A stretch of DNA of 64,000 nucleotides from an uncultured Selenomonadales bacterium (GTDB taxonomy: Bacteria > Bacillota > Negativicutes > Selenomonadales > Selenomonadaceae): assembly GCA_937877655.1 (NCBI GenBank), contig CALFJC010000176.1, positions 4,607 through 68,606 of the forward strand. The letters run 5' to 3'. Positions within the stretch are counted from its first letter, which is position 1. Each line of letters opens with the position of its first letter. Below are positions 1 to 64,000 of this stretch, piece after piece. The translations under genes were made by a program, and so were the position numbers. Under the pieces are notes generated by a model, which did not search any database, was not told where the DNA came from, and saw nothing but the letters and a program-made list of their open reading frames with translations.

Positions 1-1
1 A

Positions 2-181
2 CATGTAAGCGAAAGTCAGCGAATCGCCGATAAAAGATTGGAAAAGGCAAAGGCGACGAACGAAAAATTACGCAAGGAACTCGCCGAACTTCAAGACATT
101 AACAACATTGAGAAATTGGCGCGTGAGGAATTGGGATTCACCAAAGAAGGCGAAATGCCCTATCAAACGACGCGACAGTAA
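2..181 (+). CDS. divIC: Septum formation initiator (FtsB/DivIC family), C-terminal fragment; the 5' end is outside the window
   Basis: Open frame from the window edge to TAA at 179-181. The translation ...EKAKATNEKLRKELAELQDINNIEKLAREELGFTKEGEMPY has the coiled-coil plus AREELG-type tail typical of FtsB/DivIC. It lies directly upstream of an S1-domain gene, as in Bacillus divIC-yabR. Confidence 0.55.
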   Translation, partial: HVSESQRIADKRLEKAKATNEKLRKELAELQDINNIEKLAREELGFTKEGEMPYQTTRQ

Positions 182-206
182 AAAAATTTTTTGGGAGGAC
201 AAAATT

Positions 207-632
207 TTGGCAATGGAAGCAGGTAACATTGTTGAAGGCAAGGTTACGCGAATTACGAACTTTGGTGCCTTCGTGGAGCTGGAAGAAGGAAAAGTCGGGC
301 TGATTCACATTTCGGAGGTCGCCGATGTCTATGTCAATGACGTTCACGATTTTTTGAGCGAGGGCGACAAAGTTCAAGTGAAAATCGTCAGCATTGACGG
401 CAACAAAATTGCCTTGTCGCTGAAACAGGCAAAGCCCAAGCCGCCCGAAAGTGAAGCGCAATCTTCAAAACAAAATCGGCGCGGCGACTTTCGCAAACCG
501 CAAAAACAACTGTCGGCATCGTTTGAAGATAAGCTGTCGAAATTCCTTAAGGACAGCGACGAACGCTTAACGGATTTAAAAAGAAAAACGGACTCCAAGC
601 GCGGCGGTCGCGGCTCGCGGCGGTCGGATTAA
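207..632 (+). CDS. yabR: S1 RNA-binding domain protein (YabR-like) with a basic C-terminal tail
   Basis: S1/OB motif GNIVEGKVTRITNFGAFVELEEGKVGLIHISEV. GGGAGG at 193-198 lies 8 nt before TTG 207 (ATG 213 is an alternative). The track start at 108 overlaps divIC and is an artefact. Confidence 0.8.
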   Translation: MAMEAGNIVEGKVTRITNFGAFVELEEGKVGLIHISEVADVYVNDVHDFLSEGDKVQVKIVSIDGNKIALSLKQAKPKPPESEAQSSKQNRRGDFRKPQKQLSASFEDKLSKFLKDSDERLTDLKRKTDSKRGGRGSRRSD

Positions 633-656
633 ATCGCGTCCCTTGCACTTTTTTTT

Positions 657-705
657 TAATTAGGAACCAGGAACTAAAACCTAAAACCTAAAACCTAAAA
701 CCTAT
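657..705. repeat. Tandem heptanucleotide array (AATTAGG AACCAGG AACTAAA then ACCTAAA x3, ACCTATC)
   Basis: Direct reading. Seven consecutive 7-nt units in the yabR-tilS spacer. Same family as the arrays at 2277, 17345, 43395, 46871 and 61914. Confidence 0.85.
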
Positions 706-718
706 CAGGAATGGAGAA

Positions 719-1711
719 TTGCCGTTGCTGAAAAAATTTGTTGACGTCTGCGCAACAGAAAAAATTTTCGACGGCGTCCGCAAAATTTTAATCGCGGTAT
801 CGGGCGGAGCAGATTCGCTTGCGTTGGCTGAACTGCTGATAAATTCTCGGCGAAGATTCGATTTAGAACTTTGCATTGCGCACTTTGAACACGGCTTGCG
901 CGGACAAGAATCGCTTGACGACGCGGCTTTTGTAAAAAATTTTGCCGAAGAACACGCCATAAAATTTGTCGGAGCCGGCGGCGACGTTAAAGCTTTCGCG
1001 GCAGAAAATAAAATTTCAATCGAGACGGCAGCGCGAATTCTTCGTTACGAATTTTTAAGCAAAGTCAAACGAGATTTAAATTTTGACGCGATAGCATTGG
1101 CGCATCATGCCGACGATCAAGCAGAGACAATTTTAATGCGGCTTCTGCGCGGTGCGACTTCGGAAGGTTTATCGGCGATGAAGTTCAGAACTTTTTCCGA
1201 AGAATACGGCTTGTTGATTCGCCCGCTGTTAAGATTCAGGAAAGTCGAGCTTGAAAATTTCTGCCGAGAAAAAAATTTACTGCCGCGCCTTGACGCAACC
1301 AATTTCGAGGCGGAAGCGACGCGCAATAAAATTCGCTTGGAACTTATCCCGACGTTGGAGAAATTTAATCCCGCGCTTGTCGAAACTCTCTGCAGACTCG
1401 GCGAAGTCACGGCGGAAGAATCGGACTTCATCTCCGCGCAGGCAGAAAAAATTTTCTCCGCCGTCGTCAAAGGAAATTGCATTATCCGCGCAGATTTTTT
1501 GAAACTCCATCCCGCACTTCAACGAGTCGTCATAAAAAAATTTCTCGCAAAAGTCACGGGCTCGACAAAAGATTTCGGCTTTGTGCACTTTGAAGGCGTC
1601 CGAAAAGTTTTGTTGAACAATTTGTCGGGTGTCGAGATCCCAAAAAATTTGCGGGCTGATTTAAGGAAAGGAAAACTTTACATAACCAAAAATTTTATCG
1701 GAAAGGGTTGA
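719..1711 (+). CDS. tilS: tRNA(Ile)-lysidine synthetase, short form
   Basis: PP-loop motif SGGADS (ILIAVSGGADSLALAEL). Conserved tilS-hpt-ftsH order. TTG start at 719 or 725 (GGAG at 714-717). Confidence 0.85.
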   Translation: MPLLKKFVDVCATEKIFDGVRKILIAVSGGADSLALAELLINSRRRFDLELCIAHFEHGLRGQESLDDAAFVKNFAEEHAIKFVGAGGDVKAFAAENKISIETAARILRYEFLSKVKRDLNFDAIALAHHADDQAETILMRLLRGATSEGLSAMKFRTFSEEYGLLIRPLLRFRKVELENFCREKNLLPRLDATNFEAEATRNKIRLELIPTLEKFNPALVETLCRLGEVTAEESDFISAQAEKIFSAVVKGNCIIRADFLKLHPALQRVVIKKFLAKVTGSTKDFGFVHFEGVRKVLLNNLSGVEIPKNLRADLRKGKLYITKNFIGKG

Positions 1712-2274
1712 TTGCTTTGAAAAGTAAGGAAGATTACATTGAACGCGTGCTGTACACCGAGGAAGAGATCGCCGCTCGTGTCAAGGAGCTCAGCGCGCAA
1801 ATCAGCGAGGATTACAAAAATATCGCCAAGCCGCTTTTGACGGTCGGCATTCTCAACGGCGCGGTTATGTTTTATACCGACGTTGTGCGGCGGCTGACCA
1901 TTCCCGTCCAATTCGATTTTCTTATCGCCTCCAGCTACGATGCCAATTCTCACACAAGCGGCAAAGTCAACATTCTTAAAAATCTCGACAACGATCCGAA
2001 GGGCAGAGATATTTTGCTTGTGGAAGACATTATCGACTCCGGCACTACGATGAATTTTCTTATCGAATATTTTCTTGACAAGAAGGCGAACAGCGTAAAA
2101 ATCTGTACGCTTCTCAACAAGCCGAGCCGCCGCAAAGTCGATGTCAAGATTGATTATTGCGGCTTTGAAGTTCCCGATGATTTTATTGTCGGCTACGGGC
2201 TTGACTTCGCGCAACATTATCGCAACCTGCCTTATCTGGGAATTCTGAAACGCAGTGTTTACGGTGGAAAATGA
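1708..2274 (+). CDS. hpt: Hypoxanthine-guanine phosphoribosyltransferase
   Basis: PRPP-binding motif LLVEDIIDSGTTM. TTG start overlaps the tilS stop (TTGA). Synteny with tilS and ftsH. Confidence 0.9.
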   Translation: MIALKSKEDYIERVLYTEEEIAARVKELSAQISEDYKNIAKPLLTVGILNGAVMFYTDVVRRLTIPVQFDFLIASSYDANSHTSGKVNILKNLDNDPKGRDILLVEDIIDSGTTMNFLIEYFLDKKANSVKICTLLNKPSRRKVDVKIDYCGFEVPDDFIVGYGLDFAQHYRNLPYLGILKRSVYGGK

Positions 2275-2276
2275 AA

Positions 2277-2318
2277 AGCAATTAGCAATTAGCAATTAGT
2301 AATGAGTAATGAGCAATG
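2277..2318. repeat. Heptad array, left arm (AGCAATT x3, AGTAATG x2, AGCAATG); its last ATG is the start codon of the next gene
   Basis: Direct reading. It starts 3 nt after the hpt stop. It is an imperfect inverted match (about 27 of 35 positions) to the array at 2679-2717. Confidence 0.85.
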
Positions 2319-2672
2319 AAAAAATTCAATGTGATAGTTGATAAGAGCATGGATTTTGCCGTAAGGATTGTGAAGCTGTATAAATTTTTGAAGGATACTC
2401 GTTCGGAATATGTTCTTTCAAAGCAAGTTTTGAGAAGCGGCACAAGTATAGGAGCCAACATCAAGGAAGCGACCTATGCTCAATCCAAAGCAGATTTTAA
2501 CGCGAAAATGTATATTGCCATGAAAGAAGCATCTGAAACCGAATATTGGATTGAACTTCTTGAAAGAACCGAATACATAACGAAAAAGCAAGCCGAGAGT
2601 TTGCTGACAGATTGTGTCGAGCTTATTAAAATTTTGACTGCCATTACAAAAACCGTAAAGAGTAATTCCTGA
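2316..2672 (+). CDS. Four-helix-bundle protein ('23S rRNA intervening-sequence protein' family)
   Basis: 118 aa. The sequence FAVRIVKLYKFL...SKQVLRSGTSIGANIKEA...KADFNAKMYIAMKEASETEYWIELL matches the family signature as I recall it. It interrupts the conserved hpt-ftsH pair. Confidence 0.8.
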   Translation: MKKFNVIVDKSMDFAVRIVKLYKFLKDTRSEYVLSKQVLRSGTSIGANIKEATYAQSKADFNAKMYIAMKEASETEYWIELLERTEYITKKQAESLLTDCVELIKILTAITKTVKSNS

Positions 2673-2678
2673 TTCCAA

Positions 2679-2717
2679 ATTCATTACTCATTACACATTG
2701 CTCATTACACATTAATT
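2679..2717. repeat. Heptad array, right arm (TTCATTA CTCATTA CACATTG CTCATTA CACATTA ATT)
   Basis: Direct reading. Inverted with respect to 2277-2318. Confidence 0.85.
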
Positions 2718-2732
2718 AAAGGGGCGTTTTGA

Positions 2733-4652
2733 TTGAACAGTTTTTTGCGCAACGTCGGGTTTTATTTGCTGGTGATTTTTATCGCGATAACTGCTTATGA
2801 CTATTTTTCCGTGAAGCCTCAACCTGTGGAAGAAACCGCTTATTCGCAATTTCTGGAGATGGTTGAAAAGGGCGAAGTCACGAAAGTTGTATTGGTAAAG
2901 AATACGATTAAAGTCACGAAAAAGGACGGCGGCGAGTTCACGACGATAGCACCCGACGAGCCGATTGGCGACGAAAATCTTGTCGGAAAACTCGAAGCCA
3001 AAGGAGTAGAAATAACTGCGCAGAATCCGAAAGATCCGCCGTGGTGGATGACGCTCCTTTCTTCTTTGTTGCCGATAGTAATTTTGATTGGCGCATGGTA
3101 TTTCATAATCATGCAAACTCAAGGCGGCGGCTCCAAAGTTATGTCTTTCGGGAAAAGCCGCGCAAAATTGATGGGCGGCGACAAAGTCAAAGTCACGTTT
3201 AACGACGTGGCGGGCGCGGATGAAGCCAAAGAAGAACTTCAAGAGGTCGTCGAGTTCCTTAAGCACCCGAAAAAATTTAATGATCTCGGCGCGAGAATTC
3301 CTAAAGGCGTTTTACTTTTCGGTCCGCCCGGCACGGGCAAAACTCTTTTGGCAAAAGCTGTCGCGGGAGAAGCGGGCGTTGCGTTTTTCTCTATAAGCGG
3401 CTCCGATTTTGTGGAAATGTTCGTGGGCGTCGGCGCGTCGCGAGTCAGAGATTTATTCGCGCAGGCGAAAAAAAATTCTCCCTGCATAATTTTTATTGAT
3501 GAAATTGATGCTGTCGGTCGTCAACGCGGAGTGAATGTCGGCGGCGGACATGATGAACGCGAACAAACTTTGAATCAGTTGCTTGTCGAAATGGACGGTT
3601 TCGCGCCCAACGAAGGGATAATCATAATTGCGGCAACGAACCGCCCCGACATTTTGGATCAAGCACTTTTGAGACCGGGACGCTTTGACAGACAAATTGT
3701 CGTCGATAAGCCCGATGTTGTGGGACGAATTGCGATTTTAAAAGTTCACACAAAAGGCAAGCCCATTGCGAAGGATGCCGACTTGGATATTTTGGCGCGG
3801 CGGACTCCGGGATTTACGGGCGCGGATTTGGCTAATCTTGTCAATGAAGCGGCACTTTTGGCGGCGCGCAGAAATAAACACGAAATTAACATGACGGAGC
3901 TTGAAGAATCGATTGAACGAGTTATGGCGGGTCCCGAAAGAAAATCCAAAGTCATGAGCGAGGACGAAAAAAAGTTGACGGCTTATCACGAAGGCGGACA
4001 TGCTTTGGTGGGCATGATGTTAAAGCACGCCGATCCTGTTCACAAAGTTACGATAATTCCTCGCGGCAGGGCGGGCGGTTATACTCTCATGTTGCCGAAA
4101 GAAGATCGAAGTTACGCCACGCGCTCGGAACTTTTGGACAGATTGAAAGTTGCAATGGGCGGGCGCGTCGCCGAAGAAATTGTTCTCAACGAAATTTCTA
4201 CGGGCGCATCTCAAGACATTCAGCAGGCGAGCCGCATTGTTCGCGCAATGATTATGCAATACGGCATGAGTGAACATTTGGGCTTTGTTTCTTACGGCGG
4301 CGATCCTTCTCAGCAATATTATTTCGGGCAGACGCAGAAAAATTATTCGGAGGAAGTTGCGGGCGAAATCGACAAAGAAATTCACAAGTACATGGAAGAA
4401 GCTTACGAGGCTTGCCGCACAATCATAAACGATAATCGCGACAGTCTTGAAAAAATCGCGCAGGCTTTGATGGACAAGGAGACGTTGACGGCGCAGGAAC
4501 TTAAAGATATTGTCTTCGGCGAAAAGAAAATTGATTTGGAAAAGCCGCCTGTCGACCCGCCGACTCCGCCGCCCGAACCCGTACCCGTCGAATTGGTTAA
4601 GGAAGTCGAACAACCGAAAATTCCCGACGGCTCGACGCCCGATCCCGTTTAA
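2733..4652 (+). CDS. ftsH: ATP-dependent zinc metalloprotease FtsH
   Basis: Two N-terminal TM segments, Walker A GPPGTGKT, Walker B IIFIDEID and zinc motif HEGGHAL. TTG start lies 8 nt after AAAGGGG. Confidence 0.95.
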
Positions 4653-4678
4653 AAAAAATTCAGCAGAACGATAGATTC

Positions 4679-4716
4679 AGGGAGGTTGAAGAAATTTTGA
4701 CCTTCCTAATTTTTTT
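4679..4716 (+). terminator. Intrinsic terminator after ftsH
   Basis: Stem AGGGAGGT (4679-4686) / ACCTTCCT (4700-4707), followed by a T-run at 4710-4716. Confidence 0.6.
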
Positions 4717-4733
4717 GCAGGGAGGAAAATTTT

Positions 4734-5018
4734 TTGCGTCACGAATATTTAAAGCTCGTCCCCGAAAATATAACCGTCACTTTTACGGACATTCATTTTT
4801 CAAAGCGGACGGGCGAAAGTATAACCGTTCATCTCGAACGCCCCAATGAAAACGGCTTTGACATTGCCGAATATGTTTTGCCCGTGTGCTACTGCAAAAA
4901 ATGTATGGGCTTTACCGAAGACGAGGAATATAAATTGCGGCAATTCGTGGCAAGACACAGCCCGTTGATTTGGGAAATTGCCCGCGAGGACGGTGAAATC
5001 GTTGCCGATATTATATGA
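4734..5018 (+). CDS. Hypothetical protein, 94 aa; first gene of a two-gene accessory cassette
   Basis: GGAGG at 4721-4725 lies 8 nt before TTG 4734. I recognise no family. It overlaps the next gene by 17 nt. Confidence 0.5.
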   Translation: MRHEYLKLVPENITVTFTDIHFSKRTGESITVHLERPNENGFDIAEYVLPVCYCKKCMGFTEDEEYKLRQFVARHSPLIWEIAREDGEIVADII

Positions 5019-5259
5019 GCTCTACGGTTACAAAATTTTCTTTTGGTCAAATGAAAACAACGAGCCCGTTCATGTTCATGTTGCAAAAGGAAAACAATCC
5101 GCCAATGCCACAAAAATTTGGCTTCCGCCGGAAAGTAATCCCGTTGTGGCGCACAATAAAAGTCGTGTTCCGCAAAAAGATTTGACGCGGCTTTTAAAAG
5201 CCATTGCGCTTGAACGAAACAATATCATTGCTCGTTGGTATGATTATTTCGGAAAATAA
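5002..5259 (+). CDS. DUF4160-family small protein
   Basis: With a TTG start at 5002 the N-terminus reads (M)PILYELYGYKIFFWSNENNEPVHVHVAKG. This resembles the DUF4160 pattern MPxIxxFxGxxIxxYxxDHxPPHFHxxY. Confidence 0.55.
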   Translation: MPILYELYGYKIFFWSNENNEPVHVHVAKGKQSANATKIWLPPESNPVVAHNKSRVPQKDLTRLLKAIALERNNIIARWYDYFGK

Positions 5260-5277
5260 TTTTTGGGAGGAATTTTT

Positions 5278-6273
5278 ATGAGTGAAATTGTTTTGCATTA
5301 CACCCGCGCAGGGCATGTTGAAAATATTCATCGCGGCGACGTTGCGGCGGTAAATTGCAAGGGCGAAGTCGTGGCGGCGGTCGGCAATGCGCATTTGCCG
5401 ATGTTTTGGCGTTCGGCGGCGAAACCTTTTCAAGCCTTGCCCTTCGTGAAAAACGGCGGGCTCGAAAAATATTCCATAACGGAAGAAGAACTTGCGCTTT
5501 TGGTCTCCAGTCACAGCGGCGAAGAAAATCACGTGGCACTTGTCAGAGAAATTTTGTCGAAACTCGGACTTGATGAGTCGGTTTTGGATTGCGGAATTGT
5601 TCGCCCGATGAGCGGCAAGGCTTTCAAAAAAATTATTGCGGCGGGAGAAAAAGTTTTGCCCGTCCACAATCCTTGTTCGGGAAAACATTCGCAGATAATC
5701 GCGCTGTCAATGATGCTCGGCATTCCCTACGAAGGCTATACTCAACCCGAACACGAAGCGCAGAAAATTATTTTTAAACATGTGGCAATGGCGTCGAAAA
5801 TGCCCGAAGACAAATTGGAAATAGGAATTGACGGTTGCGGCGTACCCGTATTTTATCTGCCGATTTATAACATGTCGCTTGCCTATGCAAGACTTTCAAC
5901 GCCTAGTAAAGGCGATTGGGGAGAATATGAAGACGCGGCAACAAAAATTCGCGACGCAATGAGTAAATATCCGCAAATAATTTCGGGGACGGGCAGAATC
6001 GATTTGGCGGTTTCTGAAGTCACGGGCGGAAGAATCATTGCAAAAATCGGCTCGGACGCGGTTTACTGCTTGGCTGTCAAAGACGGCGACTTGGGCATAA
6101 CTTTTAAAATTGAGGACGGCGATTATGCGGCGGTAACTCCAATGACAATCGCCGTGTTGAAAAAATTGGATTTGCTGACAAAAGACGAGGCGGCGGAGTT
6201 GGATAAAATTTTCCCGCCCGTTTTAAAAAATCATCGCGGAGAAATTATCGGCACGATTGAGGCTGTCTTTTGA
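5278..6273 (+). CDS. Asparaginase II family protein (PF06089-like)
   Basis: Motifs SHSGEENH and NPCSGKHS. GGGAGG lies 7 nt before ATG 5278. Confidence 0.7.
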   Translation: MSEIVLHYTRAGHVENIHRGDVAAVNCKGEVVAAVGNAHLPMFWRSAAKPFQALPFVKNGGLEKYSITEEELALLVSSHSGEENHVALVREILSKLGLDESVLDCGIVRPMSGKAFKKIIAAGEKVLPVHNPCSGKHSQIIALSMMLGIPYEGYTQPEHEAQKIIFKHVAMASKMPEDKLEIGIDGCGVPVFYLPIYNMSLAYARLSTPSKGDWGEYEDAATKIRDAMSKYPQIISGTGRIDLAVSEVTGGRIIAKIGSDAVYCLAVKDGDLGITFKIEDGDYAAVTPMTIAVLKKLDLLTKDEAAELDKIFPPVLKNHRGEIIGTIEAVF

Positions 6274-6395
6274 AAAAATTTTATTGGGCTAGCAATGCGC
6301 AGCGTTGCGTACAACCGCGGTTAGTTGCTCCGAAAATTTTTTAAGCAGGAGCGCGACCGCTGTTCTCCCGCTTTTAAAGCGGGGCTGTCTTTTGA

Positions 6396-6424
6396 TTGAA
6401 AAGTTAAATTTTCTATGCTAAAAT
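6396..6424 (+). promoter_or_regulatory. Sigma-70-type promoter for birA
   Basis: TTGAAA (6396-6401), 17-nt spacer, TAAAAT (6419-6424), about 20 nt upstream of the birA start. Confidence 0.5.
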
Positions 6425-6444
6425 TTTCTGCGAGGTGAATGAAT

Positions 6445-7413
6445 ATGCGAAAGACAATCGTTGAGATTTTGAAGAATGCGGGCGACAATTTTGTTTCGGG
6501 CGAGAGCATCGCCGGAGAGTTGGGCATTTCCCGTACTGCTATCTGGAAACATATTCAGAAACTTCGAGAGAGCGGCTACGAAATTATCAGCCGAGAAAGA
6601 TGCGGTTACAAATTAAAAGACGCGCCCGATCTTCTTTTGCCGAGTGAAATTCAAATCGGGCTTGAAACAGAAATTATCGGCAAGAACATGGAATATCATC
6701 CTTCGGTTGACTCGACAAATCGCGTTGCAAAAGCTCTTGCCTATAACGGCGCGGAAGAAGGAACAATCGTTGTTGCCGAAGAACAGGAAGTCGGCAAAGG
6801 GCGGCTTGACAGAAAATTTTTTTCGCCGCGAGGAAAAGGCATTTGGTTTTCCGTTATTTTGCGCCCTGAAATTTTGCCGAAAGATGCTCCGAAACTTACT
6901 TTGATGGCGGCGGTTGCGGTTGCCGAAGCAATGGCGCGTTTCAATCTCAAAGCCGAGATCAAATGGCCAAACGACATTATGTTTGAAGGAAAAAAACTCG
7001 TCGGCATTTTGACGGAGATAACGGGCGAAATCGGCAAGATAACTTATATCGTCGTCGGCGTCGGAATCAATGTAAATATCAGCCGCGAAGATTTTCCCGA
7101 AGAACTTCAAGACGTTGCGGCGTCGCTTTCCGAAATGAACGGCGAAATTTTATCTCGCGTGCAAATTTTCCGCGCAGTGCTTGAAGAATTCGACAAGCTT
7201 TATATCGAAGTCAAAAATTCGGGTTTTGATAAAGTCATTGAGAGTTGGAAAAAATATAATGTCACGCTCGGAAAAAATGTTCGCGTTATCTCGGCGGGCG
7301 AAGGCGAAGATTTTACGGGCAAAGCAGTTGATTTGAATTCGGACGGAGCACTTGTCGTCGAGACTAAAAACGGACGGCGGGCGGTTTATGCGGGTGATGT
7401 TTCAATCAGATAA
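6445..7413 (+). CDS. birA: Bifunctional biotin-[acetyl-CoA-carboxylase] ligase / biotin operon repressor
   Basis: N-terminal wHTH (ELGISRTAIWKHIQKLRESGYEI), ligase core (EEQEVGKGRLDRKFFSPRGKGIWFS) and a C-terminal SH3-like tail. Confidence 0.9.
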   Translation: MRKTIVEILKNAGDNFVSGESIAGELGISRTAIWKHIQKLRESGYEIISRERCGYKLKDAPDLLLPSEIQIGLETEIIGKNMEYHPSVDSTNRVAKALAYNGAEEGTIVVAEEQEVGKGRLDRKFFSPRGKGIWFSVILRPEILPKDAPKLTLMAAVAVAEAMARFNLKAEIKWPNDIMFEGKKLVGILTEITGEIGKITYIVVGVGINVNISREDFPEELQDVAASLSEMNGEILSRVQIFRAVLEEFDKLYIEVKNSGFDKVIESWKKYNVTLGKNVRVISAGEGEDFTGKAVDLNSDGALVVETKNGRRAVYAGDVSIR

Positions 7414-7645
7414 AAATTTTTCGGATAAAAAAATCCCTCAACCTGCGCGGGCGAGGGAATTTTTTTTTTGCGCGTCGTTGTGATATATTTTGATAAAGAT
7501 TTAAGAGTTTGAAAGATTTTTTGGGACGCGGCGGGCGATGTTTCAATCAGATAAAAATTTTTCGGATAAAAAAATCCCTCAACCTGCGCGGGCGAGGGAA
7601 TTTTTTTTTGCGCGTCGTTGTGATATATTTTGATAAAGATTTAAA
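7391..7645 (+). repeat. Tandem duplication (two copies of about 114 bp, 141-bp period) covering the last birA codons, its terminator and an extended -10 promoter
   Basis: Copy 1 (7391-7505) and copy 2 (7532-7645) are near-identical, with one T less in the T-run and C/T at position 5. Each holds a GDVSIR-stop, the hairpin CCCTC..GAGGG plus T-run (7435-7469 and 7576-7609), and TGATATATT (7481-7489 and 7621-7629). Confidence 0.9.
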
Positions 7646-7662
7646 GGTTTGGAGGCTTTTTT

Positions 7663-9009
7663 TTGAACGCAAGAGATATAGACATGTTGCACGGCTCGCT
7701 GTGGGACAAAATAATTATTTTCGCGTTGCCGCTGGCAATAACGGGCGGTATGCAACAATTTTTAAATGCGACGGACGTTTTCACATTGGGACAATTCGTC
7801 GGGAAAAATGCAATGGCGGCGGTCGGCAACAATACTTCGATGGTCGGATTAATCGTCAGCTTGATGATGGGCTTGAGTCTCGGCGCGAACGTCGTTATCG
7901 CCCAAAATATCGGCGCACAAAAAATTGATCGCGCACAATCGGCGGTGAGCACGGCTTTTATCTTGGCGGGCATTTGCGGAATTCTTTTCTGTATAATCGC
8001 GGAACTTTTGGTCGAGCCGATTTTTTATTTCTTGGAAGTGCCGTCAAGCGTCGTGGAAATGGCGGAAACTTATCTGCGAATTTTTCTGCTCGGCTTGCCC
8101 GCGATAAGTTTCTACAATTTTCAAGCGGCGATTTTCCGAAGCAAAGGCGACACGCGCACGCCGTTAATCGCATTGGTTTTTGCAAGCATTGCGAATATCA
8201 TTTTGAATTTAATTTTTGTCCTGCAATTCGATTTGGGAGTTGCGGGCGTGGCGGCGGCGACAGTCCTTGCCAATTTTTTAAGCGCACTGATTTTATTCCG
8301 AGAACTTTTGAAAGCCGAAGGAATTATAAAACTCCATCTCAACGCGCTGATTGTCGACAAGGAAGAGCTTTTTGAAATTGTCCGAATCGGTTTGCCGGCG
8401 GGCATTCAGGGAATGGTTTTTTCTCTGTCGAATCTTTTGATTCAAGCGGCGATAAATTCTTTGGGCGCGGACGCAATGGCGGCTTCGGCGGCGGCGTTTA
8501 CAATCGAAATAAATGTTTTCTGCGTGGTAAACGGCTTCGGGCAGGCGACAACAACTTTTGTCGGACAAAATTACGGCGCGGGAAATTTGCCTCGTTGCAA
8601 GCGGGCGACTTGGGTTTCAATGGGCTTGAGTGCATTTTTCACGCAGACGCTTTGCTTTATGATTTTATTTTTTGTGGAAGAAGTTTTGAGTCTCTTCAAC
8701 GAAGACCCCGAAGTCCTTCGGCTCGGCGCAATTCGGCTTTGGTATATCGTCGCGCCCGAAATGCTGAATGTAATTCTGGAAACTTTATCGGGAGCTCTGC
8801 GCGGCTACGGAATTTCAATGACGCCTGCCGTAATAACTTTGATTTGCGTTTGCGGCTTGCGGGTGACTTGGGTTTTCACGGCTTTTGAAAAAATCCCGAC
8901 CTACGAAACTTTGATGCTCGTTTATCCCCTAAGCTGGCTCCTCACGACGATCTGTTTAATCTTCGCATATTTTTATCACATAAAGAGATTGAAACCTGCG
9001 CGGAAATAA
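7663..9009 (+). CDS. MATE-family efflux transporter
   Basis: 448 aa, about 12 hydrophobic segments, MatE-like N-terminus (LWDKIIIFALPLAITGGMQQFLNATD). GGAGG lies 7 nt before TTG 7663. Confidence 0.85.
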   Translation: MNARDIDMLHGSLWDKIIIFALPLAITGGMQQFLNATDVFTLGQFVGKNAMAAVGNNTSMVGLIVSLMMGLSLGANVVIAQNIGAQKIDRAQSAVSTAFILAGICGILFCIIAELLVEPIFYFLEVPSSVVEMAETYLRIFLLGLPAISFYNFQAAIFRSKGDTRTPLIALVFASIANIILNLIFVLQFDLGVAGVAAATVLANFLSALILFRELLKAEGIIKLHLNALIVDKEELFEIVRIGLPAGIQGMVFSLSNLLIQAAINSLGADAMAASAAAFTIEINVFCVVNGFGQATTTFVGQNYGAGNLPRCKRATWVSMGLSAFFTQTLCFMILFFVEEVLSLFNEDPEVLRLGAIRLWYIVAPEMLNVILETLSGALRGYGISMTPAVITLICVCGLRVTWVFTAFEKIPTYETLMLVYPLSWLLTTICLIFAYFYHIKRLKPARK

Positions 9010-9014
9010 AACCG

Positions 9015-9043
9015 TTGAAAAAACTAAATCTTGATGTTATGAT
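9015..9043 (+). promoter_or_regulatory. Sigma-70-type promoter for the TadG-like gene
   Basis: TTGAAA (9015-9020), 17-nt spacer, TATGAT (9038-9043) preceded by TGT (extended -10). Confidence 0.5.
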
Positions 9044-9102
9044 CGCAATGGAAAAACTTCGGACACCGATTTTATAGTTTTTATATGGAGGAATCCTTGA
9101 AC

Positions 9103-11511
9103 ATGAAGAAAAATTATTTTAAAAACTTACCCCCCCCCGATTATCGAATTTTAAAATGTCGCGGACAAGTTGCCGTGCTTTTCGCTGTGCTCATTCCGAT
9201 TTTGTTTTTATTTCTCGGAGTGGCTCTTGATCTCGGTTGGTACTATGTGAATGTCTCGCGCTTGCAAAATGCGGCGGACGCGGCGGCGGTTGCGGGTGCT
9301 CAAACTATCATGGACAGTGAATATTTTTCGGGCTATAAAAGCATCACGCTCGTCGGCAAATATCCCGCCAAAGTCAGCAACGAATACCGCGTAACCAATA
9401 TTTACGAGTTGACGGCGGTTGAAAACGGTAACAGCGTTGCCGAAGAATATGTCAACAAAAATCTGTCGAGCGAAAGCCACAGTTCGCTGACCGATTCTTG
9501 GACAAAAGCGGAGATTCAATCCGAACAAAAACTTTATGAGAAAGATGACAATCTTTATTACGTCGTCCGCTTGAAGGAAGAGATCAAACATTTTATGTTG
9601 CCCGGCTGGTTTGACGATATGGCTGCGCCCGTGACGGCAGTCGCTCTGATTTCAAAGCGGGCAGTTGTGAATTCTGCAGATGAAGATGACGTTGTCATTC
9701 CCGATGTTCCCGAAATTCCTTCCGGGGTTGACACCTCTGACGTCCCCGATACTCCAACTTTACCTGAAAAGCCCGAAACACCCGAAACACCCGAAACACC
9801 CGAAACAAATAATGTGACTTTGATATTTAATGCAAACGGCGGCACACTGCCTGACGGAACTACAAAAACGATAACACTTCAAGAAGATGAAGACGGAAAA
9901 GTTAATTCGACGGTCAATCAGTCGGCTGAACGCGAAGAGCATATTTTTTTAGGTTGGAACACGGCGGCGGACGGCAGCGGCAAATCTTATCAAAACGGCG
10001 ATAAGATAACTGAACAAGATTTCAGCGGCGGCAGCCTCACGCTTTACGCACAATGGGCTGAAAATATCCCCGAAGACAACACGATACCCGAAGATGTAGA
10101 TACTGCCATTGAACCCGAAGTCGAAGGCAATTCGATTTACGCCGTCATGAGAAAAGGATATTATGCTGATCCGAACAACATAACCGGTTCCACGCCCGAC
10201 TATGAAGGTCACGAAATGACAAAGGTTTATAAAACTTGGATGAAAATTTATACTGAAGGCGGCTCAAGTCAATCGTATGCAGACGCTCGCTGTTTTTATC
10301 CCGATACCGGCGGCTCTGTTTACGACAGCGATTATATGCGCAAGGAAATAACTCACATAACTTCAAAAACGATTTACAAAGACAGATTCTTTCTCGATTT
10401 GGGCTCCGACTTAATGTATAATCACGGGCTGAGTGACACTGCCGGTGTAGGTCACGGCTTATTCGAGACGCGCTGGGATTTAAATTCCATTTTCAGCGAA
10501 GGCGGCGATACATTTACTTCGATAAAAAATCACGCCTACGCAAGCAGATATGACAGCAACAAAATAACTTTTAACTTTCAAAAGAAAACCACAACCACAC
10601 GTTGGGGACAAACTACGACTTCTTACAGTAAAATTTCCTCATCCGAAGGTAAGGAAGCAATTAAGCACAGAGTGCACACGCGATTTAATATCGACGGCGG
10701 TTTTTCGGGCACGAGTACCGATCCGCTTTGGTTCCGCATTGAGAGCGAGGAACTCAACGAAGGCGGCGGCGACAAACAAAATACAACAGTCCGACAAATT
10801 TTTATCAATGTGAACTTCGACAATACGAGCAACAGTTATCGTCCGCTGGTTATCTTTTACGACGGTCCCGACCGTGCGCAACTTGACGGCGATGTTGATG
10901 TAGGTAACAATCAAACGGCAAAAGAGAAATATCCGAATTTGAGAGTCCGCGATCCTCTGCCCGTAATTTTGAATCTCAACAAAGATTTCAAAGGAATTTT
11001 GTTCGCGCCGCACAGCCCCGTTGTTATTATCGGCAACGGACATAAAATGATTGGTTTTGTCGTCGCAAAAAGTTTCGTTCAGCTCGGCACGGCAGCAGGA
11101 AATAAAGTCAACGCAACGGGCAATGATCCTGAATTTTATGTCGACAGCTACGGAAATGTTTCTTTCGATACGTTGCCCACGAGCGTTATTCGCCGTCCTT
11201 ACAGCAAAGTTTTCAAGAATAAAGATAACGGAAGTTACACTGAAGAATATGACGAAAATACTTTGAATGCGGTTGAAGACAAATACAAGGAAGCGAATTT
11301 CGGTAACTTTGAATGGGTTTATAAATCTAAAGAAGCGTTCAATCTCAGCGAAAATTCTCGCTACGCCTCTTTTGGGATTCACGGCTTGAAAAGAAATATC
11401 TACGTATATCTGAACAGCTCGCAGGCAAGCGACACAACTTTAAGCGATCCGGGTTTCGGCAACTCTGTCGATATGTTCTTTACGACGGTACGTTCGAGAT
11501 GGGTTAAGTAA
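9103..11511 (+). CDS. TadE/TadG-like (Flp pilus-assembly N-terminal domain) large surface protein with a PET linker and a Listeria-Bacteroides repeat
   Basis: N-terminus VAVLFAVLIPILFLFLGVALDLGWYYVNVSRLQNAADAAAVAGA is a Tad-type hydrophobic segment. (PET)x4 at 9769-9805. NVTLIFNANGG...FLGWNTAADGSGKSYQNGDKI...LTLYAQWA is an Flg_new-type repeat. The C-terminal GILFAPHSPVVIIGNGHKMIGFVVAKSF is TadG-like. Confidence 0.7.
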   Translation: MKKNYFKNLPPPDYRILKCRGQVAVLFAVLIPILFLFLGVALDLGWYYVNVSRLQNAADAAAVAGAQTIMDSEYFSGYKSITLVGKYPAKVSNEYRVTNIYELTAVENGNSVAEEYVNKNLSSESHSSLTDSWTKAEIQSEQKLYEKDDNLYYVVRLKEEIKHFMLPGWFDDMAAPVTAVALISKRAVVNSADEDDVVIPDVPEIPSGVDTSDVPDTPTLPEKPETPETPETPETNNVTLIFNANGGTLPDGTTKTITLQEDEDGKVNSTVNQSAEREEHIFLGWNTAADGSGKSYQNGDKITEQDFSGGSLTLYAQWAENIPEDNTIPEDVDTAIEPEVEGNSIYAVMRKGYYADPNNITGSTPDYEGHEMTKVYKTWMKIYTEGGSSQSYADARCFYPDTGGSVYDSDYMRKEITHITSKTIYKDRFFLDLGSDLMYNHGLSDTAGVGHGLFETRWDLNSIFSEGGDTFTSIKNHAYASRYDSNKITFNFQKKTTTTRWGQTTTSYSKISSSEGKEAIKHRVHTRFNIDGGFSGTSTDPLWFRIESEELNEGGGDKQNTTVRQIFINVNFDNTSNSYRPLVIFYDGPDRAQLDGDVDVGNNQTAKEKYPNLRVRDPLPVILNLNKDFKGILFAPHSPVVIIGNGHKMIGFVVAKSFVQLGTAAGNKVNATGNDPEFYVDSYGNVSFDTLPTSVIRRPYSKVFKNKDNGSYTEEYDENTLNAVEDKYKEANFGNFEWVYKSKEAFNLSENSRYASFGIHGLKRNIYVYLNSSQASDTTLSDPGFGNSVDMFFTTVRSRWVK

Positions 11512-11533
11512 AAAATTTTTTTAAATCGAAGCA

Positions 11534-11568
11534 GCCGCAGGGAAAAAAATCCTTGCGGCGATTTTTTT
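11534..11568 (+). terminator. Intrinsic terminator after the TadG-like gene
   Basis: Stem GCCGCAGGG / CCTTGCGGC with an A-rich loop, then T7. Confidence 0.75.
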
Positions 11569-11591
11569 ATACGCTGAATAAAACCTGAATA

Positions 11592-11620
11592 TTGACTGGA
11601 AAAAAATGTTTTGTTACAAT
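11592..11620 (+). promoter_or_regulatory. Sigma-70-type promoter for the phosphatase-kinase operon
   Basis: TTGACT (11592-11597), 17-nt spacer, TACAAT (11615-11620). Confidence 0.6.
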
Positions 11621-11666
11621 CAACAAAAGCAACTCACTCGTCGGATTAATGAAGGGGAGAAAAATT

Positions 11667-12368
11667 TTGGCGAAGATATTTCAAGCGACGCACGTCGGAA
11701 AAGTTCGGCGTAACAATGAAGACTCGCTGATTGTCATAGAGCCGAAAATATTTGTTGTGGCGGACGGCATGGGCGGAGCCAAAGCGGGCGAAGTGGCAAG
11801 CCGCACGCTGGTCGAGACGGTTAAAAATTTCCTGTTGAAAACTCCGCCGCCTTGGAACGAAAAAATTTTGGCATCGGCGATTCTCACGGCGAACAAAAAA
11901 ATTTCAGATTTGGCACGGCAGAACGAAAATTATTCGGGCATGGGCACAACCGCGACAATTTTATCTCTGGACGAAAAGCTTGCTTACTTCGCGCACGTCG
12001 GCGACAGCAGACTTTATCGGCTGAGAAATAATTTTCTGGAGCAGATAACCGAAGATCATTCTTACGTTGAAACTTTGGTAAGGCGCGGCGATTTGACGCC
12101 CGAAGAAGCTCGCGTTCATCCGATGAAAAATGTTTTGATTCAAGCGGTCGGCGCGGTTGAGAAAATTTTTATCGATCAAGCAAATTTTCCCGTCGAAGGC
12201 GGCGACATGTTTTTACTTTGCACGGACGGCTTAACGAATATGGTTGACGATGAAAGCATTAAAAAAATTTTACAGACTGCGCAAAATCCTGCCGACGCGC
12301 TGATTGAAGCCGCACTTTCGGCGGGCGGCAAGGACAATGTTTCGGTTATCGTTGTCGGAGTTGATTAG
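11667..12368 (+). CDS. prpC: PP2C-family Ser/Thr protein phosphatase
   Basis: PPM motifs RRNNEDS, VADGMGG, CTDGLTN and GGKDNVSVIVV. GGGGAG lies 8 nt before TTG 11667. It precedes a PASTA kinase, as prpC-prkC does in Firmicutes. Confidence 0.85.
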   Translation: MAKIFQATHVGKVRRNNEDSLIVIEPKIFVVADGMGGAKAGEVASRTLVETVKNFLLKTPPPWNEKILASAILTANKKISDLARQNENYSGMGTTATILSLDEKLAYFAHVGDSRLYRLRNNFLEQITEDHSYVETLVRRGDLTPEEARVHPMKNVLIQAVGAVEKIFIDQANFPVEGGDMFLLCTDGLTNMVDDESIKKILQTAQNPADALIEAALSAGGKDNVSVIVVGVD

Positions 12369-12484
12369 TCATGTTTCGCGAAATTTTGAATTGCGTCATG
12401 AGTTTGTATTCAGCAATGAACACGGCTTTTCATTGCGCGTTGAGAATAGCTCACGACGCATTAATTTAAGGAGGACGAGGTTAA

Positions 12485-12631
12485 ATGATTCGGCAAGTCC
12501 TCAATCGGTGTTACGAATCGGAAAATTACTCGGCGCAAAAAATTCCTTGTCTGTCCTGCAACAACAAAAATTTTTTGCGGAGTAAAAAGAGCAGTGAATT
12601 TTATTTTCAATTTAAGGAGGGACGAGATTAA
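12485..12631 (+). CDS. 48-codon upstream ORF derived from a duplicated kinase start region (translation uncertain)
   Basis: AAGGAGG lies 7 nt before ATG 12485. The peptide MIRQVLNRCYESENYS parallels the kinase MIQRVLGGRYELEEKI. Its TAA (12629-12631) abuts the kinase ATG 12632. Confidence 0.3.
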   Translation: MIRQVLNRCYESENYSAQKIPCLSCNNKNFLRSKKSSEFYFQFKEGRD

Positions 12632-14590
12632 ATGATTCAGCGAGTCTTGGGCGGGCGTTATGAATTGGAAGAGAAAATCGGCAGCGGCGGCATGGCGGAA
12701 GTTTACAAAGCTCACGACAGACTCCTTTCTCGTCCCGTAGCGATAAAAATTTTACATGCGGAATATCGTTCGGACGTAGAATTTATTGAAAGATTTCATC
12801 GCGAGGCAAAAGCGGCGGCGCGCCTTTCGCATCCGAATATTGTCAGCATTTATGATGTCGGAGTTGCCGGCAACGATCATTATATCGTTATGGAGTATGT
12901 TAAGGGCGATACTCTCAAGAAAAAAATGCAGGACGAAGGACCGCTTGAGCTTTTGACGGCAACTTCAATCGCAAAAGACATTGCAAACGGCTTGACGCAC
13001 GCGCACGCAAATAATATCGTTCACTGCGACATCAAGCCGCACAACATTTTAATGACGGAAGACGATCACGCAAAAATTACAGATTTTGGAATTGCCCGCG
13101 CAGTCACGGAATCGACGCTGACTTACGGCGGGAGCGTTGTCGGCTCCGTTCATTATTTTTCGCCCGAACAAGCTCGCGGCGGCGCGATAACTCCCAAGTC
13201 CGACGTTTATTCTTTGGGGATTGTGCTTTATGAAATGTTGACAAATAAATTGCCGTTCACGGGCGACAATCCCGTTGCAATAGCGATGAAACACATTGAA
13301 GAGGATCCGATTACTCCGAGCCGTTATCGCCCGCAAATTCCGCCGATGCTTGAGGCTATCGTCTGTCGAGCAATGAGTAAAAGTCCCGAAATTCGCCCGT
13401 CGAGTTTTGAACTTGTCCAAGAACTTTCAAAAGTCGAATCGGCATTGAGTGTAACGCAGAGAAGCGACCCCGATGCCACAAAACGTTTGCCGCGAACAGA
13501 AATTCCCCCGCGCCGCACAGATCGTCAAGGTTTGGGAACTCAAGGCAACAATCAAGAAGAATCCAAAAAGCCCGAAGTCAAACAGAAACCTTTTTACAAG
13601 ACGAAAACTTTCATGGCGATGATGTTTTTCGTTTTGGTAATGGGCTTCGGCGTAGGGATTTTTGCGGCGTTCGGAAAAGTTTGGAACACGGAAAATGTCG
13701 TAACGGTTCCCGACGTAAAAGGCAAGCAACTTGCATTGGCGCGACAAATTTTGGAGGACGGACATCTTCGCGTGAACATTGCCGAAACTTACGACGCAAC
13801 TGTTCCTGCGGGGCAAGTTGTTTCGCAAGACCCCGACTTCGGCAAGACGGTTAAAAGCGACAGAGTTGTTACAATTTACGTCAGCAAGGGCGGCGAAGAA
13901 ATCGAAATGCCCGATCTTGCAGGTTTGGCGAAATCCGCCGCGCTTGAAAGACTGCAAAAGCTCGGCTTGAATGTGGGCAGTGTTTACGAAAAAGATTCTT
14001 CAAGCGAACCGGGAACTGTTTTATCTCATGACCCGACGACGGGCACGAAAATTATTCGCGGACAAGCGATTGATTTAATCGTTTCTCGCGGCGGCGGCGA
14101 ACCCGACAATAAATCTGATAATAAAACCGACAATAAATCCGACAATAAGTCTGACAATAAATCCGACAATAAAAAGGCTGACGAACCGAAATCCGAAAAA
14201 AAATTTGCTCGCGTCCCCGACGTTTACAGTTCGGGGCTCGGCTCGGCTGAAGACAGCATAGAAAATCGCGGGCTTTATGTCGGCTCCGTCACTTATCAAG
14301 AAAGTTCGCAGGCGGAAGGCACGGTTATTTCTCAATATCCCTCGCCCGACGTTGAAGTTGAAGTCGGATCTTATGTCGATTTGGTAATTGCAAGTCGTCC
14401 TGCTCCGCAACCCGAACCGGAGCCTGAACCTGTCCGTGAGCCCGAACCTTATCATGAACCGGAACCTTATCGCGAACCCGAACCTGTCCGCGAACTCGAA
14501 CCGCAACCGCAATCGAACGATTTTCCCGATATTCCCGTTCAAAATGATGTGCCGAGCCGCGAAGACAACGATCAATCTAAAGGGAGATAG
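12632..14590 (+). CDS. prkC: Ser/Thr protein kinase with three extracellular PASTA domains (PrkC/PknB type)
   Basis: Hanks motifs GSGGMAEVYKA, VAIK, HCDIKPHN, DFG and SPEQ. One TM segment (FMAMMFFVLVMGFGVGIFAAF). Three PASTA units. A (DNKS/T)x6 linker at about 14101-14172 and an EP-rich tail at about 14400-14520. Confidence 0.92.
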   Translation: MIQRVLGGRYELEEKIGSGGMAEVYKAHDRLLSRPVAIKILHAEYRSDVEFIERFHREAKAAARLSHPNIVSIYDVGVAGNDHYIVMEYVKGDTLKKKMQDEGPLELLTATSIAKDIANGLTHAHANNIVHCDIKPHNILMTEDDHAKITDFGIARAVTESTLTYGGSVVGSVHYFSPEQARGGAITPKSDVYSLGIVLYEMLTNKLPFTGDNPVAIAMKHIEEDPITPSRYRPQIPPMLEAIVCRAMSKSPEIRPSSFELVQELSKVESALSVTQRSDPDATKRLPRTEIPPRRTDRQGLGTQGNNQEESKKPEVKQKPFYKTKTFMAMMFFVLVMGFGVGIFAAFGKVWNTENVVTVPDVKGKQLALARQILEDGHLRVNIAETYDATVPAGQVVSQDPDFGKTVKSDRVVTIYVSKGGEEIEMPDLAGLAKSAALERLQKLGLNVGSVYEKDSSSEPGTVLSHDPTTGTKIIRGQAIDLIVSRGGGEPDNKSDNKTDNKSDNKSDNKSDNKKADEPKSEKKFARVPDVYSSGLGSAEDSIENRGLYVGSVTYQESSQAEGTVISQYPSPDVEVEVGSYVDLVIASRPAPQPEPEPEPVREPEPYHEPEPYREPEPVRELEPQPQSNDFPDIPVQNDVPSREDNDQSKGR

Positions 14591-14806
14591 TCCCCCTTTT
14601 TTCTAAAGTGGGCACGCAAAACCATCTCGGCGTCTCGGCAACTTTCAAGTTCATTTTTAACTTTGTGTATTGAACAAACTTTTCTTTTGCCGCCCCAAAA
14701 GAAAAGTTTGCAAAAGAAAAGGGGCTCCAACCGGCAAGAAAACATCCTGTTTTCGTTGCCGGCGGGCGCACATCCTTGTGCGCCCGTGTCTTCGCCACCC
14801 GCTGTA
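14591..14806 (-). repeat. Multi-hairpin intergenic repeat, copy A (short variant, minus orientation)
   Basis: It contains CCCCCTTTTTTCTAAAGTGGG (HP4), CAAACTTTTCTTTTG..CAAAAGAAAAGTTTG (HP3), CCGGCAAGAAAACATCCTGTTTTCGTTGCCGG (HP2) and GGGCGCACATCCTTGTGCGCCC (HP1). It is the reverse complement of copy D. Confidence 0.85.
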
Positions 14807-14814
14807 AGCTTTTT

Positions 14815-14841
14815 CATTACGCATTACGAATTACGCATTGC
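14815..14841. repeat. Heptad array (CATTACG CATTACG AATTACG CATTGC) between repeat copies A and B
   Basis: Direct reading. Confidence 0.7.
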
Positions 14842-14972
14842 AAAAAGAAAAGGCTCCTCGCAGGGGCGTTTGTCTCTCGTTATTCGGAGTAGCAAATAAC
14901 CTTTGCCGTGTGTGCCGGCAATAGAAACATCCTGTTTCTGTTGCCGGCGGAGCCGTCATCCATGACGGCTCC
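14840..14972 (-). repeat. Multi-hairpin intergenic repeat, copy B (long variant, minus orientation); the terminal hairpin has a replaced stem and doubles as a + strand terminator
   Basis: It is the reverse complement of copy C across about 110 nt, including the roughly 60-nt insertion. At the HP1 position it has GGAGCCGTCATCCATGACGGCTCC followed by T6. Confidence 0.85.
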
Positions 14973-15037
14973 TTTTTTCGTCCTTCATTGACTTTCTCCA
15001 AGTGACAAGCACTTTTTCGACAACTGTGATATAATTT

Positions 15038-15559
15038 TCAATCAAACAAACTCAACTGACCGCGAGGAATAGTTTTTTTCGGAGAAGAATTTTTTTGCAA
15101 CGGAGGATTTTTCAAAATACCGCGCTGAAATTTTTCTGCCGTCGAACGAGCAAGTTCATCGCAACGTTCATTGAAAAAATTTCCCGCATGCCCTTTCACC
15201 CAATTAAAATTCACATTGCGCGACGAAATTAATTCGTCAAGCGTAAGCCATAAATCTTTGTTGAGCACGGGATTTTTGGTTGAAGTTTTCCAGCCGTTTC
15301 TTTTCCATTTGACGAGCCAGCCGTTTGTAAAAGCATTTTTGAGATAACTGCTGTCCGTAAAAAGTTCCGCGCGGTCGCCCGCCGAAATTTTTTCCAAAGC
15401 TTTAATCGCCGCCGTAAGTTCCATGCGATTGTTGGTTGTATGTTCTTCGCCGCCGAAAAGTTCTTCGCGATTATTTTTTTCGTCAACGATAACTGCCGCC
15501 CAACCGCCCGCGCCCGGATTCCCCAAACATGAACCGTCCGTATAAATTTTAAAATTCAT
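15038..15559 (-). CDS. rnhA: Ribonuclease HI
   Basis: MNFKIYTDGSCLGNPGAGGWAAV, TNNRMEL, TDSSY and a C-terminal GHAGN..NERCDELA. GGAGG lies 8 nt before ATG 15559, so the track start at 15601 is too long. Confidence 0.9.
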   Translation of the reverse strand: MNFKIYTDGSCLGNPGAGGWAAVIVDEKNNREELFGGEEHTTNNRMELTAAIKALEKISAGDRAELFTDSSYLKNAFTNGWLVKWKRNGWKTSTKNPVLNKDLWLTLDELISSRNVNFNWVKGHAGNFFNERCDELARSTAEKFQRGILKNPPLQKNSSPKKTIPRGQLSLFD

Positions 15560-15586
15560 TTTCTCGCCTCCGAAAGGAAATTTGTA

Positions 15587-17365
15587 ATGGATATTCTCCA
15601 AGAAAAATTGAAAACGTTGCCCGCCGCGCCCGGCGTTTACCTCATGAAAGATATTCGCGGGAAAATTATTTATGTCGGCAAGGCTAAGGTTTTAAAAAAT
15701 CGCGTCCGCCAATATTTTCAATCGAATAAAAATCTCGGCGCGAAAGTCAAGGCAATGGTCGCCAAAATCGTCGACTTTGAAACAATCGTCACGTCAAACG
15801 AAGTCGAGGCTCTGATTTTGGAATGCAATTTGATTAAAAAATATCGCCCGCGCTACAATATCAGTCTCAAGGACGATAAAAGTTATCCTTATCTCAAAAT
15901 CACTGCCGAAGAATTTCCGCGAATAATTTTGACGCGGCGCGTGATTCATGACGGCTCGCGATATTTCGGACCTTACACGAACGGGCTTGCCGTCAAGGAA
16001 ACTCTTCAACTTTTAAGAAAAATTTTTCCGCTCCGAACTTGCAGAATTTTTTCAAAGCGTCCGTGTTTGGAGTTTCACATTAAACGATGCCTCGCGCCCT
16101 GTGCAAACAAAATTTCTCGCGAAGATTATATGCGCTTTGTCAATGCGGCAGAAAAATTTTTGGAAGGACACACCGCGCAGGTTGAACGCGAAATTTCTGC
16201 ACAGATGACGGCGGCGGCGGAGGCATTGAATTTTGAACAGGCGGCGAAGTTCAGAGATATTTTGTCGGCAATAAGAAAAGTTACGGAGAAACAAAAAATC
16301 GTAACCGATTTGGGCGACGCGGACGCAATAGGCTTGGCGCGGCTTGACAGCGAGACTTGCGCACAGATTTTTTTTATTCGAGACGGAAAAGTTGTCGGGC
16401 GCGAAAATTTTTTATTAAACGGCGCGGCGGACGAATCGGACGCGCAGGCAGTCACGGAATTTATAAAGCAATATTACAGTCGGGCGCAAATTTCGGCGAC
16501 AGAAATTTTATTGCCCGTCGCATTGGCGGAAGACGATTTAAAAATTTTGGCTGAATGGCTCGGCGCGAAAATTTTGGAGCCGAAACGCGGCGTGAAACGT
16601 TCGCTGGTTGAAATGGCGATTGAAAACGCGCAGAAATTTTTGTCGGAAGAATCTGCGCGGCGACAAATAAAAAATGCACAGACAAAAGGCGCGGTCGAGG
16701 AGCTGAAAAAATTTTTGAACTTGCCGAAACTCCCGCGCCGCATGGAGTGCTTTGACATTTCGCATATTCAAGGCGCGGAAACTGTAGCGTCAATGGTTGT
16801 GTTTGAAGACGGCGTGCCCGATAAAAAAAGTTATCGCCGCTTCAAAATTCGTTCGACGGAAGGCAAGCCCGATGATTTTTTGTCAATGCGCGAAGTCACG
16901 AGCCGCCGATATGAGAAACTTTCCGAAGAAAATTTGCCCGACTTAATAGTTATCGACGGCGGAATCGGGCAATTAAATTCTGCGCTTGAAATAATTCGCG
17001 GCGCGGGACATAAAGTGCCCGTCGTCGGCTTGGCAAAACAATTTGAATTGATTTTCGTTGAAGGCGCGTCAATCCCCGTCGAATTGCCCAAAGACAGTCA
17101 AGCGTTAAAACTTCTGCAGAGAATCCGTGACGAAGCCCATCGATTTGCGATAACTTATCACAGAAAACTTCGGCGGGCACGAAATTTGAAATCGGAATTG
17201 GACAATGTGGCGGGCATCGGAGCGAAAAGACGCGCCGAGCTGTTTAAAAAATTCGGGACGATAGAAAAAATAAAATCGGCAACGGTTGAGGAACTTGCCG
17301 CCGTGCCGAGCATGAATCGCGCCGCCGCCGAAGCCTTGAAAAGGCAATTAGGAATTATGAATTAG
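15587..17365 (+). CDS. uvrC: Excinuclease ABC subunit C
   Basis: GIY-YIG N-terminus (PGVYLMKDIRGKIIYVGKA...YF), UVR domain (FEQAAKFRD) and a C-terminal HhH pair. 592 aa. Confidence 0.95.
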   Translation: MDILQEKLKTLPAAPGVYLMKDIRGKIIYVGKAKVLKNRVRQYFQSNKNLGAKVKAMVAKIVDFETIVTSNEVEALILECNLIKKYRPRYNISLKDDKSYPYLKITAEEFPRIILTRRVIHDGSRYFGPYTNGLAVKETLQLLRKIFPLRTCRIFSKRPCLEFHIKRCLAPCANKISREDYMRFVNAAEKFLEGHTAQVEREISAQMTAAAEALNFEQAAKFRDILSAIRKVTEKQKIVTDLGDADAIGLARLDSETCAQIFFIRDGKVVGRENFLLNGAADESDAQAVTEFIKQYYSRAQISATEILLPVALAEDDLKILAEWLGAKILEPKRGVKRSLVEMAIENAQKFLSEESARRQIKNAQTKGAVEELKKFLNLPKLPRRMECFDISHIQGAETVASMVVFEDGVPDKKSYRRFKIRSTEGKPDDFLSMREVTSRRYEKLSEENLPDLIVIDGGIGQLNSALEIIRGAGHKVPVVGLAKQFELIFVEGASIPVELPKDSQALKLLQRIRDEAHRFAITYHRKLRRARNLKSELDNVAGIGAKRRAELFKKFGTIEKIKSATVEELAAVPSMNRAAAEALKRQLGIMN

Positions 17366-17424
17366 GAATTAGGAATTAGGAATGAAAAACCTATTCCCTA
17401 GTTCCTAGTTCCTAGTTCCTAATT
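17345..17424. repeat. Palindromic heptad array (AATTAGG-type arm / CCTAGTT-type arm) forming a hairpin between the convergent uvrC and nagA
   Basis: The left arm has five heptads and the right arm five, with a GAAAAA loop. The uvrC stop (17363-17365) and the nagA stop (17412-17414) both lie inside the arms. There is no canonical T-run. Confidence 0.85.
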
Positions 17425-18542
17425 AAATTCCCGTTTACAAAAGTCTTCTTAATGTTAAAGTCGTCGTCAAAGATTGTGATGTCCGCCGCCTTGCCGACTT
17501 CCAAAGAGCCCGTCTTGTCGAAAATACCGAGTTCGACGGCGGGATTTTTTGTTACGAGTTCGACGCCCGCCGCAATATCGGTTGAAGTGTTTTCGCAGAA
17601 ATTTTTTAAAACGTTGTTCAAAGTTGCGACACTGCCCGCAAGTGTTCCGTCTTCCAACGTTGCGACATTTCCTTTGACGAAAACTTTTTGTCCGCCCAAT
17701 TCGCTTAAACCGTCGCCCAAGCCGCAAGCCCGCAATGAATCTGTTATCAAAATAATTTCACTGCGCGGCTTGACTTTGGCAACAATTCTCTGCGCGGCGG
17801 GGCAGACGTGAACATTATCGGCAATGAGTTCGACAATCGCGCTTGAATCAAAAGCCGCGCCGACGACGCCGGGTTTTCTGTGATGAAGTCCGCTTTGGGC
17901 GTTGAAAAGATGCGTTATGTGATTTGCGCCGCGAGCAATCGCCGCCATTGCAATTTCGTAAGTAGCCGCGCTGTGACCGATTGAGACGATGATATTTTTT
18001 TCGCGACAACGATCGATAAAATCAAAATCAATTTCTTCAGGCGCAACGGTAATGATTTTAATCACGTCGAAGAAATTTTTTATCAAAGAAAAATCTGCGC
18101 GGATAATATTTTCTTCAGCCTGCGCGCCTTTAAATTTTTTGCTGATAAAGCCGCCTTCCATATTGGCTCCGAGAATTTTTGCGCCTTGAGAAAAATTTTT
18201 CCCGATTCTGATTCTCTTCAAAGCCCGATAAATTTTTTCAAGCGGCATGGTCATTGTGGTTGGCAAAAAACTTGTGACGCCCGTCGAAGGCAAAAACTCT
18301 GCAAAATTTTTCAAAGCGTTGATGTTTTCGTCCATAGTATCGAAACCTGCCGCGCCGTGAATGTGAATGTTTATGAAACCCGGCGACACGAAATTATTTT
18401 CCGCGTCGATAATCTCCGCGCCTTCAATCGGCTTGCCGACGGAAATAATTTTCTCATCGAAATTCAAAGCCGAGCCCGCGCAGATTTTAAAATTACCATT
18501 CGAGTCGGGCAGAATCAATCGCCCGTTAATCAAAGTCATCAT
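17412..18542 (-). CDS. nagA: N-acetylglucosamine-6-phosphate deacetylase
   Basis: Amidohydrolase HxH (FINIHIHGAAGFD) and NagA-like core (ITHLFNA, HHR). GGAGG (18555-18551) lies 8 nt before ATG 18542. Confidence 0.85.
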   Translation of the reverse strand: MMTLINGRLILPDSNGNFKICAGSALNFDEKIISVGKPIEGAEIIDAENNFVSPGFINIHIHGAAGFDTMDENINALKNFAEFLPSTGVTSFLPTTMTMPLEKIYRALKRIRIGKNFSQGAKILGANMEGGFISKKFKGAQAEENIIRADFSLIKNFFDVIKIITVAPEEIDFDFIDRCREKNIIVSIGHSAATYEIAMAAIARGANHITHLFNAQSGLHHRKPGVVGAAFDSSAIVELIADNVHVCPAAQRIVAKVKPRSEIILITDSLRACGLGDGLSELGGQKVFVKGNVATLEDGTLAGSVATLNNVLKNFCENTSTDIAAGVELVTKNPAVELGIFDKTGSLEVGKAADITIFDDDFNIKKTFVNGNLIRN

Positions 18543-18575
18543 AAAAATTTCCTCCATAAAAAATTATCAAAAACA

Positions 18576-18846
18576 GCGGTGAAAAAAGGGCGCACAGGAC
18601 GTGCGCCCGCCGGCAACAGAAACAGGATGTTTCTATTGCCGGCACACACGGCAAGGGTTATTTGCTACTCCGAATAATGAAGAACAAACGCCCCCGCGAG
18701 GTGCCCTTTCTTTTGCAACTTTTCTTTGGGCAAGCAAAGAAAAGTTGATCCTATAAATAAAAAATTATTTTCAAACTCAATCGAAGTGGCGAGCCGCCGA
18801 CAATGACGAAGGTTTTGCGAACCCACTTTTTAGAAAAAAGGGGGGC
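18576..18846 (+). repeat. Multi-hairpin intergenic repeat, copy C (long variant, plus orientation)
   Basis: GCGGTG...GGGCGCACAGGACGTGCGCCC, CCGGCAACAGAAACAGGATGTTTCTATTGCCGG, a roughly 60-nt insertion, CAACTTTTCTTTGGGCAAGCAAAGAAAAGTTG, a spacer, then CCCACTTTTTAGAAAAAAGGGGGG. Confidence 0.85.
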
Positions 18847-18986
18847 AATAATTCTTCAGGTAAAAGGATTTTTCGACGCAAGGTTGAAATTTCTTTTTGA
18901 AAACAGCAGAAAAGTTCTTTATTTTTTTTTCGGCGGCAATTATAATGCGAAAAGCTTTGCAAATAACATTCGAGGTGATTTTTTTC

Positions 18987-19355
18987 ATGGAACATTCTCC
19001 GGTAACGACGAACCCGTTGATTATCATGATGATAAACATGACGGTCGTCTTCATTGTACTTGTATCATTAATGTTTTTGATTAAGTTGATTCACATGGTC
19101 GATCCGACAAAAAAACCCGAAGTTCCCGAGCCGGTCGAAGAAGAAGAACCGCTTGTAGCCGTAAAATCGGAATCGGCTCCCGCTCCCGCGCCCGAACCTG
19201 TCGAGCAGGGAGTTTCTCCCGAAATAATCGCGGCAATCTCGGCGGCAATTTCGGCTTACGGTTTTTCGGGACAAGTTCGGGCAGTGCGAATCCTCAATCA
19301 CGAAGGCACACCTTGGCGCGCCTCCGCAAAATTTAACAATCTGCAACGCAAATAG
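18987..19355 (+). CDS. oadG: Na+-translocating decarboxylase gamma subunit (OadG family)
   Basis: A single N-terminal TM segment (LIIMMINMTVVFIVLVSLMFLI), a Pro/Ala/Glu-rich linker and EIIAAISAAISAY. GAGGTG lies 8 nt before ATG 18987. Confidence 0.7.
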   Translation: MEHSPVTTNPLIIMMINMTVVFIVLVSLMFLIKLIHMVDPTKKPEVPEPVEEEEPLVAVKSESAPAPAPEPVEQGVSPEIIAAISAAISAYGFSGQVRAVRILNHEGTPWRASAKFNNLQRK

Positions 19356-19370
19356 GAAGGAGTGATTTTT

Positions 19371-20504
19371 TTGGAAGCGTTAAATGCATTTTCCGTGTCG
19401 CTCCAAGCAGTTTGGAATGACAGCGGCTTTTCGGCGTTCACGGTCGGCAACGGCATTATGATTTTGGTCGGACTCATTCTTTTGTACATGGCATTTGTAA
19501 AAGAATTCGAGCCGCTCCTGCTCGGACCAATCGCCTTTGGTTGTATCTTGGCAAATTTCCCGAACACGGGATTTTTCGGCGAAGAAATGAACGTCATGAA
19601 GGCAATCAATTACGGCATAACCTATGAAATTTTCCCGCCGCTGATTTTCTTGGGAATAGGAGCAATGACAGACTTCAGCCCGTTGCTCGCCAGACCTTCG
19701 ACGTTGCTTTTGGGTGCGGCGGCGCAAATCGGCGTTTTCGTTGCATTGGGCGGCGCAATGCTTGTCGGCTTTAACGTCCACGAGGCGGCGGCAATCGGAA
19801 TTATCGGCGGCGCGGACGGTCCCACGTCAATTTATCTTTCAACAAAACTTGCGCCGCATTTGCTCGGAGCAATCGCGGTTGCGGCGTATTCATACATGTC
19901 GCTTGTCCCCATGATTCAGCCGCCGATTATGAAACTCATGACGACGCAAGCCGAAAGAGAAATTGTCATGAAAGATTTGCGGCAAGTCACGAAATTTGAA
20001 CTTATCGTTTTCCCGATTGTCGCAACGATTTTTATCAGCTTGCTTCTCCCGCCAATCGCGGCACTTTTGGGTTGTTTGATGCTCGGAAATCTTTTCAGAG
20101 AATCGGGCGTTACGGATCGTCTTTCCGACACCGCGCAGAACGCTTTGATTAATATCGTTACGATTTTCTTGGGAACAGGTACAGGAATGACGATGAACGC
20201 CGAAAGTTTCTTGAGAACAGATACTTTGCTGATAATCGGGCTCGGACTTGTCGCATTTATGGGCGGCACGGCAGGCGGCTTGATTTTCGGAAAAATCATG
20301 TGCAAAATGACGGGCGGCGCAATTAATCCGCTTATCGGCTCGGCGGGCGTCTCGGCAGTTCCAATGGCGGCTCGCGTAAGTCAACTCGTCGGCATGAAAT
20401 CAAAACCCGGCAATTATCTTTTAATGCACGCAATGGGACCGAATGTTGCGGGTGTTATCGGCACGGCGGTTGCGGCAGGTACCATGCTCGCCATGCTGAA
20501 ATAA
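19371..20504 (+). CDS. oadB: Na+-translocating decarboxylase beta subunit (OadB/GcdB/MmdB family)
   Basis: Polytopic membrane protein with FEPLLLGPIAFG and GGADGPTSIY motifs. Start is TTG 19371 (SD GGAAGGAG) or GVG-less GTG 19362. No alpha subunit in the window. Confidence 0.85.
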   Translation: MEALNAFSVSLQAVWNDSGFSAFTVGNGIMILVGLILLYMAFVKEFEPLLLGPIAFGCILANFPNTGFFGEEMNVMKAINYGITYEIFPPLIFLGIGAMTDFSPLLARPSTLLLGAAAQIGVFVALGGAMLVGFNVHEAAAIGIIGGADGPTSIYLSTKLAPHLLGAIAVAAYSYMSLVPMIQPPIMKLMTTQAEREIVMKDLRQVTKFELIVFPIVATIFISLLLPPIAALLGCLMLGNLFRESGVTDRLSDTAQNALINIVTIFLGTGTGMTMNAESFLRTDTLLIIGLGLVAFMGGTAGGLIFGKIMCKMTGGAINPLIGSAGVSAVPMAARVSQLVGMKSKPGNYLLMHAMGPNVAGVIGTAVAAGTMLAMLK

Positions 20505-20525
20505 ATCGTTTGACCGCGAAAATTC

Positions 20526-20561
20526 AACCGAACATTCAACGCCTTGTTCGGTTATTTTTTT
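20526..20561 (+). terminator. Intrinsic terminator after oadB
   Basis: AACCGAACA..TGTTCGGTT stem followed by T7. Confidence 0.75.
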
Positions 20562-20593
20562 AACGAAATATTAACAATCCCTGTTGACTTGAC

Positions 20594-20602
20594 TGATATA
20601 AT
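20594..20602 (+). promoter_or_regulatory. Extended -10 promoter (TGATATAAT) upstream of the giant gene
   Basis: Exact TGnTATAAT at 20594-20602. It would give a leader of about 180 nt. Confidence 0.45.
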
Positions 20603-20789
20603 GAAGGGCAGAATTAAGGAAGAACAAATTTCGTTCGATTAATTTTTTGTAAGAAACAAGGACAAAATTTTTCGGAGGTGAAGTTCATGAGGGAATCTGT
20701 AAAATTTTTTTAGGAGAGAAAATGCGGTTGAAAAATTTTTTACTCACGAAACCTTGACCTCCGCAAACTCAAGGAAAGGAGATAAATTT

Positions 20790-23700
20790 ATGAGGAATGA
20801 ATTCAGTTTCGACTTGCAACGTTTTGACGGCGTTTGGAAAATCGCGGACGAAATTTATTCGACCTTTACCGACGCGCTCGCCGTCATTGCGGGCAACTCG
20901 ACAATAAGTTTAACGACAGATTCTTCCGAAAAAGTGAACGGCACAATCCCCGCCGACACCGTAATAGATTTGGGCGGCAACACCTGCACAATCACGGACG
21001 GAGCTTTGACGCTTGGAGATAATGTCACTTTCACGAACGGCACTTTAAATATCGAAGGCGGCATTTTCACGGGCAATTTGAATTTCGGCGCGGGAATGAC
21101 TGTTTCAATAACGGGCGGCAATTTTTCCAATGATGTTTCGGCTTATCTTGCCGAAAATTTTTCGCTCTATCAAATTGACGAGACTTATACCGTTATCGAA
21201 AATGCCGTGCTGAATCTCGACTTGCCCGTTTCCTCCGCACGGGAAACCGCCACTTCGTATCCTATAACAATTCCTGCCGGCGGCAAAAGCGCAGTCATTG
21301 AAATCGGCGGTGTATCAAAAACCATCATATCAGGCGCGACAAATGCCATAACTGTTTCCACAGTTTCGGGCGGCGCGGTTGTAACGCTTTCAAATCCCGG
21401 CGAAGATTTTTATGTAAATGACGATACTTACAGAACTTATAAGCTGAACACTGCCGGCAGTAACGGAATAGTTTTAACGCTCGGTTCGGGCTCGGCGGTA
21501 ACAGTCGGTTCGCTCGATAAAAATGATGTCTTTTCGATTAACGACGAAAAATTTTCAATAACTGCTCTGGGAGTTTTTTCGGGTTATGACAGCGTCAACA
21601 CTGCCGACAAAATGATTTTAGGATCGTTGCCTTCAACTTTGGCTTTGACAGGTTCGACGCCCGACAATTTATCTTCCGCCTCAACTACTGATTGGTATAA
21701 AATTGTTGAAGTTGACAAAGGCGTGCTCAACATTACCGGCGCGAGCGATTTTGATACTTTGGCAGATTCTTCTTATTATAAAGGAGTTATCGCCGTCGAC
21801 ACCGACGGAGATACGGACGCCACACGCATTTTTTATGCCGAGCTCTCCACAACCGCCATAAAAGGTCAAAAATATATGATCTCGTCGATTACAAGTGCTT
21901 CGGTCGACAGTTCACTTGAAGGTACACTTTCAAACATTTATATTGCTTCAGATGTTTTGAGCGGCGGCGTTGTTTTTACGGAAAATTTTGCGGCTTCGTC
22001 AGCTTCTGCTCCGACAATAACGACGGATAACGCAACTTTTCACGTAGACAGTTCTGAAGGCTATTTCGTTTTGTCGGGCGGCACGACCATTCCCGTTTCT
22101 TTGAACAGTTCGGCTAAAGAAATTTCTTTAATCAGAGGTTCTTTGACTGCCGCCGTCACGGATCAAACTGTCACGACAGACAAATACACAATTTCTTCTT
22201 ATACGGGCGGCACTTCGGGCGACGGCATAGAATTAAACAGCGACAGCAACGGCAACGTTACTTTGGGCGATTTGGATGTCGGCGAATCTTTTTATTTGAC
22301 AAACGGATCTGTTTCCTCAACCTACACGATGACAAAAATCGGTTTGGTAAACAACGACGGCGAACTTTTGTTAAGACGGGGAACTTACAGCGGAATTAAA
22401 GAAAGTATCTTGCCCGTTTCTCTAATCACCAACGCAACGGAATACACTCCGCTTTATGCCTCCGAAGACATTGTCTCGATAACGGGAAATTACTCTTCAA
22501 ACCCTACGCTCATTTCCTGCGCAAATAATGCTCTGGCATCTCTTACTTACAACTCAAGCAGAAACATTTACAATCTGTCCACAGATTACGATACCGACGA
22601 ACTCGATTTGGGAAATTGGGCGGGAATTTACTTAAGCAACAGTGCAACGGTAAGTTTAAGCAAAGCCTTTATTGATGATGAAGAACCTTTGAGAATTACA
22701 ACGGGCAATTCATCGGGAACCATTGCCAATTTTGCCATTACCTCTCTTAAATCCGGTTCTGCAACGGGCACTACCTTAACCGGAAGTTCCACTTCTCTTC
22801 AAACCCTTTCTACCGACGCGGGAATAGCGGAAGTTCGTTTGTTCGGCGGCAGTTTTGTTTCTTCAAACTCAACCAAAGTCAATGTTTCGCTTAGTAATTC
22901 CGAAGATATAGACGTTACATCATCCTATTACACTGTGACGATATCCTCTGATTTAAATGGGGCAACCATGATCTCCGATCCTCGCAGTAATTTCGCGGTT
23001 GGAAGAGCTTCGCTCAGAAGTTCGGCGACATTGATAACAGACAGCGACGGCACTACAAGCATTGTTTCGGGAAAATATTTCAACATTTACGATTCGGCAG
23101 GTTTCTCCGATTCGGATTCACATGCCGAATATTCTTCGATAAGCGGCAATGTGACTTTCATATACGATACGACCAACGGCGGCGACGTATACGCTACGGA
23201 TTTGCAATACAATTCCACAACCTCAAACAACGATGTATTTCAATGCATCAAAGATGGCGACACCATTACCTACACAATGGTGAACAGGAAATTGCAATAT
23301 GAAAGTAAAAATACCGGCGGCAAAAAAGTTTGGATTAATGACGAAGGCAACAGCAATATTCGTTCCGGAACTCATGTAAATCTGAACGACGATTACTTCA
23401 GAAAAATAATTTCCTCTTCGGGCAAACTCACCATTCCTTCTGCCGCTTCCGATATGGATGACGGAGAAACCGTTCTTATTGTCGCCGAAGATCTCGATCT
23501 CGATAAAAGTTACGGCACTTTGACAAAGACGGATGAAACTCATTACAATCTTAATCAAAGTGATTCGGATAATTACGATTTGAGCGACATTGTAATTACC
23601 GACAGCTCTACCGTAAATTTCAGCGAAGATTTTTACAAAACCAACATTAATCTTTACGTCAGCAATAAAAAACAAACTTCCTTGCGCTCCGAAACTGCAG

Positions 23701-26700
23701 GCATGAGTTTTGCCGTAAGCGGCAGTGACGGCGTGGCTTACGTCACGGGCGCAAATGAAGTCAGCTTGATTAGCGGCACAATTTTAACCGACGATTCTTC
23801 TCAAACGATTTGGATGGGAAATTATTCAGTTTCAGCCAACCCGAACGATACGGTATCCGACGGCTTAAATGTAGTTGTGACAACTCTTCAAGGAAGTGTC
23901 GGCACATTTCAAATTGTCAATGACATTGATTACAACGAATCATTCATTGTAAACGGTATTGAATATAATCGCGGCGCATTGGGCTTGACTTTTGATGAAA
24001 CCGTTTCGGGCACAACCGTAACCAAATTTTATAAAGGCGATTTAATTCTTTCGGGAAGTGAAACCGTCACTACTGAAAGCCAAGCCGTCGGCGTAATTTT
24101 GGATGATTTGTTTACTGACAGCTTGTCGGGAATTTTGGCGGCGGCAGAATCGGGAATATACACGGAAGATCCTTCAAAATATGTTTTTGCAATCGGCGGC
24201 GAGCACAGCGTAAATGCTCTGGTTGTTGACGATTTGGACAAACGTTCAAAGAGACATGCAGATCTTCAAGTTTCAAGCGGAAAGTATGTCTTGACTACGG
24301 TTGACAACAGCGAATCTTGGGCTAATCTCGACGCAATTTCTGTTGTGAGCGGCGTAACAACTATTTCCAGCGTTTTCACTTCCAATGCCGACGGCGAACT
24401 TGTTACGATTATGACGGCGGGCAGTTCCCAAAATTCTTTGGGAGCCTCCTTCTTCGTCACCAAATCAAAAAGAGATATTTTCACGTTAAACGGTCAAGAT
24501 GATCGACCGACAATCGGCAACGCAACGGCATTAACTCTTTTGGACGGCGTGATAACTGCGACAAATACTCAAACCATAACGATCGGCGAGGGAGATACTA
24601 CCTTTCACTCGGCGGCGAATATGGGAATTTCCTTCGACAAAGAAAACTCGGAGGCGAGTTTAACCGCTGCCACAGGAAATGCCTTTACAGTCGACGGCGA
24701 CACTTACAGCGTTGTTTCGGGCAACGGAATGGACTTTTTCGTCGGAGAAGACGGCGGAGTTACCGTTGAAGGTTTGACTTATGCCGGCGGAGACGTTTTC
24801 ACTTACAACGACTCAACTTATTATCTGAAATCGACGGGCTTCGTGAAAAAAGATGCCTCAAATTATTTGTATCGTTGGGATAAAACCGATGATCATTCTT
24901 TGGCAGGCGGCTCGGTTGCAATTTCTGATCTCGAAACAAGCGGTAACTGGCAAGGTATTGTTACAATAACAAACGATACCGCTACAGTTGTTCCCTCCAG
25001 ATTCCACAGCCCGACGACAACTTTGATGGATAAAAATTTCAAAAATACCTACGGCACTTTGGAATTTGTCACGAACGGAATTTACAGCTTGTCGAAGGAC
25101 GCCGACGACTCCGCTACTCTCTCGGCAATTAATATCACATCAAAGAATATAAACACTCTTTCTGTTGACGAAGATTTTGAAGGCTTGACAATCTCTTACA
25201 ACAATTCATCCGTTAAAGTCGGAGATCTGAAAGCCGACAGCGACGATTTTTATCAAGTCTCCATTTCCGGCGGCATAATGGGTCTTTCGGGCGTGGCAAC
25301 TGCCTCGCTGATAAGCGGTTCGTTGCTGGCGGACAGCAATGTCGGAGTTTCTGTTTCCGTCAACAGTACTTACGGCACAGAATATATCAGAGCAGGCGGC
25401 TCGGCAGTAATAACTTTGATGGGCGGAACTGCCGCTGTCATTTTGGATCAAGACGATTATTTCTCCATAGGTACGGAATCCTACACTTTAGGCAAGCTGG
25501 GCTTGGCAAATGAGGATAAACAACTTTTAGTCAACGTTGACAGCAACGGCAAAAAATTTGTAGTAACAACAGCTTCAGGGCAAAATGAAACAATCGGCTT
25601 TGCTACCATTGCAAATCAAGATAATTGGTGTGATCTCCTCGCTCCCGAAAACGGAGTTTTGACAATAAGTTCTGCGCTTGAACTTACATCTTCACTTGAT
25701 CATTTTGTTATTGTCAATGATGACAAGACTCCCGATTATTATTACGGAAAACTTACTCAAGATACTTCTTCGGGCGGCTATTCCTTAGAAACAATGACAG
25801 GTGCCGATTCTGCTCTTTGGCCTACAAGCGATACTATTTTGGTTGACAGCTCGGTTGTCACGCTCAGCAGTGATTTCCAAAAGAGAAATATTGCGGGCGT
25901 AAGGTCGGAAGCTGCTTTCGTCGTCAATGACAGCGGAAATAATTCCTTTACCGTAGCCGATACAAGAAACGGCGCGATTATAAATGATGCAACAAAAATT
26001 TCTCAGACAGACGGCACAATCATTGCAAGTGCAAGAACTCAGACTATTACGGCGGGCAGCGCGCAAATTTCAAACTACAACACCGGCGACAGCATAAAAG
26101 TTGTTGTCGACGGTGACGACGCCAGCATTGCCGCTTTGAACAACGGAGATATTTTCCTTGTCAACGGCACGCGCCACACAATGGCAACGGATCAAAAACT
26201 CAGAACTGCAAACGAATTGTTCAGAGAAACTATTTCCGGCAGTGTTGCAGTCTCCGATTTGGTAAACGACGATTATTGGTACAAAATTATCAGCACGGAT
26301 ACCGAAGGTGCTCTTACGATCAGTTCTTCGACAACAAGCATTTTGTCCGACGGAGATTCGGCTTACATAATCAACGGAAGCGACATCGATACAATTTACG
26401 GATCACTTACAAGAACGACGCTCGGCGGCTACAGCTTGAGCAGAAATGACGATTTGAGTCAAAGCAGTAAGTCAACCTTAACGAGCATAGTTTTGGATGA
26501 ATTCCCCTTGAGTTTGACTTCCGATTTTAAAAATATCCCAATCATTTCGGGCAAAACAACTTTGCAGGCGACGACAACCGATGATGTCTTTGCTTTGGAT
26601 TATGATAATTATGTTGAAGTTTTCAATGCCGACGGAGTTTCTTTGGGCGGCGGCACGCTGAAAACTTCCGATTCAAATCAGACAATCCGCGCAGGCAGTT

Positions 26701-29700
26701 ATCGAATTCACGGCTTGAGTTTCACGGGCTCGGACAGCGCAATTACCGTCATAAGGAGCGGAAGCGTTGTCAAAGTCGGGGAACTTAATGTCGGCGAAAG
26801 ATTTGTTGTCGGCAAAAAAACTTACAGAGCTACTGCCGTAGGTTTGATTGAAGAAGATTCTTGGAAAATCTGCGACGATGACGGATATGATATTGGTTCG
26901 GGCGTTTTTACTGTCGATTCAAATTTTGAAAGAGATATTATCGGCGTTGAAGAAAAAGAACTCAATCTTTCCTCTCAAGCGGGCGCGGCGGTTATCGTTG
27001 ACGACATAAATGCTCCGACAGCCAGAATTGCCGATTTGGATTACGATTCGACGAGCGGCTTTACCGTCACGAGAAATTATGACGATTCGCTTACTTCAAT
27101 CGCGCTGGGCACAAATACAATCGGTCTCACGACAAAATTTAATACGACGGTTAGGACGACGCAAAGCGGCAACAATCCTACTTTCACTGTGAATAAAGAT
27201 CGTTACAAGTCGGCAAATGCCGCGCTGACGATTCAATCGGGCTCAAGCGACAATAATTCTTCGTTAATAAGCGGCGCGGTTGTTCTCGATACGGATACAA
27301 GCGCAGTCAAAACTTCCGACGGAGTAATTTCTTCCGTAAGCGGCGGCGAATTGATTTTCACGGCGGCGGCAGGTTCCGTCGCAACACTTTCCGGCTTAAA
27401 CAACGGAGATAAATTTGCCGTCAACGGCGCGTCCTACAGCGTGACGGGAGCAGGTTTGCTGACCGAAACTCAAATTTGGACGCCCTCAACTTATGAAAGC
27501 GTTTTGCTCGACGAAAACACAACCAACGGCTTGTTGAATACTGAAGACAACTGGGATTATATTGTTGCAGTTTCAAACGGCGCACTTGCAATTCCGCCGA
27601 CGGGATATCCGCAAAATGTGGAAGAATGGATTATTTTAAGCGAAGATTTGAATTCCAGATGCGGCACTTTGAAAGGCTCGGACGCCGCCGGCTATACTCT
27701 CGCCGCAAGTTCTTGGGATACAATCAACGCAATAAGCATTAACAAGGGCGGAATTTCTGTTGCTTTCCCGTCAAAGAGTTTCCGCAACGTCACAATCGAA
27801 GGAGCAGATTCGGGCGCGACGTTCAGAATCACGGACAATAAATCTTTCACCGTGACTGACGGCATAAACGGCGCGAGCATAACCAACGCAACAAGAATTT
27901 CTCAGTCAAGCGGCACAATCGCTTTAACCGATACAAATCAGACAATCACGACTTCCGCAAAGCACAGCATAAACGCCGGCAACGAAGGCGACGGAATAAC
28001 TGTCATTATCGATTCCGAAGGAGAAAAAGTCGGCGCGTTGAGCATCAAGGACACGCAGGACACTTTCACAATCGATAACACAGTTTATGAAATGCTCCCC
28101 AACGGAAGCATTCATCGCCCGACGGTAAGCAAATTCTGGACGAAAAGCATTTTGGAAGACGACAGCTCCATTTTGATTGATGATCTGCAGAACGAAAGTT
28201 ATTGGGGCGGCTATATCACAATCAGCGGCGGCGTGTTGAAAATTACAAGAGATGTTCTCGGCTCTTGGTCTTCGGCTTTTGTTGTCGATGAAAATGTTTC
28301 GACAAAAATTTACGGCACACTCAGCAAATCAAGCACGGGCTACACTTTGAACGGCGCGACTGCGATTTTGAGTCTCAGCAGTATCGAAGTTTTGACGGAA
28401 GCCCAGCCTGTAAGTTTGACTTCGGATTATGTGGACGTTTCGATTAAAGCGGGCAGTACCTACTTCAAAGCGACGGAAGCCGCGAGCGGTTTCAAAATCA
28501 ATTACACGTCCTCCGAACTCACTGCAGATGATGCAACGGCAATTACTTTGCTTGAGGGCGATTGGACATTGAAAGATGCCAATCAAGTTCTTACGGCGGA
28601 CGGACAGGTAATTCAAGTCGGCGGAACGAGTTCAACCATTTCCGTAAATTACGACGGCGCAAATATTGTAAACGTCACGGGCATTGACGCGGCGGGAGAG
28701 ATCGTCTCAATCAGCGGCAAAAAATATGAACTCACGGCGGGCGACGGAATCAGCGTCAACATTAACGACAGCATTCAAACCGTCAACGACATTTCGGAAG
28801 ACGATGATTTTTCAATCGCGAACGACAGATTTATCAAGAAAGAACCCGGTTTCATAAAATCCAACTCGAAAAACTATCTGTGGACGGCGGACGGAGATGT
28901 CACGGCAGGAATTTCTGTCGCCGAACTCAGCGATAATGACGAAAATTGGTCGGCGGTCGCAACGGTTGCAAGTGATGAAATTGTTATCGATAAAAATTCT
29001 TCGACGGCAATTCTTATCGACAGCGTAACCGATTTAAGCAAAATTTACGGCTCGTTGACTGTCGAAAATGACACTTACACTTTGACGAACGATAAAAATA
29101 ACGGAGCAGACCCCGCTTTAATTTCGATTAATAATGTTGTCGCGAGTCTCACTTCCGATTTTGCAAAAGTTCCGATTAACGCGGCGGGAGCATCTTTTGC
29201 CGTAACCGCTTTGACTTCCGGAAATAAATTTTCTGTCGACGCAACGGATACTTTTGCTGTTGTCGGCAACGCATCTAAAGTCAGTTTGACTTCGGGAACT
29301 CTGGCTGATTTGACGAAGGCAACGACCGTAACCGTTGATTCTCAAAGTGTTGCGGCAGGAAAAAATTCCACAATCAATGTCGGCTTTGACGGCTCGGAAA
29401 TTACTTTCAGCGAACTCGATAACGGCGAAAGTTTTTCCTTCGACAAAAACACTTACACTTATAAAAATGTCGGCGTCGTCAAGGGCGGCAGAACTCTCTT
29501 TGTAAACGATACACTTGACGGCTCCGTTACGGATACAATCCTTGAAGACTCAACCAATTTCAAAACAATGTTTTCTTCCGACGGCGCAACTCTCACGCTC
29601 CAAAGCAAAGCAAGCGGAGTTTTTGTCGACAGCGCGAGCACAGCTGTTTCAGCAGTTTATGCCATACAAGATTATGACAGCGCAAATAAAATTTATTCCT

Positions 29701-32700
29701 TCGCGCAGATTGCCGACGCAGATTTCACAATCGACGCCGCAACTTTGACTTCGGGCGGAAGTATCAGCGCGCCTTTCGAGGCAAAAGTTCTCACGCCTTC
29801 AACGGGAACTTTCAACGTCAACGGAAGAGATTATATCGCCGCCGCCGATTTGACGATTGACACAACCGAAGATTCTTCCACTTTGAACAAAGGAACCGTT
29901 TCGCTTAAGTCGGGCGGCTTTGTCGACATGACAAATGTTGATAATGATGTTTCCGTTGTAAGCGGCGACGGCTTGAAAGTTTCTGTTGAAAACGGCAGTT
30001 ATACTCTCGGCGGACTCAATAAAAATGACGTTTTCGCAATCGGCGGCTACAGCTACACGATGAAGAGCAACAATTTCATTGTTCGCGAAGATGCCGGCGG
30101 CAACGAAGAAATTTATATCTCCTCCGTTGTCGGCGGAGCACTTGCACAGGAAATTATTGACGAGCCGGATTATTGGAATGCATATGTTACCCTTGATTCA
30201 AGCAATAATCTCAATCTCAACAGCACAATCACGGGCGGCATAGTCATTTCAAAAGATTTCTTGGAAATGTTCGCGGATCTCACCGTCAACAGCACAAATA
30301 ATTTTAATGTCAACGCTCTTGACGGCGCGGATACTTCGGGAATTAAAGCGATTAATCTTACTGAAGAAAATTCTACTCTGACGACAGATTTTGCGGCGAC
30401 AGTCAAAACCGCTTCGGGCTCCAACACTTACACGATAAACGATAATCCTTACACCGCAAAAAATTCCGCGCTTGAAATTTCTGCGACAAAAGATTCTTCT
30501 ACGATAACGAAGGGCATAATCACTCTTAATGATTCAACGGTAATGACGACGAGCAATCACACAATCAGCGGCTCGGTCGATGAAATTAATGTTGCGTCAA
30601 TGAAATTCACTCCTTCAATCAACGAAGTTTTCTCGGTTGACGGTCAAAGTTACACGATGACGGCTGTCGGTTTGACGAAGGGCGGAGCATCCATTTGGAC
30701 GAAGGAAAGCGATACTTCATACATTTTGCCCGATGATGATGCTTGGTCGAATATGGCGAGTTTGAGTTCCGAAGGCGTCCTCAATTTGAGAAACGGAGCC
30801 GCCGAAGGCAGTACCGTTATCATCAACAGCGACGGAACCAAACGCATGGCTTCACTCATTCGCAGCGACAACACTTATACATTAAATGCTGTCGGCGGAA
30901 ATTCGATAGCTGCGATTCAACTCGGCGACTCGACAACCGACACTTTGACGCTTACCGCAGATTTTGATTCTGATGTTAAGACGGGCAACGGCGTTTATAA
31001 AGTCAACGGCTTAACCTACAAAGGCAACGGGCTTACGATAAAGTCGGAAAATAATTCTTCCGCACTTTACGGCGGCACAGTCAATCTTTCTGCCGACGAA
31101 GATTATAATTCTGTCATTGACTACACGAACGGTTACAACGTCACGGCGACGGGCGGCGACGGAATTAATGTTGCGGCATCGGAAGGCACAATCACAAATT
31201 TAACCAACCTTAACTCCGGCGACACTTTCATAATCGACAATGTTTATTATAAAGTTCTCGCCAATCAAACTTTTGTTCAAACCGAAACCGACGGCACTCC
31301 TTCAAAGCTCTACGAGAATTTAATTTCGGGCAGTTCCTTGAAATACTCCGACATTGTCAACGAAGATAATTTTGTAAATCTTATCGGGCTTGAGGACGGC
31401 GTACTGGATCTTACACAGCTTTACGGCGAGGACGGTTGGTCTGCCGTTATCGTAGCCGACAAAACCAATCCGATTAATCGCGTTGCCAAAGTCAGCTACA
31501 GCGACGCCGAAGGTTATAAACTCGAAACAACTTATAACGGCGACGACACCAAAATAACTTCAATCAAACTCGGCTCGGCGGTAACAAGTTTCTCGACAAC
31601 GCTCGATAAAAATGTTAATACAACGGCGACGGTTACTTACACCATTAATGATAAATTGTTCACCGCGCAGGATGATTTGACGATAGTAACGGCTGACGGC
31701 GGAGCAATTCTCACGAACGGAACGGTAAGCATTCCCGAAGGTGAAAATTATTCCGTAACGACTCGCAGAATAAACAGCGGCACTCAAACCAATGAAACAA
31801 TTCAATCGACTTCGGGAACAGTTACAGTCAATGTCGACAACACTTCGGGCACAGTAACAATCGGCGGGCTTAATGCAAATGAAACTTTCACCGTCGACGG
31901 CACGGAGTACACTGTAACAAATATTGGCTTGCTGAACGAAGACAAAGATTCTCTCAATGCTTCCGTTGCCGACACTTGGACTGTCGCAACCACAGATTTA
32001 AGCGGCTCGAATTGGAGAACGATTCTTTCCGTAACAAACGGCGCATTGGATTTAACCTCAAACACTCCTTTAAATGTTTCGGTCGTCGATATTTCTTCCT
32101 ATACAAATGCTTTCAAGTACGGCTTCTTGACTTACTCCGGCGGCACTTACACTTTAACGCAGGACGAGAACGAGTCTGCACTTTCAAGCATTACGATAAC
32201 GGGCACAAATGCAACTTTCGGCGCGAAGGCTTCGGGCGTTCCCATTACTTCCAACGGCGCAACTTTCAGCGTTACGGCGACAGATAATTTCACAATCAAT
32301 GCGGCGTCGACTTCAAATCCGCCTGCCGTAAGCGATACAACTTCCGTAACAGGAATTTATCTCAGCGCGGGAACAATTTCGGCTCCCGCCGACATTCCGA
32401 TAACGGCGAACGGAAAATCTGTTACTGCGACTTCAGGCGATATGACCGTTACCAATTCAAGCGGCACAATCACGGTTGAAGGATTAAATTCCGGCGAAAC
32501 ATTCACTGTCGACGGCGTAAATTACAAAGTTACGACGGCGGAAAAACTTTTCGACATAACCGATGAAGATGAACCGCAAGAAGTCATTACGGGTTTTGCG
32601 GACGGAATTTTCACGATAGACAACGCCGAGTTCATGAGAATAATTACGCTTAACGGCTCGGAACTTGATCTTAAGGAACAAACTTCAGACGCTTATGTTT

Positions 32701-35700
32701 ATGACAATCTGACTGACCCGACGGTAAAATATGCCGCCTTGACCGTAACGGGCGGCAAAACCAAAACTCTCACGGGCGAAACCGACACCACAACCATTCA
32801 AACCATAAACATTGCCGAAAACGATAATTTGACTGTCGACTTTGATACGCGAGTTCATTCGGAAATTGGAAATGTCATCGTCAACACAAAATCTTATTCG
32901 GGAACAACCGAGCTCGTGATTGATACCGACGGCACAACCACAAATTCCACGCTTTACAACGGAACGATTAATCTCAACACGACCTATTCTTCCGCAACAG
33001 ATTTCAGAAACAATACTTTGGAGAGAACAAGCGGCAAAGCTTTCACGGCAACCGCAACCAACGGACGATTCACCGAAATAAACAATCTCGACAACGAAGC
33101 GGCATTCACTTACGGCGGAAAAACTTATACGCAGAGCATTCCCGGTTTGATTATCGCGGACGAAAAAGTTATTTGCACCGATATTCTCGCGAACGAAACC
33201 ATTGCACTTGCCGATTTGACTTCCGAAACTTGGATTGACTTCCGTGCTCCCGTCAGCGGCGTGCTCGACATCTCCGCGCTCGATGACACTTACATTATTT
33301 ATGACGATGAAAATAATCCCACAAAACAACTCGCAACCTTTACCGTTGCAAGCGACGGCAAAAAAACTCTAGCCGACCACGAAAATAATGCCGCGTCCGA
33401 AATTGAGGCGGTTGAAATTGCGGCGGGCGACGTTTTGGCTGTCGACTTCGTCACAAAAATTAATTCGCCGATTGGAGAAGTCACCGTCAACGACAAAACT
33501 TATTCGGGAACAACCGCGCTTGTGATTGACAGTGCAACCGACAGCGAAGGCGAATACACTTCGACACTTTATAACGGGACAATTACTCTCGACAGAATAA
33601 ATTCTTCCGCAACGGATTCAAAAGAAAATACTTTGACAAGAGAAGGCGGCGCGTCTTCGGACGCGGACGGAACATTTACCGCGACGGCGGAGAACGGACG
33701 GTTCACGATAATTGAAGGGCTCGACCCGACCGAAAGTTTCACTTATCGCAATGTTACCTACGTCCAGAGCGAGCAGGGCTTGAGGAACGGAGCTTTTATT
33801 CGCAAAGACCTCGCGGGCACAACAATTAATCTTTCCGATTTAAGCGGCGCATGGAGTAATATCCTCGCGCCCGTCAAAGGCGTGCTCGACATTTCAGAAG
33901 TTACTGAAGATGCTCTTGTTTATGACAGTGCAACAAATCCGACGACGCAACTTGCAACTTTCACCGTTGACAGCGGCAAAAAAACTCTCGAAGATTATGA
34001 AGGCAATTCTTCTGCCATAACAAAAGTTGAACTTGCGGCGGGCGATGATTTGACGATTGATTTCGCAACGAAAATTTCTTCGCCGATTGGAACAGTTGCC
34101 GTCAACGGAAATTCTTATGTCGGCACAACCGCGCTTGAAATTGATTCCGTGATTAACTCGGACGATACAAAAGATTCAACTTTGACGAACGGCACGGTTT
34201 CTTTGGCTGAAGAAGATGATTTTGTTAAAACGACGGGCGGCTCCACAATCACTTACACAACCGCCGGCGACGGAATGACGGTTAAAGTCGACAATTCAGA
34301 CGAGACGGAAGCAATAACTTTTGACGGCTTGACTTTGGGCGATACTTTCTCTGTCGGAGAAATTTCTTACAGAATTTCCGAAATCGGTCCCGTAAATTCC
34401 GAAGGCAAATTGTGGCACGGAAATTCTTACACGGAAGGAATAACTCTCGCCGCGATTGAAACGGAAAGTAATTGGACGTCCATGTTGGCGGCGACGAATG
34501 GAGCTCTTTCAATCAGCGAGAACACATTGGAGGACGGCGGAGAATTTATTGTCGTCGATAACCTCAACGACCCGACGAAAATTTACGGCGACTTAACCAA
34601 GAGCGGCGACACTTACAAATTAACGAGACCGACCAACGCAAACGATAATTTGTCTTCGATAAATGCGAGCGGCATTGAAATTGAACTTGCAAATAACTTT
34701 GCGGGCGTCAATCTTGTTGCAAACATCTCCGAAATTTCCGATACAACTTTGATCAATGCAAACAGATCTTTCACGCTCGATGCAACGGATACAACGCCGA
34801 GCCTTTCAAATATCAGTTCACTCACTTTGAACGCGGGAACAATTTATGCCGCCGTCAATCAAACCGTTACGGCAGGAAATAATGTAATCACTCCTTCAAC
34901 GATTAACGGCGATATGATTATCGGGCTCGACACAATCAGCGGCATTGTCGAAGGCGATATTTTCACACTCGGCGAAGACACTTATAAAATGACGCCGATA
35001 GGTTTGGTCAACGATACCGATTCTTCCAAAACTTTGGTAACGAACGGAATTGAAAACGGAACTTTGACTGTCGCCGATATTGAAGAGACTCCGCTTATCG
35101 CGGTAAGTTCTGCAGGCATGCTCAATTTGTCGAATGCAGTTGCGGGAGATTCAATCGTTGTCGACAGTTTGACTTCGCCCGAAAATATTTACGGCGCACT
35201 TAACAAAGCCGAAAATATTTATACGCTTTACGAAGACGGAACGGCAGACGGAATTAAATTTATCGCAATGCCTGACGCCGATTCAACTTTGACAACGGAT
35301 ATTGCCGCCGAAGTCGATACAAACTCCGGCTCGAACACTTATATTGTCAACAGCAAAAAATATATCGCGGCTGATTCTTCACTTGCTATTGATACCGACG
35401 GCACAACCACCAATTCAACTTTAACCGACGGAAAAATTTCTTTGGCTGAAGAAAATGATTCCGTAGAAACAACGGGCGGCACTTCGATCACTTACACAGC
35501 CGACGGCGACGGGATGACGGTTGCGGTTGACGGCACGGGCGAGACTGAAGAAATAACTTTCGACGGCTTGACTTTTGGCGATACCTTTACAATCGGAGAA
35601 ATTTCTTACAAAGTCTCTGCAGTCGGTCCGATAAATTCAGACGGCAAACTTTGGAACGGAAATGTTTACACGGAAGGAATCACACTCGCAGCGATTAACA

Positions 35701-38700
35701 CGGAAAGTAATTGGACGCCGATGCTCGTTGCAACGAACGGAGCACTTACCGTCAACGCGAACACTTTAGTCGACGGCGATGAATATGTTCTTGTCGACAG
35801 CACAACCGACCCGACAAAAGTTTACGGCGACTTAGCGAAGGAAGACGGCAAATACACTCTGACGAAACCTTCTTCAGCCACAGATGATTTGTCTTCAATC
35901 AGCGTAAGCGGCATTTCGATTGAAATTGCTCCCGATTATGCGGGCATTCCGCTTCTTGCAAATGATTCAAATTTCTCTGACATAACCTTAAGTGATGAAG
36001 AAGAAACTTTTACTCTCGACGCGACAAATACAACGCCGAGTCTTTCAAATGTCAGTTCGCTCACTTTGAATGCGGGAACGATTTATGCCGCCGAAAATCA
36101 AACCGTCACAGTTGGCGAAAATGTAATTCTTCCTACCGCGATTAATTCCGAAGAATCCGAGAGCGAAACTTACGGCAAAATGACAATCGGGATGTCGACA
36201 ATCAGCGGCATTGACGAAGGCGAATCGTTCACTGTCAACGGAACAATTTACAAGATGCTCAACACGGGCTTATTCAACGATACCGACAATAAACTTGTGA
36301 CGGAAGGATTTGACGCGGGCGAATTTACCTTCGGAGACTTTGGCGAAATTCAACTTATCGAAGTAAGTTCTTCGGGCGCACTCAATTTGTCAAATGTTTT
36401 TGTGGGAGATTCAATCGTTGTTGATAAAGTTGAAAGTCCGGCAAATATTTACGGCTCGCTGAACAGAAACGGAAATGCTTACACGCTTGAAAAAGAAGGC
36501 GACTCGGACGGAATAAAATTTATCGCAATGCCCGACGCCGATTCTACATTGACAACGGACATTTCTGCGACAGTCAACACGCCGTCAAGCTCGAACACTT
36601 ACACAGTCAACGGAAAAGAATATTCGGCGGCTAACTCCGCGCTTGTGATTAACAGCGAAGGCACAACTTCAACTTTGACGGACGGAAAAATTTCTCTGGC
36701 TGAAGAAAATGATACAGTTACGACGACGGGCGGCAATGTGATAACTTACACCACCGACAGCGACGGAATGACTGTTGCAGTCGACGGCACAGGCGAGACG
36801 GAAGCAATAACTTTCGACGGCTTAACTTTGGGCGATACCTTCAAAGTCGGAGAAAATTCTTACAAAGTTTCGGCAGTCGGACCGATAAATTCGGACGGCG
36901 AACTTTGGAATGGAAATGCTTACACGGAAGGAATCACACTCGCGGCGATTGACACGGAGAGTAATTGGACGCCGATGTTTGTTGCAACGAACGGAGCACT
37001 TACTGTCAACGCTGAAACTCTTGCTGACGGCGAAGAATTTATTGTTGTCGACAACCTCAACGACCCGACGAAGATTTACGGCGACTTGACCAAAACGGAC
37101 GGCAAATACACTTTGACGAGACCGACCAACGCCACAGATGATTTGTCTTCAATCAGCGTGAGCAATATTGAAATTGAACTTGCGAATGACTTTGCGGGCG
37201 TCGATCTCGTTGCAAATGCCTCCGAAATTTCCGACACGGTTTTGACTAACGAAAATAAATCTTTCACACTTAACGCGACGAATACCACGCCGAGCCTTTC
37301 AAATGTCAGTTCGCTCACTTTGAACGCGGGAACGATTTATGCCGCCGAAAATCAAACAGTCACGGTTGGTGAAACGACAATTCTTCCGACTTCGATTAAC
37401 GCCGAAGACTCCGAAGCTGAAGAATACGGGAAAATGACAATCGGGCTTGACAAAATCAGCGGCATTGACGAAGGCGAATCGTTCACCGTCGACGAGACAA
37501 TTTACAAGATGCTCAACACAGGCTTATTCAACGACACCGACAACAAACTTGTGACGGAAGGATTTGACGCGGGCGAATTTACCTTCGGAGACTTTGGCGA
37601 AATTCAACTTATCGAAGTAAATTCTGCGGGCATGCTCAATTTGTCAAATACACTTGCGGGAAATTCTCTTGTTGTCGATAAAGTTGAAAGCCCGGCAAAT
37701 ATTTACGGCAAACTTAATCGCAACGGAAATGTTTACACGCTGGACAAAGAAGGCGACTCGGACGGAATAAAATCTGTGACGATGCCGAATTCAACTTCGA
37801 CTTTGACAACAGATATTTCCGCGACAGTCAACACGCCTTCAAGCTCGAATACTTACACCGTCAACGGCAAAGATTATTCGGCGGCTGATTCCGCACTTGT
37901 GATTAACAGCGACGGCACAACTTCAACTTTGACGAACGGAAAAATTTCTCTGGCAGAAGAAAATGATTCTGTTACGACGACGAGCGGTTCTATCATTACC
38001 TATAAAACTGTTGACGGCGACGGAATGACTGTTCAGGCGCGGACAAGCGGCAACGTAACTTTGGGCGGCTTGACTTCGGGCGACGCTTTCAAAGTCGGAG
38101 ATGATTCTTACAGAGTAACAGATCTCGGCTTCCACAACGGCAACGATTATCTGTGGACGAGCAATTCCAATTTCAAAAACGGAGTCTCCATTTCCGACAC
38201 GGGCACTGACGGCTTAAATAACTCCGACAACTGGACAAGAACCGTTGTTGCCGAAGACGGAGCACTTTCCGTCAAAGCCAATACTCTTGGCGACGGCGAA
38301 TCCGCAATTATCATTAACAGTTCGGCAAATGCGACGGCGACGCTCGGCACTTTGACAAAAACTTCCGACGGCTACACTTTAACCACCGATTCCGACGACG
38401 AAAAACTTTCAAGCATTTCTGTTGCCGGTACAAAACTCACAATCGCCGAAACCCTCGCCGATGTTCCCGTCTCGGCTCTCAAGGCGACGTTCACGGTTAC
38501 GGCTGAAGATCCTTTCACTGTCGACGCGACGGGCGATAATGTTTCAATCAGCGAAGACGCAACCGCCATTGAAATTTCCAAAGGCACAATCACTGCGACG
38601 ACCGCGCAGACCGTCACGGCAACCGAAGATTCGGGCAGTACAAAAGTTATCGTTCAGGATAACGGCACTTTCAATATCGGCGGCGAAGAATTCCTTGTTG

Positions 38701-41700
38701 CGGATAATCAAGATGATTTAACTTTCGGCATGACAAACGGCGTCCCCGATTCTGTCGACAAGCTTGAAAAAGATGCAAAAGTTACGATTGACGGAATAAC
38801 TTACACCGCGCCCGAAGACGGCTCGACTTTGAAATTTGCCGAAGAAGACGGCTGGTATTTCGACGGCTACATTCCTTCGGGCAACAAATATAATTTGACT
38901 GTCGACGGCAACGGAAATATCACGGTTGACGCGGGAGTAAAATTCACCGACGTTGTGGCGAGCGGAAAAACTTTGCCGTCCGACGGCGTGATAAAACTCG
39001 CGGCGGACATTAACAACGTTGCAGTCAACGTCACAAACAACGGCTCAACGCCAATCGCCATCAACGACAAAGATAATAATCCTCTCGTCGAAAATCTCGG
39101 CAGAGTCAAAAACGTTACCTTTGACGAAGCGGGCGTTATGGTTGAAAAAACTTCCGACGTTGCGGGCGCATTGTTCACAATCGATGTCGGAAAGAGTCTC
39201 GAAACCGAAACGGCAACGGTTACTTCAAATGCAAACGATTGCGAAGTCGGAATTGGTTCGAACGGAACTTCTTTCAGCATAGAAAAATCTGCGACGGTTG
39301 ATGCTCCCGTTAATACCGCGCTGACTCTCGGCAAGGCAAATTACACGGTCAACGGCGTAGAATTTTCTGCAAGCGGCACCGCGCAGGCAAGTATCACTTC
39401 GGCGGGCGTTAAAGTCGATTTGGTTTTAAGCGACGTGATAACTTATGAACAAACAGACTTCGACGGCACGGGCACTGCAACTGCCGACATTGACAAAGAA
39501 GGCGGCGTAAGTTTGACGAGCGGCGCAAGTGTTGCAGGCGCGGCGGGTAAAGCTCTCAACATTTCCGGAACAATCACTCTCGAAGCAAATACGATTGAGG
39601 CGGCGACTGCAACCGACGTTACGGCGAAAGCCGCCGGAATTGCCGTTGCCAATGATGATGTAACAGTTACGGGCGACGACAACGGCTATAAAGTCAACAT
39701 TGCCGAAGGGAAAATCACGGGGCTTGAAAAAATCGGCGGCTCGGACGGCGTCACGCTCGGCGGACTTTCAAACGGCACGATTAAAACCGATAAAGTCGGC
39801 GCGTTCACTGTGGCGGACAGAACTTTCACGGCGATTGGAGATGCCTCCGTCACTTACGGCATTGAAGACGGAAAAATTTCTTACGTCAACGACGTTGACA
39901 GCATTTTAAGCGGCGATTTCTCCGACGGCTTGGAAGTCAACGGCGGCGAAATTAAAATTACGGGCGAAAATGTAAGTCTCCGCGCAGATTCCGACACCGA
40001 CAGAGAAATTCTCGGCATGAAGAATAATTCGACGCTTACGACGGCGGAAGGCGTTACGAAAGTCGAACCGATTGGCGCGGGCAAATTCACTTTCGGAGAT
40101 CATACTTTTGAAACAGACGATTCAACAATTTCTTTCAATCTCTTAAACAGTTCGGTAAGAGGAATTGACAGCCTTGAAAGCGGCAACTTAATAATTTCTC
40201 AAGACGAAAATAATCTTGCCGTCAACGACGAAAATATTTCTTTGGAAGATATAAATTCGCCCGTGACGCTCGGCATTTCCGACAGCGATATTTCTTCGAT
40301 TTACGGGCTTAACGGCGGAATTGCGGGGCTTGATAATGCAACTGTCTTCGGACTTTCGACGGCGACCGTCAACGGAAAATTCTTCGACATAGAAGGCGAC
40401 GTTGTCAACGCAATTATTGTCGACGGAGATGTTCCGAGTCTTTACGGCTTGGACAGCGGCGCGACAGTCAAGAGTGCTCCGAATATCAACGCCCGCACAA
40501 CCGCGAACGGAACTTTCATTTTCCGCGACGACAAATACAATATCAACGACACGCTGGACGGAGTTGTTGTCTTCAGCACAAACATTAACAGCTACGTTAC
40601 GAATATCGGCGAGTTTGAAGGCTCAATCAGCGGCAATTTGGAAGAGATAAAACTCAACGATAAAGATTTCAATTCGTCAAGCGACAAAGTCACGGTTGCA
40701 AACGACGGCACGGACGTTATCGCGATTCACGGCTTGTCGAACGGCGACACAATCAGCGGCAGTCTTTCCTACGCAACTTATCTCATGCCCGAAGGAACTT
40801 TGACAGTCAATGAACAAGTTTTCATTCTGCGCGGCGATGATAACGGCGTAAGCATTTCGGGCGACGGACAAATTATTCTCGGCTTGGATAAAGACGCCAG
40901 CTTGACGGTTGCGAAGGGCGGAGACTTCAGCGTAAACAGCAACACTTTCGACGACGCTCCCGACGGCACAACCTTTATTGCGGGGCGCGACGGAGTTTAT
41001 ATCTACGATCCGAATAACAAACCGATTCACGAAATAACTCCCACCGACGACATAATTAAAAATCTTATCGGCGAGGCAGAGCCGGGCACGATAAGTTTAA
41101 GCGGCGATTCGGCGGCGTCCGTAATTGCAAGCGGCGAACTTGATTCTCCGATGGCTTTGACTTTGGACAACGCGACGGGCGCAAGCGTCCAAGTTGCCGA
41201 CTTCAGCAACAGCAAATATGCAAAACGCGTTACGCTTCTCGGCGGAGATCAAGATATTAAATTCAATGACGAAGGCAAAAATGCGGCGCATGTTGCCCCC
41301 GACGCGACTGGCAGAAAAAATATCGAGCTCGGCGACGGCGGCGATGTTGCGGTTAATGACAGCCCCTACGCAAAAGTTTCAATCAAGACGGGCAAAGGCG
41401 CAGATACAATCGTTAATCGCAAAGGCGCGAGCAGTACCGTTGACGTTAAGGAAAACGGCGATACAACGATTGTTCCGACTTCGGGCAGAGTGACGCTCCA
41501 GAATTACGACGAGAAAAATAACGCCAAGATCAGAAGCTTTGAATATGTCGACATGATCGGCGCGATTAAGAGCAATGAAATAAAATTCGGCGACGGCTTA
41601 ATGACTTTGGGAGATGCGGTTGTTGTCTTTGATCCCGAAGCCAAAGAAAAGGGCGGCACTTTTGCAAACCTTGTCGATTATGCGGGCGAAGAACACCGCG

Positions 41701-43328
41701 TAGGATTTACTCACACGGACGGCGGCGTCCTCAACGCGAGCACTTCGGGCGACGATCTGATTCTGAAAGGCAATTACGCCGAAAAATCTTCCGACACCAC
41801 AAAGAGCGGTGCTTCAACTCTTATCGGCGGGCGCGGCGATGATACAATTCTTGCCGGCGAAGGCGATTACATAAGAGCAGGCGCGGGCGACAATCAAATT
41901 TATCTCACGGATGAAAATCTGCGCGGAACGGACGGCGCAATAATCGTTCTCGGCGACAGGGGCAGAAATACCGTCCACAACTTCAACGACGGCTATACAA
42001 CGGGCGATGCGGTTCTTGTAAGCGACATTTCGGCACTGAAATTTACTTACGACTCGGACGAAGGGCTCGTCATGCGGTCGGGCAATGCTTGGATAACCTT
42101 TGACGGCTTGGAGCCCGCCGAAGAATTGGTTACCTTTGAAGACTCCGACACTGCCGCGCCTTACGAACTGAAAATTACCGACGGCAAGAATGAATACAAC
42201 GTTGCTGTTGCGCAGGAAGACAGAGATATCGGCGTTGACGACTTCAGCGAGGCAAATGTTTTCTACGGCAACAAAGACGGCGGCAACGGCTTGAACTTCA
42301 GCGAATACTCCGGCACTGTCGAAGTCAATATGAATCTTGACGCGGGACGTCTGAACGGCGAAGATATTTTCCTTTACAACATAAACAAATTGCAAGCGGG
42401 CAACGGCGATTCAACGCTTATCGGCAAGGCGGGCGAGAAAAATACTCTTCTTGCCGGCGAAGGAAACGGCAGTATGTGGTCGGCGGCGGGCAGAGATCTT
42501 ATGGTCGGCAACACTTCCGACGAAAAAGACGGCTCGACAATGTTCTACTTTATGGCGGGCGACGGACGCGACACAATCGAAGGCTTCAATTACATGTCCG
42601 ACGCGAACGATTACAATGCGGATGTTATCAGCTTGCCCGCAGGAAATATCGTCACGAACGTTCTCATGCAAGGCGATGATATTGTCATGCAGATTAACGC
42701 CAGCACGAGCGATTATCTGCGCTTGCAAGACGCTGTCGGCAACAACTTTAAACTCAATGACCGCGTTGCAAAAGTTGATACTCAAGGCGAGTTTGATAAT
42801 CTGGTTGACTTCTATGTTGTCGCCGAGAGAAATGCCACAATGAATGTCGGAGCAGATGTCGGCAACGCGCAAGTCTGGCTTGACGACAAAGAGACGGGCG
42901 AACACGGCATCATTTACAAAGGCGAAATTAAATATCTCGACGCCTCCAACGCAACGGGCAACAGTACGCTTGTCGGAAATGATTTGGACAATGTCATTTA
43001 CGGCGGCGAAGGTTCCAACAGTATCTGGGGCGGCTTCGGCGCGAACAACGATACACTTATCGGCGGCAACGGACACAATGTATTCTTCTTCGGCTTGGAG
43101 AACGGCAGAGATACAATCACTTCGATTAATTCGGGCGACATTGTTTATCTGGCGAACGGGATTGAACAAATTGCCGCGACCACGATAACTTCCGGCGGCA
43201 CGAAGATTGAATTGACGGACGGTTCCTCGCTTGAAATTATGGGCAATGCTGAAGGCATCGAATATCACTTGCAAGACGGAAGCAAATACACCGCAGATCA
43301 CGGCGCGGGACAATGGAATAAGAAATAA
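20790..43328 (+). CDS. Giant (7,512 aa) repetitive RTX-type secreted/surface protein, probable type I secretion substrate
   Basis: A single open frame of 22.5 kb. GGAAAGGAG lies 8 nt before ATG 20790. It is T/S/N/D/G-rich, acidic and almost free of Cys, with no signal peptide. It has at least 25 recurring modules and C-terminal GGxGxD nonapeptide blocks. Terminators lie upstream (20526) and downstream (43353). Confidence 0.9.
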   Translation: MRNEFSFDLQRFDGVWKIADEIYSTFTDALAVIAGNSTISLTTDSSEKVNGTIPADTVIDLGGNTCTITDGALTLGDNVTFTNGTLNIEGGIFTGNLNFGAGMTVSITGGNFSNDVSAYLAENFSLYQIDETYTVIENAVLNLDLPVSSARETATSYPITIPAGGKSAVIEIGGVSKTIISGATNAITVSTVSGGAVVTLSNPGEDFYVNDDTYRTYKLNTAGSNGIVLTLGSGSAVTVGSLDKNDVFSINDEKFSITALGVFSGYDSVNTADKMILGSLPSTLALTGSTPDNLSSASTTDWYKIVEVDKGVLNITGASDFDTLADSSYYKGVIAVDTDGDTDATRIFYAELSTTAIKGQKYMISSITSASVDSSLEGTLSNIYIASDVLSGGVVFTENFAASSASAPTITTDNATFHVDSSEGYFVLSGGTTIPVSLNSSAKEISLIRGSLTAAVTDQTVTTDKYTISSYTGGTSGDGIELNSDSNGNVTLGDLDVGESFYLTNGSVSSTYTMTKIGLVNNDGELLLRRGTYSGIKESILPVSLITNATEYTPLYASEDIVSITGNYSSNPTLISCANNALASLTYNSSRNIYNLSTDYDTDELDLGNWAGIYLSNSATVSLSKAFIDDEEPLRITTGNSSGTIANFAITSLKSGSATGTTLTGSSTSLQTLSTDAGIAEVRLFGGSFVSSNSTKVNVSLSNSEDIDVTSSYYTVTISSDLNGATMISDPRSNFAVGRASLRSSATLITDSDGTTSIVSGKYFNIYDSAGFSDSDSHAEYSSISGNVTFIYDTTNGGDVYATDLQYNSTTSNNDVFQCIKDGDTITYTMVNRKLQYESKNTGGKKVWINDEGNSNIRSGTHVNLNDDYFRKIISSSGKLTIPSAASDMDDGETVLIVAEDLDLDKSYGTLTKTDETHYNLNQSDSDNYDLSDIVITDSSTVNFSEDFYKTNINLYVSNKKQTSLRSETAGMSFAVSGSDGVAYVTGANEVSLISGTILTDDSSQTIWMGNYSVSANPNDTVSDGLNVVVTTLQGSVGTFQIVNDIDYNESFIVNGIEYNRGALGLTFDETVSGTTVTKFYKGDLILSGSETVTTESQAVGVILDDLFTDSLSGILAAAESGIYTEDPSKYVFAIGGEHSVNALVVDDLDKRSKRHADLQVSSGKYVLTTVDNSESWANLDAISVVSGVTTISSVFTSNADGELVTIMTAGSSQNSLGASFFVTKSKRDIFTLNGQDDRPTIGNATALTLLDGVITATNTQTITIGEGDTTFHSAANMGISFDKENSEASLTAATGNAFTVDGDTYSVVSGNGMDFFVGEDGGVTVEGLTYAGGDVFTYNDSTYYLKSTGFVKKDASNYLYRWDKTDDHSLAGGSVAISDLETSGNWQGIVTITNDTATVVPSRFHSPTTTLMDKNFKNTYGTLEFVTNGIYSLSKDADDSATLSAINITSKNINTLSVDEDFEGLTISYNNSSVKVGDLKADSDDFYQVSISGGIMGLSGVATASLISGSLLADSNVGVSVSVNSTYGTEYIRAGGSAVITLMGGTAAVILDQDDYFSIGTESYTLGKLGLANEDKQLLVNVDSNGKKFVVTTASGQNETIGFATIANQDNWCDLLAPENGVLTISSALELTSSLDHFVIVNDDKTPDYYYGKLTQDTSSGGYSLETMTGADSALWPTSDTILVDSSVVTLSSDFQKRNIAGVRSEAAFVVNDSGNNSFTVADTRNGAIINDATKISQTDGTIIASARTQTITAGSAQISNYNTGDSIKVVVDGDDASIAALNNGDIFLVNGTRHTMATDQKLRTANELFRETISGSVAVSDLVNDDYWYKIISTDTEGALTISSSTTSILSDGDSAYIINGSDIDTIYGSLTRTTLGGYSLSRNDDLSQSSKSTLTSIVLDEFPLSLTSDFKNIPIISGKTTLQATTTDDVFALDYDNYVEVFNADGVSLGGGTLKTSDSNQTIRAGSYRIHGLSFTGSDSAITVIRSGSVVKVGELNVGERFVVGKKTYRATAVGLIEEDSWKICDDDGYDIGSGVFTVDSNFERDIIGVEEKELNLSSQAGAAVIVDDINAPTARIADLDYDSTSGFTVTRNYDDSLTSIALGTNTIGLTTKFNTTVRTTQSGNNPTFTVNKDRYKSANAALTIQSGSSDNNSSLISGAVVLDTDTSAVKTSDGVISSVSGGELIFTAAAGSVATLSGLNNGDKFAVNGASYSVTGAGLLTETQIWTPSTYESVLLDENTTNGLLNTEDNWDYIVAVSNGALAIPPTGYPQNVEEWIILSEDLNSRCGTLKGSDAAGYTLAASSWDTINAISINKGGISVAFPSKSFRNVTIEGADSGATFRITDNKSFTVTDGINGASITNATRISQSSGTIALTDTNQTITTSAKHSINAGNEGDGITVIIDSEGEKVGALSIKDTQDTFTIDNTVYEMLPNGSIHRPTVSKFWTKSILEDDSSILIDDLQNESYWGGYITISGGVLKITRDVLGSWSSAFVVDENVSTKIYGTLSKSSTGYTLNGATAILSLSSIEVLTEAQPVSLTSDYVDVSIKAGSTYFKATEAASGFKINYTSSELTADDATAITLLEGDWTLKDANQVLTADGQVIQVGGTSSTISVNYDGANIVNVTGIDAAGEIVSISGKKYELTAGDGISVNINDSIQTVNDISEDDDFSIANDRFIKKEPGFIKSNSKNYLWTADGDVTAGISVAELSDNDENWSAVATVASDEIVIDKNSSTAILIDSVTDLSKIYGSLTVENDTYTLTNDKNNGADPALISINNVVASLTSDFAKVPINAAGASFAVTALTSGNKFSVDATDTFAVVGNASKVSLTSGTLADLTKATTVTVDSQSVAAGKNSTINVGFDGSEITFSELDNGESFSFDKNTYTYKNVGVVKGGRTLFVNDTLDGSVTDTILEDSTNFKTMFSSDGATLTLQSKASGVFVDSASTAVSAVYAIQDYDSANKIYSFAQIADADFTIDAATLTSGGSISAPFEAKVLTPSTGTFNVNGRDYIAAADLTIDTTEDSSTLNKGTVSLKSGGFVDMTNVDNDVSVVSGDGLKVSVENGSYTLGGLNKNDVFAIGGYSYTMKSNNFIVREDAGGNEEIYISSVVGGALAQEIIDEPDYWNAYVTLDSSNNLNLNSTITGGIVISKDFLEMFADLTVNSTNNFNVNALDGADTSGIKAINLTEENSTLTTDFAATVKTASGSNTYTINDNPYTAKNSALEISATKDSSTITKGIITLNDSTVMTTSNHTISGSVDEINVASMKFTPSINEVFSVDGQSYTMTAVGLTKGGASIWTKESDTSYILPDDDAWSNMASLSSEGVLNLRNGAAEGSTVIINSDGTKRMASLIRSDNTYTLNAVGGNSIAAIQLGDSTTDTLTLTADFDSDVKTGNGVYKVNGLTYKGNGLTIKSENNSSALYGGTVNLSADEDYNSVIDYTNGYNVTATGGDGINVAASEGTITNLTNLNSGDTFIIDNVYYKVLANQTFVQTETDGTPSKLYENLISGSSLKYSDIVNEDNFVNLIGLEDGVLDLTQLYGEDGWSAVIVADKTNPINRVAKVSYSDAEGYKLETTYNGDDTKITSIKLGSAVTSFSTTLDKNVNTTATVTYTINDKLFTAQDDLTIVTADGGAILTNGTVSIPEGENYSVTTRRINSGTQTNETIQSTSGTVTVNVDNTSGTVTIGGLNANETFTVDGTEYTVTNIGLLNEDKDSLNASVADTWTVATTDLSGSNWRTILSVTNGALDLTSNTPLNVSVVDISSYTNAFKYGFLTYSGGTYTLTQDENESALSSITITGTNATFGAKASGVPITSNGATFSVTATDNFTINAASTSNPPAVSDTTSVTGIYLSAGTISAPADIPITANGKSVTATSGDMTVTNSSGTITVEGLNSGETFTVDGVNYKVTTAEKLFDITDEDEPQEVITGFADGIFTIDNAEFMRIITLNGSELDLKEQTSDAYVYDNLTDPTVKYAALTVTGGKTKTLTGETDTTTIQTINIAENDNLTVDFDTRVHSEIGNVIVNTKSYSGTTELVIDTDGTTTNSTLYNGTINLNTTYSSATDFRNNTLERTSGKAFTATATNGRFTEINNLDNEAAFTYGGKTYTQSIPGLIIADEKVICTDILANETIALADLTSETWIDFRAPVSGVLDISALDDTYIIYDDENNPTKQLATFTVASDGKKTLADHENNAASEIEAVEIAAGDVLAVDFVTKINSPIGEVTVNDKTYSGTTALVIDSATDSEGEYTSTLYNGTITLDRINSSATDSKENTLTREGGASSDADGTFTATAENGRFTIIEGLDPTESFTYRNVTYVQSEQGLRNGAFIRKDLAGTTINLSDLSGAWSNILAPVKGVLDISEVTEDALVYDSATNPTTQLATFTVDSGKKTLEDYEGNSSAITKVELAAGDDLTIDFATKISSPIGTVAVNGNSYVGTTALEIDSVINSDDTKDSTLTNGTVSLAEEDDFVKTTGGSTITYTTAGDGMTVKVDNSDETEAITFDGLTLGDTFSVGEISYRISEIGPVNSEGKLWHGNSYTEGITLAAIETESNWTSMLAATNGALSISENTLEDGGEFIVVDNLNDPTKIYGDLTKSGDTYKLTRPTNANDNLSSINASGIEIELANNFAGVNLVANISEISDTTLINANRSFTLDATDTTPSLSNISSLTLNAGTIYAAVNQTVTAGNNVITPSTINGDMIIGLDTISGIVEGDIFTLGEDTYKMTPIGLVNDTDSSKTLVTNGIENGTLTVADIEETPLIAVSSAGMLNLSNAVAGDSIVVDSLTSPENIYGALNKAENIYTLYEDGTADGIKFIAMPDADSTLTTDIAAEVDTNSGSNTYIVNSKKYIAADSSLAIDTDGTTTNSTLTDGKISLAEENDSVETTGGTSITYTADGDGMTVAVDGTGETEEITFDGLTFGDTFTIGEISYKVSAVGPINSDGKLWNGNVYTEGITLAAINTESNWTPMLVATNGALTVNANTLVDGDEYVLVDSTTDPTKVYGDLAKEDGKYTLTKPSSATDDLSSISVSGISIEIAPDYAGIPLLANDSNFSDITLSDEEETFTLDATNTTPSLSNVSSLTLNAGTIYAAENQTVTVGENVILPTAINSEESESETYGKMTIGMSTISGIDEGESFTVNGTIYKMLNTGLFNDTDNKLVTEGFDAGEFTFGDFGEIQLIEVSSSGALNLSNVFVGDSIVVDKVESPANIYGSLNRNGNAYTLEKEGDSDGIKFIAMPDADSTLTTDISATVNTPSSSNTYTVNGKEYSAANSALVINSEGTTSTLTDGKISLAEENDTVTTTGGNVITYTTDSDGMTVAVDGTGETEAITFDGLTLGDTFKVGENSYKVSAVGPINSDGELWNGNAYTEGITLAAIDTESNWTPMFVATNGALTVNAETLADGEEFIVVDNLNDPTKIYGDLTKTDGKYTLTRPTNATDDLSSISVSNIEIELANDFAGVDLVANASEISDTVLTNENKSFTLNATNTTPSLSNVSSLTLNAGTIYAAENQTVTVGETTILPTSINAEDSEAEEYGKMTIGLDKISGIDEGESFTVDETIYKMLNTGLFNDTDNKLVTEGFDAGEFTFGDFGEIQLIEVNSAGMLNLSNTLAGNSLVVDKVESPANIYGKLNRNGNVYTLDKEGDSDGIKSVTMPNSTSTLTTDISATVNTPSSSNTYTVNGKDYSAADSALVINSDGTTSTLTNGKISLAEENDSVTTTSGSIITYKTVDGDGMTVQARTSGNVTLGGLTSGDAFKVGDDSYRVTDLGFHNGNDYLWTSNSNFKNGVSISDTGTDGLNNSDNWTRTVVAEDGALSVKANTLGDGESAIIINSSANATATLGTLTKTSDGYTLTTDSDDEKLSSISVAGTKLTIAETLADVPVSALKATFTVTAEDPFTVDATGDNVSISEDATAIEISKGTITATTAQTVTATEDSGSTKVIVQDNGTFNIGGEEFLVADNQDDLTFGMTNGVPDSVDKLEKDAKVTIDGITYTAPEDGSTLKFAEEDGWYFDGYIPSGNKYNLTVDGNGNITVDAGVKFTDVVASGKTLPSDGVIKLAADINNVAVNVTNNGSTPIAINDKDNNPLVENLGRVKNVTFDEAGVMVEKTSDVAGALFTIDVGKSLETETATVTSNANDCEVGIGSNGTSFSIEKSATVDAPVNTALTLGKANYTVNGVEFSASGTAQASITSAGVKVDLVLSDVITYEQTDFDGTGTATADIDKEGGVSLTSGASVAGAAGKALNISGTITLEANTIEAATATDVTAKAAGIAVANDDVTVTGDDNGYKVNIAEGKITGLEKIGGSDGVTLGGLSNGTIKTDKVGAFTVADRTFTAIGDASVTYGIEDGKISYVNDVDSILSGDFSDGLEVNGGEIKITGENVSLRADSDTDREILGMKNNSTLTTAEGVTKVEPIGAGKFTFGDHTFETDDSTISFNLLNSSVRGIDSLESGNLIISQDENNLAVNDENISLEDINSPVTLGISDSDISSIYGLNGGIAGLDNATVFGLSTATVNGKFFDIEGDVVNAIIVDGDVPSLYGLDSGATVKSAPNINARTTANGTFIFRDDKYNINDTLDGVVVFSTNINSYVTNIGEFEGSISGNLEEIKLNDKDFNSSSDKVTVANDGTDVIAIHGLSNGDTISGSLSYATYLMPEGTLTVNEQVFILRGDDNGVSISGDGQIILGLDKDASLTVAKGGDFSVNSNTFDDAPDGTTFIAGRDGVYIYDPNNKPIHEITPTDDIIKNLIGEAEPGTISLSGDSAASVIASGELDSPMALTLDNATGASVQVADFSNSKYAKRVTLLGGDQDIKFNDEGKNAAHVAPDATGRKNIELGDGGDVAVNDSPYAKVSIKTGKGADTIVNRKGASSTVDVKENGDTTIVPTSGRVTLQNYDEKNNAKIRSFEYVDMIGAIKSNEIKFGDGLMTLGDAVVVFDPEAKEKGGTFANLVDYAGEEHRVGFTHTDGGVLNASTSGDDLILKGNYAEKSSDTTKSGASTLIGGRGDDTILAGEGDYIRAGAGDNQIYLTDENLRGTDGAIIVLGDRGRNTVHNFNDGYTTGDAVLVSDISALKFTYDSDEGLVMRSGNAWITFDGLEPAEELVTFEDSDTAAPYELKITDGKNEYNVAVAQEDRDIGVDDFSEANVFYGNKDGGNGLNFSEYSGTVEVNMNLDAGRLNGEDIFLYNINKLQAGNGDSTLIGKAGEKNTLLAGEGNGSMWSAAGRDLMVGNTSDEKDGSTMFYFMAGDGRDTIEGFNYMSDANDYNADVISLPAGNIVTNVLMQGDDIVMQINASTSDYLRLQDAVGNNFKLNDRVAKVDTQGEFDNLVDFYVVAERNATMNVGADVGNAQVWLDDKETGEHGIIYKGEIKYLDASNATGNSTLVGNDLDNVIYGGEGSNSIWGGFGANNDTLIGGNGHNVFFFGLENGRDTITSINSGDIVYLANGIEQIAATTITSGGTKIELTDGSSLEIMGNAEGIEYHLQDGSKYTADHGAGQWNKK
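32700..34175 (+). repeat. Intragenic tandem repeat, about 2.4 units of 600-621 nt (200-207 aa)
   Basis: Unit landmarks are YVYDNLTDPTVKYAALTV (32700), IIYDDENNPTKQLATFTV (33300) and LVYDSATNPTTQLATFTV (33921). Confidence 0.8.
34176..37922 (+). repeat. Intragenic tandem repeat, three units of 1239, 1254 and 1254 nt (413-418 aa), highly similar
   Basis: Units start at the in-frame STLT(N/D)G(T/K)(V/I)SLAEE(D/N)D codons at 34176, 35415 and 36669. A diverged fourth unit starts at 37923. There are long identical DNA runs between units 2 and 3, for example 36303-36365 versus 37557-37620. Confidence 0.9.
41820..43118 (+). repeat. C-terminal RTX-like Ca2+-binding nonapeptide blocks within the giant ORF
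   Basis: LIGGRGDDTILAGEGDYIRAGAGDNQIYL (41820-41906), LIGKAGEKNTLLAGEGNGSMW (about 42413-42512) and LVGNDLDNVIYGGEGSNSIWGGFGANNDTLIGGNGHNVFFFG (42969-43118). Confidence 0.75.
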
Positions 43329-43352
43329 AATTTAAAGCACCAAAAATTTTTA

Positions 43353-43385
43353 AGAGCCTCGACTTTTGTCGAGACTCTTTTTTTA
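43353..43385 (+). terminator. Intrinsic terminator after the giant gene
   Basis: AGAGCCTCGAC tttt GTCGAGACTCT followed by T7. Confidence 0.8.
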
Positions 43386-43394
43386 TTTCAAAAT

Positions 43395-43426
43395 TCATTC
43401 CTAATTCCTCATTCCTAATTCCTAAT
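43395..43426. repeat. Heptad array, single arm (CATTCCT AATTCCT CATTCCT AATTCCT AATT)
   Basis: Direct reading. Its last unit runs into the -35 box of the valS promoter. Confidence 0.8.
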
Positions 43427-43454
43427 TGACTTTAAGGCGGCGGCAGTTTATTAT
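43426..43454 (+). promoter_or_regulatory. Sigma-70-type promoter for valS-folC
   Basis: TTGACT (43426-43431), 17-nt spacer, TATTAT (43449-43454). Confidence 0.6.
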
Positions 43455-43487
43455 TGAAAACACTTTCACAAACAGGAGGAACAAATT

Positions 43488-46127
43488 TTGAGCAACATTC
43501 CTAAAACATACGAGCCGCAAAATTTTGAGAAAGAAATTTACGCGACTTGGGAACGAGATAAAAATTTTCATACAACAGCCGACGCGAAAGGCGAGCCTTA
43601 TTGTATCGTGATACCGCCGCCGAACGTCACGGGGCAACTTCACATGGGGCACGCGCTGGACGAAACTTTGCAAGATATTTTGATTCGCTATCACCGTATG
43701 AAAGGCAACAATACTCTTTGGATGCCCGGCACGGATCATGCGGGCATTGCCACTCAAGCAAAAGTTGAAGAACAACTGCGCGGCGAAGGCACAAACCGTT
43801 ACGAACTCGGCAGAAAAAAATTTTTGGAGCGCGTCTGGCAGTGGAAAGAAAAATTCGGCAACAGAATTTCTTATCAGCTTCGGACGCTCGGCTCCAGTTG
43901 CGATTGGGAGCGCGAACGTTTCACTATGGACGAAGGATGCTCCGCCGCCGTCCGAAAAGTTTTTGTCACGCTTTACAACGAAGGTTTGATTTATCGCGGC
44001 ACGAGAATTACTAATTGGTGTCCGAAATGCAACACTGCCCTTTCCGACATTGAAGTTGAGCACGAAACCGAGCAGGGGCATCTTTGGCATATTCGATACC
44101 CTTTCAAAGACGGCAGCGGTTATGTCGAAGTTGCAACGACGCGTCCCGAAACAATGTTGGGCGATACGGGCGTTGCAGTTCATCCCGATGACGAACGCTA
44201 TAAAAATCTTGTCGGCAAAACTTTAATCTTGCCGCTTGTCAACCGCGAAATTCCTTTGTTCGCAGATTCTTATGTAGATAAAAATTTCGGGACGGGCGCG
44301 GTTAAAGTTACTCCTGCGCACGATCCAAACGATTTTGAAATGGGACTTCGTCACAATTTGGAGCAGGTAAAAGTTATCGAAAACAACGGCACAATGTCCG
44401 AAGGGCTCGGCAAATACAGCGGGCTTGATCGTTACAAGTGCAGAGAAATTATCGTTGAAGATTTGCAGACGGGCGGCTTTTTGGTTAAGGTTGAAAATCA
44501 TGAACACGCCGTCGGACATTGTCACCGTTGCCACACGACGATTGAGCCGCTTATCAGCAAGCAATGGTTTGTTAAAATGGAGACGCTTGCCGCGCCCGCG
44601 ATTGAGGCGGTTAAGTCGGGCGAATTGAAATTTGTTCCCGAACGTTTTACAAAAATTTATATCAACTGGCTTGAAAATATTCGCGATTGGTGTATAAGTC
44701 GCCAGCTGTGGTGGGGACATCAAATTCCCGCGTGGTATTGCGAAGATTGCGGAGAAATGATTGTTTCGGAAGAAGACGTTCAGGAATGTCCGCATTGTCA
44801 CGGAAAAAATTTGCGGCGTGATGAAGACGTTTTGGATACTTGGTTTTCAAGTGCGCTGTGGCCTTTCTCGACGCTCGGTTATCCCGAAGAGACGCCCGAA
44901 CTCAAAAAATTTTATCCGACAAGCGTCCTCGTCACGGGCTACGATATAATTTTCTTTTGGGTTGCCCGCATGGTTATGATGGGCTTGAAATTTCGCGGCG
45001 AAGTTCCTTTCCGCCACGTTTTTATTCACGGTTTGGTTCGCGATGAATTCGGGCGCAAAATGTCCAAGTCGCTCAATAACGGCGTTGATCCGGTTGAAGT
45101 TATCGAAAAATACGGCGCGGACTCCTTGCGATTTATGCTCGTCACAGGCAACACGCCCGGCAACGATTTAAGATTTTATTGGTCGAAGGTTGAATCTGCG
45201 CGGAACTTTGCAAACAAAATTTGGAACGCATCAAGATTTTTGCTCATGAACTTGGAAGGCTTCGACAAAAACTTTAAGCCGACAAATTTTGAACTCGCCG
45301 ATAAATGGATATTTAGTCGCCTTGAAAAAACCCGCGCAGATGTCACGAAAAATCTCGACCGATTTGAGTTGGGCGAGGCGGCGCGGCTTCTCTACGAGTT
45401 CATTTGGTTTGAATACTGCGATTATTACATTGAACTGACAAAATCGCGGCTTTACGGCTCCGACGCGCAGGCGAAGGCAACTGCATTGTTTGTTTTGACG
45501 ACGGTTTTGGAAAAGGCATTGAGATTGTTGCATCCTTTCATGCCGTTCTTAACCGAAGTTATTCGACAAAAACTCCCGAACGCCGAAGGCTCGATTATGC
45601 TCGCCGATTGGGTCACGGAAAACGAAATGCGCGAATTTGTTCCCGAAGATACAGACGACATTAAAAAATTCGCCAATCAGATTCTGGAAATTGTAAAAAC
45701 CATTCGCAACTTGAAATCGGAAATCGGAATTGACTCGCGCAAAAAAACTAAGATTATCCTCCGCACAGCGGCTGATAAAAAGATTTTGCGGGAACATGCG
45801 AATTATATTTCTGAACTTGCTTTTGCCGAGCCGATAATTTTTTCCGACGAAAAACCTTCCCATGCAATGAGCGGCGTAATTGAGGGCGTCGAAATTTTCC
45901 TGCCGCTTGAAGGTTTAATCGATACCGAAAAAGAAATTGCCCGCTTGACAAAGGAACTTGAAAAAATTCGCAAGGGCGCGGCGGCAACGGAAGGCAAACT
46001 CAACAACGAAAGATTTTTAAGCAAAGCCCCCGCCGAAGTTGTACAATCGGAGCGCGAAAAACTCGCCGCCTTCAACGAAAAAATTTCTTCACTCGAACAG
46101 AGGATTAATCAGCTTGAAAATTTATGA
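43488..46127 (+). CDS. valS: Valine--tRNA ligase
   Basis: HIGH-type motif (PNVTGQLHMGHAL), KMSKS and a C-terminal coiled coil. AGGAGG lies 9 nt before TTG 43488. Confidence 0.95.
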   Translation: MSNIPKTYEPQNFEKEIYATWERDKNFHTTADAKGEPYCIVIPPPNVTGQLHMGHALDETLQDILIRYHRMKGNNTLWMPGTDHAGIATQAKVEEQLRGEGTNRYELGRKKFLERVWQWKEKFGNRISYQLRTLGSSCDWERERFTMDEGCSAAVRKVFVTLYNEGLIYRGTRITNWCPKCNTALSDIEVEHETEQGHLWHIRYPFKDGSGYVEVATTRPETMLGDTGVAVHPDDERYKNLVGKTLILPLVNREIPLFADSYVDKNFGTGAVKVTPAHDPNDFEMGLRHNLEQVKVIENNGTMSEGLGKYSGLDRYKCREIIVEDLQTGGFLVKVENHEHAVGHCHRCHTTIEPLISKQWFVKMETLAAPAIEAVKSGELKFVPERFTKIYINWLENIRDWCISRQLWWGHQIPAWYCEDCGEMIVSEEDVQECPHCHGKNLRRDEDVLDTWFSSALWPFSTLGYPEETPELKKFYPTSVLVTGYDIIFFWVARMVMMGLKFRGEVPFRHVFIHGLVRDEFGRKMSKSLNNGVDPVEVIEKYGADSLRFMLVTGNTPGNDLRFYWSKVESARNFANKIWNASRFLLMNLEGFDKNFKPTNFELADKWIFSRLEKTRADVTKNLDRFELGEAARLLYEFIWFEYCDYYIELTKSRLYGSDAQAKATALFVLTTVLEKALRLLHPFMPFLTEVIRQKLPNAEGSIMLADWVTENEMREFVPEDTDDIKKFANQILEIVKTIRNLKSEIGIDSRKKTKIILRTAADKKILREHANYISELAFAEPIIFSDEKPSHAMSGVIEGVEIFLPLEGLIDTEKEIARLTKELEKIRKGAAATEGKLNNERFLSKAPAEVVQSEREKLAAFNEKISSLEQRINQLENL

Positions 46128-47424
46128 AGACGCTTTAAAATATCTGGATTGGCTTTGCATTTTCGGAGTAAAAGAAGGGCTCGAAAGAATCAAGGAATTG
46201 ACAGCCGCATTGGGCGAACCGCAAAATTTTTATCGGACGATTCACGTTGCGGGCACAAACGGCAAAGGCTCCGTCTGCGCGATGCTCGCCGAAATGTTGA
46301 AGGCTTCGGGCTTGAAAGTCGGCTTGTTTACTTCGCCGCATTTGGAAAGTTATTGCGAACGAATCCGTATTTATAACGGAAAAAATTTTGATGCTAGAAA
46401 TGCGCAGGCATTTCGTACCGACGCGGCAAATGACTACGATAATTTTCAAAATCCGAGCGCGACCGCTGTTTGCGCACTTTTTAAAAGTGGTGATAGAAAT
46501 ATTTCCGAAAAAGATTTTGCCGAGATGATTTTCCGCGTGAAAAATTGCAACGTAAATGCGACACATTTTGAGGTTTTGACTGCCGCCGCCTTTCTGTATT
46601 TTAAAGAACAAGCGGTTGACATTGCGGTTATCGAAGTCGGGCTCGGCGGAACTTTTGATTCTACGAACATTATCACGCCCGAAATTTCTGTTATTACGAA
46701 TGTCGCGCTTGATCACGAAAATATTTTGGGCGATTTGGAAAATATTGCGCGGAATAAGGCGGGCATTATCAAGGAAAATGTTCCTGTCGTGACAGGGGCG
46801 ACCGGCAAGCCGCTTGAGATTATCAAAAAAGTTGCCGCCGAAAAAAATTCTCCGCTATATGAAATAAATCCCTATAACCTAAAACCTATAACCTGTAACC
46901 TGAACCTGCGCGGCGATTATCAAAAATTTAATGCGGCGGTAGCGATAAAGGCGGCGGAGATTCTAAAGCTTGACAAGGCGGCGATTGAAAAAGGTTTGGC
47001 TGAAGTCGAATGGGCGGGACGTTTTGAAGTCGTCGAAACTTCGGACGGAGTTTTTGTGATTGACGGGGCGCACAATCCGCATGGCGCAAAGGCATTGCGT
47101 CAAGCTCTCGACAAAAATTTTCCGAGCGGCAAAAGAATTTGGGTTTTCGGCGCACTTAAGGACAAAAATTTTTCCGAGATGATAAAGATTTTATTCCGCG
47201 CAGATGATTTTGTTATCGTGACGCCGCCCGATTCTGAACGTGCCGCCTCAACCGAAATGCTTTGCAAATGTCTGCATGAAAATAAAATTCCCTGCGCGGC
47301 AGTCGAAAATAATTTTGATGCAGTCGAACTCCTGAAAAAATCTTCGGGCGACGTGAAAATAATCGCGGGTTCGTTGTATCTGATTGGTACGCTAAGGAAA
47401 TACATTGCGCTTGAGAAGAAGTAG
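46114..47424 (+). CDS. folC: Folylpolyglutamate synthase / dihydrofolate synthase
   Basis: Mur-ligase P-loop VAGTNGKGSV. valS-folC synteny. TTG 46114 gives an N-terminus (M)KIYEDALKYLD, typical of FolC. It overlaps the valS end by 14 nt. The track start at 46039 is too long. Confidence 0.88.
   Translation: MKIYEDALKYLDWLCIFGVKEGLERIKELTAALGEPQNFYRTIHVAGTNGKGSVCAMLAEMLKASGLKVGLFTSPHLESYCERIRIYNGKNFDARNAQAFRTDAANDYDNFQNPSATAVCALFKSGDRNISEKDFAEMIFRVKNCNVNATHFEVLTAAAFLYFKEQAVDIAVIEVGLGGTFDSTNIITPEISVITNVALDHENILGDLENIARNKAGIIKENVPVVTGATGKPLEIIKKVAAEKNSPLYEINPYNLKPITCNLNLRGDYQKFNAAVAIKAAEILKLDKAAIEKGLAEVEWAGRFEVVETSDGVFVIDGAHNPHGAKALRQALDKNFPSGKRIWVFGALKDKNFSEMIKILFRADDFVIVTPPDSERAASTEMLCKCLHENKIPCAAVENNFDAVELLKKSSGDVKIIAGSLYLIGTLRKYIALEKK
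46871..46908. repeat. Heptad array inside the folC reading frame (CCTATAA CCTAAAA CCTATAA CCTGTAA CCTGAA CCTG)
   Basis: Direct reading. It is translated as PYNLKPITCNLNL. Confidence 0.75.
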
Positions 47425-47582
47425 CGGTTGGCGAGTTCACGGGCGCACAGGACGTGCGCCCGCCGGCAACGAAAACAGGATGTTTTCTTGCCGGTCAAAC
47501 GCCCTTTTCTTTTGGCAACTTTTCTTTTGGGCGCAGCAAAAGAAAAGTTGTAAATCCTTCCACTTTTTGGAAAAAAAGGGGG
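47424..47582 (+). repeat. Multi-hairpin intergenic repeat, copy D (short variant, plus orientation)
   Basis: GCGGTTGGCGAGTTCAC, GGGCGCACAGGACGTGCGCCC, CCGGCAACGAAAACAGGATGTTTTCTTGCCGG, CAACTTTTCTTTTGGGCGCAGCAAAAGAAAAGTTG and CCACTTTTTGGAAAAAAAGGGGG. The last hairpin supplies the SD for the next gene. Confidence 0.85.
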
Positions 47583-47589
47583 CGAGAAA

Positions 47590-49176
47590 ATGAACAGAGT
47601 CAACGTCTTTGTGAGGCGGCGGCGAATAAAAAATCTGGAGCAGTGGACGCTTTACGCCATTTTGACCGAAGCATTTTTCCTCGCGCTCTCGGAAACTGTG
47701 GCGGCGGCGGCAGTCATGTTCGGCGTCATGACATGGTTTTTGCGCAGTCAAATCGATTCAAAATACAAAATTCGCTCGTTGCCCTTTGATGTGCCCGTTT
47801 CGATTTTCCTTTTAATCGGCGCGGCAAGCGTTTTGCTGTCTTCGGCGCGAAGTCTCATGCTGATTTACAATTACTGTACACTTGTCGGCATTTACGCCTT
47901 GACTTATCTAATCGTCGGACAAACAATCCGCACTCCCGCGCAGGTTAAGCAAGTCGCACAGGCACTCGGAGCTTCGGCAATTTTGGTCGTGTTATGGGGA
48001 TTTTTCCAATTCATCTTCGGAATAGACCCGGCGGACGTGAAATGGACTGATCCCGACGCCTTCCCCGAACTTAAAAAACGAATCTTCTCGACGCTGGAAA
48101 ATCCAAATGTGCTGGCGGGCTATCTGAACATTTTTATTTGCTTGTCGCTCGGCTTTTTGTCGAAGGCGGAAAAACGCTCGCAGAAATTAATTTTAATCGG
48201 CGCGATAATTTTACTCGGTACATGTTTGATAATGACTTACTCACGCGGCGCATTCCTGACATTGGCGATAGTTTTGGCGATTTACGGCTTGTGGCAGGAT
48301 TGGCGAGTTTTAATTTTGTTCGCGGCAGTCACGGCTTTAATCGGCTACAGCGACTCCGCCTTTATGAACAGAATTTTATCGACATTTACAATGAGTGATT
48401 CTTCCGAAGGCGTCAGAATAGGAATTTGGGTTAGCACAAGCGCAATGATTTCAGATCATCCCTTCGCAGGTATCGGCTGGGGAGCTTATCAATTCGTTTA
48501 TCCGCAATACAACTACTACATTTCCGATCCGAACATTATTATCTATCACGCGCACAACATTTATCTGAATTTCGCCGCCGAAACAGGGATTGTCGGGGCT
48601 TTGGCTTTTTTCTGGTACTTTTTCGGGACAATGTTTGTTTCTTTCGGCGTGAGCCAACGCGGCGCGGAAAAATGGTTTGCCGAACGCTTGGAAAAAATTT
48701 TTGCGTCAAATAATTTTTTGCAGGAAATGGCAACCATTTTTAATGAAAAGCTCGCCGTTTTCTCAAATCTGTTCTTAAATCTCTTCGCTGGGGAGAAAAA
48801 GCCGCTTAAACTTAAAAAAATTCGTCGTTCCAATGTGATTCATAACGAAGAAATGAATTTCAGCGAACATACCCGCAAAAAATTCGCCGAAACCGAAATT
48901 TCCGACGAAAAAACTTCCGAAGAAACTTCAAACGAAGAAATTTCCGACGAAAAAATTTTTACAGAATCGGAGAGAAAATCACCACTCGCTTTGAAGGACG
49001 CAATGAATATTGACGATAAAAAATTTCTCGACGGATTCAGGCTCGGTATCGGGCTGGCGTTTTTGTCAATGGCTTTGAACGGCTTTACCGACGATTTACT
49101 GTTTAATATCCCGACCTCAATGTTAATGTGGATGCTCGGTGCATTGAGCGCGGCTATTAACTTAATTAAAGAATAA
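47590..49176 (+). CDS. O-antigen ligase (Wzy_C) family membrane protein with an acidic Ser/Glu-rich insert
   Basis: Ten or more hydrophobic segments, a YSRGAFLTLAIV loop region and an acidic stretch ETEISDEKTSEETSNEEISDEK before the last TM segments. Confidence 0.7.
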   Translation: MNRVNVFVRRRRIKNLEQWTLYAILTEAFFLALSETVAAAAVMFGVMTWFLRSQIDSKYKIRSLPFDVPVSIFLLIGAASVLLSSARSLMLIYNYCTLVGIYALTYLIVGQTIRTPAQVKQVAQALGASAILVVLWGFFQFIFGIDPADVKWTDPDAFPELKKRIFSTLENPNVLAGYLNIFICLSLGFLSKAEKRSQKLILIGAIILLGTCLIMTYSRGAFLTLAIVLAIYGLWQDWRVLILFAAVTALIGYSDSAFMNRILSTFTMSDSSEGVRIGIWVSTSAMISDHPFAGIGWGAYQFVYPQYNYYISDPNIIIYHAHNIYLNFAAETGIVGALAFFWYFFGTMFVSFGVSQRGAEKWFAERLEKIFASNNFLQEMATIFNEKLAVFSNLFLNLFAGEKKPLKLKKIRRSNVIHNEEMNFSEHTRKKFAETEISDEKTSEETSNEEISDEKIFTESERKSPLALKDAMNIDDKKFLDGFRLGIGLAFLSMALNGFTDDLLFNIPTSMLMWMLGALSAAINLIKE

Positions 49177-49191
49177 GGAGGCGCGTCATTC

Positions 49192-49815
49192 TTGAAAAAA
49201 ATAATTTCGCAGGCAACGATTGACCGATTGCCGCTGTATTTTCGGACGTTGCGGCTCGTCGAGGATGAAGAAATGCAAATAATTTCCTCTGAAGAGCTCG
49301 GCAGACGTTTAGACATCACGCCGGAACAAATTCGCAAGGATCTGGCGACTTTCGGGCAATTCGGCAGAAAAGGTATCGGTTACGACGTTCATACTTTGAA
49401 AAATAATATCGGAAATATTCTCGGCTTGCAGAATAAATGGCGGCTTGCGATTGTCGGCGTGGGACATTTGGGCGGCGCGCTTGCAAATTACGTTAATTTT
49501 GCCCCGATGGGCTTTTCCGTCGTCGCTTTGCTCGATATTAATGAAAAAATCGTCGGAAATGTGATTAACGGCGTTGAAATTGACGATTCAAGCCGCATGA
49601 ACGAAGTTATTTTGAAAAAATCTGTCGATATTGGCGTTATTACCGTGCCCGCAAGTGAGGCGCAAGGTGTCGCCGAGCAATTAATTGCGGCGGGCGTCAA
49701 GGGTATTTGGAACTTTGCGCCGATAAAATTAAATGTTCCGCCCGATATTCCGCTTGTAAATGAAGATTTATCTGTCGGTTTGAGTGCTTTAAGCTATCAT
49801 ATGTCACAAAATTAA
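49192..49815 (+). CDS. rex: Redox-sensing transcriptional repressor Rex
   Basis: N-terminal wHTH (ATIDRLPLYFRTLRLV..ISSEELG), Rossmann GVGHLGGALANY and a C-terminal swap helix. Confidence 0.9.
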   Translation: MKKIISQATIDRLPLYFRTLRLVEDEEMQIISSEELGRRLDITPEQIRKDLATFGQFGRKGIGYDVHTLKNNIGNILGLQNKWRLAIVGVGHLGGALANYVNFAPMGFSVVALLDINEKIVGNVINGVEIDDSSRMNEVILKKSVDIGVITVPASEAQGVAEQLIAAGVKGIWNFAPIKLNVPPDIPLVNEDLSVGLSALSYHMSQN

Positions 49816-49831
49816 GGAGTTACGATTAAAA

Positions 49832-50059
49832 ATGATGACTGTTTTAATGATTTTGGACGCGATAATCTCAATCGCGTTGATTTTGGTAATTTTGGGGCAG
49901 GAAGCCAAGTCCGGCGGCATGGGCGGCATGGACGGCGGCTCCGATACCGTTTTTTCCGGCAAAGCTCGCGGTATGGACGCTCTTTTAGCCCGTTTAACCG
50001 TGATTTTGGGCGTTTTATTCGCGATTATCACTCTGATTATCGCTAAACTAAGCATGTAG
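49832..50059 (+). CDS. secG: Preprotein translocase subunit SecG
   Basis: 75 aa, two TM segments and a central GQEAKSGGMGG motif. Confidence 0.85.
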   Translation: MMTVLMILDAIISIALILVILGQEAKSGGMGGMDGGSDTVFSGKARGMDALLARLTVILGVLFAIITLIIAKLSM

Positions 50060-50071
50060 GAGGAAATTATT

Positions 50072-50806
50072 TTGATTCAAGGCGGAGAATCTTTCTTTAT
50101 GAAAGGCGGCGCAAGCGGCGTGTTGCTTATTCACGGCTTCACTGGGCTTCCCGCCGAACTTTTTTTGTTGGGAACTTTCCTTAACCGCGCAGATTTCACT
50201 GTTCTTTGTCCGCGTTTGGCAGGGCACGCCACTGACGAAGATAATTTAATGCGCACAACCAAAAATGATTGGTTTTACTCGGTTTTGGACGCTTTTTCCG
50301 TCCTGAGCGGCGCGTGTGATGAAATTTTTGTCGTCGGACACTCTATGGGCGGGCTTTTAACCTTAAAACTCGCCGCCGAACGTAAAATTTCTAAAATTGT
50401 CACGCTCGCCGCGCCGATTTTTATTGATGAAGGGCTCGGATTAAAAAATTTGCCGCCAAAAGAGTTTTGCGGCAATGCCTGCATTATTCAGCCGCGCAGA
50501 AAATTGTTTGATGTCCCGCCCGCCGCCAACGAAGTTTATAAAAAAACGCCGCTTATCAGCGTTCACGAATTGATTTCTTTGATTGATGACGTAAAAAAAC
50601 TCCTTCCGACCGTAAAAACTCCGATTTTAATTCTGCACGGCGAAGAAGATCATACCGCGCAGCCGCGAAGTGCCCGTTTTATCATGGATAATGTCGGCTC
50701 GGCGGTAAAAAAAGTTATTACCGTGCCGAATTCGGGACATTTATTGCCGCTTGATGAAAATCGAGAGCTTGTTTTCGAGGAAGTTTTAAATTTTTTTAGG
50801 AGCTGA
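50072..50806 (+). CDS. Carboxylesterase / alpha-beta hydrolase (YvaK/Est-like)
   Basis: HGFTG oxyanion motif and nucleophile elbow GHSMGG. It sits in the secG-est-rnr position, as in Bacillus. Confidence 0.8.
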   Translation: MIQGGESFFMKGGASGVLLIHGFTGLPAELFLLGTFLNRADFTVLCPRLAGHATDEDNLMRTTKNDWFYSVLDAFSVLSGACDEIFVVGHSMGGLLTLKLAAERKISKIVTLAAPIFIDEGLGLKNLPPKEFCGNACIIQPRRKLFDVPPAANEVYKKTPLISVHELISLIDDVKKLLPTVKTPILILHGEEDHTAQPRSARFIMDNVGSAVKKVITVPNSGHLLPLDENRELVFEEVLNFFRS

Positions 50807-50811
50807 TTACA

Positions 50812-51666
50812 TTGCAAACCAAGCAAAGCAAGTTGAGATTCGCTTTGGAAATGGCTGACGGCACTCAAGTTCGCGATATTGACGCGCTCAAAGAACATTT
50901 CGACCTTGATTCCGTTAAAAAATATTTTTCGGACGGAACTTTGCTTAAATGGCTCGAAGATCGTTATTACGAGGACGAATTGGAAGAAATTGAAAAAATT
51001 TCCCCGTTTGATAACGATTTGGGGCAAAAACTCTGCGATATTTTCGGAATAGAGTCCGAAGAAGACATTTCGCGCCGCCTTGAACGCCTTAATCGTCTTA
51101 AAACCTTCACAAACGACGAAAATATTTTGGAAAACGTCGACCAAGTCGCTTTTGACCAAGAAGATTTGGCTGATTTGCTCGATAAAGGCATTCGCGAAAT
51201 TTATCTCTGCAATAACAGATTTTCCATTCCTCTCCGCGTCAAAAATAAAATTTATATCGGCGTCGGTAAGTCTGTTGCCGTCATTCGCAGTGATAAAATC
51301 GTTGATTTCGAGACTTTGAACATCGTTTTTAGAAATATTTCCTTCAATAACGAGTATCTTAAGCTTTTAGCCGATAAAAATCCCGCAAAAATTCTCGGCG
51401 GTACCGCTGAAATTACTACTACTATCATAAATCGCGCCGGTATTCACGATAAACTCGCCTCCGCCTTCGTAAAAAAGGCTTGTTCTTTTAAATCCGATAT
51501 TAAAATCAGCGCGAAAGGCAAAAGTGTTGACGCAAAAAGTCTAATGATGCTTATGACTATCGGGCTCGCGCCCAATTTGGAAGTTACAATCGTTGCTAAG
51601 GGCGAAGATTCCCAAAAAGCCGTCGAGGAATTGAAAAATTTCATTGATTCGGGCTTTTCCGAGTGA
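50812..51666 (+). CDS. Fusion protein: unknown N-terminal domain of about 190 aa plus a C-terminal HPr-like domain
   Basis: The C-terminal 90 aa align by eye to HPr: RAGIHDKLAS versus SGIHARPA (His15 kept, Arg17 lost) and GKSVDAKSLMMLMTIG versus GKTVNLKSIMGVMSLG (Ser46 kept). AGGAG lies 9 nt before TTG 50812. Confidence 0.65.
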   Translation: MQTKQSKLRFALEMADGTQVRDIDALKEHFDLDSVKKYFSDGTLLKWLEDRYYEDELEEIEKISPFDNDLGQKLCDIFGIESEEDISRRLERLNRLKTFTNDENILENVDQVAFDQEDLADLLDKGIREIYLCNNRFSIPLRVKNKIYIGVGKSVAVIRSDKIVDFETLNIVFRNISFNNEYLKLLADKNPAKILGGTAEITTTIINRAGIHDKLASAFVKKACSFKSDIKISAKGKSVDAKSLMMLMTIGLAPNLEVTIVAKGEDSQKAVEELKNFIDSGFSE

Positions 51667-51685
51667 TTTTTAAGGAGTTGATTGC

Positions 51686-52084
51686 ATGAATGATGATTTT
51701 TGCTTCGCTTGCGGCGAAAATAATCCTTTCGGCTTGCATTTAACCTTTAATTTCGACGGAGAACGCATTTTTTCCAAAAAAATCCTGCCAAAAGAGTTTC
51801 AAGGCTATGAAGGCGCGGTTCACGGCGGAATTATTTCGACAATGCTTGATGAAACTATGTGCAAGTTCATTTCCGCCAAATATCACGAAAAATCTTTAAC
51901 GGCGCGGCTCGAAGTGCGATTTAAATACCCGACGCCGATAAATCAGGAGGTGAAAATTACTGCATGGCAAGAAAATCAGCGAAAAAACATAATAACAATG
52001 CGTTCGACGGTCGAAACGGCGGACGGCACGATAACGGCGGAGGCAACGGCAAAATTCGCGCTCTTATCGGCAAAATCAGCGTGA
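51686..52084 (+). CDS. PaaI-family hotdog-fold thioesterase
   Basis: N-terminal CFACGENNPFGLHL and GAVHGGIISTMLDETM motifs. Confidence 0.75.
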   Translation: MNDDFCFACGENNPFGLHLTFNFDGERIFSKKILPKEFQGYEGAVHGGIISTMLDETMCKFISAKYHEKSLTARLEVRFKYPTPINQEVKITAWQENQRKNIITMRSTVETADGTITAEATAKFALLSAKSA

Positions 52085-53919
52085 ATCTTAAAGGTTTCGG
52101 CTTTTTTGCGCCCGAAAAAGGCGGTTCCGACGTATTTATTGCCGCCGAAAACCTGCGCGGAGCCATAAACGGCGATAAAGTCAGAGTAAAAATTATCGAC
52201 GATTGGCACGGGCGGCGCGAAGGACAAATTATTGAGATTTTGGAGCGCGCAAAGGACATTTTCGTCGGAACTCTCAATAAAATCGGCAAAAAAACCGTCT
52301 TCATACCCGATGATAAGCGCATTACGCAAAAAATAATCCTGCCGAATCAAAAATTTCTGCCGAATACAAAGGTAGTTGTAAAAATAACGTCGTGGGAGCC
52401 TCTGCGCGGACAAATTACAGAGATTTTGGGCAAAGAAAATGCACCCGGCGTAGAAATACGCGGGATTTTGCGAAGTCACGGCGTGGAAGAAGAATTTCCG
52501 CCCGAAGTGCAAGCCGAAGCCGCCAAAATCGAACTTTCACCGAGTAAAATTGAAATTTCTTGTCGAATCGACCGCCGAAACTTAAAAATCGTGACGATTG
52601 ACGGCGAGGACGCAAAAGATTTGGATGACGGAGTGTTCGCCGCAGAAATTGACGGCGGATTTTTTTTGGGCGTGTACATTGCCGACGTGAGCCACTACGT
52701 GAAGCGGAATTCTGCGCTGGATCGAGAGGCTTTTGAACGCGGAACGAGTATTTATCCCGTCGATAGGGTCGTTCCCATGTTGCCGAAAGAATTATCCAAC
52801 GGAATTTGCAGTTTAAACGCGGGAGTAGACCGTTTGGCGATGGCTTGCGAGATGAAATTGGATTTTTCGGGCGAAGTCGTCGATTATTCGATATTTCCGA
52901 CGGTTATTCACGTTTTCAGGCGATTAAGTTATAAGGAAGTGAATAAATTCTTTGACGGCGATAAAAATTTGTCGGATTGCGCGGAAAATCTCCGAGTTTT
53001 GAAGAAAATACATGACTTGCGGAAAAAAATTCGAGAAAAACGCGGCGCGATAGACTTCGACTTACCCGAAATGAAAATATTGCTGAATTCGGCGGGAAAA
53101 CCGCTCGAAATAACCAAAAGAATACAAACATTGGGCGAATCGATAATCGAAGAGTGCATGTTATTGGCGAATGAGACGGTGGCTGAACACACAATCAAGA
53201 AAAAAATCGCGAGTTTGTATCGAATACACGAATTGCCGACGCCCGAAAAGGTTTTGACGCTGAATAATTTGCTTGCACACTTCAATTTACACATAAACAA
53301 GGGAAAAGAGCCGTCAGAATTCCAAAAAATCTTATCGAAGGCAAAAAACATGCCTGCAGAGAAAATAATAATGAGTTATGCGTTAAGAACGATGCAACAA
53401 GCGCGATATTCGCCAGAAAATCTCGGACATTTCGGGTTAGCGGCGGAATTTTATACACATTTCACGTCACCGATAAGGCGATACCCCGATTTAATGGTTC
53501 ACAGGGCGTTGAAAGGTGAAATTTTGAAGAATTTGGAAGAAACGGCGCGAAAAAGTTCGGAAAGAGAGCGACGAGCGACGGAAATAGAGCGCGAGGCATT
53601 GGATTTAAAAGCAGTTGAGTATATGCAACGATTTGTCGGACAAAATTTTGACGGAGTGATAGAAAGTGTGACGAATTTTGGGTTTTTCGTTGAGTTGGAT
53701 AACGGAGTAGACGGCTTGGTAAGGATTTCGGAGCTTGGCGGCGATTATTATGAATATGTGGAGCGGGAATTTGCGATAATCGGGCAGGCAACGGGAAAAA
53801 TGTTCAAAATTGGCGATGAAGTGCGGGTGAAATTGATTGAGGCGAACGAAAAGTTGCGGCAACTGACATTTCGGCTTATAAGCGGGGTGTCGAGCCGCGA
53901 ATTGATAGCGAAAATGTAA
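51964..53919 (+). CDS. rnr: Ribonuclease R
   Basis: N-terminal OB (LKGFGFFAPE..DVFI..GDKVRVKI), RNB domain (IDGEDAKDLDDGVFA) and a C-terminal S1 domain. The start is uncertain. It is either ATG 51964 (AGGAGG 13 nt upstream, 121-nt overlap with the thioesterase) or GTG 52081 (GTGA overlap). Confidence 0.88.
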   Translation: MARKSAKKHNNNAFDGRNGGRHDNGGGNGKIRALIGKISVNLKGFGFFAPEKGGSDVFIAAENLRGAINGDKVRVKIIDDWHGRREGQIIEILERAKDIFVGTLNKIGKKTVFIPDDKRITQKIILPNQKFLPNTKVVVKITSWEPLRGQITEILGKENAPGVEIRGILRSHGVEEEFPPEVQAEAAKIELSPSKIEISCRIDRRNLKIVTIDGEDAKDLDDGVFAAEIDGGFFLGVYIADVSHYVKRNSALDREAFERGTSIYPVDRVVPMLPKELSNGICSLNAGVDRLAMACEMKLDFSGEVVDYSIFPTVIHVFRRLSYKEVNKFFDGDKNLSDCAENLRVLKKIHDLRKKIREKRGAIDFDLPEMKILLNSAGKPLEITKRIQTLGESIIEECMLLANETVAEHTIKKKIASLYRIHELPTPEKVLTLNNLLAHFNLHINKGKEPSEFQKILSKAKNMPAEKIIMSYALRTMQQARYSPENLGHFGLAAEFYTHFTSPIRRYPDLMVHRALKGEILKNLEETARKSSERERRATEIEREALDLKAVEYMQRFVGQNFDGVIESVTNFGFFVELDNGVDGLVRISELGGDYYEYVEREFAIIGQATGKMFKIGDEVRVKLIEANEKLRQLTFRLISGVSSRELIAKM

Positions 53920-53924
53920 AAAAA

Positions 53925-53957
53925 GCCTCTCGGACGAAAGTTTGAGAGGTTTTTTTA
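53925..53957 (+). terminator. Intrinsic terminator after rnr
   Basis: GCCTCTC..GAGAGGT stem followed by T7. Confidence 0.75.
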
Positions 53958-54072
53958 TTGCTCGAAAGGAAATTTTCGATTTAAAAAACATTGACAGAAT
54001 CATTTTTTTTTATAATGCTTGCGAAGTTTTTGAGGCGGCATTGTTTCTTGATTTAAGAGAGGATGATGTTTT

Positions 54073-54435
54073 ATGAGGAAAATTGCGGTGCTGTTCATGA
54101 TTTTGTCGGGCATTATGTTCGCTTACATTCCTCAAGTTTCGGCGCAAGAAGTTTATGCAGTGACCGAAAAGAACGGCGGGAAAATCAATGATTATTACGT
54201 TGTAACCGAGTCGATTCAGCAAGAAGGTCAAGCGTTCGGGGTAACAATTCATGTTGTCGGTCAAAATCATTCGTATAATAACTATTCAAATTGGTTTTAT
54301 GCTTACATGAACGGAGCGTGGCATTTTGTTCCTGGCGGACAGCTTGCGGCGGCAATGCGAATCGACAGAATTGAAGACCCGATGTTTCGTAGCGTGATAT
54401 ACGGCGTCTTTAGTACGGCTCGCCAATACATGTGA
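54073..54435 (+). CDS. Small secreted hypothetical protein (signal peptide)
   Basis: MRKIAVLFMILSGIMFAYIPQVSA/QE is a Sec-type signal. I recognise no family. Confidence 0.55.
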   Translation: MRKIAVLFMILSGIMFAYIPQVSAQEVYAVTEKNGGKINDYYVVTESIQQEGQAFGVTIHVVGQNHSYNNYSNWFYAYMNGAWHFVPGGQLAAAMRIDRIEDPMFRSVIYGVFSTARQYM

Positions 54436-54456
54436 AAGTTTATATTGAAACAAAAG

Positions 54457-54488
54457 CCCTTCGGCAAGTGCCGGAGGGAATTTTTTTT
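54457..54488 (+). terminator. Intrinsic terminator
   Basis: CCCTTCGG caagtg CCGGAGGG followed by T8. Confidence 0.7.
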
Positions 54489-54534
54489 GAGTTTTGGGCG
54501 TTGAAATGGTAAAATCAGCGCGGGAGTTGATAAA

Positions 54535-55911
54535 ATGGAATTGGCAAAAAAATTATTGGAAAAAAATCGTCCGTCGGAGGCATTGGAGCGATTGAAAGAA
54601 CTTTTGCCTGTCGCGCAGGAAGAGTGGCGAGTTCATGAGCTGATAGGCGCGTGTTTCCACGATTTGTGCGACGCAGAGGGAGCCGTGCAGGCTTATTTGA
54701 ACGCGGCAATGACAGATAAATATTTGCGCAGCCAGCGAATGCATTTCTCAAATTATCTGTTCGCGTTGCATTATCTGCCGCAACTTGACGCGAAAATTTT
54801 AAAAAATGAACTCGCAATTTACAATTCGCTGTATCGTGACGCAGAAAAATTTCCGCCGATAAAAAAATCTGCCGAAAAAATATCTGTGGCTTATTTATCT
54901 CCGAATTTTTGTGATTCTTCGGCGGCGCGATTTTATGAAGCACTTTTAACAGATTATAATCGCGAAAAATTTTCCGTGACGGCGTGGAGTTTATCTAAGG
55001 AAGAAGATTTATTCACGAAAAAGATTCGGCGCAACGTCGACGGCTATTTTGAAATTGCGGAGACGAGTTTTGAAGAAGCGGCGGAGCAAATTCGCGACGC
55101 GGGCGCAGATATTTTAATCGATTTGGGCGGACACACCGAAGGCGGCTCGACTTTGCAAATTGCGGCGTATCGACCTGCGCGGATTCAGATTTGCGGCATA
55201 GGATATTTTGATTCGACGGGCGCAGATTTTATTGATTATTTTATCGGCGACAATTTCTTGACTCCGGACGAAAAAATTTTTACCGAAAAGATTTTGCGGC
55301 TGAAAAATGCGTTTGCCTTCCGTCCGAGTGAAAAAATGATTCGCGAAAAAAATATTCGTTGCCCGTTTTCATACAAAAAATTTGTATTCGGCAGTCTGAA
55401 CAATTTCATGAAAATCACCGATGATTATCTTTTGGCTGTGAAAAAAATTTTGGACGCCGTGCCCGAATCGATGATTATTTTCCGTGATACTACGCCGTTA
55501 AAAAGTCGGCAAGAATCTCTGCTTTATCGGGTCAGACGATTTGGCATTTATCCTCATAAAATTTGCGCAGGAACTGATGATTTTTTCTCGGATTATTCCA
55601 AGATTGATTTGATTTTGGACACATTTCCTTATCCCGGCGGCATGATGACGGCTTTAGCGTTGTATATGGGCGTTCCTGTATTAAATTTATGCGGAAAATT
55701 GCCGCACACGCGGACGGGCGCAGATATTTTGCGAATTGCCGACGTTGAAGAGCTGATTGTAGAAAATATTGACGATTACATAAAAAAAGCCGTCGAAATG
55801 GCGAATAATCGAGCAAAACTCGCGGCGTTGACAGAAAAAATTTCTGTTGATAAACTGACCGACACGAAAAGTTTTGTCGAAGATTTTTATAAAAGTTTGG
55901 AGGCGATTTAA
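54535..55911 (+). CDS. TPR plus GT41-type (SPINDLY/O-GlcNAc-transferase-like) glycosyltransferase
   Basis: ISVAYLSPNFCDSSAARFY..DYNREKFSVTAWS, FGSLNNFMKITDDYL..ILDAVPESMIIF and DTFPYPGGMMTALALYMGVPVL match COG3914-type motifs. Confidence 0.7.
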   Translation: MELAKKLLEKNRPSEALERLKELLPVAQEEWRVHELIGACFHDLCDAEGAVQAYLNAAMTDKYLRSQRMHFSNYLFALHYLPQLDAKILKNELAIYNSLYRDAEKFPPIKKSAEKISVAYLSPNFCDSSAARFYEALLTDYNREKFSVTAWSLSKEEDLFTKKIRRNVDGYFEIAETSFEEAAEQIRDAGADILIDLGGHTEGGSTLQIAAYRPARIQICGIGYFDSTGADFIDYFIGDNFLTPDEKIFTEKILRLKNAFAFRPSEKMIREKNIRCPFSYKKFVFGSLNNFMKITDDYLLAVKKILDAVPESMIIFRDTTPLKSRQESLLYRVRRFGIYPHKICAGTDDFFSDYSKIDLILDTFPYPGGMMTALALYMGVPVLNLCGKLPHTRTGADILRIADVEELIVENIDDYIKKAVEMANNRAKLAALTEKISVDKLTDTKSFVEDFYKSLEAI

Positions 55912-56502
55912 ATGGCAACCGAGATTCTCAATGAACGTTTGCTCTATCCGTCTTACGAAATTATTGGAGGTAAAAAAATTATGGCACCTGCGGCAAATCC
56001 GACTCACGGTAGCATTATCGGAAGACTTTATGCATTTTTTTTCAGTTATTTGGATGCGAAAAACGCCGGTTACGTGTTCGTAGATGATGTTGACGTTTAT
56101 CTCAAGGACGGTCCTCTTTTCAAGCCGGATTTAATCGTTGTTTTGGAAGAAAATTCATCAATTATCGATTGGAACAAGGGAATTTACGGCGCACCGGATA
56201 TGCTCGTCGAAGTTTTATCCCGCTCTACCAAAAAAAGAGATGTTACAATTAAAAAAGACACTTACGAGGCAAACGGCGTGCGAGAATATTGGATTATCGA
56301 CCCGTGGATTAAAAGTGTGACGGTTTATCTTCTGCGCGACGGTAAATATTTTCTCGACGACGAGTATATTTTGTTCGACGATAAAGATTTGGAACTGATG
56401 ACGGACGCTGAAAAAGCCGAAATTAAAAATGAAGTGCCCGTTTCTATTTTGGAAGGTTTGACAGTTCCTTTGAAATTTATTTTTAAGTGGGGTTACAAAT
56501 AA
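55912..56502 (+). CDS. Uma2 (DUF820) family endonuclease
   Basis: PDLIVV, PDMLVEVLSRSTKKRDVTIKKDTYEANGVREYWIIDP (a PD-(D/E)xK-like core). The ATG abuts the upstream stop. Confidence 0.75.
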   Translation: MATEILNERLLYPSYEIIGGKKIMAPAANPTHGSIIGRLYAFFFSYLDAKNAGYVFVDDVDVYLKDGPLFKPDLIVVLEENSSIIDWNKGIYGAPDMLVEVLSRSTKKRDVTIKKDTYEANGVREYWIIDPWIKSVTVYLLRDGKYFLDDEYILFDDKDLELMTDAEKAEIKNEVPVSILEGLTVPLKFIFKWGYK

Positions 56503-56503
56503 A

Positions 56504-57340
56504 ATGATTGATAATGACGAGCGACGCGGGCTTTTACAGTTCGTTTCGCCTGATTTTTTGCCGATAAATATACTTTTAGTAGAAAATGAGCAGTTTTTAT
56601 CGGCGTTGCGAGAAATTTTGCCCGCCGCGCAGATTGCTTTGCTGAAAAAGGAGTTTTCGCCCGAAATAAAAGAGCTTTGCAACGAATTTCGCGCAGATTT
56701 AACGGAAGAATTGCCGACTGCACCGAAAATTTTTGAAATAATCATTGCGGAAGACGTTTTGACGGTCGGAGAAAATTTTTATTCAATGTTGATGGCGTAT
56801 AATCACTTGCTGAAGGATTCGGGCTTTTTGTTGACGCAATTTTATAACGTTCGATTTATAAAAGTGCTTGAAAATCTGAGATGCGGACGATTTTTGAGCA
56901 ACGAGCGGAGATTTTGGGCAAAATCGGACGTTGTAAAGCTGTTGGACGATGCGATTTACAAAGAAATTCACTTTTTGCCGGGCGAGAGAGAAAAAATTTC
57001 GGTAACGGATTGGGAAAAGTTCGGATTTGAAAATTTCAGTGAGGATTTGACGACAAAAATTTGGTTGGTGAAAGCTTGCAAGTGCACAGCGGAAGTTGCC
57101 GCGCTGAAAAATTTATTTACGCCCGAAATCCGCGCAGATTTATCGCGACTTCTCCACAGAATCGAATATGATCTTGACGCGGAAGAAAATTTTCAGCGAT
57201 TGATGGAACTTTGCGAGCGCGAAGAAATTTTTGATGAATATCTGAGCGATTTTATAAACCAAGTCGTGATTCACGAGGCGGCGAAAGATTTTATCAAGGC
57301 GCGGGCTGAAAATTTCGGGCGAAACATTTCTTTCGATTAA
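56504..57340 (+). CDS. Hypothetical protein with a degenerate methyltransferase-like fold segment
   Basis: FEIIIAEDVLTVGENFYSMLMAYNHLLKDSGFLLTQFYN resembles the class I MTase motif II-III region, but there is no GxGxG motif I. It is co-operonic with the GT41 and Uma2 genes. Confidence 0.45.
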   Translation: MIDNDERRGLLQFVSPDFLPINILLVENEQFLSALREILPAAQIALLKKEFSPEIKELCNEFRADLTEELPTAPKIFEIIIAEDVLTVGENFYSMLMAYNHLLKDSGFLLTQFYNVRFIKVLENLRCGRFLSNERRFWAKSDVVKLLDDAIYKEIHFLPGEREKISVTDWEKFGFENFSEDLTTKIWLVKACKCTAEVAALKNLFTPEIRADLSRLLHRIEYDLDAEENFQRLMELCEREEIFDEYLSDFINQVVIHEAAKDFIKARAENFGRNISFD

Positions 57341-57343
57341 AAA

Positions 57344-57377
57344 ATCTGCTCTTCGACGCGGGGAGCGGATTTTTTTT
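57344..57377 (+). terminator. Intrinsic terminator
   Basis: ATCTGCTC..GAGCGGAT stem followed by T7. Confidence 0.65.
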
Positions 57378-57443
57378 GTGCGTTGTAAAAAATTTCCTTA
57401 ATCGTGTATAATGACTTTGAAAATTTTACAGCGAGGGATTTTG

Positions 57444-58571
57444 ATGAATCGCAGGAATTTTATCAGGAATTTTCTAATCGGCGCGGCGGGCTTGACGGCG
57501 GCGGCGGGCGGCGGAATTTTTTATTACATAAATCGTCCGGAATTCGGAAGGTTGCCGACGGGTTCGCGGCTTGAAAAGATTTTATCTTCGCCGCATTACT
57601 TCAAAGATCATTTCGAGTGCTTGACGCCCGTAAAAGTCATGAGCGAAGAAATTCAAGATAAAGAAAATCGGATTGTGGCGACGTGGAAATTTTTATTCGG
57701 CGATAAAGCGGGACTTGTGCCGCCGAAGCCCGTTCCGACAATCAAAACCGATTTAAATTCGCTCGGCAACGAAGACTGCGCGGTTTGGATGGGGCATTCG
57801 ACGATTTATCTTCAGCTCGGCGGACGAAAAATTTTGCTTGACCCGGTATTTTCTCCGTATGCCTCGCCGATTTTTTTTGTCAACCGCGCTTTTGAAGGCA
57901 GCAATATTTATTCCGCCGAAAATTTCCCGCCGATTGATATTTTGGCGATAACACACGACCATTGGGATCATCTCGATTATCCTACGATTATTTCTCTCAA
58001 GCCGAAGATAAAAACCGTGCTTTGTCCGCTGGGTGTCGGAGAATATTTTGAGCAATGGGGCTTTGACGCGGAAAAAATCATTGAGGAAGATTGGGATTCG
58101 GTTATCGACTTCGGACGCGGCTTGACGGCGCACATTTTACCGAGCCAGCATTTTTCGGGGCGCATGTTGACGCAAAATCCAACCGAATGGTGCGCCTTTG
58201 CCTTCGTGACATCTGCGCGGAAAATTTTTTGTTCCGGCGACGGCGGCTACTCGGAGCATTTCAAAGACATTGGAAAAAAATTCGGCGACTTCGATTTGGC
58301 ATTTATGGAAAACGGGCAGTATAATTTGGCATGGCACGCGATTCACATGTTGCCGAACGAAACCGCGCAGGCTTCGGAAGATATTCGCGCCAAAAAAGTT
58401 GTGCCGATTCATTCGGGAAAATTTGCATTGGCGCGGCACATGTGGAATGAACCTTACAAAGATTTGCTTGCCGAGAGTGCGGGAAAAAATTACGAGCTTT
58501 TGACTCCGAAAATCGGCGAATTGATAACTTTTGGCGGCGAACAAAATTTTTCGCGGTGGTTTGAATTATGA
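57444..58571 (+). CDS. MBL-fold metallo-hydrolase with a Tat-type signal
   Basis: MNRRNFIRNFLIGAAGLTAAAGG is a twin-arginine signal. Metal motif ITHDHWDHLD. GAGGG lies 6 nt before ATG 57444. Confidence 0.75.
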   Translation: MNRRNFIRNFLIGAAGLTAAAGGGIFYYINRPEFGRLPTGSRLEKILSSPHYFKDHFECLTPVKVMSEEIQDKENRIVATWKFLFGDKAGLVPPKPVPTIKTDLNSLGNEDCAVWMGHSTIYLQLGGRKILLDPVFSPYASPIFFVNRAFEGSNIYSAENFPPIDILAITHDHWDHLDYPTIISLKPKIKTVLCPLGVGEYFEQWGFDAEKIIEEDWDSVIDFGRGLTAHILPSQHFSGRMLTQNPTEWCAFAFVTSARKIFCSGDGGYSEHFKDIGKKFGDFDLAFMENGQYNLAWHAIHMLPNETAQASEDIRAKKVVPIHSGKFALARHMWNEPYKDLLAESAGKNYELLTPKIGELITFGGEQNFSRWFEL

Positions 58572-59197
58572 TTGCATTAATTTTAATCGCGGCGGTCGTG
58601 ACGATGGCATTTCTTTACAAATTTTCGCCGACGAAAAAAACTTTCATGATAATCTGCGCGGTTTTGGTAATTGTATTCGGCACAAGCGCGTTTATTCGCG
58701 GTCAGCAAGTTCAACAGGAAAAAATTTCGCGGGCGCAACTTGAAGAACTGCTGGAGCAACAAAAAATTTTCGGCGAGTGGTACGCGGCTTATCAAAAGGA
58801 TATTGATCGTCTTGACAGAAATTGGCAATCATACCACAACATAATTGAGGGTTTGAATTCGATTGACGCGCAAAATTTCAATGCCGATGCGTTGCACATG
58901 CGATTTTTGATTTTGGAGCAGGATTCGATTGAGGAGCAGATAAAAATTCGGATGCTTTACGCGCCGCCGGAATTGAGCAGAGAAAGTCGGGCATTGGTCG
59001 AGACAGTCATTTACAAAACTCAGCAATACGTTGACGCGCAGACGAAAACAATAATTTTATCGGAGGCGGCGGCAAAACCTCCCGTCGAATTGGAGGATTT
59101 GAAACTGAAACTTCATGACATAATGATTCGCGAATCGCCCGAAGGATTATTTACGGCGCAAGAAATTTCGGCAATACGCTCTGCTTTGAGAGATTAA
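58568..59197 (+). CDS. Membrane-anchored hypothetical protein
   Basis: ATGA overlap with the upstream gene. Two N-terminal TM segments, then a helical region. I recognise no family. Confidence 0.5.
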
Positions 59198-59214
59198 AGA
59201 ACGGAGGAAATTTT

Positions 59215-61014
59215 TTGAACGACAAGATAAGGAATTTTTCAATCATAGCGCACATAGATCACGGCAAATCGACGCTCGCCGACAGGTTAATTGAAATGAC
59301 GGGCACGGTTGAAAAGCGCGATATGAACGAACAATTTTTGGACAACATGGAGCTTGAACGCGAGCGCGGCATTACGATAAAGGCGCAGACTGTTCGTTTG
59401 AAATACACGGCGCGGGACGGCGAAACTTATCAGCTGAATTTAATCGACACGCCCGGTCACGTCGATTTTACTTACGAAGTTTCGCGAAGTCTTGCCGCTT
59501 GCGAAGGAGCACTTTTGGTTGTCGATGCCACTCAAGGCGTCGAGGCACAAACTTTGTCGAATGTTTATCTGGCGTTGGAACATGATTTGGAAATTGTTCC
59601 CGTCATCAACAAAATCGATTTGGCGAGTGCCGACGTTGAAAGAGCCCGCGCAGAAATTGAGGAGGCAATAGGGCTTGACGCAAGCGACGCGGTTAAATGT
59701 TCCGCGAAAACCGGCGAAGGCGTCGAGGAAATTTTGGAAGCGATTGTAAAAAAAATCCCGCCGCCCGAAGGTGACGAGTCAAAACCTTTGCAAGCACTGA
59801 TTTTCGATTCTTATTTTGATTCCTACAAAGGCGCGGTTGCGCATGTCAGAATTTTTGACGGAAAAGTTCGTAAGGGCGATACGTTGAAACTTTTGGCGAC
59901 GGGCAAAGAATTTGAGGCAACGGAAATAGGAATTTTTTCTCCCGCAATGACTGAACTTGAGGAACTCTGCGCGGGCGAAGTCGGATACATTTGCGGCAGT
60001 TTGAAAGATGTTCGCGACGTTCGGGTAGGCGACACAATCACGACTTCAAAAAATCCCGCCGAAGCATTGGCGGGGTATCGTGCGCCGGTCTCAATGGTTT
60101 TTTGCGGGCTTTACCCGACGGACAGCGTTGACTATGACAATTTAAAAGACGCGCTTGAAAAACTTCAGCTGAACGACGCCGCACTTGTTTACGAGCCCGA
60201 AACTTCAGCCGCATTGGGATTCGGATTTCGTTGCGGCTTTTTGGGTTTGTTGCATATGGATGTTATTCAAGAGCGTTTGGAGCGCGAATACAAATTAAAA
60301 CTCGTGACGACTGCGCCGAGCGTCGTTTACAAAGTTCATAAGACGGACGGAAAAATTTTCACGATTGACAATCCCGCCGCGTTGCCGCCCGTCACCGAAA
60401 TTAAATTTATTGAAGAACCGATGGTTAAGGCGACCGTGATTGTTCCGAGCGAATTTATCGGCGCGGTTATGGAACTTTGTCGCGATAAGCGCGGCACTTA
60501 TCGGAGCATGGATTATATCGACAAAACTCGCGTCATGATCGTTTACGAAATGCCGCTCAACGAAATTATCTATGATTTTTTCGACAAACTCAAATCGATG
60601 ACTCGCGGTTATGCCAGCCTTGACTATGAACTTTCCGAATACAAGCAGAGCGATCTTGCGAAGTTGGACATTCTTTTGAACGGCGATTTGATTGACGCGC
60701 TGAGTTCGATTGTTCATAAAAGTCGTGCCGCAAAAATCGGACGGATTCTCGCGCTGAAACTCAAAAGGATTATTCCCGAACAACTTTTTGATATTCCCGT
60801 CCAAGCGGCTATCGGCGGACGAATTATCGCCCGCGAAACCGTCAAGGCGCGGCGCAAAGACGTTTTGGCGAAATGTTACGGCGGCGACGTTTCGCGCAAG
60901 CGCAAACTTCTGGAGAAACAAAAGGCGGGCAAAAAACGCATGAAAGCCGTTGGCAGTGTCGAATTGCCGCAGGAAGCTTTTATGGCAGTTTTGACCGTCG
61001 GCGACGAGGAATAA
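59215..61014 (+). CDS. lepA: Elongation factor 4 (LepA)
   Basis: G1 [10 protein letters not shown]3 DTPGHVDF, G4 NKIDL and a LepA-specific C-terminal domain. GGAGG lies 8 nt before TTG 59215. Confidence 0.95.
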
Positions 61015-61092
61015 TTTCATGGCAAAAAATAAAAGAATCATTTCTTTGAACATTAAAAGAAAAAAATGTCAAAAGGCTCAAGGAATGAAAAA

Positions 61093-61127
61093 AACCGCTC
61101 AAAATTTTTGGGCGGTTAATTTTTTTT
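61093..61127 (+). terminator. Intrinsic terminator after lepA
   Basis: AACCGCTC..GGGCGGTT stem followed by T8. It lies inside the track ORF 61019-61711, which argues against that long start. Confidence 0.65.
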
Positions 61128-61204
61128 CAAAATATTTTTTTGGAACTGTTGACAAACGGCAAATAAAATCTCCTGCAAAGATCAAATCTATATTCACTCA
61201 AAAA

Positions 61205-61711
61205 ATGGACGAAATTTATTCCGAGCAGATGATCACCGACAAATTGCAAGTCTCTCGAACTCCCGTTCGCGAAACAATTTTGCAGTTGCGTTTTGAAAAT
61301 CTTGTGGACGTTTTCAGCGGGCGCGGTTTCAGCGTCAGACTGATTCATTTTTTCGACGTGCAACAGATAATCCAAGCGCGAACTGCGATTGAGAGCGCGA
61401 GTCTTCGCGCTTTGATAATCGGATTGGATACACGCGAAGGACAAGAAATTCTTAAGCAAATGGAAATTTGCGTAAAACAGGACATGCCGGCGGCAATCTC
61501 TGACGAAAATAATTATAACTTCATGCGGACACAACAGGAACAGGCGATTGTCAGTTCACTGAAAAAACAAAATCGAACACTCGCCGCGATTGACGAACAC
61601 GAAAAAATTTTTTCCGCAGTTAAACGACGCGATACCGACGGCGCGATAAGAGCACTTGTCGATCATATGAACATGACGGAAAATATCTTGCACGAAATGA
61701 TGGCGGATTAA
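61205..61711 (+). CDS. GntR/FCD-family regulator, shortened and possibly degenerate
   Basis: wHTH core KLQVSRTPVRETILQLRFENLVDVFSGRGFSV and an FCD-like tail (DEHEKIFSAVKRRDTDGAIRALVDHM). At about 168 aa it lacks the usual first helix and the middle of the FCD domain. Confidence 0.5.
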   Translation: MDEIYSEQMITDKLQVSRTPVRETILQLRFENLVDVFSGRGFSVRLIHFFDVQQIIQARTAIESASLRALIIGLDTREGQEILKQMEICVKQDMPAAISDENNYNFMRTQQEQAIVSSLKKQNRTLAAIDEHEKIFSAVKRRDTDGAIRALVDHMNMTENILHEMMAD

Positions 61712-61913
61712 TTTTTGATTTGCATTGGCTGTTTAAGGAGACTAATTTTTTTCAAAAGTTTTAGTTGTATACTGCGTGTTACACGTGACACTCCCCACGC
61801 CTAAAGGCAGGGGCTTCTTATTTTAAATTAAATAATTTTGGTTTGGCTTTTGCCGCAAGGTCTGATGAACACTCGTTGCCCGGACATTAAAAAAAATCAG
61901 CAACGCGACGAAA

Positions 61914-61977
61914 CAATTAGCAATGTGCAATTAGTAATGAAAATTCATTGCTAATTACTCATTACTCATTACTAATT
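61914..61977. repeat. Palindromic heptad array (AATTAGC/AATTAGT arm versus CATTACT arm)
   Basis: CAATTAGCAATGTGCAATTAGTAATG aaaatt CATTGCTAATTACTCATTACTCATTACTAATT. Same unit type as the arms flanking the four-helix-bundle gene. Confidence 0.85.
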
Positions 61978-62168
61978 AAGAAGTCGCGGCTGGTGCCTCA
62001 GCTACTATTACTTTGAAGTTATCGCCGTAGATACTGACCGAACCCATTGGTTGGCTTTCAGAAATCAACACAAGGGAATTATAACAACAGTTTTTTCAAA
62101 AACCAATAACGCCGCTTAATATCTTTCGAGACACGTTTTCGATAAAAAATATTTTGGAGGAATGCATT

Positions 62169-62510
62169 ATGAGGAAAGTCGATTTTATCGAGCCGGGAAT
62201 TATGGGAAAACCTATGGTTCGCAATTTGCTCAAGGCGGAATTGAAGTTAAGGTTTACGACATTAACGCCGCCGCCGTCGAATAAATGATTAGGGCGGGCG
62301 CGAAGTCTGCTACAACGCCCAAAGAAACTTTTGCGGGACAAGACGTTGTCATTACGATGGTTCCGAATGGAAAAATTGTTGAATCGCTTTTGACGGGCAC
62401 GGACGGAATTTTGGCTGGCGTCAACGAAGGAATGATTATCGCCGATATGAGTTCCGTTACTCCGACGCAGTCAAAACATTTCACGGAACTTGCGGCAACT
62501 CCGAAGAAAA
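62169..62510 (+). pseudogene. 3-hydroxyisobutyrate / tartronate-semialdehyde dehydrogenase-like gene (GarR/HIBADH family), frameshifted and truncated
   Basis: MRKVDFIEPGIMGKPMVRNLLKA (Rossmann loop altered), then a frame change to GIEVKVYDINAAAVE-stop-MIRAGAKSATTPKETFAGQDVVITMVPNG..ADMSSV. Similarity ends at about residue 115 of an expected 290 or so. Confidence 0.7.
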
Positions 62511-62531
62511 AACTCTCGAAGAACATAAAAA

Positions 62532-63283
62532 ATTGCCGAACGGATCTGCGTCGGCGGCGACATTGAAAAAATCTCTGCGCGGCGCGAAAATGTTTACGAC
62601 TTCAATAAAGTTATCGTCAATGCCGTTGATTATGTCGACGTGGAAATTTTTGCGCTTGCGCTGATAAAGTCGGGAAAAAATTTCATGTTCAGAACGGCGG
62701 CGGCGTTCACAAAAATTATCGGCGGCGAAGATAAATCGCTTTTAACCCGCGCAGAACTTGATGACTAAAAAAATCCCAACGGCGGCTTGATAATTGCAGG
62801 CTCTCACGTCAAGAAAAACACCGCGCAACTTGATGAACTTAAGGAAATTTCTTCGGTTGCGTTCATTGAGTTTGATGTTTCAGATTTGGGCGCAGTCGAT
62901 AAAATTATTCGGCAGGCGAAAGAAAATATTTCTCGCGGACAGACGACGGCGATTTATACCGGCAGAAAAGTTTTGGACGTCGGCAATGCGGAAAAAAATC
63001 TTGCGGCGTCCGTGAATATCTCCGAAGCTTTGACAAGCATTGTCAATCGAATAAATGTTCGCCGAAATTTTTAATCGCGAAGGGCGGAATTACTTCTTCT
63101 GACGTTGGAACAAAAGGTTTAAGCGTCAAAAAAGCTTTGGTACTCGGTCAAGTGGCGGCGGGCATTCCCGTTTGGAAAATAGGCGCGGAAAGTAAATTCC
63201 CTGTCATGATTTACATAATTTTTCCCGGCAACGTCGGCAACGTCGACACTTTGAAAAGTATCGTTGAAATGCTCGGCGCATAA
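62532..63283 (+). pseudogene. Four-carbon acid sugar kinase (DUF1537, OtnK/YgbK-like), N-terminally truncated with an in-frame stop and a frameshift
   Basis: VIVNAVDYVDVEIFALALIKSGKNFMFRTAAAF..stop(62766-62768)..GGLIIAGSHVKKNTAQLDEL.., then a +1 shift near 63055-63062 into PKFLIAKGGITSSDVGTKGL..GIPVWKIG..FPGNVG. Confidence 0.7.
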
Positions 63284-63322
63284 AAAAATTGGTTTGCTCG
63301 ACGTTCCTCCGTTAAGCAAACC
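63282..63322 (-). terminator. Intrinsic terminator that works only on the minus strand
   Basis: Minus strand reads GGTTTGCT..AGCAAACC followed by AATTTTTTT. On the + strand the run is A-rich and precedes the stem. Confidence 0.65.
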
Positions 63323-63626
63323 ACAAATAAACCCACTAAAATATTTTAGACTAAAATTTTTGCAGTGACAAATTTTTTCGTGCGGCGATTTGCCTCCGCA
63401 GGACGATGCCCCGCCCTGTGTTCTTACAAACTTTTGCTTTAGTCTGTCTGTCCTACGCCGGAGTGCTGATTTTACCCTTAACTTTGCCCCTCCATCCGGG
63501 CGTTGTGGTGGGCGACAGGGGTCAAAGGGCTCGGGCACTGCTACAGTAGTTTTGAGGGCATATTTGAACTGCCTTTTACACCGGGTCTGTCCAAAATTTT
63601 TACTTTTCACCTCTCACTAATATTTT
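63285..63626 (-). ncRNA. Candidate unclassified structured ncRNA (about 340 nt) delimited by its own promoter and terminator
   Basis: A minus-strand TTGCCA-17-TATAAT promoter lies upstream and an intrinsic terminator downstream. The core (about 63380-63600) is clearly more GC-rich than its surroundings. There is no SD-led ORF. Possible helices include CTTTGACCCCT/AGGGGCAAAG and TGCCCGAGCCC/GGGCGGGGCA. Confidence 0.4.
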
Positions 63627-63632
63627 TTTTAC

Positions 63633-63661
63633 ATTATAGAACGCAAAAAGTGTTTTGGCAA
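63633..63661 (-). promoter_or_regulatory. Sigma-70-type promoter on the minus strand
   Basis: Minus strand: TTGCCA (63661-63656), 17-nt spacer, TATAAT (63638-63633). Confidence 0.6.
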
Positions 63662-63715
63662 TTTTTTGTGCGGCTTATATCCCCATAGCTAAAGCCGGGG
63701 ATTTTACGCCGCCTT

Positions 63716-64000: not shown

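Follow-up and report, generated by a model that had tools for sequence, protein, structure and literature searches.

A putative giant surface protein of ruminant-gut Selenomonadaceae with a Prp-type N-terminal motif and a predicted RTX fold

The giant gene, its neighbors and its family

More than a third of the window (the whole 64-kb stretch of DNA analyzed) is taken up by one gene. A single unbroken ATG-to-TAA frame of 7,512 codons runs along the forward strand from 20790 to 43328 and accounts for 22,539 of the 64,000 bases (35.2%), while the next-longest ORF in the window encodes at most 879 residues. The frame contains no ambiguous position (no N in the DNA, no X in the translation) and only one stop, the terminal one, and translation and ORF listing together bear out the uninterrupted 22.5-kb frame described in the first-pass annotation. 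The ORF listing enters the frame as 20754..43328 (+), with 7,524 residues counted from the first possible TTG. The real start is the ATG at 20790, because an AAGGAG Shine-Dalgarno sequence (20776..20781, forward strand) lies 8 nt upstream of it and because the N-termini of related proteins likewise begin M-x-x(-x)-F-x-F-D-L-Q-R-F; the good Shine-Dalgarno sequence and ATG reported earlier are thereby upheld.

The gene lies between oadGB and valS. After oadB, the forward strand can form an intrinsic-terminator-like hairpin at 20526..20561, with a 9-bp stem (AACCGAACA/UGUUCGGUU) followed by U7; RNA folding gives it -13.7 kcal/mol and a z-score of -2.1. A terminator scanner missed this structure because its loop is longer than 8 nt. 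The hairpin is a plausible intrinsic terminator parting oadGB from the giant gene, but the promoter that had been proposed along with it was not confirmed, since a consensus scanner found no sigma-70 promoter upstream of the giant gene. Downstream, a strong intrinsic terminator was correctly called at 43352..43386 (+): its 11-12 bp stem and T-run fold at -15 kcal/mol with a z-score of -6.0, and none of 200 shuffles folded equally well. The gene has a terminator hairpin on each side, and the monocistronic unit that had been suggested is supported. No Rfam family was matched anywhere in the window.

The protein belongs to a rare and taxonomically narrow family. A homology search with the 1,549-aa C-terminus as query recovered 138 cluster representatives among 1.84 billion, and all 32 genome loci (32/32) came from ruminant-gut Selenomonadaceae, Selenomonadales or Quinella MAGs. 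The family is under-counted in the catalogues, because scaffold gaps break the gene in the short-read MAGs examined, whose homologues are interrupted by N runs within the gene. The other complete members are 3,765-6,554 aa long and have N- and C-termini in common, the 7,512-aa protein being the longest intact member seen. Orthologues occupy one conserved chromosomal position across the clade: oadG-oadB lie upstream in the window and in the homologous loci L001, L035 and L036 (oadB in L029), and valS-folC-Wzy-rex lie downstream in L003, L008, L011, L019 and L027 (valS-folC in L004, valS in L002). The host clade is diderm, since FlgH and FlgI adjoin the homologue in L001 and an outer membrane is visible by TEM in Quinella (PMC9585023).

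The N runs inside the short-read homologues indicate that the locus is hard to assemble, and one might suspect that the giant frame is an assembly artifact or a decaying pseudogene. This is the least credible of the explanations considered here. The window copy is free of N and of internal stops, the other complete members have matching ends, and the repeats are so diverged (DNA identity at most 86% over 300 nt) that repeat collapse is unlikely. In addition, the last 1,200 codons show dN/dS values of 0.15-0.31 against orthologues, and are thus under purifying selection.

Domain architecture

The protein is acidic (1032 D+E versus 409 K+R), rich in T (12.4%), S (10.5%), G (9.5%) and D (8.9%), and contains only 8 Cys. 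A hydropathy scan revealed no hydrophobic Sec-like N-terminus and no TM-like segment: the 15-residue window mean stays at or below 1.0 over the first 60-70 aa, and the 19-residue maximum anywhere in the protein is 1.6. Composition and hydropathy therefore agree with the original description of an acidic, T/S/G/D-rich, nearly Cys-free protein that lacks an N-terminal signal peptide. Placing it among the largest bacterial proteins was also fair, although bacterial proteins much larger than 7,512 aa are on record. N-x-S/T sequons are modestly enriched (169 versus 131 +/- 9). A glycosylation link through the GT41 gene 11 kb downstream was considered but found no support; this gene is SPINDLY/OGT-like and not HMW1C-like.

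From one end to the other, a 12-residue leader (discussed below) is followed by a 225-aa N-terminal domain, 26 repeat units, some 1,040 aa specific to the family, and finally three RTX-type blocks with a tail. The G/T/N-rich N-terminal domain (aa 13-237; 20826..21500, forward strand) has no match in Pfam, NCBIfam or PDB sequences and resembles only the N-termini of family members, such as that of P0113 (40% identity).

The repeat array spans aa 238-5963 (21501..38678, forward strand) and is a putative stalk or extender. Tiled self-BLAST was used to detect it, as a single self-BLAST gave the identity match only, and self-similarity appeared at offsets of 205, 415, 625 and 830 aa. Starting from one unit of about 205 aa, an iteratively built HMM found 26 full-length tandem domains with E-values from 1e-18 to 1e-66. 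These make up 76% of the protein, so that the phrase "almost entirely repeats" holds for the bulk of it but not for the last 1,549 aa, which lie outside the array. The units are 16-82% identical in amino acid sequence to unit 23, and the last six alternate between two types to form a super-repeat of 413-420 aa with 66-86% identity. At the DNA level, TRF detected no tandem repeats. Within the unit, hhalign of thirds and halves detected no sub-repeat.

The first-pass annotation could not assign the repeat units to any recognized type, and profile and structure searches lead to the same result. Profile searches (Pfam on eight tiles and 12 other members, NCBIfam on four segments, and PDB sequences) gave no match to the unit and placed the modules in no described adhesin repeat family; hits to DUF6406, PTSIIA_gutA and a fatty-acid-binding protein at E 4e-3 were dismissed as noise. 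BIg, cadherin-like and VCBS repeats are about 90-110 aa long, and the unit of about 205 aa corresponds to none of them. The AF2 model of unit 23 is confident (pLDDT 89.7, pTM 0.84) and all-beta, with 19 strands. Foldseek found no neighbor for this model at E <= 1e-3 in either the PDB (best E 0.064, TM 0.21) or BFVD. As far as these profile searches and the predicted structure go, the unit is described in no known family, and its predicted fold is without a neighbor in PDB or BFVD. Because it has neither a sequence family nor a fold neighbor, the module is a target for structure determination.

The array is followed by a family-specific, non-repeat, beta-rich region (aa 5964-7005; 38679..41804, forward strand), which is conserved at 28-74% identity among family members and has no Pfam or NCBIfam match. 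AF2 modeled aa 6313-7005 as nearly all-beta, with block pLDDT values mostly of 70-95. This region is a candidate for the distal or ligand-binding part of the protein. By eye, a stretch at roughly aa 6800-6905 looks like a degenerate beta-roll with GGDxD-like motifs.

Three RTX-type blocks come next, all on the forward strand: block 1 at aa 7006-7080 (41805..42029), which includes GGRGDDTIL; block 2 at aa 7205-7282 (42402..42635); and block 3 with its cap at aa 7387-7470 (42948..43199), in which GGEGSNSIW and GGNGHNVFF precede F-F-G..NG-D-I. With block 3 as the seed, jackhmmer picked up blocks 1 and 2 (i-E 1.5e-20 and 7.6e-23), and block 3 itself aligns to block V of the Bordetella CyaA RTX domain (5cvw; phmmer E 9e-4). 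The earlier statement about terminal Ca2+-binding nonapeptides finds weak support in the sequence itself, where there are only 3 near-canonical nonapeptides and Pfam HemolysinCabind scores 18.9 bits (E 1.5e-3), below its cut-off of 23; this Pfam family is significant in 2/12 other members (best E 2e-9). At the level of fold, however, the statement is strongly supported. An AF2 model of the last 1,200 aa (aa 6313-7512; pLDDT 84.4) matched the CyaA RTX domain in Foldseek at E <= 0.001 and probability 1.0, with 7rah_E at E 3e-6 and 7usl_C at E 4.4e-6 (both probability 1.0) and 5cvw at TMt 0.64 (probability 1.0). RTX rolls of serralysin, alkaline protease and T1SS lipases followed at E 1.6e-3 to 6e-3, and 1kap (serralysin) superimposed with an rmsd of 3.4 A over 206 columns (probability 1.0). 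The predicted structure of the C-terminal region is thus that of an RTX parallel beta-roll with a C-terminal cap. As in CyaA (5cvw, 6sus, 7rah), there are several blocks with a capping segment after each; unlike CyaA, the giant protein has three short degenerate blocks and no toxin, acylation or pore-forming segments.

The conserved tail (aa 7471-7512; 43200..43325, forward strand) has the family consensus ELTDGSxLxVQSNAxIEYRLxDGSxYTADH. T1SS signals are located at the C-terminal end of RTX proteins, at least in the account given in PMC6891781, and by analogy of position the tail is a candidate uncleaved type I secretion signal. Such signals, expected within the last ~60 residues, carry no diagnostic sequence.

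The N-terminal leader and the Prp protease

The most distinctive feature of the giant protein escaped the first-pass annotation. Its leader, MRNEFSFDLQRF (aa 1-12), contains F5-S-F-D-L-Q-R-F12 (20802..20825, forward strand), an instance of a near-invariant F-x-F-D-L-Q-R-F motif with a predicted scissile bond at F12|D13. The form F-x-F-[D/N]-L-[Q/L]-x-F heads all 33 of the family proteins with an intact N-terminus and is never internal; 29 of the 33 have exactly F-x-F-D-L-Q-R-F, and 32 have Arg at P2. The six specified positions each carry 4.0-4.3 bits of information, against 2.5 bits for the residue right after the motif and about 1 bit further on. At that first residue past the motif (P1'), this protein and 17/33 family members have Asp, and 10/33 have Ala.

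This leader closely resembles the site at which Prp, a cytoplasmic cysteine protease, matures ribosomal protein L27 in Firmicutes. The published motif is MLxx(D/N)LQ(F/L)F'A(S/H)KK (PMC9405229), with preferences at P1, P3, P4, P5 and P6 (PMC9405229, PMC9261936), and the giant-protein leader agrees in its P1 F, P3 Q, P4 L, P5 D and P6 F as well as in its N-terminal position, the site being expected within about 8-20 residues of Met1. L27 proteins that begin MLTFDLQRF'AHKKG and MFKFDLQLF'AHKKG exist. When L27s were searched with a synthetic FDLQRF-L27 as the seed, most of the matches came from Clostridia and Tissierellia. Only one L27 among the matches has DLQRF (P0204, on a 773-bp contig), and its FDLQRF string is identical to that of the giant-protein leader. 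There are two departures from the published site. The published tables give F, L or H at P2, where the giant protein has R, although P0204 and 66 phage ORFs also have R there. P1' of L27 is Ala in the published table (Ser in one species), and, judging from the SaPrp structure, only residues up to a certain size fit this position (PMC9261936). As judged from the motif itself, the family leader is a probable counterpart of the sequence at which Prp cuts pre-L27 in Firmicutes, and Prp probably removes these 12 residues. No prp, rpmA or flhB gene was found in the window or in the fetched homologous loci; Prp is reported to be present in all Firmicutes (PMC12324487).

The motif also occurs in phages. 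F-x-F-D-L-Q-R-F-A occurred in 66 viral contigs, as compared to 5 for a reversed-peptide control, and 57 of the 66 occurrences were at ORF N-termini. All of the carriers tested (10/10) were phage head, scaffold, tail or head-closure proteins, so that the motif, so far linked to head and scaffold proteins, is now seen on major tail and head-closure proteins as well. The form with Asp after the motif was found in only 3 viral contigs, against the 66 with Ala. As in pre-L27 and in gp46 and gp47 of the staphylococcal phage 80alpha, the motif of the giant protein falls within the first 12 residues, and the D-L-Q-x-F with hydrophobic P4, P6 and P8 is likewise that of Prp substrates. Unlike those proteins, the carrier is a 7,512-aa chromosomal product, probably a surface protein, with Arg at P2 and Asp at P1', and its cleavage is a prediction.

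A leader of virion type, as found with Ala next on the major head, scaffold, major tail and head-closure proteins of phages, could in principle mean that the giant gene is itself a domesticated phage or phage-like structural gene, for a fiber or a decoration protein. We regard this origin as very improbable. Phage genes are absent from the window and from the homologous loci, where the neighbors are housekeeping genes and the position is conserved; tblastn of the repeat unit and the N-terminal domain against 50,697 GenBank phage records was as empty as the BFVD fold search, so that phage origin was rejected; and the C-terminus is an RTX domain.

A more serious question is whether the leader is a Prp site at all. 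It might instead be a dedicated signal for targeting or secretion, or an element that acts in translation or on the nascent peptide, perhaps serving a non-type-I route, which would fit with the failure to find T1SS genes nearby (see below). The Asp at P1' in half the family, unlike L27 and the phage proteins, is in keeping with this alternative, and so is a motif that is stricter, with Arg at P2 in 32/33, than a generic Prp site requires. Nevertheless, this reading, in which the RTX part would be only a Ca2+-dependent folding or binding module, seems unlikely. We know of no secretion system that uses an F-x-F-D-L-Q-R-F-like signal. A protease that reads the P side should leave a drop in conservation past the final Phe, which is what is seen. 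Furthermore, FDLQRF is present on the L27 P0204, the motif with Ala is present on unrelated phage virion proteins, and Prp cleavage is the only factor published as connecting L27 with the head proteins of phage 80alpha (PMC9405229).

Secretion, anchoring and possible function

No T1SS ABC, MFP or TolC gene and no LapG/LapD-like gene was found in the 64-kb window or beside the L001, L035 and L036 homologues, and the partners that had been suggested as a check are thus missing from all of these loci. The secretion route is therefore argued solely from the C-terminal fold, which makes a calcium-dependent RTX (type I) pathway the probable exit from the cell. Description of the protein as a type I-secreted giant adhesin remains apt with regard to the repeat array, RTX fold, acidic composition and lack of a Sec signal, but it gains nothing from the surrounding genes. 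The supplement of PMC9585023 includes a TolC-family gene and COG2931 RTX proteins in a Quinella bin; no T1SS ABC transporter was found among the Quinella annotation rows covered.

The closest known systems are the giant type I-secreted RTX adhesins LapA (Pseudomonas fluorescens), MpIBP (Marinomonas primoryensis), SiiE (Salmonella) and FrhA (Vibrio cholerae). Like these, the giant protein is acidic, Cys-poor and thousands of residues long, has no Sec signal, and comes from a host with an outer membrane; it shares with them a variable-copy, beta-rich extender array followed by a distinct C-terminal-side region, RTX rolls and a tail. It differs from them in the unit of about 205 aa, which matches no BIg, cadherin, VCBS, PDB or BFVD entry; in its Prp-type leader; and in its Firmicute (Negativicutes) rather than proteobacterial host. 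A further difference is in anchoring, since there are no adjoining T1SS or LapD/LapG genes, aa 1-237 have no family or PDB sequence match and no recognizable LapA-type retention module, and the first 150 residues contain no AA-G/V motif of the kind in the LapG di-alanine site (T/A/P)AA(G/V).

Giant adhesins in the Negativicutes are otherwise represented by trimeric autotransporters such as Veillonella Hag1, found in gut and oral diderm Firmicutes. Proteins of the Hag1 type use the type Vc route and have a Sec signal, a YadA-type head with stalk repeats, and a C-terminal beta-barrel anchor. The giant protein resembles Hag1 in being a very large, presumably surface-exposed protein of a diderm Firmicute, but all of the type Vc features went undetected in it, including the autotransporter domains (YadA, pertactin, C-terminal beta-barrel) sought in Pfam and NCBIfam.

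On balance, we consider it reasonably probable that the product is a giant, functional protein on the surface of a diderm Firmicute (an uncultured, Quinella-like rumen member of the Selenomonadaceae), with the leader and type I steps included. The protein would be synthesized in the cytoplasm without a Sec signal, where Prp would trim the 12-residue leader. The three RTX blocks and the tail would then direct C-terminus-first export through ABC, MFP and TolC components encoded elsewhere, and Ca2+ outside the cell would fold the RTX beta-rolls. The 26 all-beta modules would make up a long acidic stalk, with the roughly 1,040-aa region and the RTX part held out from the cell. If LapA and MpIBP are a guide, the N-terminal domain would remain next to the cell. 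The protein would most likely serve to attach the bacterium to feed particles, other microbes or epithelium, or to build a fibrillar coat.

Secretion need not imply attachment to the cell, and the protein could be part of a self-assembling coat, S-layer-like as is RsaA of Caulobacter, or of a biofilm matrix. Granular layers and material peeling off the surface have been described in Quinella cells (PMC9585023), and the lack of a recognized retention module or LapG site would be accommodated as well. In Foldseek, the C-terminal model does hit RsaA weakly (E about 1e-2 to 1e-1, probability <= 0.47), but the RTX rolls of CyaA and serralysin match it far better. Moreover, the array counts 26 units in this protein as against 14-25 in the other complete family members, and long tandem arrays with variable copy number are typical of stalk-type adhesins, not of lattice S-layer proteins. 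A free coat or matrix protein is accordingly a rather improbable alternative to a cell-anchored adhesin.

What is new here is a Prp-type motif, recognized by sequence, on every intact N-terminus of a giant-protein family. Prp substrates beyond L27 are an open question in the Prp literature (PMC12324487), and FlhB has been put forward as a proposal only (PMC9405229); the giant-protein family, with 33 independent N-termini, provides a concrete candidate for a non-L27 substrate. More tentatively, a chromosomal giant surface-protein family whose stalk is built of a previously unseen 205-residue beta-fold may have adopted the Prp-cleaved leader of L27 and virion proteins. It could then be the first giant RTX-type adhesin family described in the Negativicutes, and could possibly form the Quinella tufts. 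If this is true, Prp would gain a large cellular substrate that is neither ribosomal nor from a phage, and trimming of the N-terminus would serve to mature or license a secreted 0.75-MDa adhesin. Quinella cells bear "short tuft-like surface structures" whose nature is unexplained (PMC9585023). Quinella and its relatives are uncultured and are abundant in some low-methane sheep, and a surface protein of 4-7.5 kaa encoded at one clade-wide locus would be a candidate for the surface structures and the attachment biology of these bacteria.

Gene integrity, position and family

The giant gene occupies one open frame, listed at window 20754-43328 (+), and translation from the ATG at 20790 gives 7,512 residues with a single terminal stop and no ambiguous residues; the longest other ORF of the window is at most 879 aa. 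This ATG is taken as the true start because AAGGAG lies 8 nt upstream and because intact N-termini of homologues in other genomes (the family) begin in the same way, as M-x-x(-x)-F-x-F-D-L-Q-R-F. The product is T/S/G/D-rich and acidic (D+E 1032 vs K+R 409) with 8 Cys, and a hydropathy scan found neither a hydrophobic N-terminal segment nor a transmembrane segment. The first-pass annotation, which had described a single ORF with an ATG and Shine-Dalgarno sequence encoding an acidic, nearly Cys-free protein without a signal peptide, was correct on all of these points. Its terminators and promoter fared unevenly. A strong terminator follows the gene on the + strand (a stem of 12 pairs and a T-run; -15 kcal/mol, z -6.0), and a weaker + strand hairpin with U7 (-13.7 kcal/mol, z -2.1) lies 3' of oadB, as a plausible terminator between oadG-oadB and the giant gene; the scanner returned no sigma-70 consensus promoter upstream of the gene. 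Rfam had no match in the window.

Within the gene, no DNA repeats exceed 86% identity over 300 nt and TRF reported no tandem repeats, so repeat collapse or mis-joining is unlikely. The last 1,200 codons give dN/dS values of 0.15-0.31 against six orthologues. That the ORF is an artefact or a pseudogene is hardly credible given these values, the divergence of the repeats and a frame without an internal stop; it is almost certainly a real gene.

The chromosomal position of the gene is conserved. Immediately 5' are oadG-oadB, membrane subunits of a Na+-translocating decarboxylase, in the window (18897-20504) and in homologue loci L001 (1136-2644), L035 (8337-9842) and L036 (8361-9887), with oadB in L029; they precede the giant gene wherever its 5' side is visible. 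On the 3' side are valS-folC-Wzy-rex in five loci (L003, L008, L011, L019 and L027), valS-folC in L004 and valS in L002. Despite the constant oadG-oadB, other downstream neighbours vary, with PTPS and radical SAM genes in L001, POR in L035 and others in L036. Across these loci valS is 78-95% identical and the giant C-terminus 41-72%, which indicates more rapid evolution of the giant gene than of its neighbours.

An initial protein search found only six relatives, of 1,418-2,419 aa each, because stretches of N divide the homologous genes. In L001 and L002, both short-read scaffolds, such stretches break the homologue within the repeat array (9777-9886 and up to about 9951, respectively), so that gene callers leave only C-terminal fragments of roughly 2,000 aa in protein catalogues; P0001 and P0006, two family proteins whose contigs were examined, are such fragments. 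An exhaustive search with a repeat profile HMM recovered 138 cluster representatives from 1.84 billion, of which 66 reached E <= 1e-30. Other complete members, with leader and C-terminal region, have 3,765-6,554 aa and 14-25 units; no intact member longer than the window protein was seen. The only label that these proteins bear is 'hypothetical protein', in Selenomonadaceae MAGs and in Quinella sp. 2Q5. In a search of 185,579 species-representative genomes, all 32 loci belonged to Selenomonadaceae, Selenomonadales or Quinella MAGs, and every host stated in a source name is a ruminant (buffalo, sheep, goat or deer). Three remoter relatives (L032, L033 and L034; 29-30% identical across some 900 C-terminal residues) occupy other positions, partly in the same MAGs; RGIG6722 carries both L009 and L032, and thus some genomes have two paralogous giant genes.

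Elsewhere in the window, an 808-aa protein (9085-11511, +) combines an N-terminal TadE/TadG-like pseudopilin segment with a Listeria-Bacteroides repeat (Flg_new) and is unusually large for a Tad-pilus-associated protein; next come genes for a PP2C phosphatase (11592-12368) and for a PASTA Ser/Thr kinase (12632-14590). ORFs of 278 and 209 aa (56504-57340 and 58568-59197, both +) had no Pfam match and flank a metallo-beta-lactamase-fold gene, just 3' of a Uma2-family gene (55912-56502).

The repeat array and the C-terminal region

Tiled self-BLAST gave offsets of about 205, 415, 625 and 830 aa, and an HMM iterated from one unit resolved 26 full-length tandem units at aa 238-5963 (E 1e-18 to 1e-66), with 16-82% identity to unit 23 and no detectable sub-repeat. 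Two unit types alternate over the final six units, forming a super-repeat of 413-420 aa at 66-86% identity, which points to recent two-unit duplications. The protein had been described as built almost entirely of repeats; this is roughly right, and outside the array lie a leader (aa 1-12), an N-terminal domain resembling family N-termini only (aa 13-237), a family-specific beta-rich region (aa 5964-7005), three homologous RTX-type blocks (aa 7006-7080, 7205-7282 and 7387-7470) and a conserved tail (aa 7471-7512). Pfam searches of eight tiles, the check suggested for the modules, gave nothing above threshold and NCBIfam gave no match, leaving the 205-aa module undescribed.

The case for the predicted Ca2+-binding nonapeptide C-terminus is weak in sequence and strong in the modelled fold. 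HemolysinCabind scores 18.9 bits, below the cut-off of 23; this Pfam profile is significant in two other members of the giant-protein family (best E 2e-9). A model of the last 1,200 aa, built with 16 homologues (pLDDT 84.4), matched the CyaA RTX domain in Foldseek (7rah_E, E 3e-6; 7usl_C, E 4.4e-6; probability 1.0), CyaA block V (5cvw, TMt 0.64), serralysin/alkaline protease (1kap, rmsd 3.4 A over 206 columns) and the T1SS lipases 2zvd and 2qua. CyaA block V also aligned in sequence to RTX block 3 (E 9e-4). These fold and sequence matches indicate that the C-terminus is an RTX beta-roll domain of the kind found on type I secretion substrates.

A Prp-type leader

The leader was absent from the first-pass annotation. 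F-x-F-[D/N]-L-[Q/L]-x-F occurs in 33/33 family proteins with an intact N-terminus and internally in none. It lies at residues 4-12 in 31, and in the other two after a longer upstream extension, perhaps a mis-called start; 29 have exactly F-x-F-D-L-Q-R-F. Six specified positions carry 4.0-4.3 bits, the following residue 2.5 bits (D in 17 and A in 10 of 33), and those beyond about 1 bit.

Prp, the cysteine protease that removes the pre-sequence of Firmicute L27, cuts at MLxx(D/N)LQ(F/L)F'A(S/H)KK; the motif recurs in phage 80alpha, whose capsid and scaffold proteins have ...LNLQHF'A and ...FNLQFF'A, and the N-terminus of FlhB is a proposed further substrate (PMC9405229). The best 120 L27 matches included MLTFDLQRF'AHKKG once (P0204, 96 aa, on a 773-bp ENA contig), with the Arg at P2 that the window protein also has, and MF(K/R)FD(L/I)Q(L/F)F'AHKKG twelve times; the MFKFDLQLF'AHKKG form is found in several L27s, such as P0189 and P0239 (Syntrophomonadaceae). 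Neither MLTFDLQRF'AHKKG nor MFKFDLQLF'AHKKG is in the published motif table (PMC9405229). A back-translated scan for F-x-F-D-L-Q-R-F-A matched 66 IMG/VR contigs (L037-L102), vs 5 for a reversed-peptide control, and 57 of these matches fell within 12 residues of an ORF Met. All ten viral ORFs classified with PHROGs were virion proteins, three each of the major head, scaffolding and major tail classes and one head-closure protein; examples of the leader are at L046 4167-5330 and L042 1086-1646. Its presence on major tail (phrog_807) and head-closure (phrog_55) proteins suggests that the Prp-type leader is wider among virion proteins than the literature consulted describes. Judged by these L27 and viral sequences, the first residues of the giant protein are the same leader as that of pre-L27 and phage virion proteins. 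The gene could on this account be a domesticated phage fibre, but it has no phage context, its repeat unit and N-terminal domain had no sequence match in 50,697 phage records, and the unit had no fold match in BFVD; this origin is very improbable.

Whether Prp cuts the giant protein is a more tentative matter. P1' of the window protein is Asp, a form found in three phage contigs (chance level), and the structure of an SaPrp complex points to limited room at P1' (PMC9261936). The Arg at P2 also departs from the published motif, which has Phe or Leu there. Whether Prp acts on anything besides L27 is described in the literature as unknown (PMC12324487). Processing by Prp is best regarded as a fair possibility short of an expectation; that the leader is a signal of another kind is unlikely.

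Probable secretion and a possible surface role

Made in the cytoplasm without a Sec signal, the giant protein would lose its 12-residue leader to Prp. Such removal is compatible with type I secretion, because its substrates have their signal at the C-terminus and keep the N-terminus in the cytoplasm until export ends. Export would then proceed C-terminus first through an unlinked ABC/MFP/TolC system, with Ca2+ folding the three RTX blocks, as their fold suggests. The annotation of a Quinella bin lists a gene of the TolC family along with further RTX proteins of COG2931 (PMC9585023). The T1SS genes and LapG/LapD-like partners that the first-pass annotation had suggested looking for were found neither in the window nor beside three homologues (L001, L035 and L036), which is the chief weakness of the secretion argument. 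The protein is nonetheless probably an RTX-type secreted surface protein. That it forms an S-layer or matrix instead of acting as an anchored adhesin is improbable; the matches to RsaA are weak. As a whole, the best explanation is a giant RTX surface protein with a Prp-type leader, which we consider reasonably likely.

A GT41 glycosyltransferase (54535-55911, +) lies 11 kb 3' of the giant gene; its catalytic domain resembles SPINDLY/OGT (E 5e-38) and only weakly HMW1C (E 8e-6). In L001 a TibC-like/GT9 heptosyltransferase (18430-19776) is the second gene after the homologue, about 1.2 kb 3' of it. The giant protein has 169 NxS/T sequons, a modest enrichment over the 131 +/- 9 of shuffled sequences. 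That the putative adhesin is glycosylated is speculative.

By analogy, the 26 beta modules would form a long acidic stalk presenting the ~1,040-aa region and the RTX end, and may serve in adhesion or coat formation. The Quinella genome paper, which does not mention a giant protein of this kind, confirms an outer membrane and reports unexplained 'short tuft-like surface structures' (PMC9585023). The earlier reading as a type I-secreted giant adhesin is supported at the level of how the protein would work, but LapA- and SiiE-type adhesins differ from it in their type of extender, in having a retention module and in the secretion genes next to them. What is unusual in the giant protein is its undescribed 205-aa module, its Prp-type N-terminal leader and its restriction to uncultured rumen Negativicutes.

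Follow-up and report, generated by a model that had tools for sequence, protein, structure and literature searches.

A candidate stalk in a giant Selenomonadaceae protein: 26 divergent tandem modules without a detectable relative among known families and structures

Here we describe a giant protein of an uncultured Selenomonadaceae bacterium, which is related to rumen types (Quinella, for example), and the array of 26 tandem modules that makes up most of its mass. The module has no detectable relative among the families and structures that we searched (Pfam-A, NCBIfam, PDB and BFVD), and we consider it probable that it is an all-beta domain of about 205 residues specific to the Selenomonadaceae lineage, whose 26 copies form the rigid stalk, or extender, of a giant cell-surface fibre. 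Giant repetitive surface proteins govern bacterial attachment, aggregation, and exposure to phages and grazers, and those of rumen Selenomonadaceae, the uncultured Quinella included, carry only the annotation ‘hypothetical’.

The gene (20790..43328) lies on the forward strand, as do all of its features given below, of the 64-kb stretch of DNA that was analysed as a whole, here called the window. It sits in a single 22.5-kb open reading frame (20754-43328) and starts at the ATG at 20790, with an AAAGGAG ribosome-binding site 8 nt 5′ of it; the N-termini of the homologues start at the same methionine. Residue numbers run from 20754, and the true methionine is residue 13. The product has 7,512 amino acids and a mass of 788 kDa, a pI of 4.05, and 8 cysteines among its 7,512 residues. 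Its translated N-terminus, MRNEFSFDLQRFDGVWKIADE, has no hydrophobic core, and a Sec-type signal peptide is absent.

The module array

The original prediction had placed a recurrent module of unfamiliar type in 21480-38700, and the peptides quoted for it were all found in the translation. An iterated HMM search from one seed module delineated 26 full modules in tandem (21513..38660, aa 254-5969) at E-values of 1e-26 to 1e-67, followed by a partial 27th copy (38880..39107, aa 6043-6118) that covers profile positions 94-167, and alignment, cross-validation and shuffling agree with this array. Modules 1-9 start at 21513, 22269, 23247, 23922, 24789, 25443, 26136, 26781 and 27393; modules 10-18 at 28050, 28788, 29412, 30012, 30609, 31206, 31866, 32481 and 33084; and modules 19-26 at 33717, 34326, 34941, 35565, 36207, 36819, 37461 and 38067. 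They are 198-326 residues long, with a median of about 210, and the unit can be described as one of roughly 205 residues and 21 kDa. Written as a strict regular expression, the core hairpin matched 19 sites, mostly about 200-215 residues apart.

The repeat is not a chance product, because an HMM built from modules 1-13 alone recovered modules 14-26 without exception, 13 out of 13 (E 9e-9 to 2e-40), while 20 shuffled versions of the region yielded no module-HMM match. It is present at the protein level only, since the median pairwise identity between modules of the array is 22% and Tandem Repeats Finder detected no DNA-level repeat with a period of up to 500. In the pairwise identity matrix, a two-module (A/B) unit is present three times over in modules 20-25 (34326..38066), with identities of 59-81% against the array median of 22%, and these modules are the sole recently duplicated part of the array.

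The consensus, drawn from 440 near-complete instances out of 93 proteins, has three landmarks: GLd.GesFtv.g.tYtmt..GL, nW...i...dG.L.l, and vvDd...pt..YatLt.....YTLt. Many of the conserved positions are glycine, aromatic or aliphatic, along with some aspartate and threonine, and conserved aromatics (F, Y, W) occur in each module. All three landmarks had been anticipated from this one protein, where they were read as a ‘three-part’ supermodule; the landmarks themselves are consensus features, but profile-profile comparison of sub-segments with hhalign gave no significant internal repeat. The sole sub-segment match, with a probability of 74%, reflects the deliberate overlap in columns of two segments.

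Comparison with known families and folds

The whole protein matched no family at its cut-off in Pfam-A and NCBIfam, and neither did any of 25 units scanned singly. The commonest weak match was DUF6406 (PF19944), found in 4 of the 25 units (best E 0.003; best score 23.4 bits against a cut-off of 26.9), and PTSIIA_gutA (PF03829) reached 16.8 bits at best against a cut-off of 25. Both identities were rejected: the scores fall below the gathering cut-offs, and the matches involve the hairpin only, over about 25-55 residues in 2-4 of the 25 units. The likeness to PTS glucitol IIA and DUF6406 consists of repeated sub-threshold matches in some 25 residues around the core hairpin, and neither gave a Foldseek structural match to the module model. 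In a search of the module profile against all PDB sequences there was a single borderline match, to a liver-basic fatty-acid-binding protein (E 0.0017), which we set aside, as the Foldseek backing for it or for a lipocalin was one row with an E-value of 9.8. The module is thus not assignable to a known domain, as had been proposed, with nothing above threshold in Pfam-A, NCBIfam or the PDB sequence profile search.

Predicted structures point in the same direction. An AlphaFold model of a phase-shifted unit (35295..35966, aa 4848-5071; pLDDT 91.2, pTM 0.83) is all-beta, with about 21 strands, and Foldseek returned no match for it at E ≤ 0.001 in the PDB (best E 2.2) or BFVD (0.6), with TM scores of at most 0.23. 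The boundaries of this confidently modelled unit are offset from those of the module as defined by its motifs. A two-module segment (34260..35588, aa 4503-4945) was modelled as one body (pLDDT 80.8, pTM 0.73), its most confident stretch crossing the boundary between modules 20 and 21, and it too had no match in the PDB at E ≤ 0.001. Foldseek searches of the PDB and BFVD gave no Ig-like match of the kind found in adhesins, and none to cadherin, FN3 or beta-helix folds. The models suggest a compact, all-beta unit that packs across module boundaries; because the two-module model has a pTM of 0.73 and its most confident stretch spans the boundary, an unbroken rod would, to judge by pTM and pLDDT, describe the array better than beads on a string. 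The top coevolution pairs among the 440 instances connect strands predicted by AlphaFold and split into two groups, strands 1-10 and strands 11-20; the signal is weak, and mean-field coevolution was dropped as a route to the topology, being too weak with 440 instances and offering soft support only.

These 440 aligned instances, the consensus and a high-confidence model define a repeat family that is absent from the libraries searched, and the module could enter domain databases as new, annotating more than 100 metagenomic proteins. In a full HMMER scan of 1.84 billion representative proteins it occurred in 135, of which 62 reached E ≤ 1e-30, with up to about 28 modules in one protein; the named members are ‘hypothetical’ proteins of Selenomonadaceae and Quinella MAGs. 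The family size is taken from this full scan and not from word-index searches, which under-reported the family (module profile 1, C-terminal region 5, N-terminal region 0), and a single-protein scan of genome contigs found one locus only.

A probable surface fibre and the alternatives

The N-terminal non-repeat region of about 230 residues (20826..21512) is without a family match; the N-terminal 241 residues had no match in Pfam, NCBIfam or PDB sequences, a word-index search returned 0 homologues, and comparison with the same families and PDB sequences recognised no LapA-type N-terminal retention module with a LapG-type cleavage site. Downstream of the array is a second repeat of about 78 residues in about six copies (39621..40910, aa 6290-6719), which is distinct from the 205-residue module and is kept in relatives, including one without modules (P0005). 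An iterated search had appeared to derive the module from this 78-residue repeat; we rejected the link as profile drift because an HMM of the shorter repeat built without any module sequence gave the array no score above about 6 bits, which is sub-significant. The C-terminal region (41724..43325) has a weak RTX character: GGxGxD-like nonapeptides occur at aa 7025 and 7417 (2-3 consensus-like in total by regular expression), PF00353 (HemolysinCabind) scores 16.9 bits (E 0.006), below its cut-off of 23, and aa 7399-7473 resemble CyaA RTX block V (PDB 5cvw, E 9e-4). PF00353 is on record for the homologues P0005 and P0006, and the very end, ...DGSxYTADHxxGxWxKK, is conserved.

Complete relatives have 11-23 modules, and the overall range is 0 to about 28; P0005, with 1,625 residues, shares both the leader and the C-terminal region but has zero modules. 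Copy number varies while the N- and C-terminal parts are conserved. At a syntenic locus (L004) the neighbouring ValRS protein is 96% identical and the C-terminal 2,100 residues of the giant protein, comprising the last three modules and the C-terminal region, are 68% identical, while the collinear module array is only 45% identical, and to judge from these comparisons the evolution of the giant protein looks like that of a surface protein.

We infer export by a type I secretion system because the composition is acidic and cysteine-poor and the C-terminus is weakly RTX-like. The protein, which has no Sec signal, would leave this diderm Firmicute most likely with its C-terminus leading. The array would serve as a spacer and hold the last 1,500 residues, which are non-repeat and probably bind the ligand, at roughly 0.1-0.3 micrometres from the cell, an order-of-magnitude guess from the 3-5 nm per 100-residue sandwich of RTX adhesin extenders (PMC7493085). 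The protein resembles RTX adhesins of the LapA, MpIBP and SiiE type: these are likewise giant, very acidic, cysteine-poor and without a signal peptide, consist mostly of central tandem beta-rich repeats in variable copy number, and have at the C-terminus a separate non-repeat region and Gly/Asp-rich repeats, the latter only weakly RTX-like here (PMC7493085). There are also differences. The extender of RTX adhesins is an Ig-like sandwich of 10-15 kDa, whereas the unit here has about 205 residues (21 kDa), matches no solved extender structure (Foldseek, PDB), and is only about 22% identical from copy to copy; the RTX signal here falls short of Pfam's cut-off, adjoining secretion genes were not found, a Prp-like leader stands where those adhesins have a retention module, and their hosts are proteobacterial whereas this one is a diderm Firmicute. 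We searched the 64-kb window, and the surroundings of the homologues at three loci (L001, L002 and L003), for genes of an ABC transporter, a membrane-fusion protein or TolC and found none. This lack of nearby secretion genes, the RTX signal below its cut-off and the absence of a recognisable LapA-type retention module count against this reading, as does the divergence of the modules.

The module divergence could mean that individual modules have functions of their own, the extender repeats of MpIBP and LapA being far less divergent than a median of 22%. On such a reading, to which we give little credence, the modules themselves bind ligands in the manner of lectins or adhesins, which would make the array multivalent for plant polysaccharide, other microbes or host surfaces, with the divergence reflecting different specificities. 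Besides the strong mutual divergence, the conserved aromatics (F, Y, W) in each module agree with it, as does the fast divergence of orthologues (45% identity across the array, compared with 96% for ValRS), which is expected for selected interaction surfaces. Nevertheless, many of the conserved positions are glycine or hydrophobic and strand-like, with no conserved polar cluster evident on an unsystematic look, a copy number of 0 to 28 between conserved ends is typical of spacers, and neither Pfam nor Foldseek gave any lectin or carbohydrate-binding similarity. The conserved glycine, aromatic and aliphatic positions seem to fit a structural role better than binding, in keeping with a stalk. 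It is even less likely that the protein is a self-associating component of the envelope (a coat, a sheath, or an anti-phage or anti-protozoal fence) whose modules pack laterally, and not an adhesin. The protein is huge and fast-evolving, its family is confined to the Selenomonadaceae, the named members being from MAGs and the rumen bacterium Quinella (PMC9585023), and at every locus examined, as in the window, its neighbours are housekeeping genes and not an adhesin or secretion operon; yet variable repeats between conserved termini, with an RTX-like end, match fibrillar adhesins better. The Quinella genome paper makes no mention of adhesins, RTX or giant proteins.

A separate question is whether the stalk is built from a fold already known, and this we think about as improbable as ligand binding by the modules. 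The module would then be a diverged pair of beta-sandwiches of the bacterial Ig-like type, or a hairpin solenoid like the clostridial toxin CROPs and cell-wall-binding repeats, beyond the reach of the tools. With 205 residues it has about double the size of an RTX adhesin extender unit, which is 10-15 kDa (PMC7493085), and the coevolution pairs fall into two groups of strands. The top Foldseek rows, insignificant as they are, consist of elongated beta proteins (TcdB, TcsL, SRRP and OspA), TcdB, TcsL and SRRP having E-values of 0.5-0.7 and TM ≤ 0.15 with the two-module model. The xGxxY hairpin motif is reminiscent of hairpin repeats, and the module shares with CROPs and choline- or cell-wall-binding solenoids the Gly-x-x-aromatic-turn hairpin (GDxFxVxGxxYxV), TcdB and TcsL heading the two-module rows at E-values of at least 0.5. 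Ig-like sandwiches, however, are usually caught locally by Foldseek, and a model with a pLDDT of 91 gave no match at E ≤ 0.001 and no TM above 0.23. Matches to Big, cadherin, FN3, Calx-beta, VCBS and CW_binding are absent from Pfam even at E ≤ 1, for the whole protein as for the units, hhalign detected neither an internal duplication nor any internal periodicity, and the solenoids have a period of 20-30 residues against about 205 here. Were the fold new and rod-like, it would offer a contrast to the Ig-like extenders, stiffened by Ca2+, of RTX adhesins in proteobacteria.

The leader and neighbouring genes

The protein starts with a conserved leader of 12 residues, MRNEFSFDLQRF (20790..20825), which is found in 31 family proteins with the consensus MxxFxFDLQRF and directly after which divergence sets in. 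Across these 31 proteins, DLQRF with A, D or N as the next residue stands at residues 8-13 and differs at one or two positions from the published motif for cleavage by Prp. That motif is MLxx(D/N)LQ(F/L)F'A; ...LNLQHF'A of phage 80alpha gp47 and ...FFDLQFF'A of Synergistetes L27 are also similar to the leader, and the substrates of this cysteine protease are the L27 leader, the capsid and scaffold proteins of phage 80alpha and, as proposed, FlhB (PMC9405229). With one of these three residues after it, the leader M-x-x-F-x-F-D-L-Q-R-F resembles this Prp/L27 motif, a lead that is separate from the module. It differs from the Prp substrates in having an arginine before the final phenylalanine, in often having Asp or Asn instead of Ala after the putative cut, and in standing on a giant, probably secreted protein. 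Neither rpmA nor prp lies within the 64-kb window. A Prp-like leader is a cheap hypothesis for the processing of giant secreted proteins in outer-membrane Firmicutes. In its boldest form, which we hold to be speculative and rather unlikely, the module is a new fold that interlocks into a continuous rod, and the protein represents a new class of giant surface fibre in diderm Firmicutes, matured by Prp-type removal of the leader; this would make it the first cellular family outside the ribosome and phages to use the Prp signal, apart from the proposed FlhB.

A gene for a GT41 protein glycosyltransferase lies 11 kb downstream of the giant gene. A functional link between the two was dropped, as no GT41 gene occurs near the homologues at L001-L003. 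RNase R is also encoded in the window.

The giant gene and its module array

The giant ORF lies at 20754-43328 on the + strand in the ORF list. Its true start is the ATG at 20790, which has AAAGGAG upstream and is the Met at which the homologues also start; amino-acid numbering runs from nt 20754, which makes the real Met residue 13. The product is 7,512 aa long, with a mass of 788 kDa and a pI of 4.05; Ser+Thr account for 23% of its residues and Asp for 8.9%, and Cys occurs just 8 times. Neither its translation nor its composition reveals a Sec-type signal peptide.

The original prediction of a recurrent module with three landmarks along this protein holds up, and every peptide it quoted is found in the translation. 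The core hairpin, searched as a strict pattern, occurs at 19 sites, mostly ~200-215 aa apart. Starting from a single seed module, an iterated HMM identifies 26 complete modules at aa 254-5969 (nt 21513-38660), with E-values of 1e-26 to 1e-67 per module, together with a partial copy at aa 6043-6118. Modules are 198-326 aa long (median ~210). An HMM built from modules 1-13 alone finds all of modules 14-26 at E 9e-9 to 2e-40 and gives zero matches in 20 shuffles. The three landmarks prove to be the main conserved blocks both in the module alignment and in a 440-instance family alignment, the latter containing two further blocks, stLt.GTV.l.....tVtt and GdGitVtv..G...tIggL. Median pairwise identity between modules is 22%, and no tandem repeat was found at the DNA level. 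The modules are old; the only recent ones are modules 20-25, an A/B pair in triplicate at 59-81% identity.

Searches for a known domain or fold

The module is a new repeat-domain family inside a recognisable kind of protein. When the whole giant protein was compared with Pfam-A (24,736 models) and NCBIfam, nothing scored above cut-off. With units scanned singly, the commonest weak match was DUF6406 (4 of 25 units, best E 0.003), and PTSIIA_gutA appeared in 2 of 25; both span only the GDxFxVxxxxYxVTxxG hairpin. Against all PDB sequences, the sole match of the module profile was a borderline one to a fatty-acid-binding protein (E 0.0017).

A model of a two-module segment (aa 4503-4945) reached pLDDT 80.8 and pTM 0.73. 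It is most confident across the module boundary, over the last third of module 20 and the first two-thirds of module 21, and the units were therefore re-cut in that phase, giving an alignment of phase-shifted structural units (A3). The model of one unit, aa 4848-5071, reached pLDDT 91.2 and pTM 0.83 and contains ~21 beta-strands, helix being limited to short turns. Foldseek returned no PDB match at E <= 0.001 for either model (best E 0.54 and 2.2; TM <= 0.23), and no BFVD match for the single unit (best E 0.59); its lists were free of Ig-like, cadherin, FN3, beta-helix and solved RTX-extender structures. The claim that no known domain can be assigned to the module is thus supported within Pfam-A, NCBIfam, PDB and BFVD.

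One alternative is that the module is a diverged Ig-like sandwich pair, or a hairpin solenoid, lying below detection. Profile-profile comparison of sub-segments found no internal duplication in the module. Mean-field coevolution over the 440 instances was noisy; its top pairs link AlphaFold-predicted strands and form two groups, strands 1-10 and strands 11-20. We regard this alternative as improbable.

The conserved ends and the family

When 1.84 billion representative proteins were scanned in full with HMMER, 135 passed E <= 1e-3 and 62 of these also passed E <= 1e-30, with up to 28 matched stretches per protein and lengths of up to 7,076 aa. The only named sources are 'hypothetical protein' entries of Selenomonadaceae MAGs and Quinella sp. 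2Q5. The weakest matches, to a gammaproteobacterium and a 'V8-like endopeptidase', involve only a hairpin-sized piece and were rejected as members. What complete members have in common is a leader, modules in varying number (11-23 in complete relatives vs 26 in the giant protein) and a C-terminal region, conserved over ~1,550 aa, whose last residues read ...DGSxYTADHxxGxWxKK. One homologue, P0005 (1,625 aa), consists of leader and C-terminal region with zero modules.

The leader, delimited by family comparison (window 20790-20825, aa 1-12), reads MxxFxFDLQRF[A/D/N] over 11-12 residues and is near-invariant in 31 family proteins, sequence diverging right afterwards. The published Prp cleavage motif of L27 and the phage 80alpha capsid is MLxx(D/N)LQ(F/L)F'A (PMC9405229), and the leader is very near both Synergistetes L27 (...FFDLQFF'AHKK) and phage 80alpha gp47 (...LNLQHF'A) from the same source. 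It appears to fit the Prp motif (D/N)LQ(F/L/H)F'A, and on this resemblance the peptide MRNEFSFDLQRFDGVWK may be hypothesised to be a candidate Prp substrate, with a putative cut after F12. The string FDLQRF did not occur in the literature searched.

Outside the array, a second repeat of ~78 aa occurs in ~6 copies at window 39621-40910 (aa 6290-6719), with the pattern G.FTFGD..Y.I.GD..V.F...G.V..I..LE.G. It has no match in Pfam and is kept in all relatives examined (P0002-P0005), the module-less one included. An apparent kinship to the 205-aa module disappeared once the HMM excluded module sequence and is not significant. The last 530 residues (window 41724-43325) carry a few GGxGxD-type nonapeptides and a HemolysinCabind (Pfam) match below cut-off. 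Within them, aa 7399-7473 (window 42948-43172) match Bordetella CyaA RTX block V (5cvw, E 9e-4) and a 'hemolysin' (9p0c), the giant protein's only significant PDB sequence similarity.

Comparison with RTX-type adhesins and genomic context

In giant fibrillar RTX-type adhesins, the central extender normally consists of 10-15 kDa beta-sandwiches in series (PMC7493085). Like these adhesins, the giant protein is huge, acidic, Cys-poor and signal-less, with a weakly RTX-like C-terminus and a conserved distal non-repeat region, and its family has a central array of 0-28 copies between conserved ends. Unlike the extender sandwiches, its module is 205 aa with no detectable relationship to them, and the modules are predicted to form one continuous body over their boundaries. 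It also differs in its strongly divergent repeat copies, its N-terminus, the lack of transporter genes adjoining the gene, and its host, a diderm Firmicute. Taking likenesses and differences together, we therefore read the module as probably a lineage-specific rigid extender domain; the secretion route and rod geometry of the protein we infer. That the modules are instead multivalent ligand-binding units seems unlikely to us, and that the protein is a component of a surface coat or fence seems slightly less likely still.

The giant gene shares the window with housekeeping genes, namely those for oxaloacetate decarboxylase gamma and beta, ValRS, FolC, Rex, an HPr-domain protein, RNase R, UvrC, a PASTA kinase, FtsH and LepA. 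No secretion genes were found within the 64-kb window, or adjoining the homologues at three related loci (L001, L002, L003). A fourth locus, L004, is syntenic and comes from a related species (compared stretches 10001-16381 and 16537-18006). The L004 ValRS matches that of the window at 96% protein and 87% nucleotide identity, with 139 synonymous vs 22 non-synonymous codon differences, whereas amino-acid identity falls to 68% (72% in nucleotides) over the giant protein's C-terminal 2,100 aa, which comprise its last three modules and the C-terminal region, and to only 45% over the collinear module array. The giant gene is therefore, judged by synteny and these identities, orthologous to its L004 counterpart and evolving far faster than the neighbouring ValRS.

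The evolutionary rate changes steeply over a short distance, from ValRS through the C-terminal 2,100 aa to the module array.

A Wzy_C (O-antigen ligase-like) membrane protein is encoded between folC and rex (47590-49176, +), and locus L001 carries OmpH/Skp genes; these are consistent with a diderm, LPS-bearing Firmicute. Some 11 kb downstream of the giant protein, itself 23% Ser/Thr and Asn-rich, lies a gene for a GT41 protein glycosyltransferase (54535-55911, +); its 458 aa form a catalytic domain that lacks TPR repeats and resembles SPINDLY and O-GlcNAc transferase (E 5e-38) and, at a greater distance, the HMW1C-type adhesin N-glycosyltransferases. A link to the giant protein is not supported, because no GT41 gene occurs near the homologues in L001-L003. 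Directly 3' of the window's GT41 gene, with stop and start codons adjacent, is a Uma2-family putative restriction endonuclease gene (55912-56502, +). Finally, an 808-aa protein (9085-11511, +) combines an N-terminal TadE/TadG-like pseudopilin segment with a Listeria-Bacteroides (Flg_new) repeat, a Tad-type pilin-like protein of unusual size.

Follow-up and report, generated by a model that had tools for sequence, protein, structure and literature searches.

At the end of the window (the whole 64,000-nucleotide stretch of DNA that was analysed, which comes from an uncultured Selenomonadales bacterium), a GC-rich stretch with a promoter on the minus strand lies among the remains of a sugar-acid operon (Table 1). 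The genes on both sides had been described as decaying, and this is what we find: there are NAD_binding_2 and NBD_C fragments in several frames, and the GntP fragment starts at position 299 of the 440 positions of its profile. For the frameshifted remnants at 62154-63283, an intact 462-aa orthologue is present in another genome (G099).

The signals that drew attention to this stretch in an earlier note are also present. The promoter matches 11 of 12 consensus positions, and the core is richer in GC (0.52 at 63400-63599) than its flanks (0.43-0.46). The far end has the reported hairpin (GGTTTGCT..AGCAAACC, 63322-63291), which is followed by AATTTTTTT to 63282, and the sequence reported as a repeated box, GGACAGAC, does occur twice. 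(The loop of this hairpin exceeds 8 nt, and for this reason a simple terminator scan made no call at 63322-63282.) As a single sequence, the stretch folds unremarkably (z = −1.9 for the minus strand and −1.2 for the plus strand).

Table 1. Features at the right-hand end of the window (positions in the window)
Feature	Position	Strand	Remarks
Remnant of transposon-adjacent motif	63719..63722	-	TTCT in the window; TTAT at the empty site of three other genomes
Element left end (LE), subterminal hairpin GGCGGCGTAAAATCCCC..GGGGATATAAGCCGC	63670..63718	-	Same hairpin upstream of the C140 tnpB and in several other copies
Sigma-70-type promoter TTGCCA-17-TATAAT, inherited from tnpB element	63633..63661	-	TATAAT kept in most family copies
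A-rich leader with Shine-Dalgarno-like GAGAGGTGA at 63615-63607	63607..63632	-	Relic of tnpB 5' UTR; no conserved ORF after it
Structured 5' domain: closing helix P1, P2, apical hairpins, hairpin P5 (ACGCC..GGAGG..CUCC..GGCGU)	63446..63596	-	Takes the place of the tnpB ORF
GGACAGACAGAC box	63442..63453	-	In intact copies, predicted pairing with GU(A/U)UGUC just before the right end
First omega-RNA scaffold hairpin (CAGGGCG-GGGCAU-CGUCCUG)	63399..63418	-	Homologous to tnpB 3' ends on C63, C154 and C140
Deletion junction, microhomology GCGGAG	63394..63399	-	Found both in the element (CCTGCGGAGGAGACC) and in the 5' UTR of native gntP (TCGCGGAGACAAATC)
Native otnK-gntP intergenic DNA	63284..63393	.	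Contains the hairpin/T-run 63322-63282 and another promoter-like site (minus strand, 63371-63343)
3' third of GntP-family permease gene	63717..64000	+	Codons 1 to ~300 gone; Pfam GntP_permease profile positions 299-347/440
Frameshifted remnants of GarR-like dehydrogenase and four-carbon acid sugar kinase (otnK-like) genes	62154..63283	+	Pfam fragments in different frames

A family of elements without a protein gene

The source genome contains three copies and one partial copy of a family to which this stretch belongs, with 77-90% identity. Intact copies are about 430 bp long and consist of, in this order, an IS608-like left-end hairpin, a tnpB promoter with its Shine-Dalgarno leader, a structured RNA, and a module that resembles the 3' end of tnpB. 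The tnpB ORF itself (1.1 kb) is replaced by a GC-rich RNA domain of about 190 nt. The final ~135 nt are homologous to the 3' end of the resident tnpB elements, and comprise an omega-RNA scaffold and a right-end hairpin ending in GTCAA. Homology ends sharply after GTCAA in all of the intact copies, and the sequence beyond it is variable. Subterminal hairpins at both ends are common to the family and the tnpB elements; the window copy retains the left end only.

Comparison with empty sites places the insertions 3' of TTAT or TTAC (TTAC/GAAGAT in genome G018 and, for the window copy, GGTTAT/ in three genomes, with the slash at the insertion point). On the antisense strand of gntP, loci L137, L135, and L140 read GGTTAT/CATTTCC where the window reads GGTTCT/CAAAAGGCGGCG, and the homology to the gntP of relatives begins at 63717. 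The other left ends in the window copy's subfamily are preceded by TTAT.

Within the genus, 16 of 76 species genomes carry the family. A covariance-model search found no member in a sample of 301 genomes from the rest of the class, and a pattern scan of 185,579 species genomes and of JGI metagenomes returned selenomonad or rumen copies only, plus about the number of matches that is expected by chance. (The JGI metagenome scan contributed only three usable copies.) Only this single genus, whose members are uncultured rumen Selenomonadaceae, has the family.

The ends of these elements are like those of IS608 from Helicobacter pylori (IS200/IS605), which also inserts 3' of a tetranucleotide (TTAC, as in one subfamily here), has a right end that finishes in TCAA and hairpins a few nt inside both ends, and makes no target duplication (as at the junctions that we examined). 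Unlike IS608, the elements contain neither tnpA nor tnpB, and a second subfamily uses TTAT. Also, Y1 TnpA (PF01797) was not found in the source genome, so the family may be immobile there, although metagenome-assembled genomes under-sample mobile DNA; PF01797 is present in 10 of the 76 genomes of the genus, with intact copies among them.

The overall plan resembles that of palindrome-associated transposable elements (PATEs) of the IS200/IS605 family with omega-RNAs (Geobacillus stearothermophilus ISGst; Meers et al. 2023, PMC10055086). These too have no protein gene, share subterminal end hairpins with resident tnpB elements, and carry an omega-RNA region at the right end, so they depend on TnpB (and TnpA) in trans. 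PATEs often encode omega-RNAs, which TnpB must use in trans (PMC10055086). The family differs from the ISGst PATEs in having a covarying domain of ~190 nt, whose origin is undetectable, in place of the tnpB ORF; in retaining the tnpB promoter and Shine-Dalgarno leader to drive this RNA domain; and in being confined to one genus, with a window copy that lacks the right end and most of the scaffold.

We considered two other readings of this architecture. First, the stretch could encode a small protein. The earlier note had reported no Shine-Dalgarno-led ORF; in fact, a 163-aa ORF (63610-63119) spans the stretch in the window, but it is conserved in no paralog and hence spurious. It is highly improbable that this ORF, or a shorter one behind GAGAGGTGA, is translated into a functional product, even though a strong Shine-Dalgarno-like motif lies upstream and part of one frame (EPFDPCRPPQR) is common to the window and the C83 unit. 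The copies differ by indels that are not multiples of three, and in the alignments neither the start codons nor the reading frames after the Shine-Dalgarno-like motif are conserved, with the type-2 copies reaching a stop within 5 codons. The window's ORF crosses the hairpin into antisense otnK. More generally, comparison of the copies and subtypes reveals no conserved ORF, and the substitutions follow the RNA structure: they keep base pairs through compensatory change, including G-U wobbles.

Second, the family could be an IStron-like chimera in which a self-splicing group I intron is joined to an IS605 end, or else an ORF-less element derived from such a chimera. The order of left end, structured RNA, omega-RNA, and right end does resemble the ORF-less IStron derivatives of Clostridia (Clostridioides difficile and Clostridium botulinum), in which a structured RNA on the left is joined to a right-end omega-RNA (IS605/IS607-type) and which also exist as gene-less copies. 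But we found no match to Intron_gpI, to other introns, or to ribozymes, even at E ≤ 5, and the structured part is just ~150 nt. Also, the element ends in A (GTCAA), while group I introns have a terminal G, and its own promoter lies inside the element. This origin is extremely improbable. Compared to IStrons, the logic of the family is likely to be RNA expression, not splicing from host transcripts.

Links to TnpB and its omega-RNA

On contigs C63 and C140, the family's abundant 3' module sits at the tnpB stop codon or immediately behind it, and it aligns to the 3' end of a third tnpB gene (C154). The C140 tnpB has the family's left-end hairpin upstream, and all three tnpB genes have -10-like hexamers comparable to that of the family (TATAAT/TAAAAT) and a Shine-Dalgarno-like leader there. 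In another genome (G032), a fragment of Y1 TnpA adjoins a tnpB gene that has the family's right end. Of the 16 genomes that carry the element, 13 contain TnpB relatives, as do 25 of the 60 that lack it (Fisher one-sided p = 0.005, uncorrected for phylogeny).

The resident TnpB has OrfB_IS605 and Cas12f1-like_TNB domains and is a full-length relative of ISDra2 TnpB from Deinococcus radiodurans (PDB 8H1J and 8EXA), whose structures it matches over the full length (E = 1e-54). Its catalytic motifs appear, by eye, to be intact in the translation. In the ISDra2 omega-RNA, too, the scaffold has several hairpins and lies where tnpB ends, at the right end of the element; its last 116 nt suffice, with the 5' region being dispensable (PMC10097598). 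The scaffold here is of similar length, ~135 nt. It contains three hairpins with compensatory changes (in the first hairpin, in pairs 284-290 with 297-303), and the same hairpins are present in the tnpB-linked copies. In contrast to ISDra2, the TAM is TTAC or TTAT rather than TTGAT, and the region upstream of the scaffold, which in ISDra2 is tnpB coding sequence, is here a structured domain of its own that does not code for protein; no sequence similarity between the RNAs is detectable.

In the ISDra2 omega-RNA, nucleotides -5 to -3 form a pseudoknot with the 5' edge of the scaffold (PMC10097598). A similar pairing may exist here between the GUC before the guide and an upstream GAC. The candidate partners of the GUC before the right end are GACAGAC and GGAGAC, whose columns are invariant, with no covariation. 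A longer helix is predicted in intact copies between the GGACAGACAGAC box and GU(A/U)UGUC (RNAalifold columns 211-217 with 385-391); these columns are invariant or show wobbles only, and the proposed helix GACAGAC/GUAUGUC has no compensatory change.

We propose that in intact copies, the internal promoter yields an RNA of ~330 nt that crosses the right end, so that the flanking 16-20 nt would serve as the guide. TnpB from full-length elements elsewhere in the genome would bind the 3' scaffold in trans, and together they would re-cut emptied donor sites (TTAC or TTAT plus the flank), leading to retention of the element. The transcript, its ends, and its binding by TnpB are all predicted here. 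Retention by TnpB re-cutting has been shown for other IS605 elements.

A second proposal concerns the genes beyond the right end. Among the ~17 units whose flanks could be resolved, at least 8 have a substantial gene in the same orientation 15-140 nt downstream, and the genes downstream of units include those for LysR, beta-carbonic anhydrase, CydA, alanine dehydrogenase, and a GntR-like gene. Also, the flank at the right end often begins with the Shine-Dalgarno sequence of the downstream gene, and the promoter is kept in most copies. The family could be a mobile cassette whose main selected effect is an outward promoter and 5' leader that act on the gene past the right end; the omega-RNA homology would then be merely a transposition end, and in the window the promoter would now fire into native DNA and be stopped by a resident hairpin. 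This is quite unlikely to be the main explanation. The upstream placement may merely reflect AT-rich TTAT or TTAC targets and the survival of non-polar insertions, and a cassette explains neither why all 135 nt of the omega scaffold are conserved, compensatory changes included, nor the enrichment of TnpB. An effect on downstream genes is nevertheless compatible with guide RNAs that are used by TnpB, which is the reading that we prefer: read-through from the units may also sustain downstream gene expression.

The structured 5' domain

The homologues of the GC-rich core show compensatory base-pair changes in two subtypes. The numbers of pairs that are changed on both sides are 12 and 8 in the two subtypes, as compared to 5.5 and 2.0 for shuffled controls and 0-1 for slid controls. 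A covariance model from one subtype detects the other at 53-80 bits, and a model from the type-2 copies alone matches the window's domain (61.4 bits, E = 3e-14). These results point clearly to strong structural selection on the 5' domain in both subtypes. The long-range pairings that had been suggested for the window (CTTTGACCCCT/AGGGGCAAAG and TGCCC-GA-GCCC/GGGC-G-GGGCA) did not hold up, because the covariation supports other pairs: GCCUUU pairs with an upstream AAAGGC, and GGGCGGGG is part of a local hairpin.

The earlier note had found no known RNA family here, and neither did we. Rfam 15 (including riboswitches, RNase P, tmRNA, SRP, 6S, HEARO/IscB omega-RNA, ribozymes, and group I and II introns) gave no match near a gathering score, with zero matches at E ≤ 1 in the window copy and zero at E ≤ 5 in a full paralog. 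Within the element, the best score in the window copy was for SAM-II, over the left-end and promoter region (22.5 bits versus a gathering score of 44), and the best scores in the full paralog were ~16-17 bits, versus thresholds of 45-67. The proposal of a new structured RNA is partly right: the core is part of a real RNA family that is not in Rfam, but it is not an orphan, stand-alone gene.

Short collinear motifs (CAGCTGT, AAUxGCGG, and GACAGAGAC) suggested that the 5' domain might descend from the 3' coding region of tnpB. We rejected this idea, as there is no significant similarity to tnpB (nhmmer E > 1, global alignment z of −1.6 to +0.9, and no covariance-model match at tnpB loci).

By analogy with ISDra2, the closest studied omega-RNA, the strongly covarying 5' domain would not be needed, and the guide-RNA model leaves its conservation unexplained. 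It would sit at the position of the dispensable 5' region of the ISDra2 omega-RNA; our guess is that a role in stabilising or processing the RNA is most likely. We consider it improbable, but not negligibly so, that the domain (~150-190 nt, P1-P3 and P5) represents a new class of structured RNA module, carried as IS605-type cargo upstream of a minimal omega-RNA and with a function beyond stability, in which case the window copy, left with just the promoter and this domain, could be an early domestication. If so, the module might, for example, license or time the loading of TnpB, sense a signal, or couple TnpB binding to the translation of the adjacent host gene. (The last idea stems from the frequent overlap between the guide and the Shine-Dalgarno sequence of the gene downstream.)

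Origin of the window copy

The earlier note had read the hairpin and T-run as the terminator of the same unit as the promoter. Instead, it belongs to native otnK-gntP DNA. Genome G099 (L134 1500-1612) has the same intergenic DNA without any element, directly 5' of the gntP start codon, and the intergenic stretch is conserved beside otnK in G099, G022, G063, and G084. The terminator and the 110 nt upstream of it are native and older than the fusion. Also, no paralog has the 3' end of the window copy, which argues against promoter, RNA body, and terminator being one conserved unit, and the combination of promoter, 5' domain, and terminator was not found in the other 75 species genomes of the genus. 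A weak similarity in the 3' tail to a second left end was set aside: the tail is native intergenic DNA that is conserved in relatives.

When the window is aligned both with an intact unit and with the G099 locus, which has no element, the window copy proves to be a deletion chimera with native DNA. We think it quite probable that the minus strand of 63718-63394 represents a non-autonomous, IS608-like PATE of the IS200/IS605 family that has lost its 3' part, and whose intact relatives encode an ORF-less omega-RNA that is used in trans by TnpB. The element would have inserted antisense into gntP, behind a TTAT. Subsequently, a deletion across GCGGAG repeats (63399-63394) would have removed the scaffold, the right end, and codons 1 to ~300 of gntP, and native intergenic DNA that happens to bear a hairpin and a T-run would have become fused to the promoter and 5' domain. 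By this sequence of events, a mobile element helped to destroy the operon through its insertion into gntP.

Because of this deletion, the window copy lacks the right end. The scaffold is reduced to ~25-35 nt, with its first hairpin as the sole remaining part; the partner strand of the GGACAGACAGAC box is deleted, and the omega-RNA arrangement of a scaffold with its guide just past a right end is absent. Judging from what is left, the copy is incapable of guiding TnpB or of transposing, and it is probably dead, that is, a relic. It may still be transcribed, and as the promoter retains 11 of 12 consensus positions, selection may act on it.

Alternatively, the 5' domain could have been exapted as a small RNA with its own function (trans-acting regulatory or protein-binding), and the window copy, having shed its transposon parts and acquired a terminator, would then be a domesticated stand-alone gene for a discrete RNA of ~310-340 nt, much as the earlier note had supposed in proposing that it was kept for its own function inside a decaying operon. 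The structural selection on the 5' domain in two subtypes would fit, as would the ability of the closest studied TnpB to do without the equivalent region of its omega-RNA, and the window copy combines a near-consensus promoter, 34 of 38 pairs, and an end with a hairpin and T-run. However, among the 76 species genomes of the genus this chimera exists only in the source genome, its terminator predates the fusion, and its neighbouring genes are pseudogenes. The window copy has the most broken pairs (4 of 38) among the type-1 copies that were aligned, with two of them in the closing helix, and the 5' domain is never seen outside of elements that are bounded by the left and right ends, or outside of the genus. 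So, we view this alternative as unlikely and prefer to see the locus as a truncated mobile-element copy that was inserted in gntP.

The locus consists of transposon debris that a deletion has fused to native DNA, and a catalogue entry as a new, independent sRNA gene would be wrong. It documents an IS605-type element helping to erode a sugar-acid operon. The family to which it belongs appears to be a transposon with no gene inside, which retains a dedicated promoter for its ORF-less omega-RNA, and in which the nuclease gene has been swapped for a compact RNA domain under strong structural selection. If this domain aids the stability, processing, or loading of the guide RNA, then it would be relevant both to the retention of elements by TnpB and to the engineering of compact TnpB guides. 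Finally, the many copies that lie just upstream of host genes, with the guide over the ribosome-binding site, suggest a link between the RNA of the transposon and host gene expression.

A gene-less repeat family and its tnpB relatives

Three paralogs of the stretch that the earlier note took for an orphan minus-strand RNA gene occur in the own genome, which is a MAG of 3.03 Mb in 181 contigs; those on C83 and C154 are 77-78% identical over ~250 nt, and the one on C147 is partial. Within the genus, the family occurs in 16 of 76 species genomes. When 185,579 species genomes and JGI metagenomes were scanned with a sequence pattern, the matches came only from uncultured rumen Selenomonadaceae/Selenomonadales MAGs and rumen contigs, apart from others at about chance level. 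A covariance-model search that covered 301 genomes in 93 other genera of the class found it in none.

From alignments, an intact unit consists, 5' to 3', of (a) a GGCGGCGTAAGACCCC..GGGGATATAAGCCGCC-type hairpin; (b) a promoter; (c) an A-rich leader with GAGAGGTGA at its 3' end; (d) module A, which is ~190 nt, GC-rich, and of two sequence subtypes; and (e) a ~135-nt segment, 3' of which similarity between copies is lost abruptly. Segment (e) contains, in order, CAGGGCGGGGCATCGTCCTG.., GAGACC.., AGACTTC..GAAGC.., GTTGATAACGGAAT, CCCCCG..CGTGGGG, and AGTATGTCAA. It is much commoner than the other parts, with at least 6 copies in the own genome and as many as ~11 matches in certain relatives, and it frequently lies at the end of a contig. 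The C147 copy is rearranged: it lacks the promoter, and its left-end hairpin is followed immediately by the middle of a type-2 domain.

The tnpB genes on C63, C154, and C140 of the own genome have segment (e) too, as their 3' end and the sequence downstream. The C140 gene is preceded by hairpin (a), and all three have -10-like and SD-like sequences upstream. Given these shared parts, the family is a PATE derived from an IS200/IS605 tnpB element: it carries no gene but retains both ends and the omega-RNA scaffold, together with the expression signals of tnpB. Other PATEs with a retained omega-RNA, dependent on TnpB acting in trans, are known (PMC10055086). The TnpB protein has OrfB_IS605 and Cas12f1-like_TNB domains and matches ISDra2 TnpB structures over its whole length (E = 1e-54). 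TnpB relatives occur in 13 of the 16 genomes with units vs. 25 of the 60 others (p = 0.005, ignoring phylogeny and MAG incompleteness). A search of the own genome for Y1 TnpA found none; Y1 TnpA is present in 10 of the 76 genus genomes, and in one of these species (G032) a fragment of it lies directly upstream of a tnpB bearing the family's right end. Further tnpB fragments in degraded form, accompanied by pieces of the left or right end, bring the tnpB-derived loci of the own genome to at least five, with no Y1 transposase.

IS608 targets TTAC and ends in TCAA on its right side, a pattern shared by the C83 copy. An element-free locus in another species (G018) reads ..TATTAC|GAAGATGAT.. where C83 reads ..GTCAA|GAAGAGGAT.., and the left-end flank of this copy's subfamily is (T)TTAC. 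The C83 unit splits a small conserved ORF (~80 aa in G018; MNNLPRFVKIGEERINVEE...), of which only the last ~30 codons are left, downstream of the right end. Also, glgB and the carbonic anhydrase gene are ~1.4 kb apart in G013 (another species) vs. ~0.5 kb at the C83 locus, which suggests an adjacent deletion.

Coordinates of the features (bare numbers, window positions; C, contigs of the own genome; L, extracted loci)
Feature	Location	Strand	Remark
Left end of window copy	63718	minus	
Promoter TTGCCA-17-TATAAT	63661-63633	minus	11/12 consensus positions
163-aa ORF	63610-63119		
Type-2 model match	63596-63446		61.4 bits
GC-rich core	63400-63599		GC 0.52 vs. 0.43-0.46 in surroundings
End of similarity to intact units	63394-63399		
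Promoter-like site TTGTCA-17-TAAAAT	63343-63371	minus	10/12
Extended hairpin GGTTTGCT..AGCAAACC	63322-63291	minus	AATTTTTTT directly 3'
otnK-gntP hairpin and T-run	63282-63322; L134 1583-1612		
Paralogs	C83:9699-10129; C154:25922-26263		
C147 copy	L009 6047-6300		partial
G096 copies	L062 ~1440-1760; L066	L066 minus	
tnpB	C63:18463-19572; C154:36756-37871; C140		C140 frameshifted
Degraded tnpB fragments	C83:12825-13192; C61:14627-15373		
ORF split by C83 unit	L007 5650-5790 vs. L024 1260-1560		
Truncated G099 gntP	L134 880-1491		203 aa
Units upstream of genes	L008 10254-10272; L038 ~1685-1700; L013/L056 right-end flank; L007 ~5650-5790		
Promoter/leader-like cassettes	C96:15860-15960; C96:48330-48420; C168:56470-56570		

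Structure of module A

Module A is a structured RNA. RNAalifold finds one architecture common to both subtypes, with different helix sequences: a bulged closing helix of 9-10 bp, one more helix, apical hairpins, and a separate hairpin (P5; ACGCC..GGAGG..GC/GC..CUCC..GGCGU). In type 2 (9 sequences), 97.5% of cells are paired and 12 pairs have changed on both sides (shuffles, 5.5 +/- 1.4, 0/500 reaching 12); in type 1 (10 sequences), the values are 97.9% and 8 (shuffles, 2.0 +/- 1.0, 0/500 reaching 8); slid controls give 0-1 for either type, and all counts are from MAFFT alignments of related sequences from which the structure itself was derived. A covariance model from type 2 alone recovers all type-1 copies (53-80 bits), and the window copy is matched as well. 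The frequent G-U pairs indicate the transcribed strand, and compensatory changes are seen in the three scaffold hairpins as well. RNAalifold further predicts a helix between the GACAGAC box and GU(A/U)UGUC just 5' of the right end; we only infer this pairing, because its columns are invariant.

The earlier note had proposed a new structured RNA and had recommended comparing related genomes and analyzing covariation. The core does belong to a real RNA family that Rfam lacks, but as one part of a mobile element, and pairs other than the proposed long-range ones are supported. Rfam 15 gives no family at E <= 1 in this stretch, in agreement with the note; the nearest entry for the window copy, SAM-II (22.5 bits; gathering score 44), lies over the promoter region and is a chance match. 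The single-sequence fold of the stretch is unexceptional (z = -1.9).

Module A has no detectable similarity to tnpB (nhmmer E > 1; global alignment z < 1; the covariance model misses the tnpB loci). In the ISDra2 omega-RNA, the last 116 nt suffice, nucleotides -231 to -117 on the 5' side are dispensable, and nucleotides -5 to -3 form a pseudoknot with the scaffold's 5' edge (PMC10097598). By position, module A is the counterpart of this dispensable 5' part, and segment (e) is that of the functional scaffold. Our best guess is that module A is conserved for RNA stabilization or processing.

A deletion chimera at the window locus

The near-consensus promoter, the hairpin plus T-run, and the GC-richer core are all as first described (a simple terminator scan lacks the hairpin, whose loop of more than 8 nt is too long for it). 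The description of the stretch as ORF-free needs qualifying, as a 163-aa ORF technically spans it. The surrounding operon is indeed decaying: the plus-strand neighbors are fragments of NAD_binding_2 and NBD_C (four-carbon acid sugar kinase), each split over two frames, and of a GntP permease whose first matched profile position is 299 of 440.

What did not survive is the promoter and terminator as one unit. From about 63399 down to otnK, the sequence is conserved beside otnK in four other species (G099, G022, G063, and G084; genus search, query 63000-63420). In G099, which lacks the element here, this stretch is the otnK-gntP intergenic region and leads directly to the gntP start codon; a hairpin whose stem differs, plus a T-run, occupies the same site with the same orientation. 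The hairpin and T-run that were read as the unit's terminator are native intergenic DNA. On the other side, intact gntP in three relatives reads GGTTAT|CATTTCC (antisense strand) vs. GGTTCT|CAAAAGGCGGCG in the window, so the copy inserted 3' of TTAT (now TTCT), at about gntP codon 300. A three-way alignment places the junction at a GCGGAG microhomology (element side, CCTGCGGAGGAGACC; gntP 5' UTR side, TCGCGGAGACAAATC). A single deletion therefore took ~110 nt of the element (two scaffold hairpins and the right end) and gntP codons 1 to ~300. The chimera is absent from all other genomes of the genus (76 species genomes searched). In the window copy, 4 of 38 pairs are broken, the most among the type-1 copies compared, and two of the four are in the closing helix. 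The window copy is thus a truncated, slightly decayed relic whose promoter and "terminator" were joined by deletion.

Two copies in G096 (another species) lack the P5 hairpin and the first scaffold hairpin, by deletion at a GGAGG/GGAGAC microhomology, the same type of event as the one that shortened the window copy. The otnK-gntP hairpin is oriented against both flanking genes and keeps its position and orientation in G099 with an entirely different stem sequence; possible roles are a conserved terminator against antisense transcription or an RNA-processing element. A second promoter-like site in the native intergenic DNA, conserved in G099 (CTTGTCA..TTTAAAAT), faces this hairpin from only ~20 nt away. 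In G099, gntP is likewise truncated, to an N-terminal part abutting an unrelated PIN/TRAM-like gene, so erosion of this sugar-acid uptake locus is proceeding independently among species of the genus.

Intact units upstream of host genes

For at least 8 of ~17 units, a co-oriented gene follows 15-140 nt downstream, and the right-end flank often opens with that gene's Shine-Dalgarno sequence. (The downstream genes include LysR, alanine dehydrogenase, CydA, and beta-carbonic anhydrase.) Cassettes closely resembling the element's promoter/leader (T-run, TTGTATAATG, AGAAAAAATTTTAT, GAGGAG, ATG) also precede ordinary genes on C96 and C168; these are either a strong promoter/leader design that is common in the organism or isolated leftovers of the element's left part. 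If transcription from the internal promoter reads through, insertions upstream of genes would be non-polar, and the presumed guide would then overlap the ribosome-binding site. Speculatively, the placement of the units suggests a mobile promoter/leader and a possible coupling between TnpB and translation.
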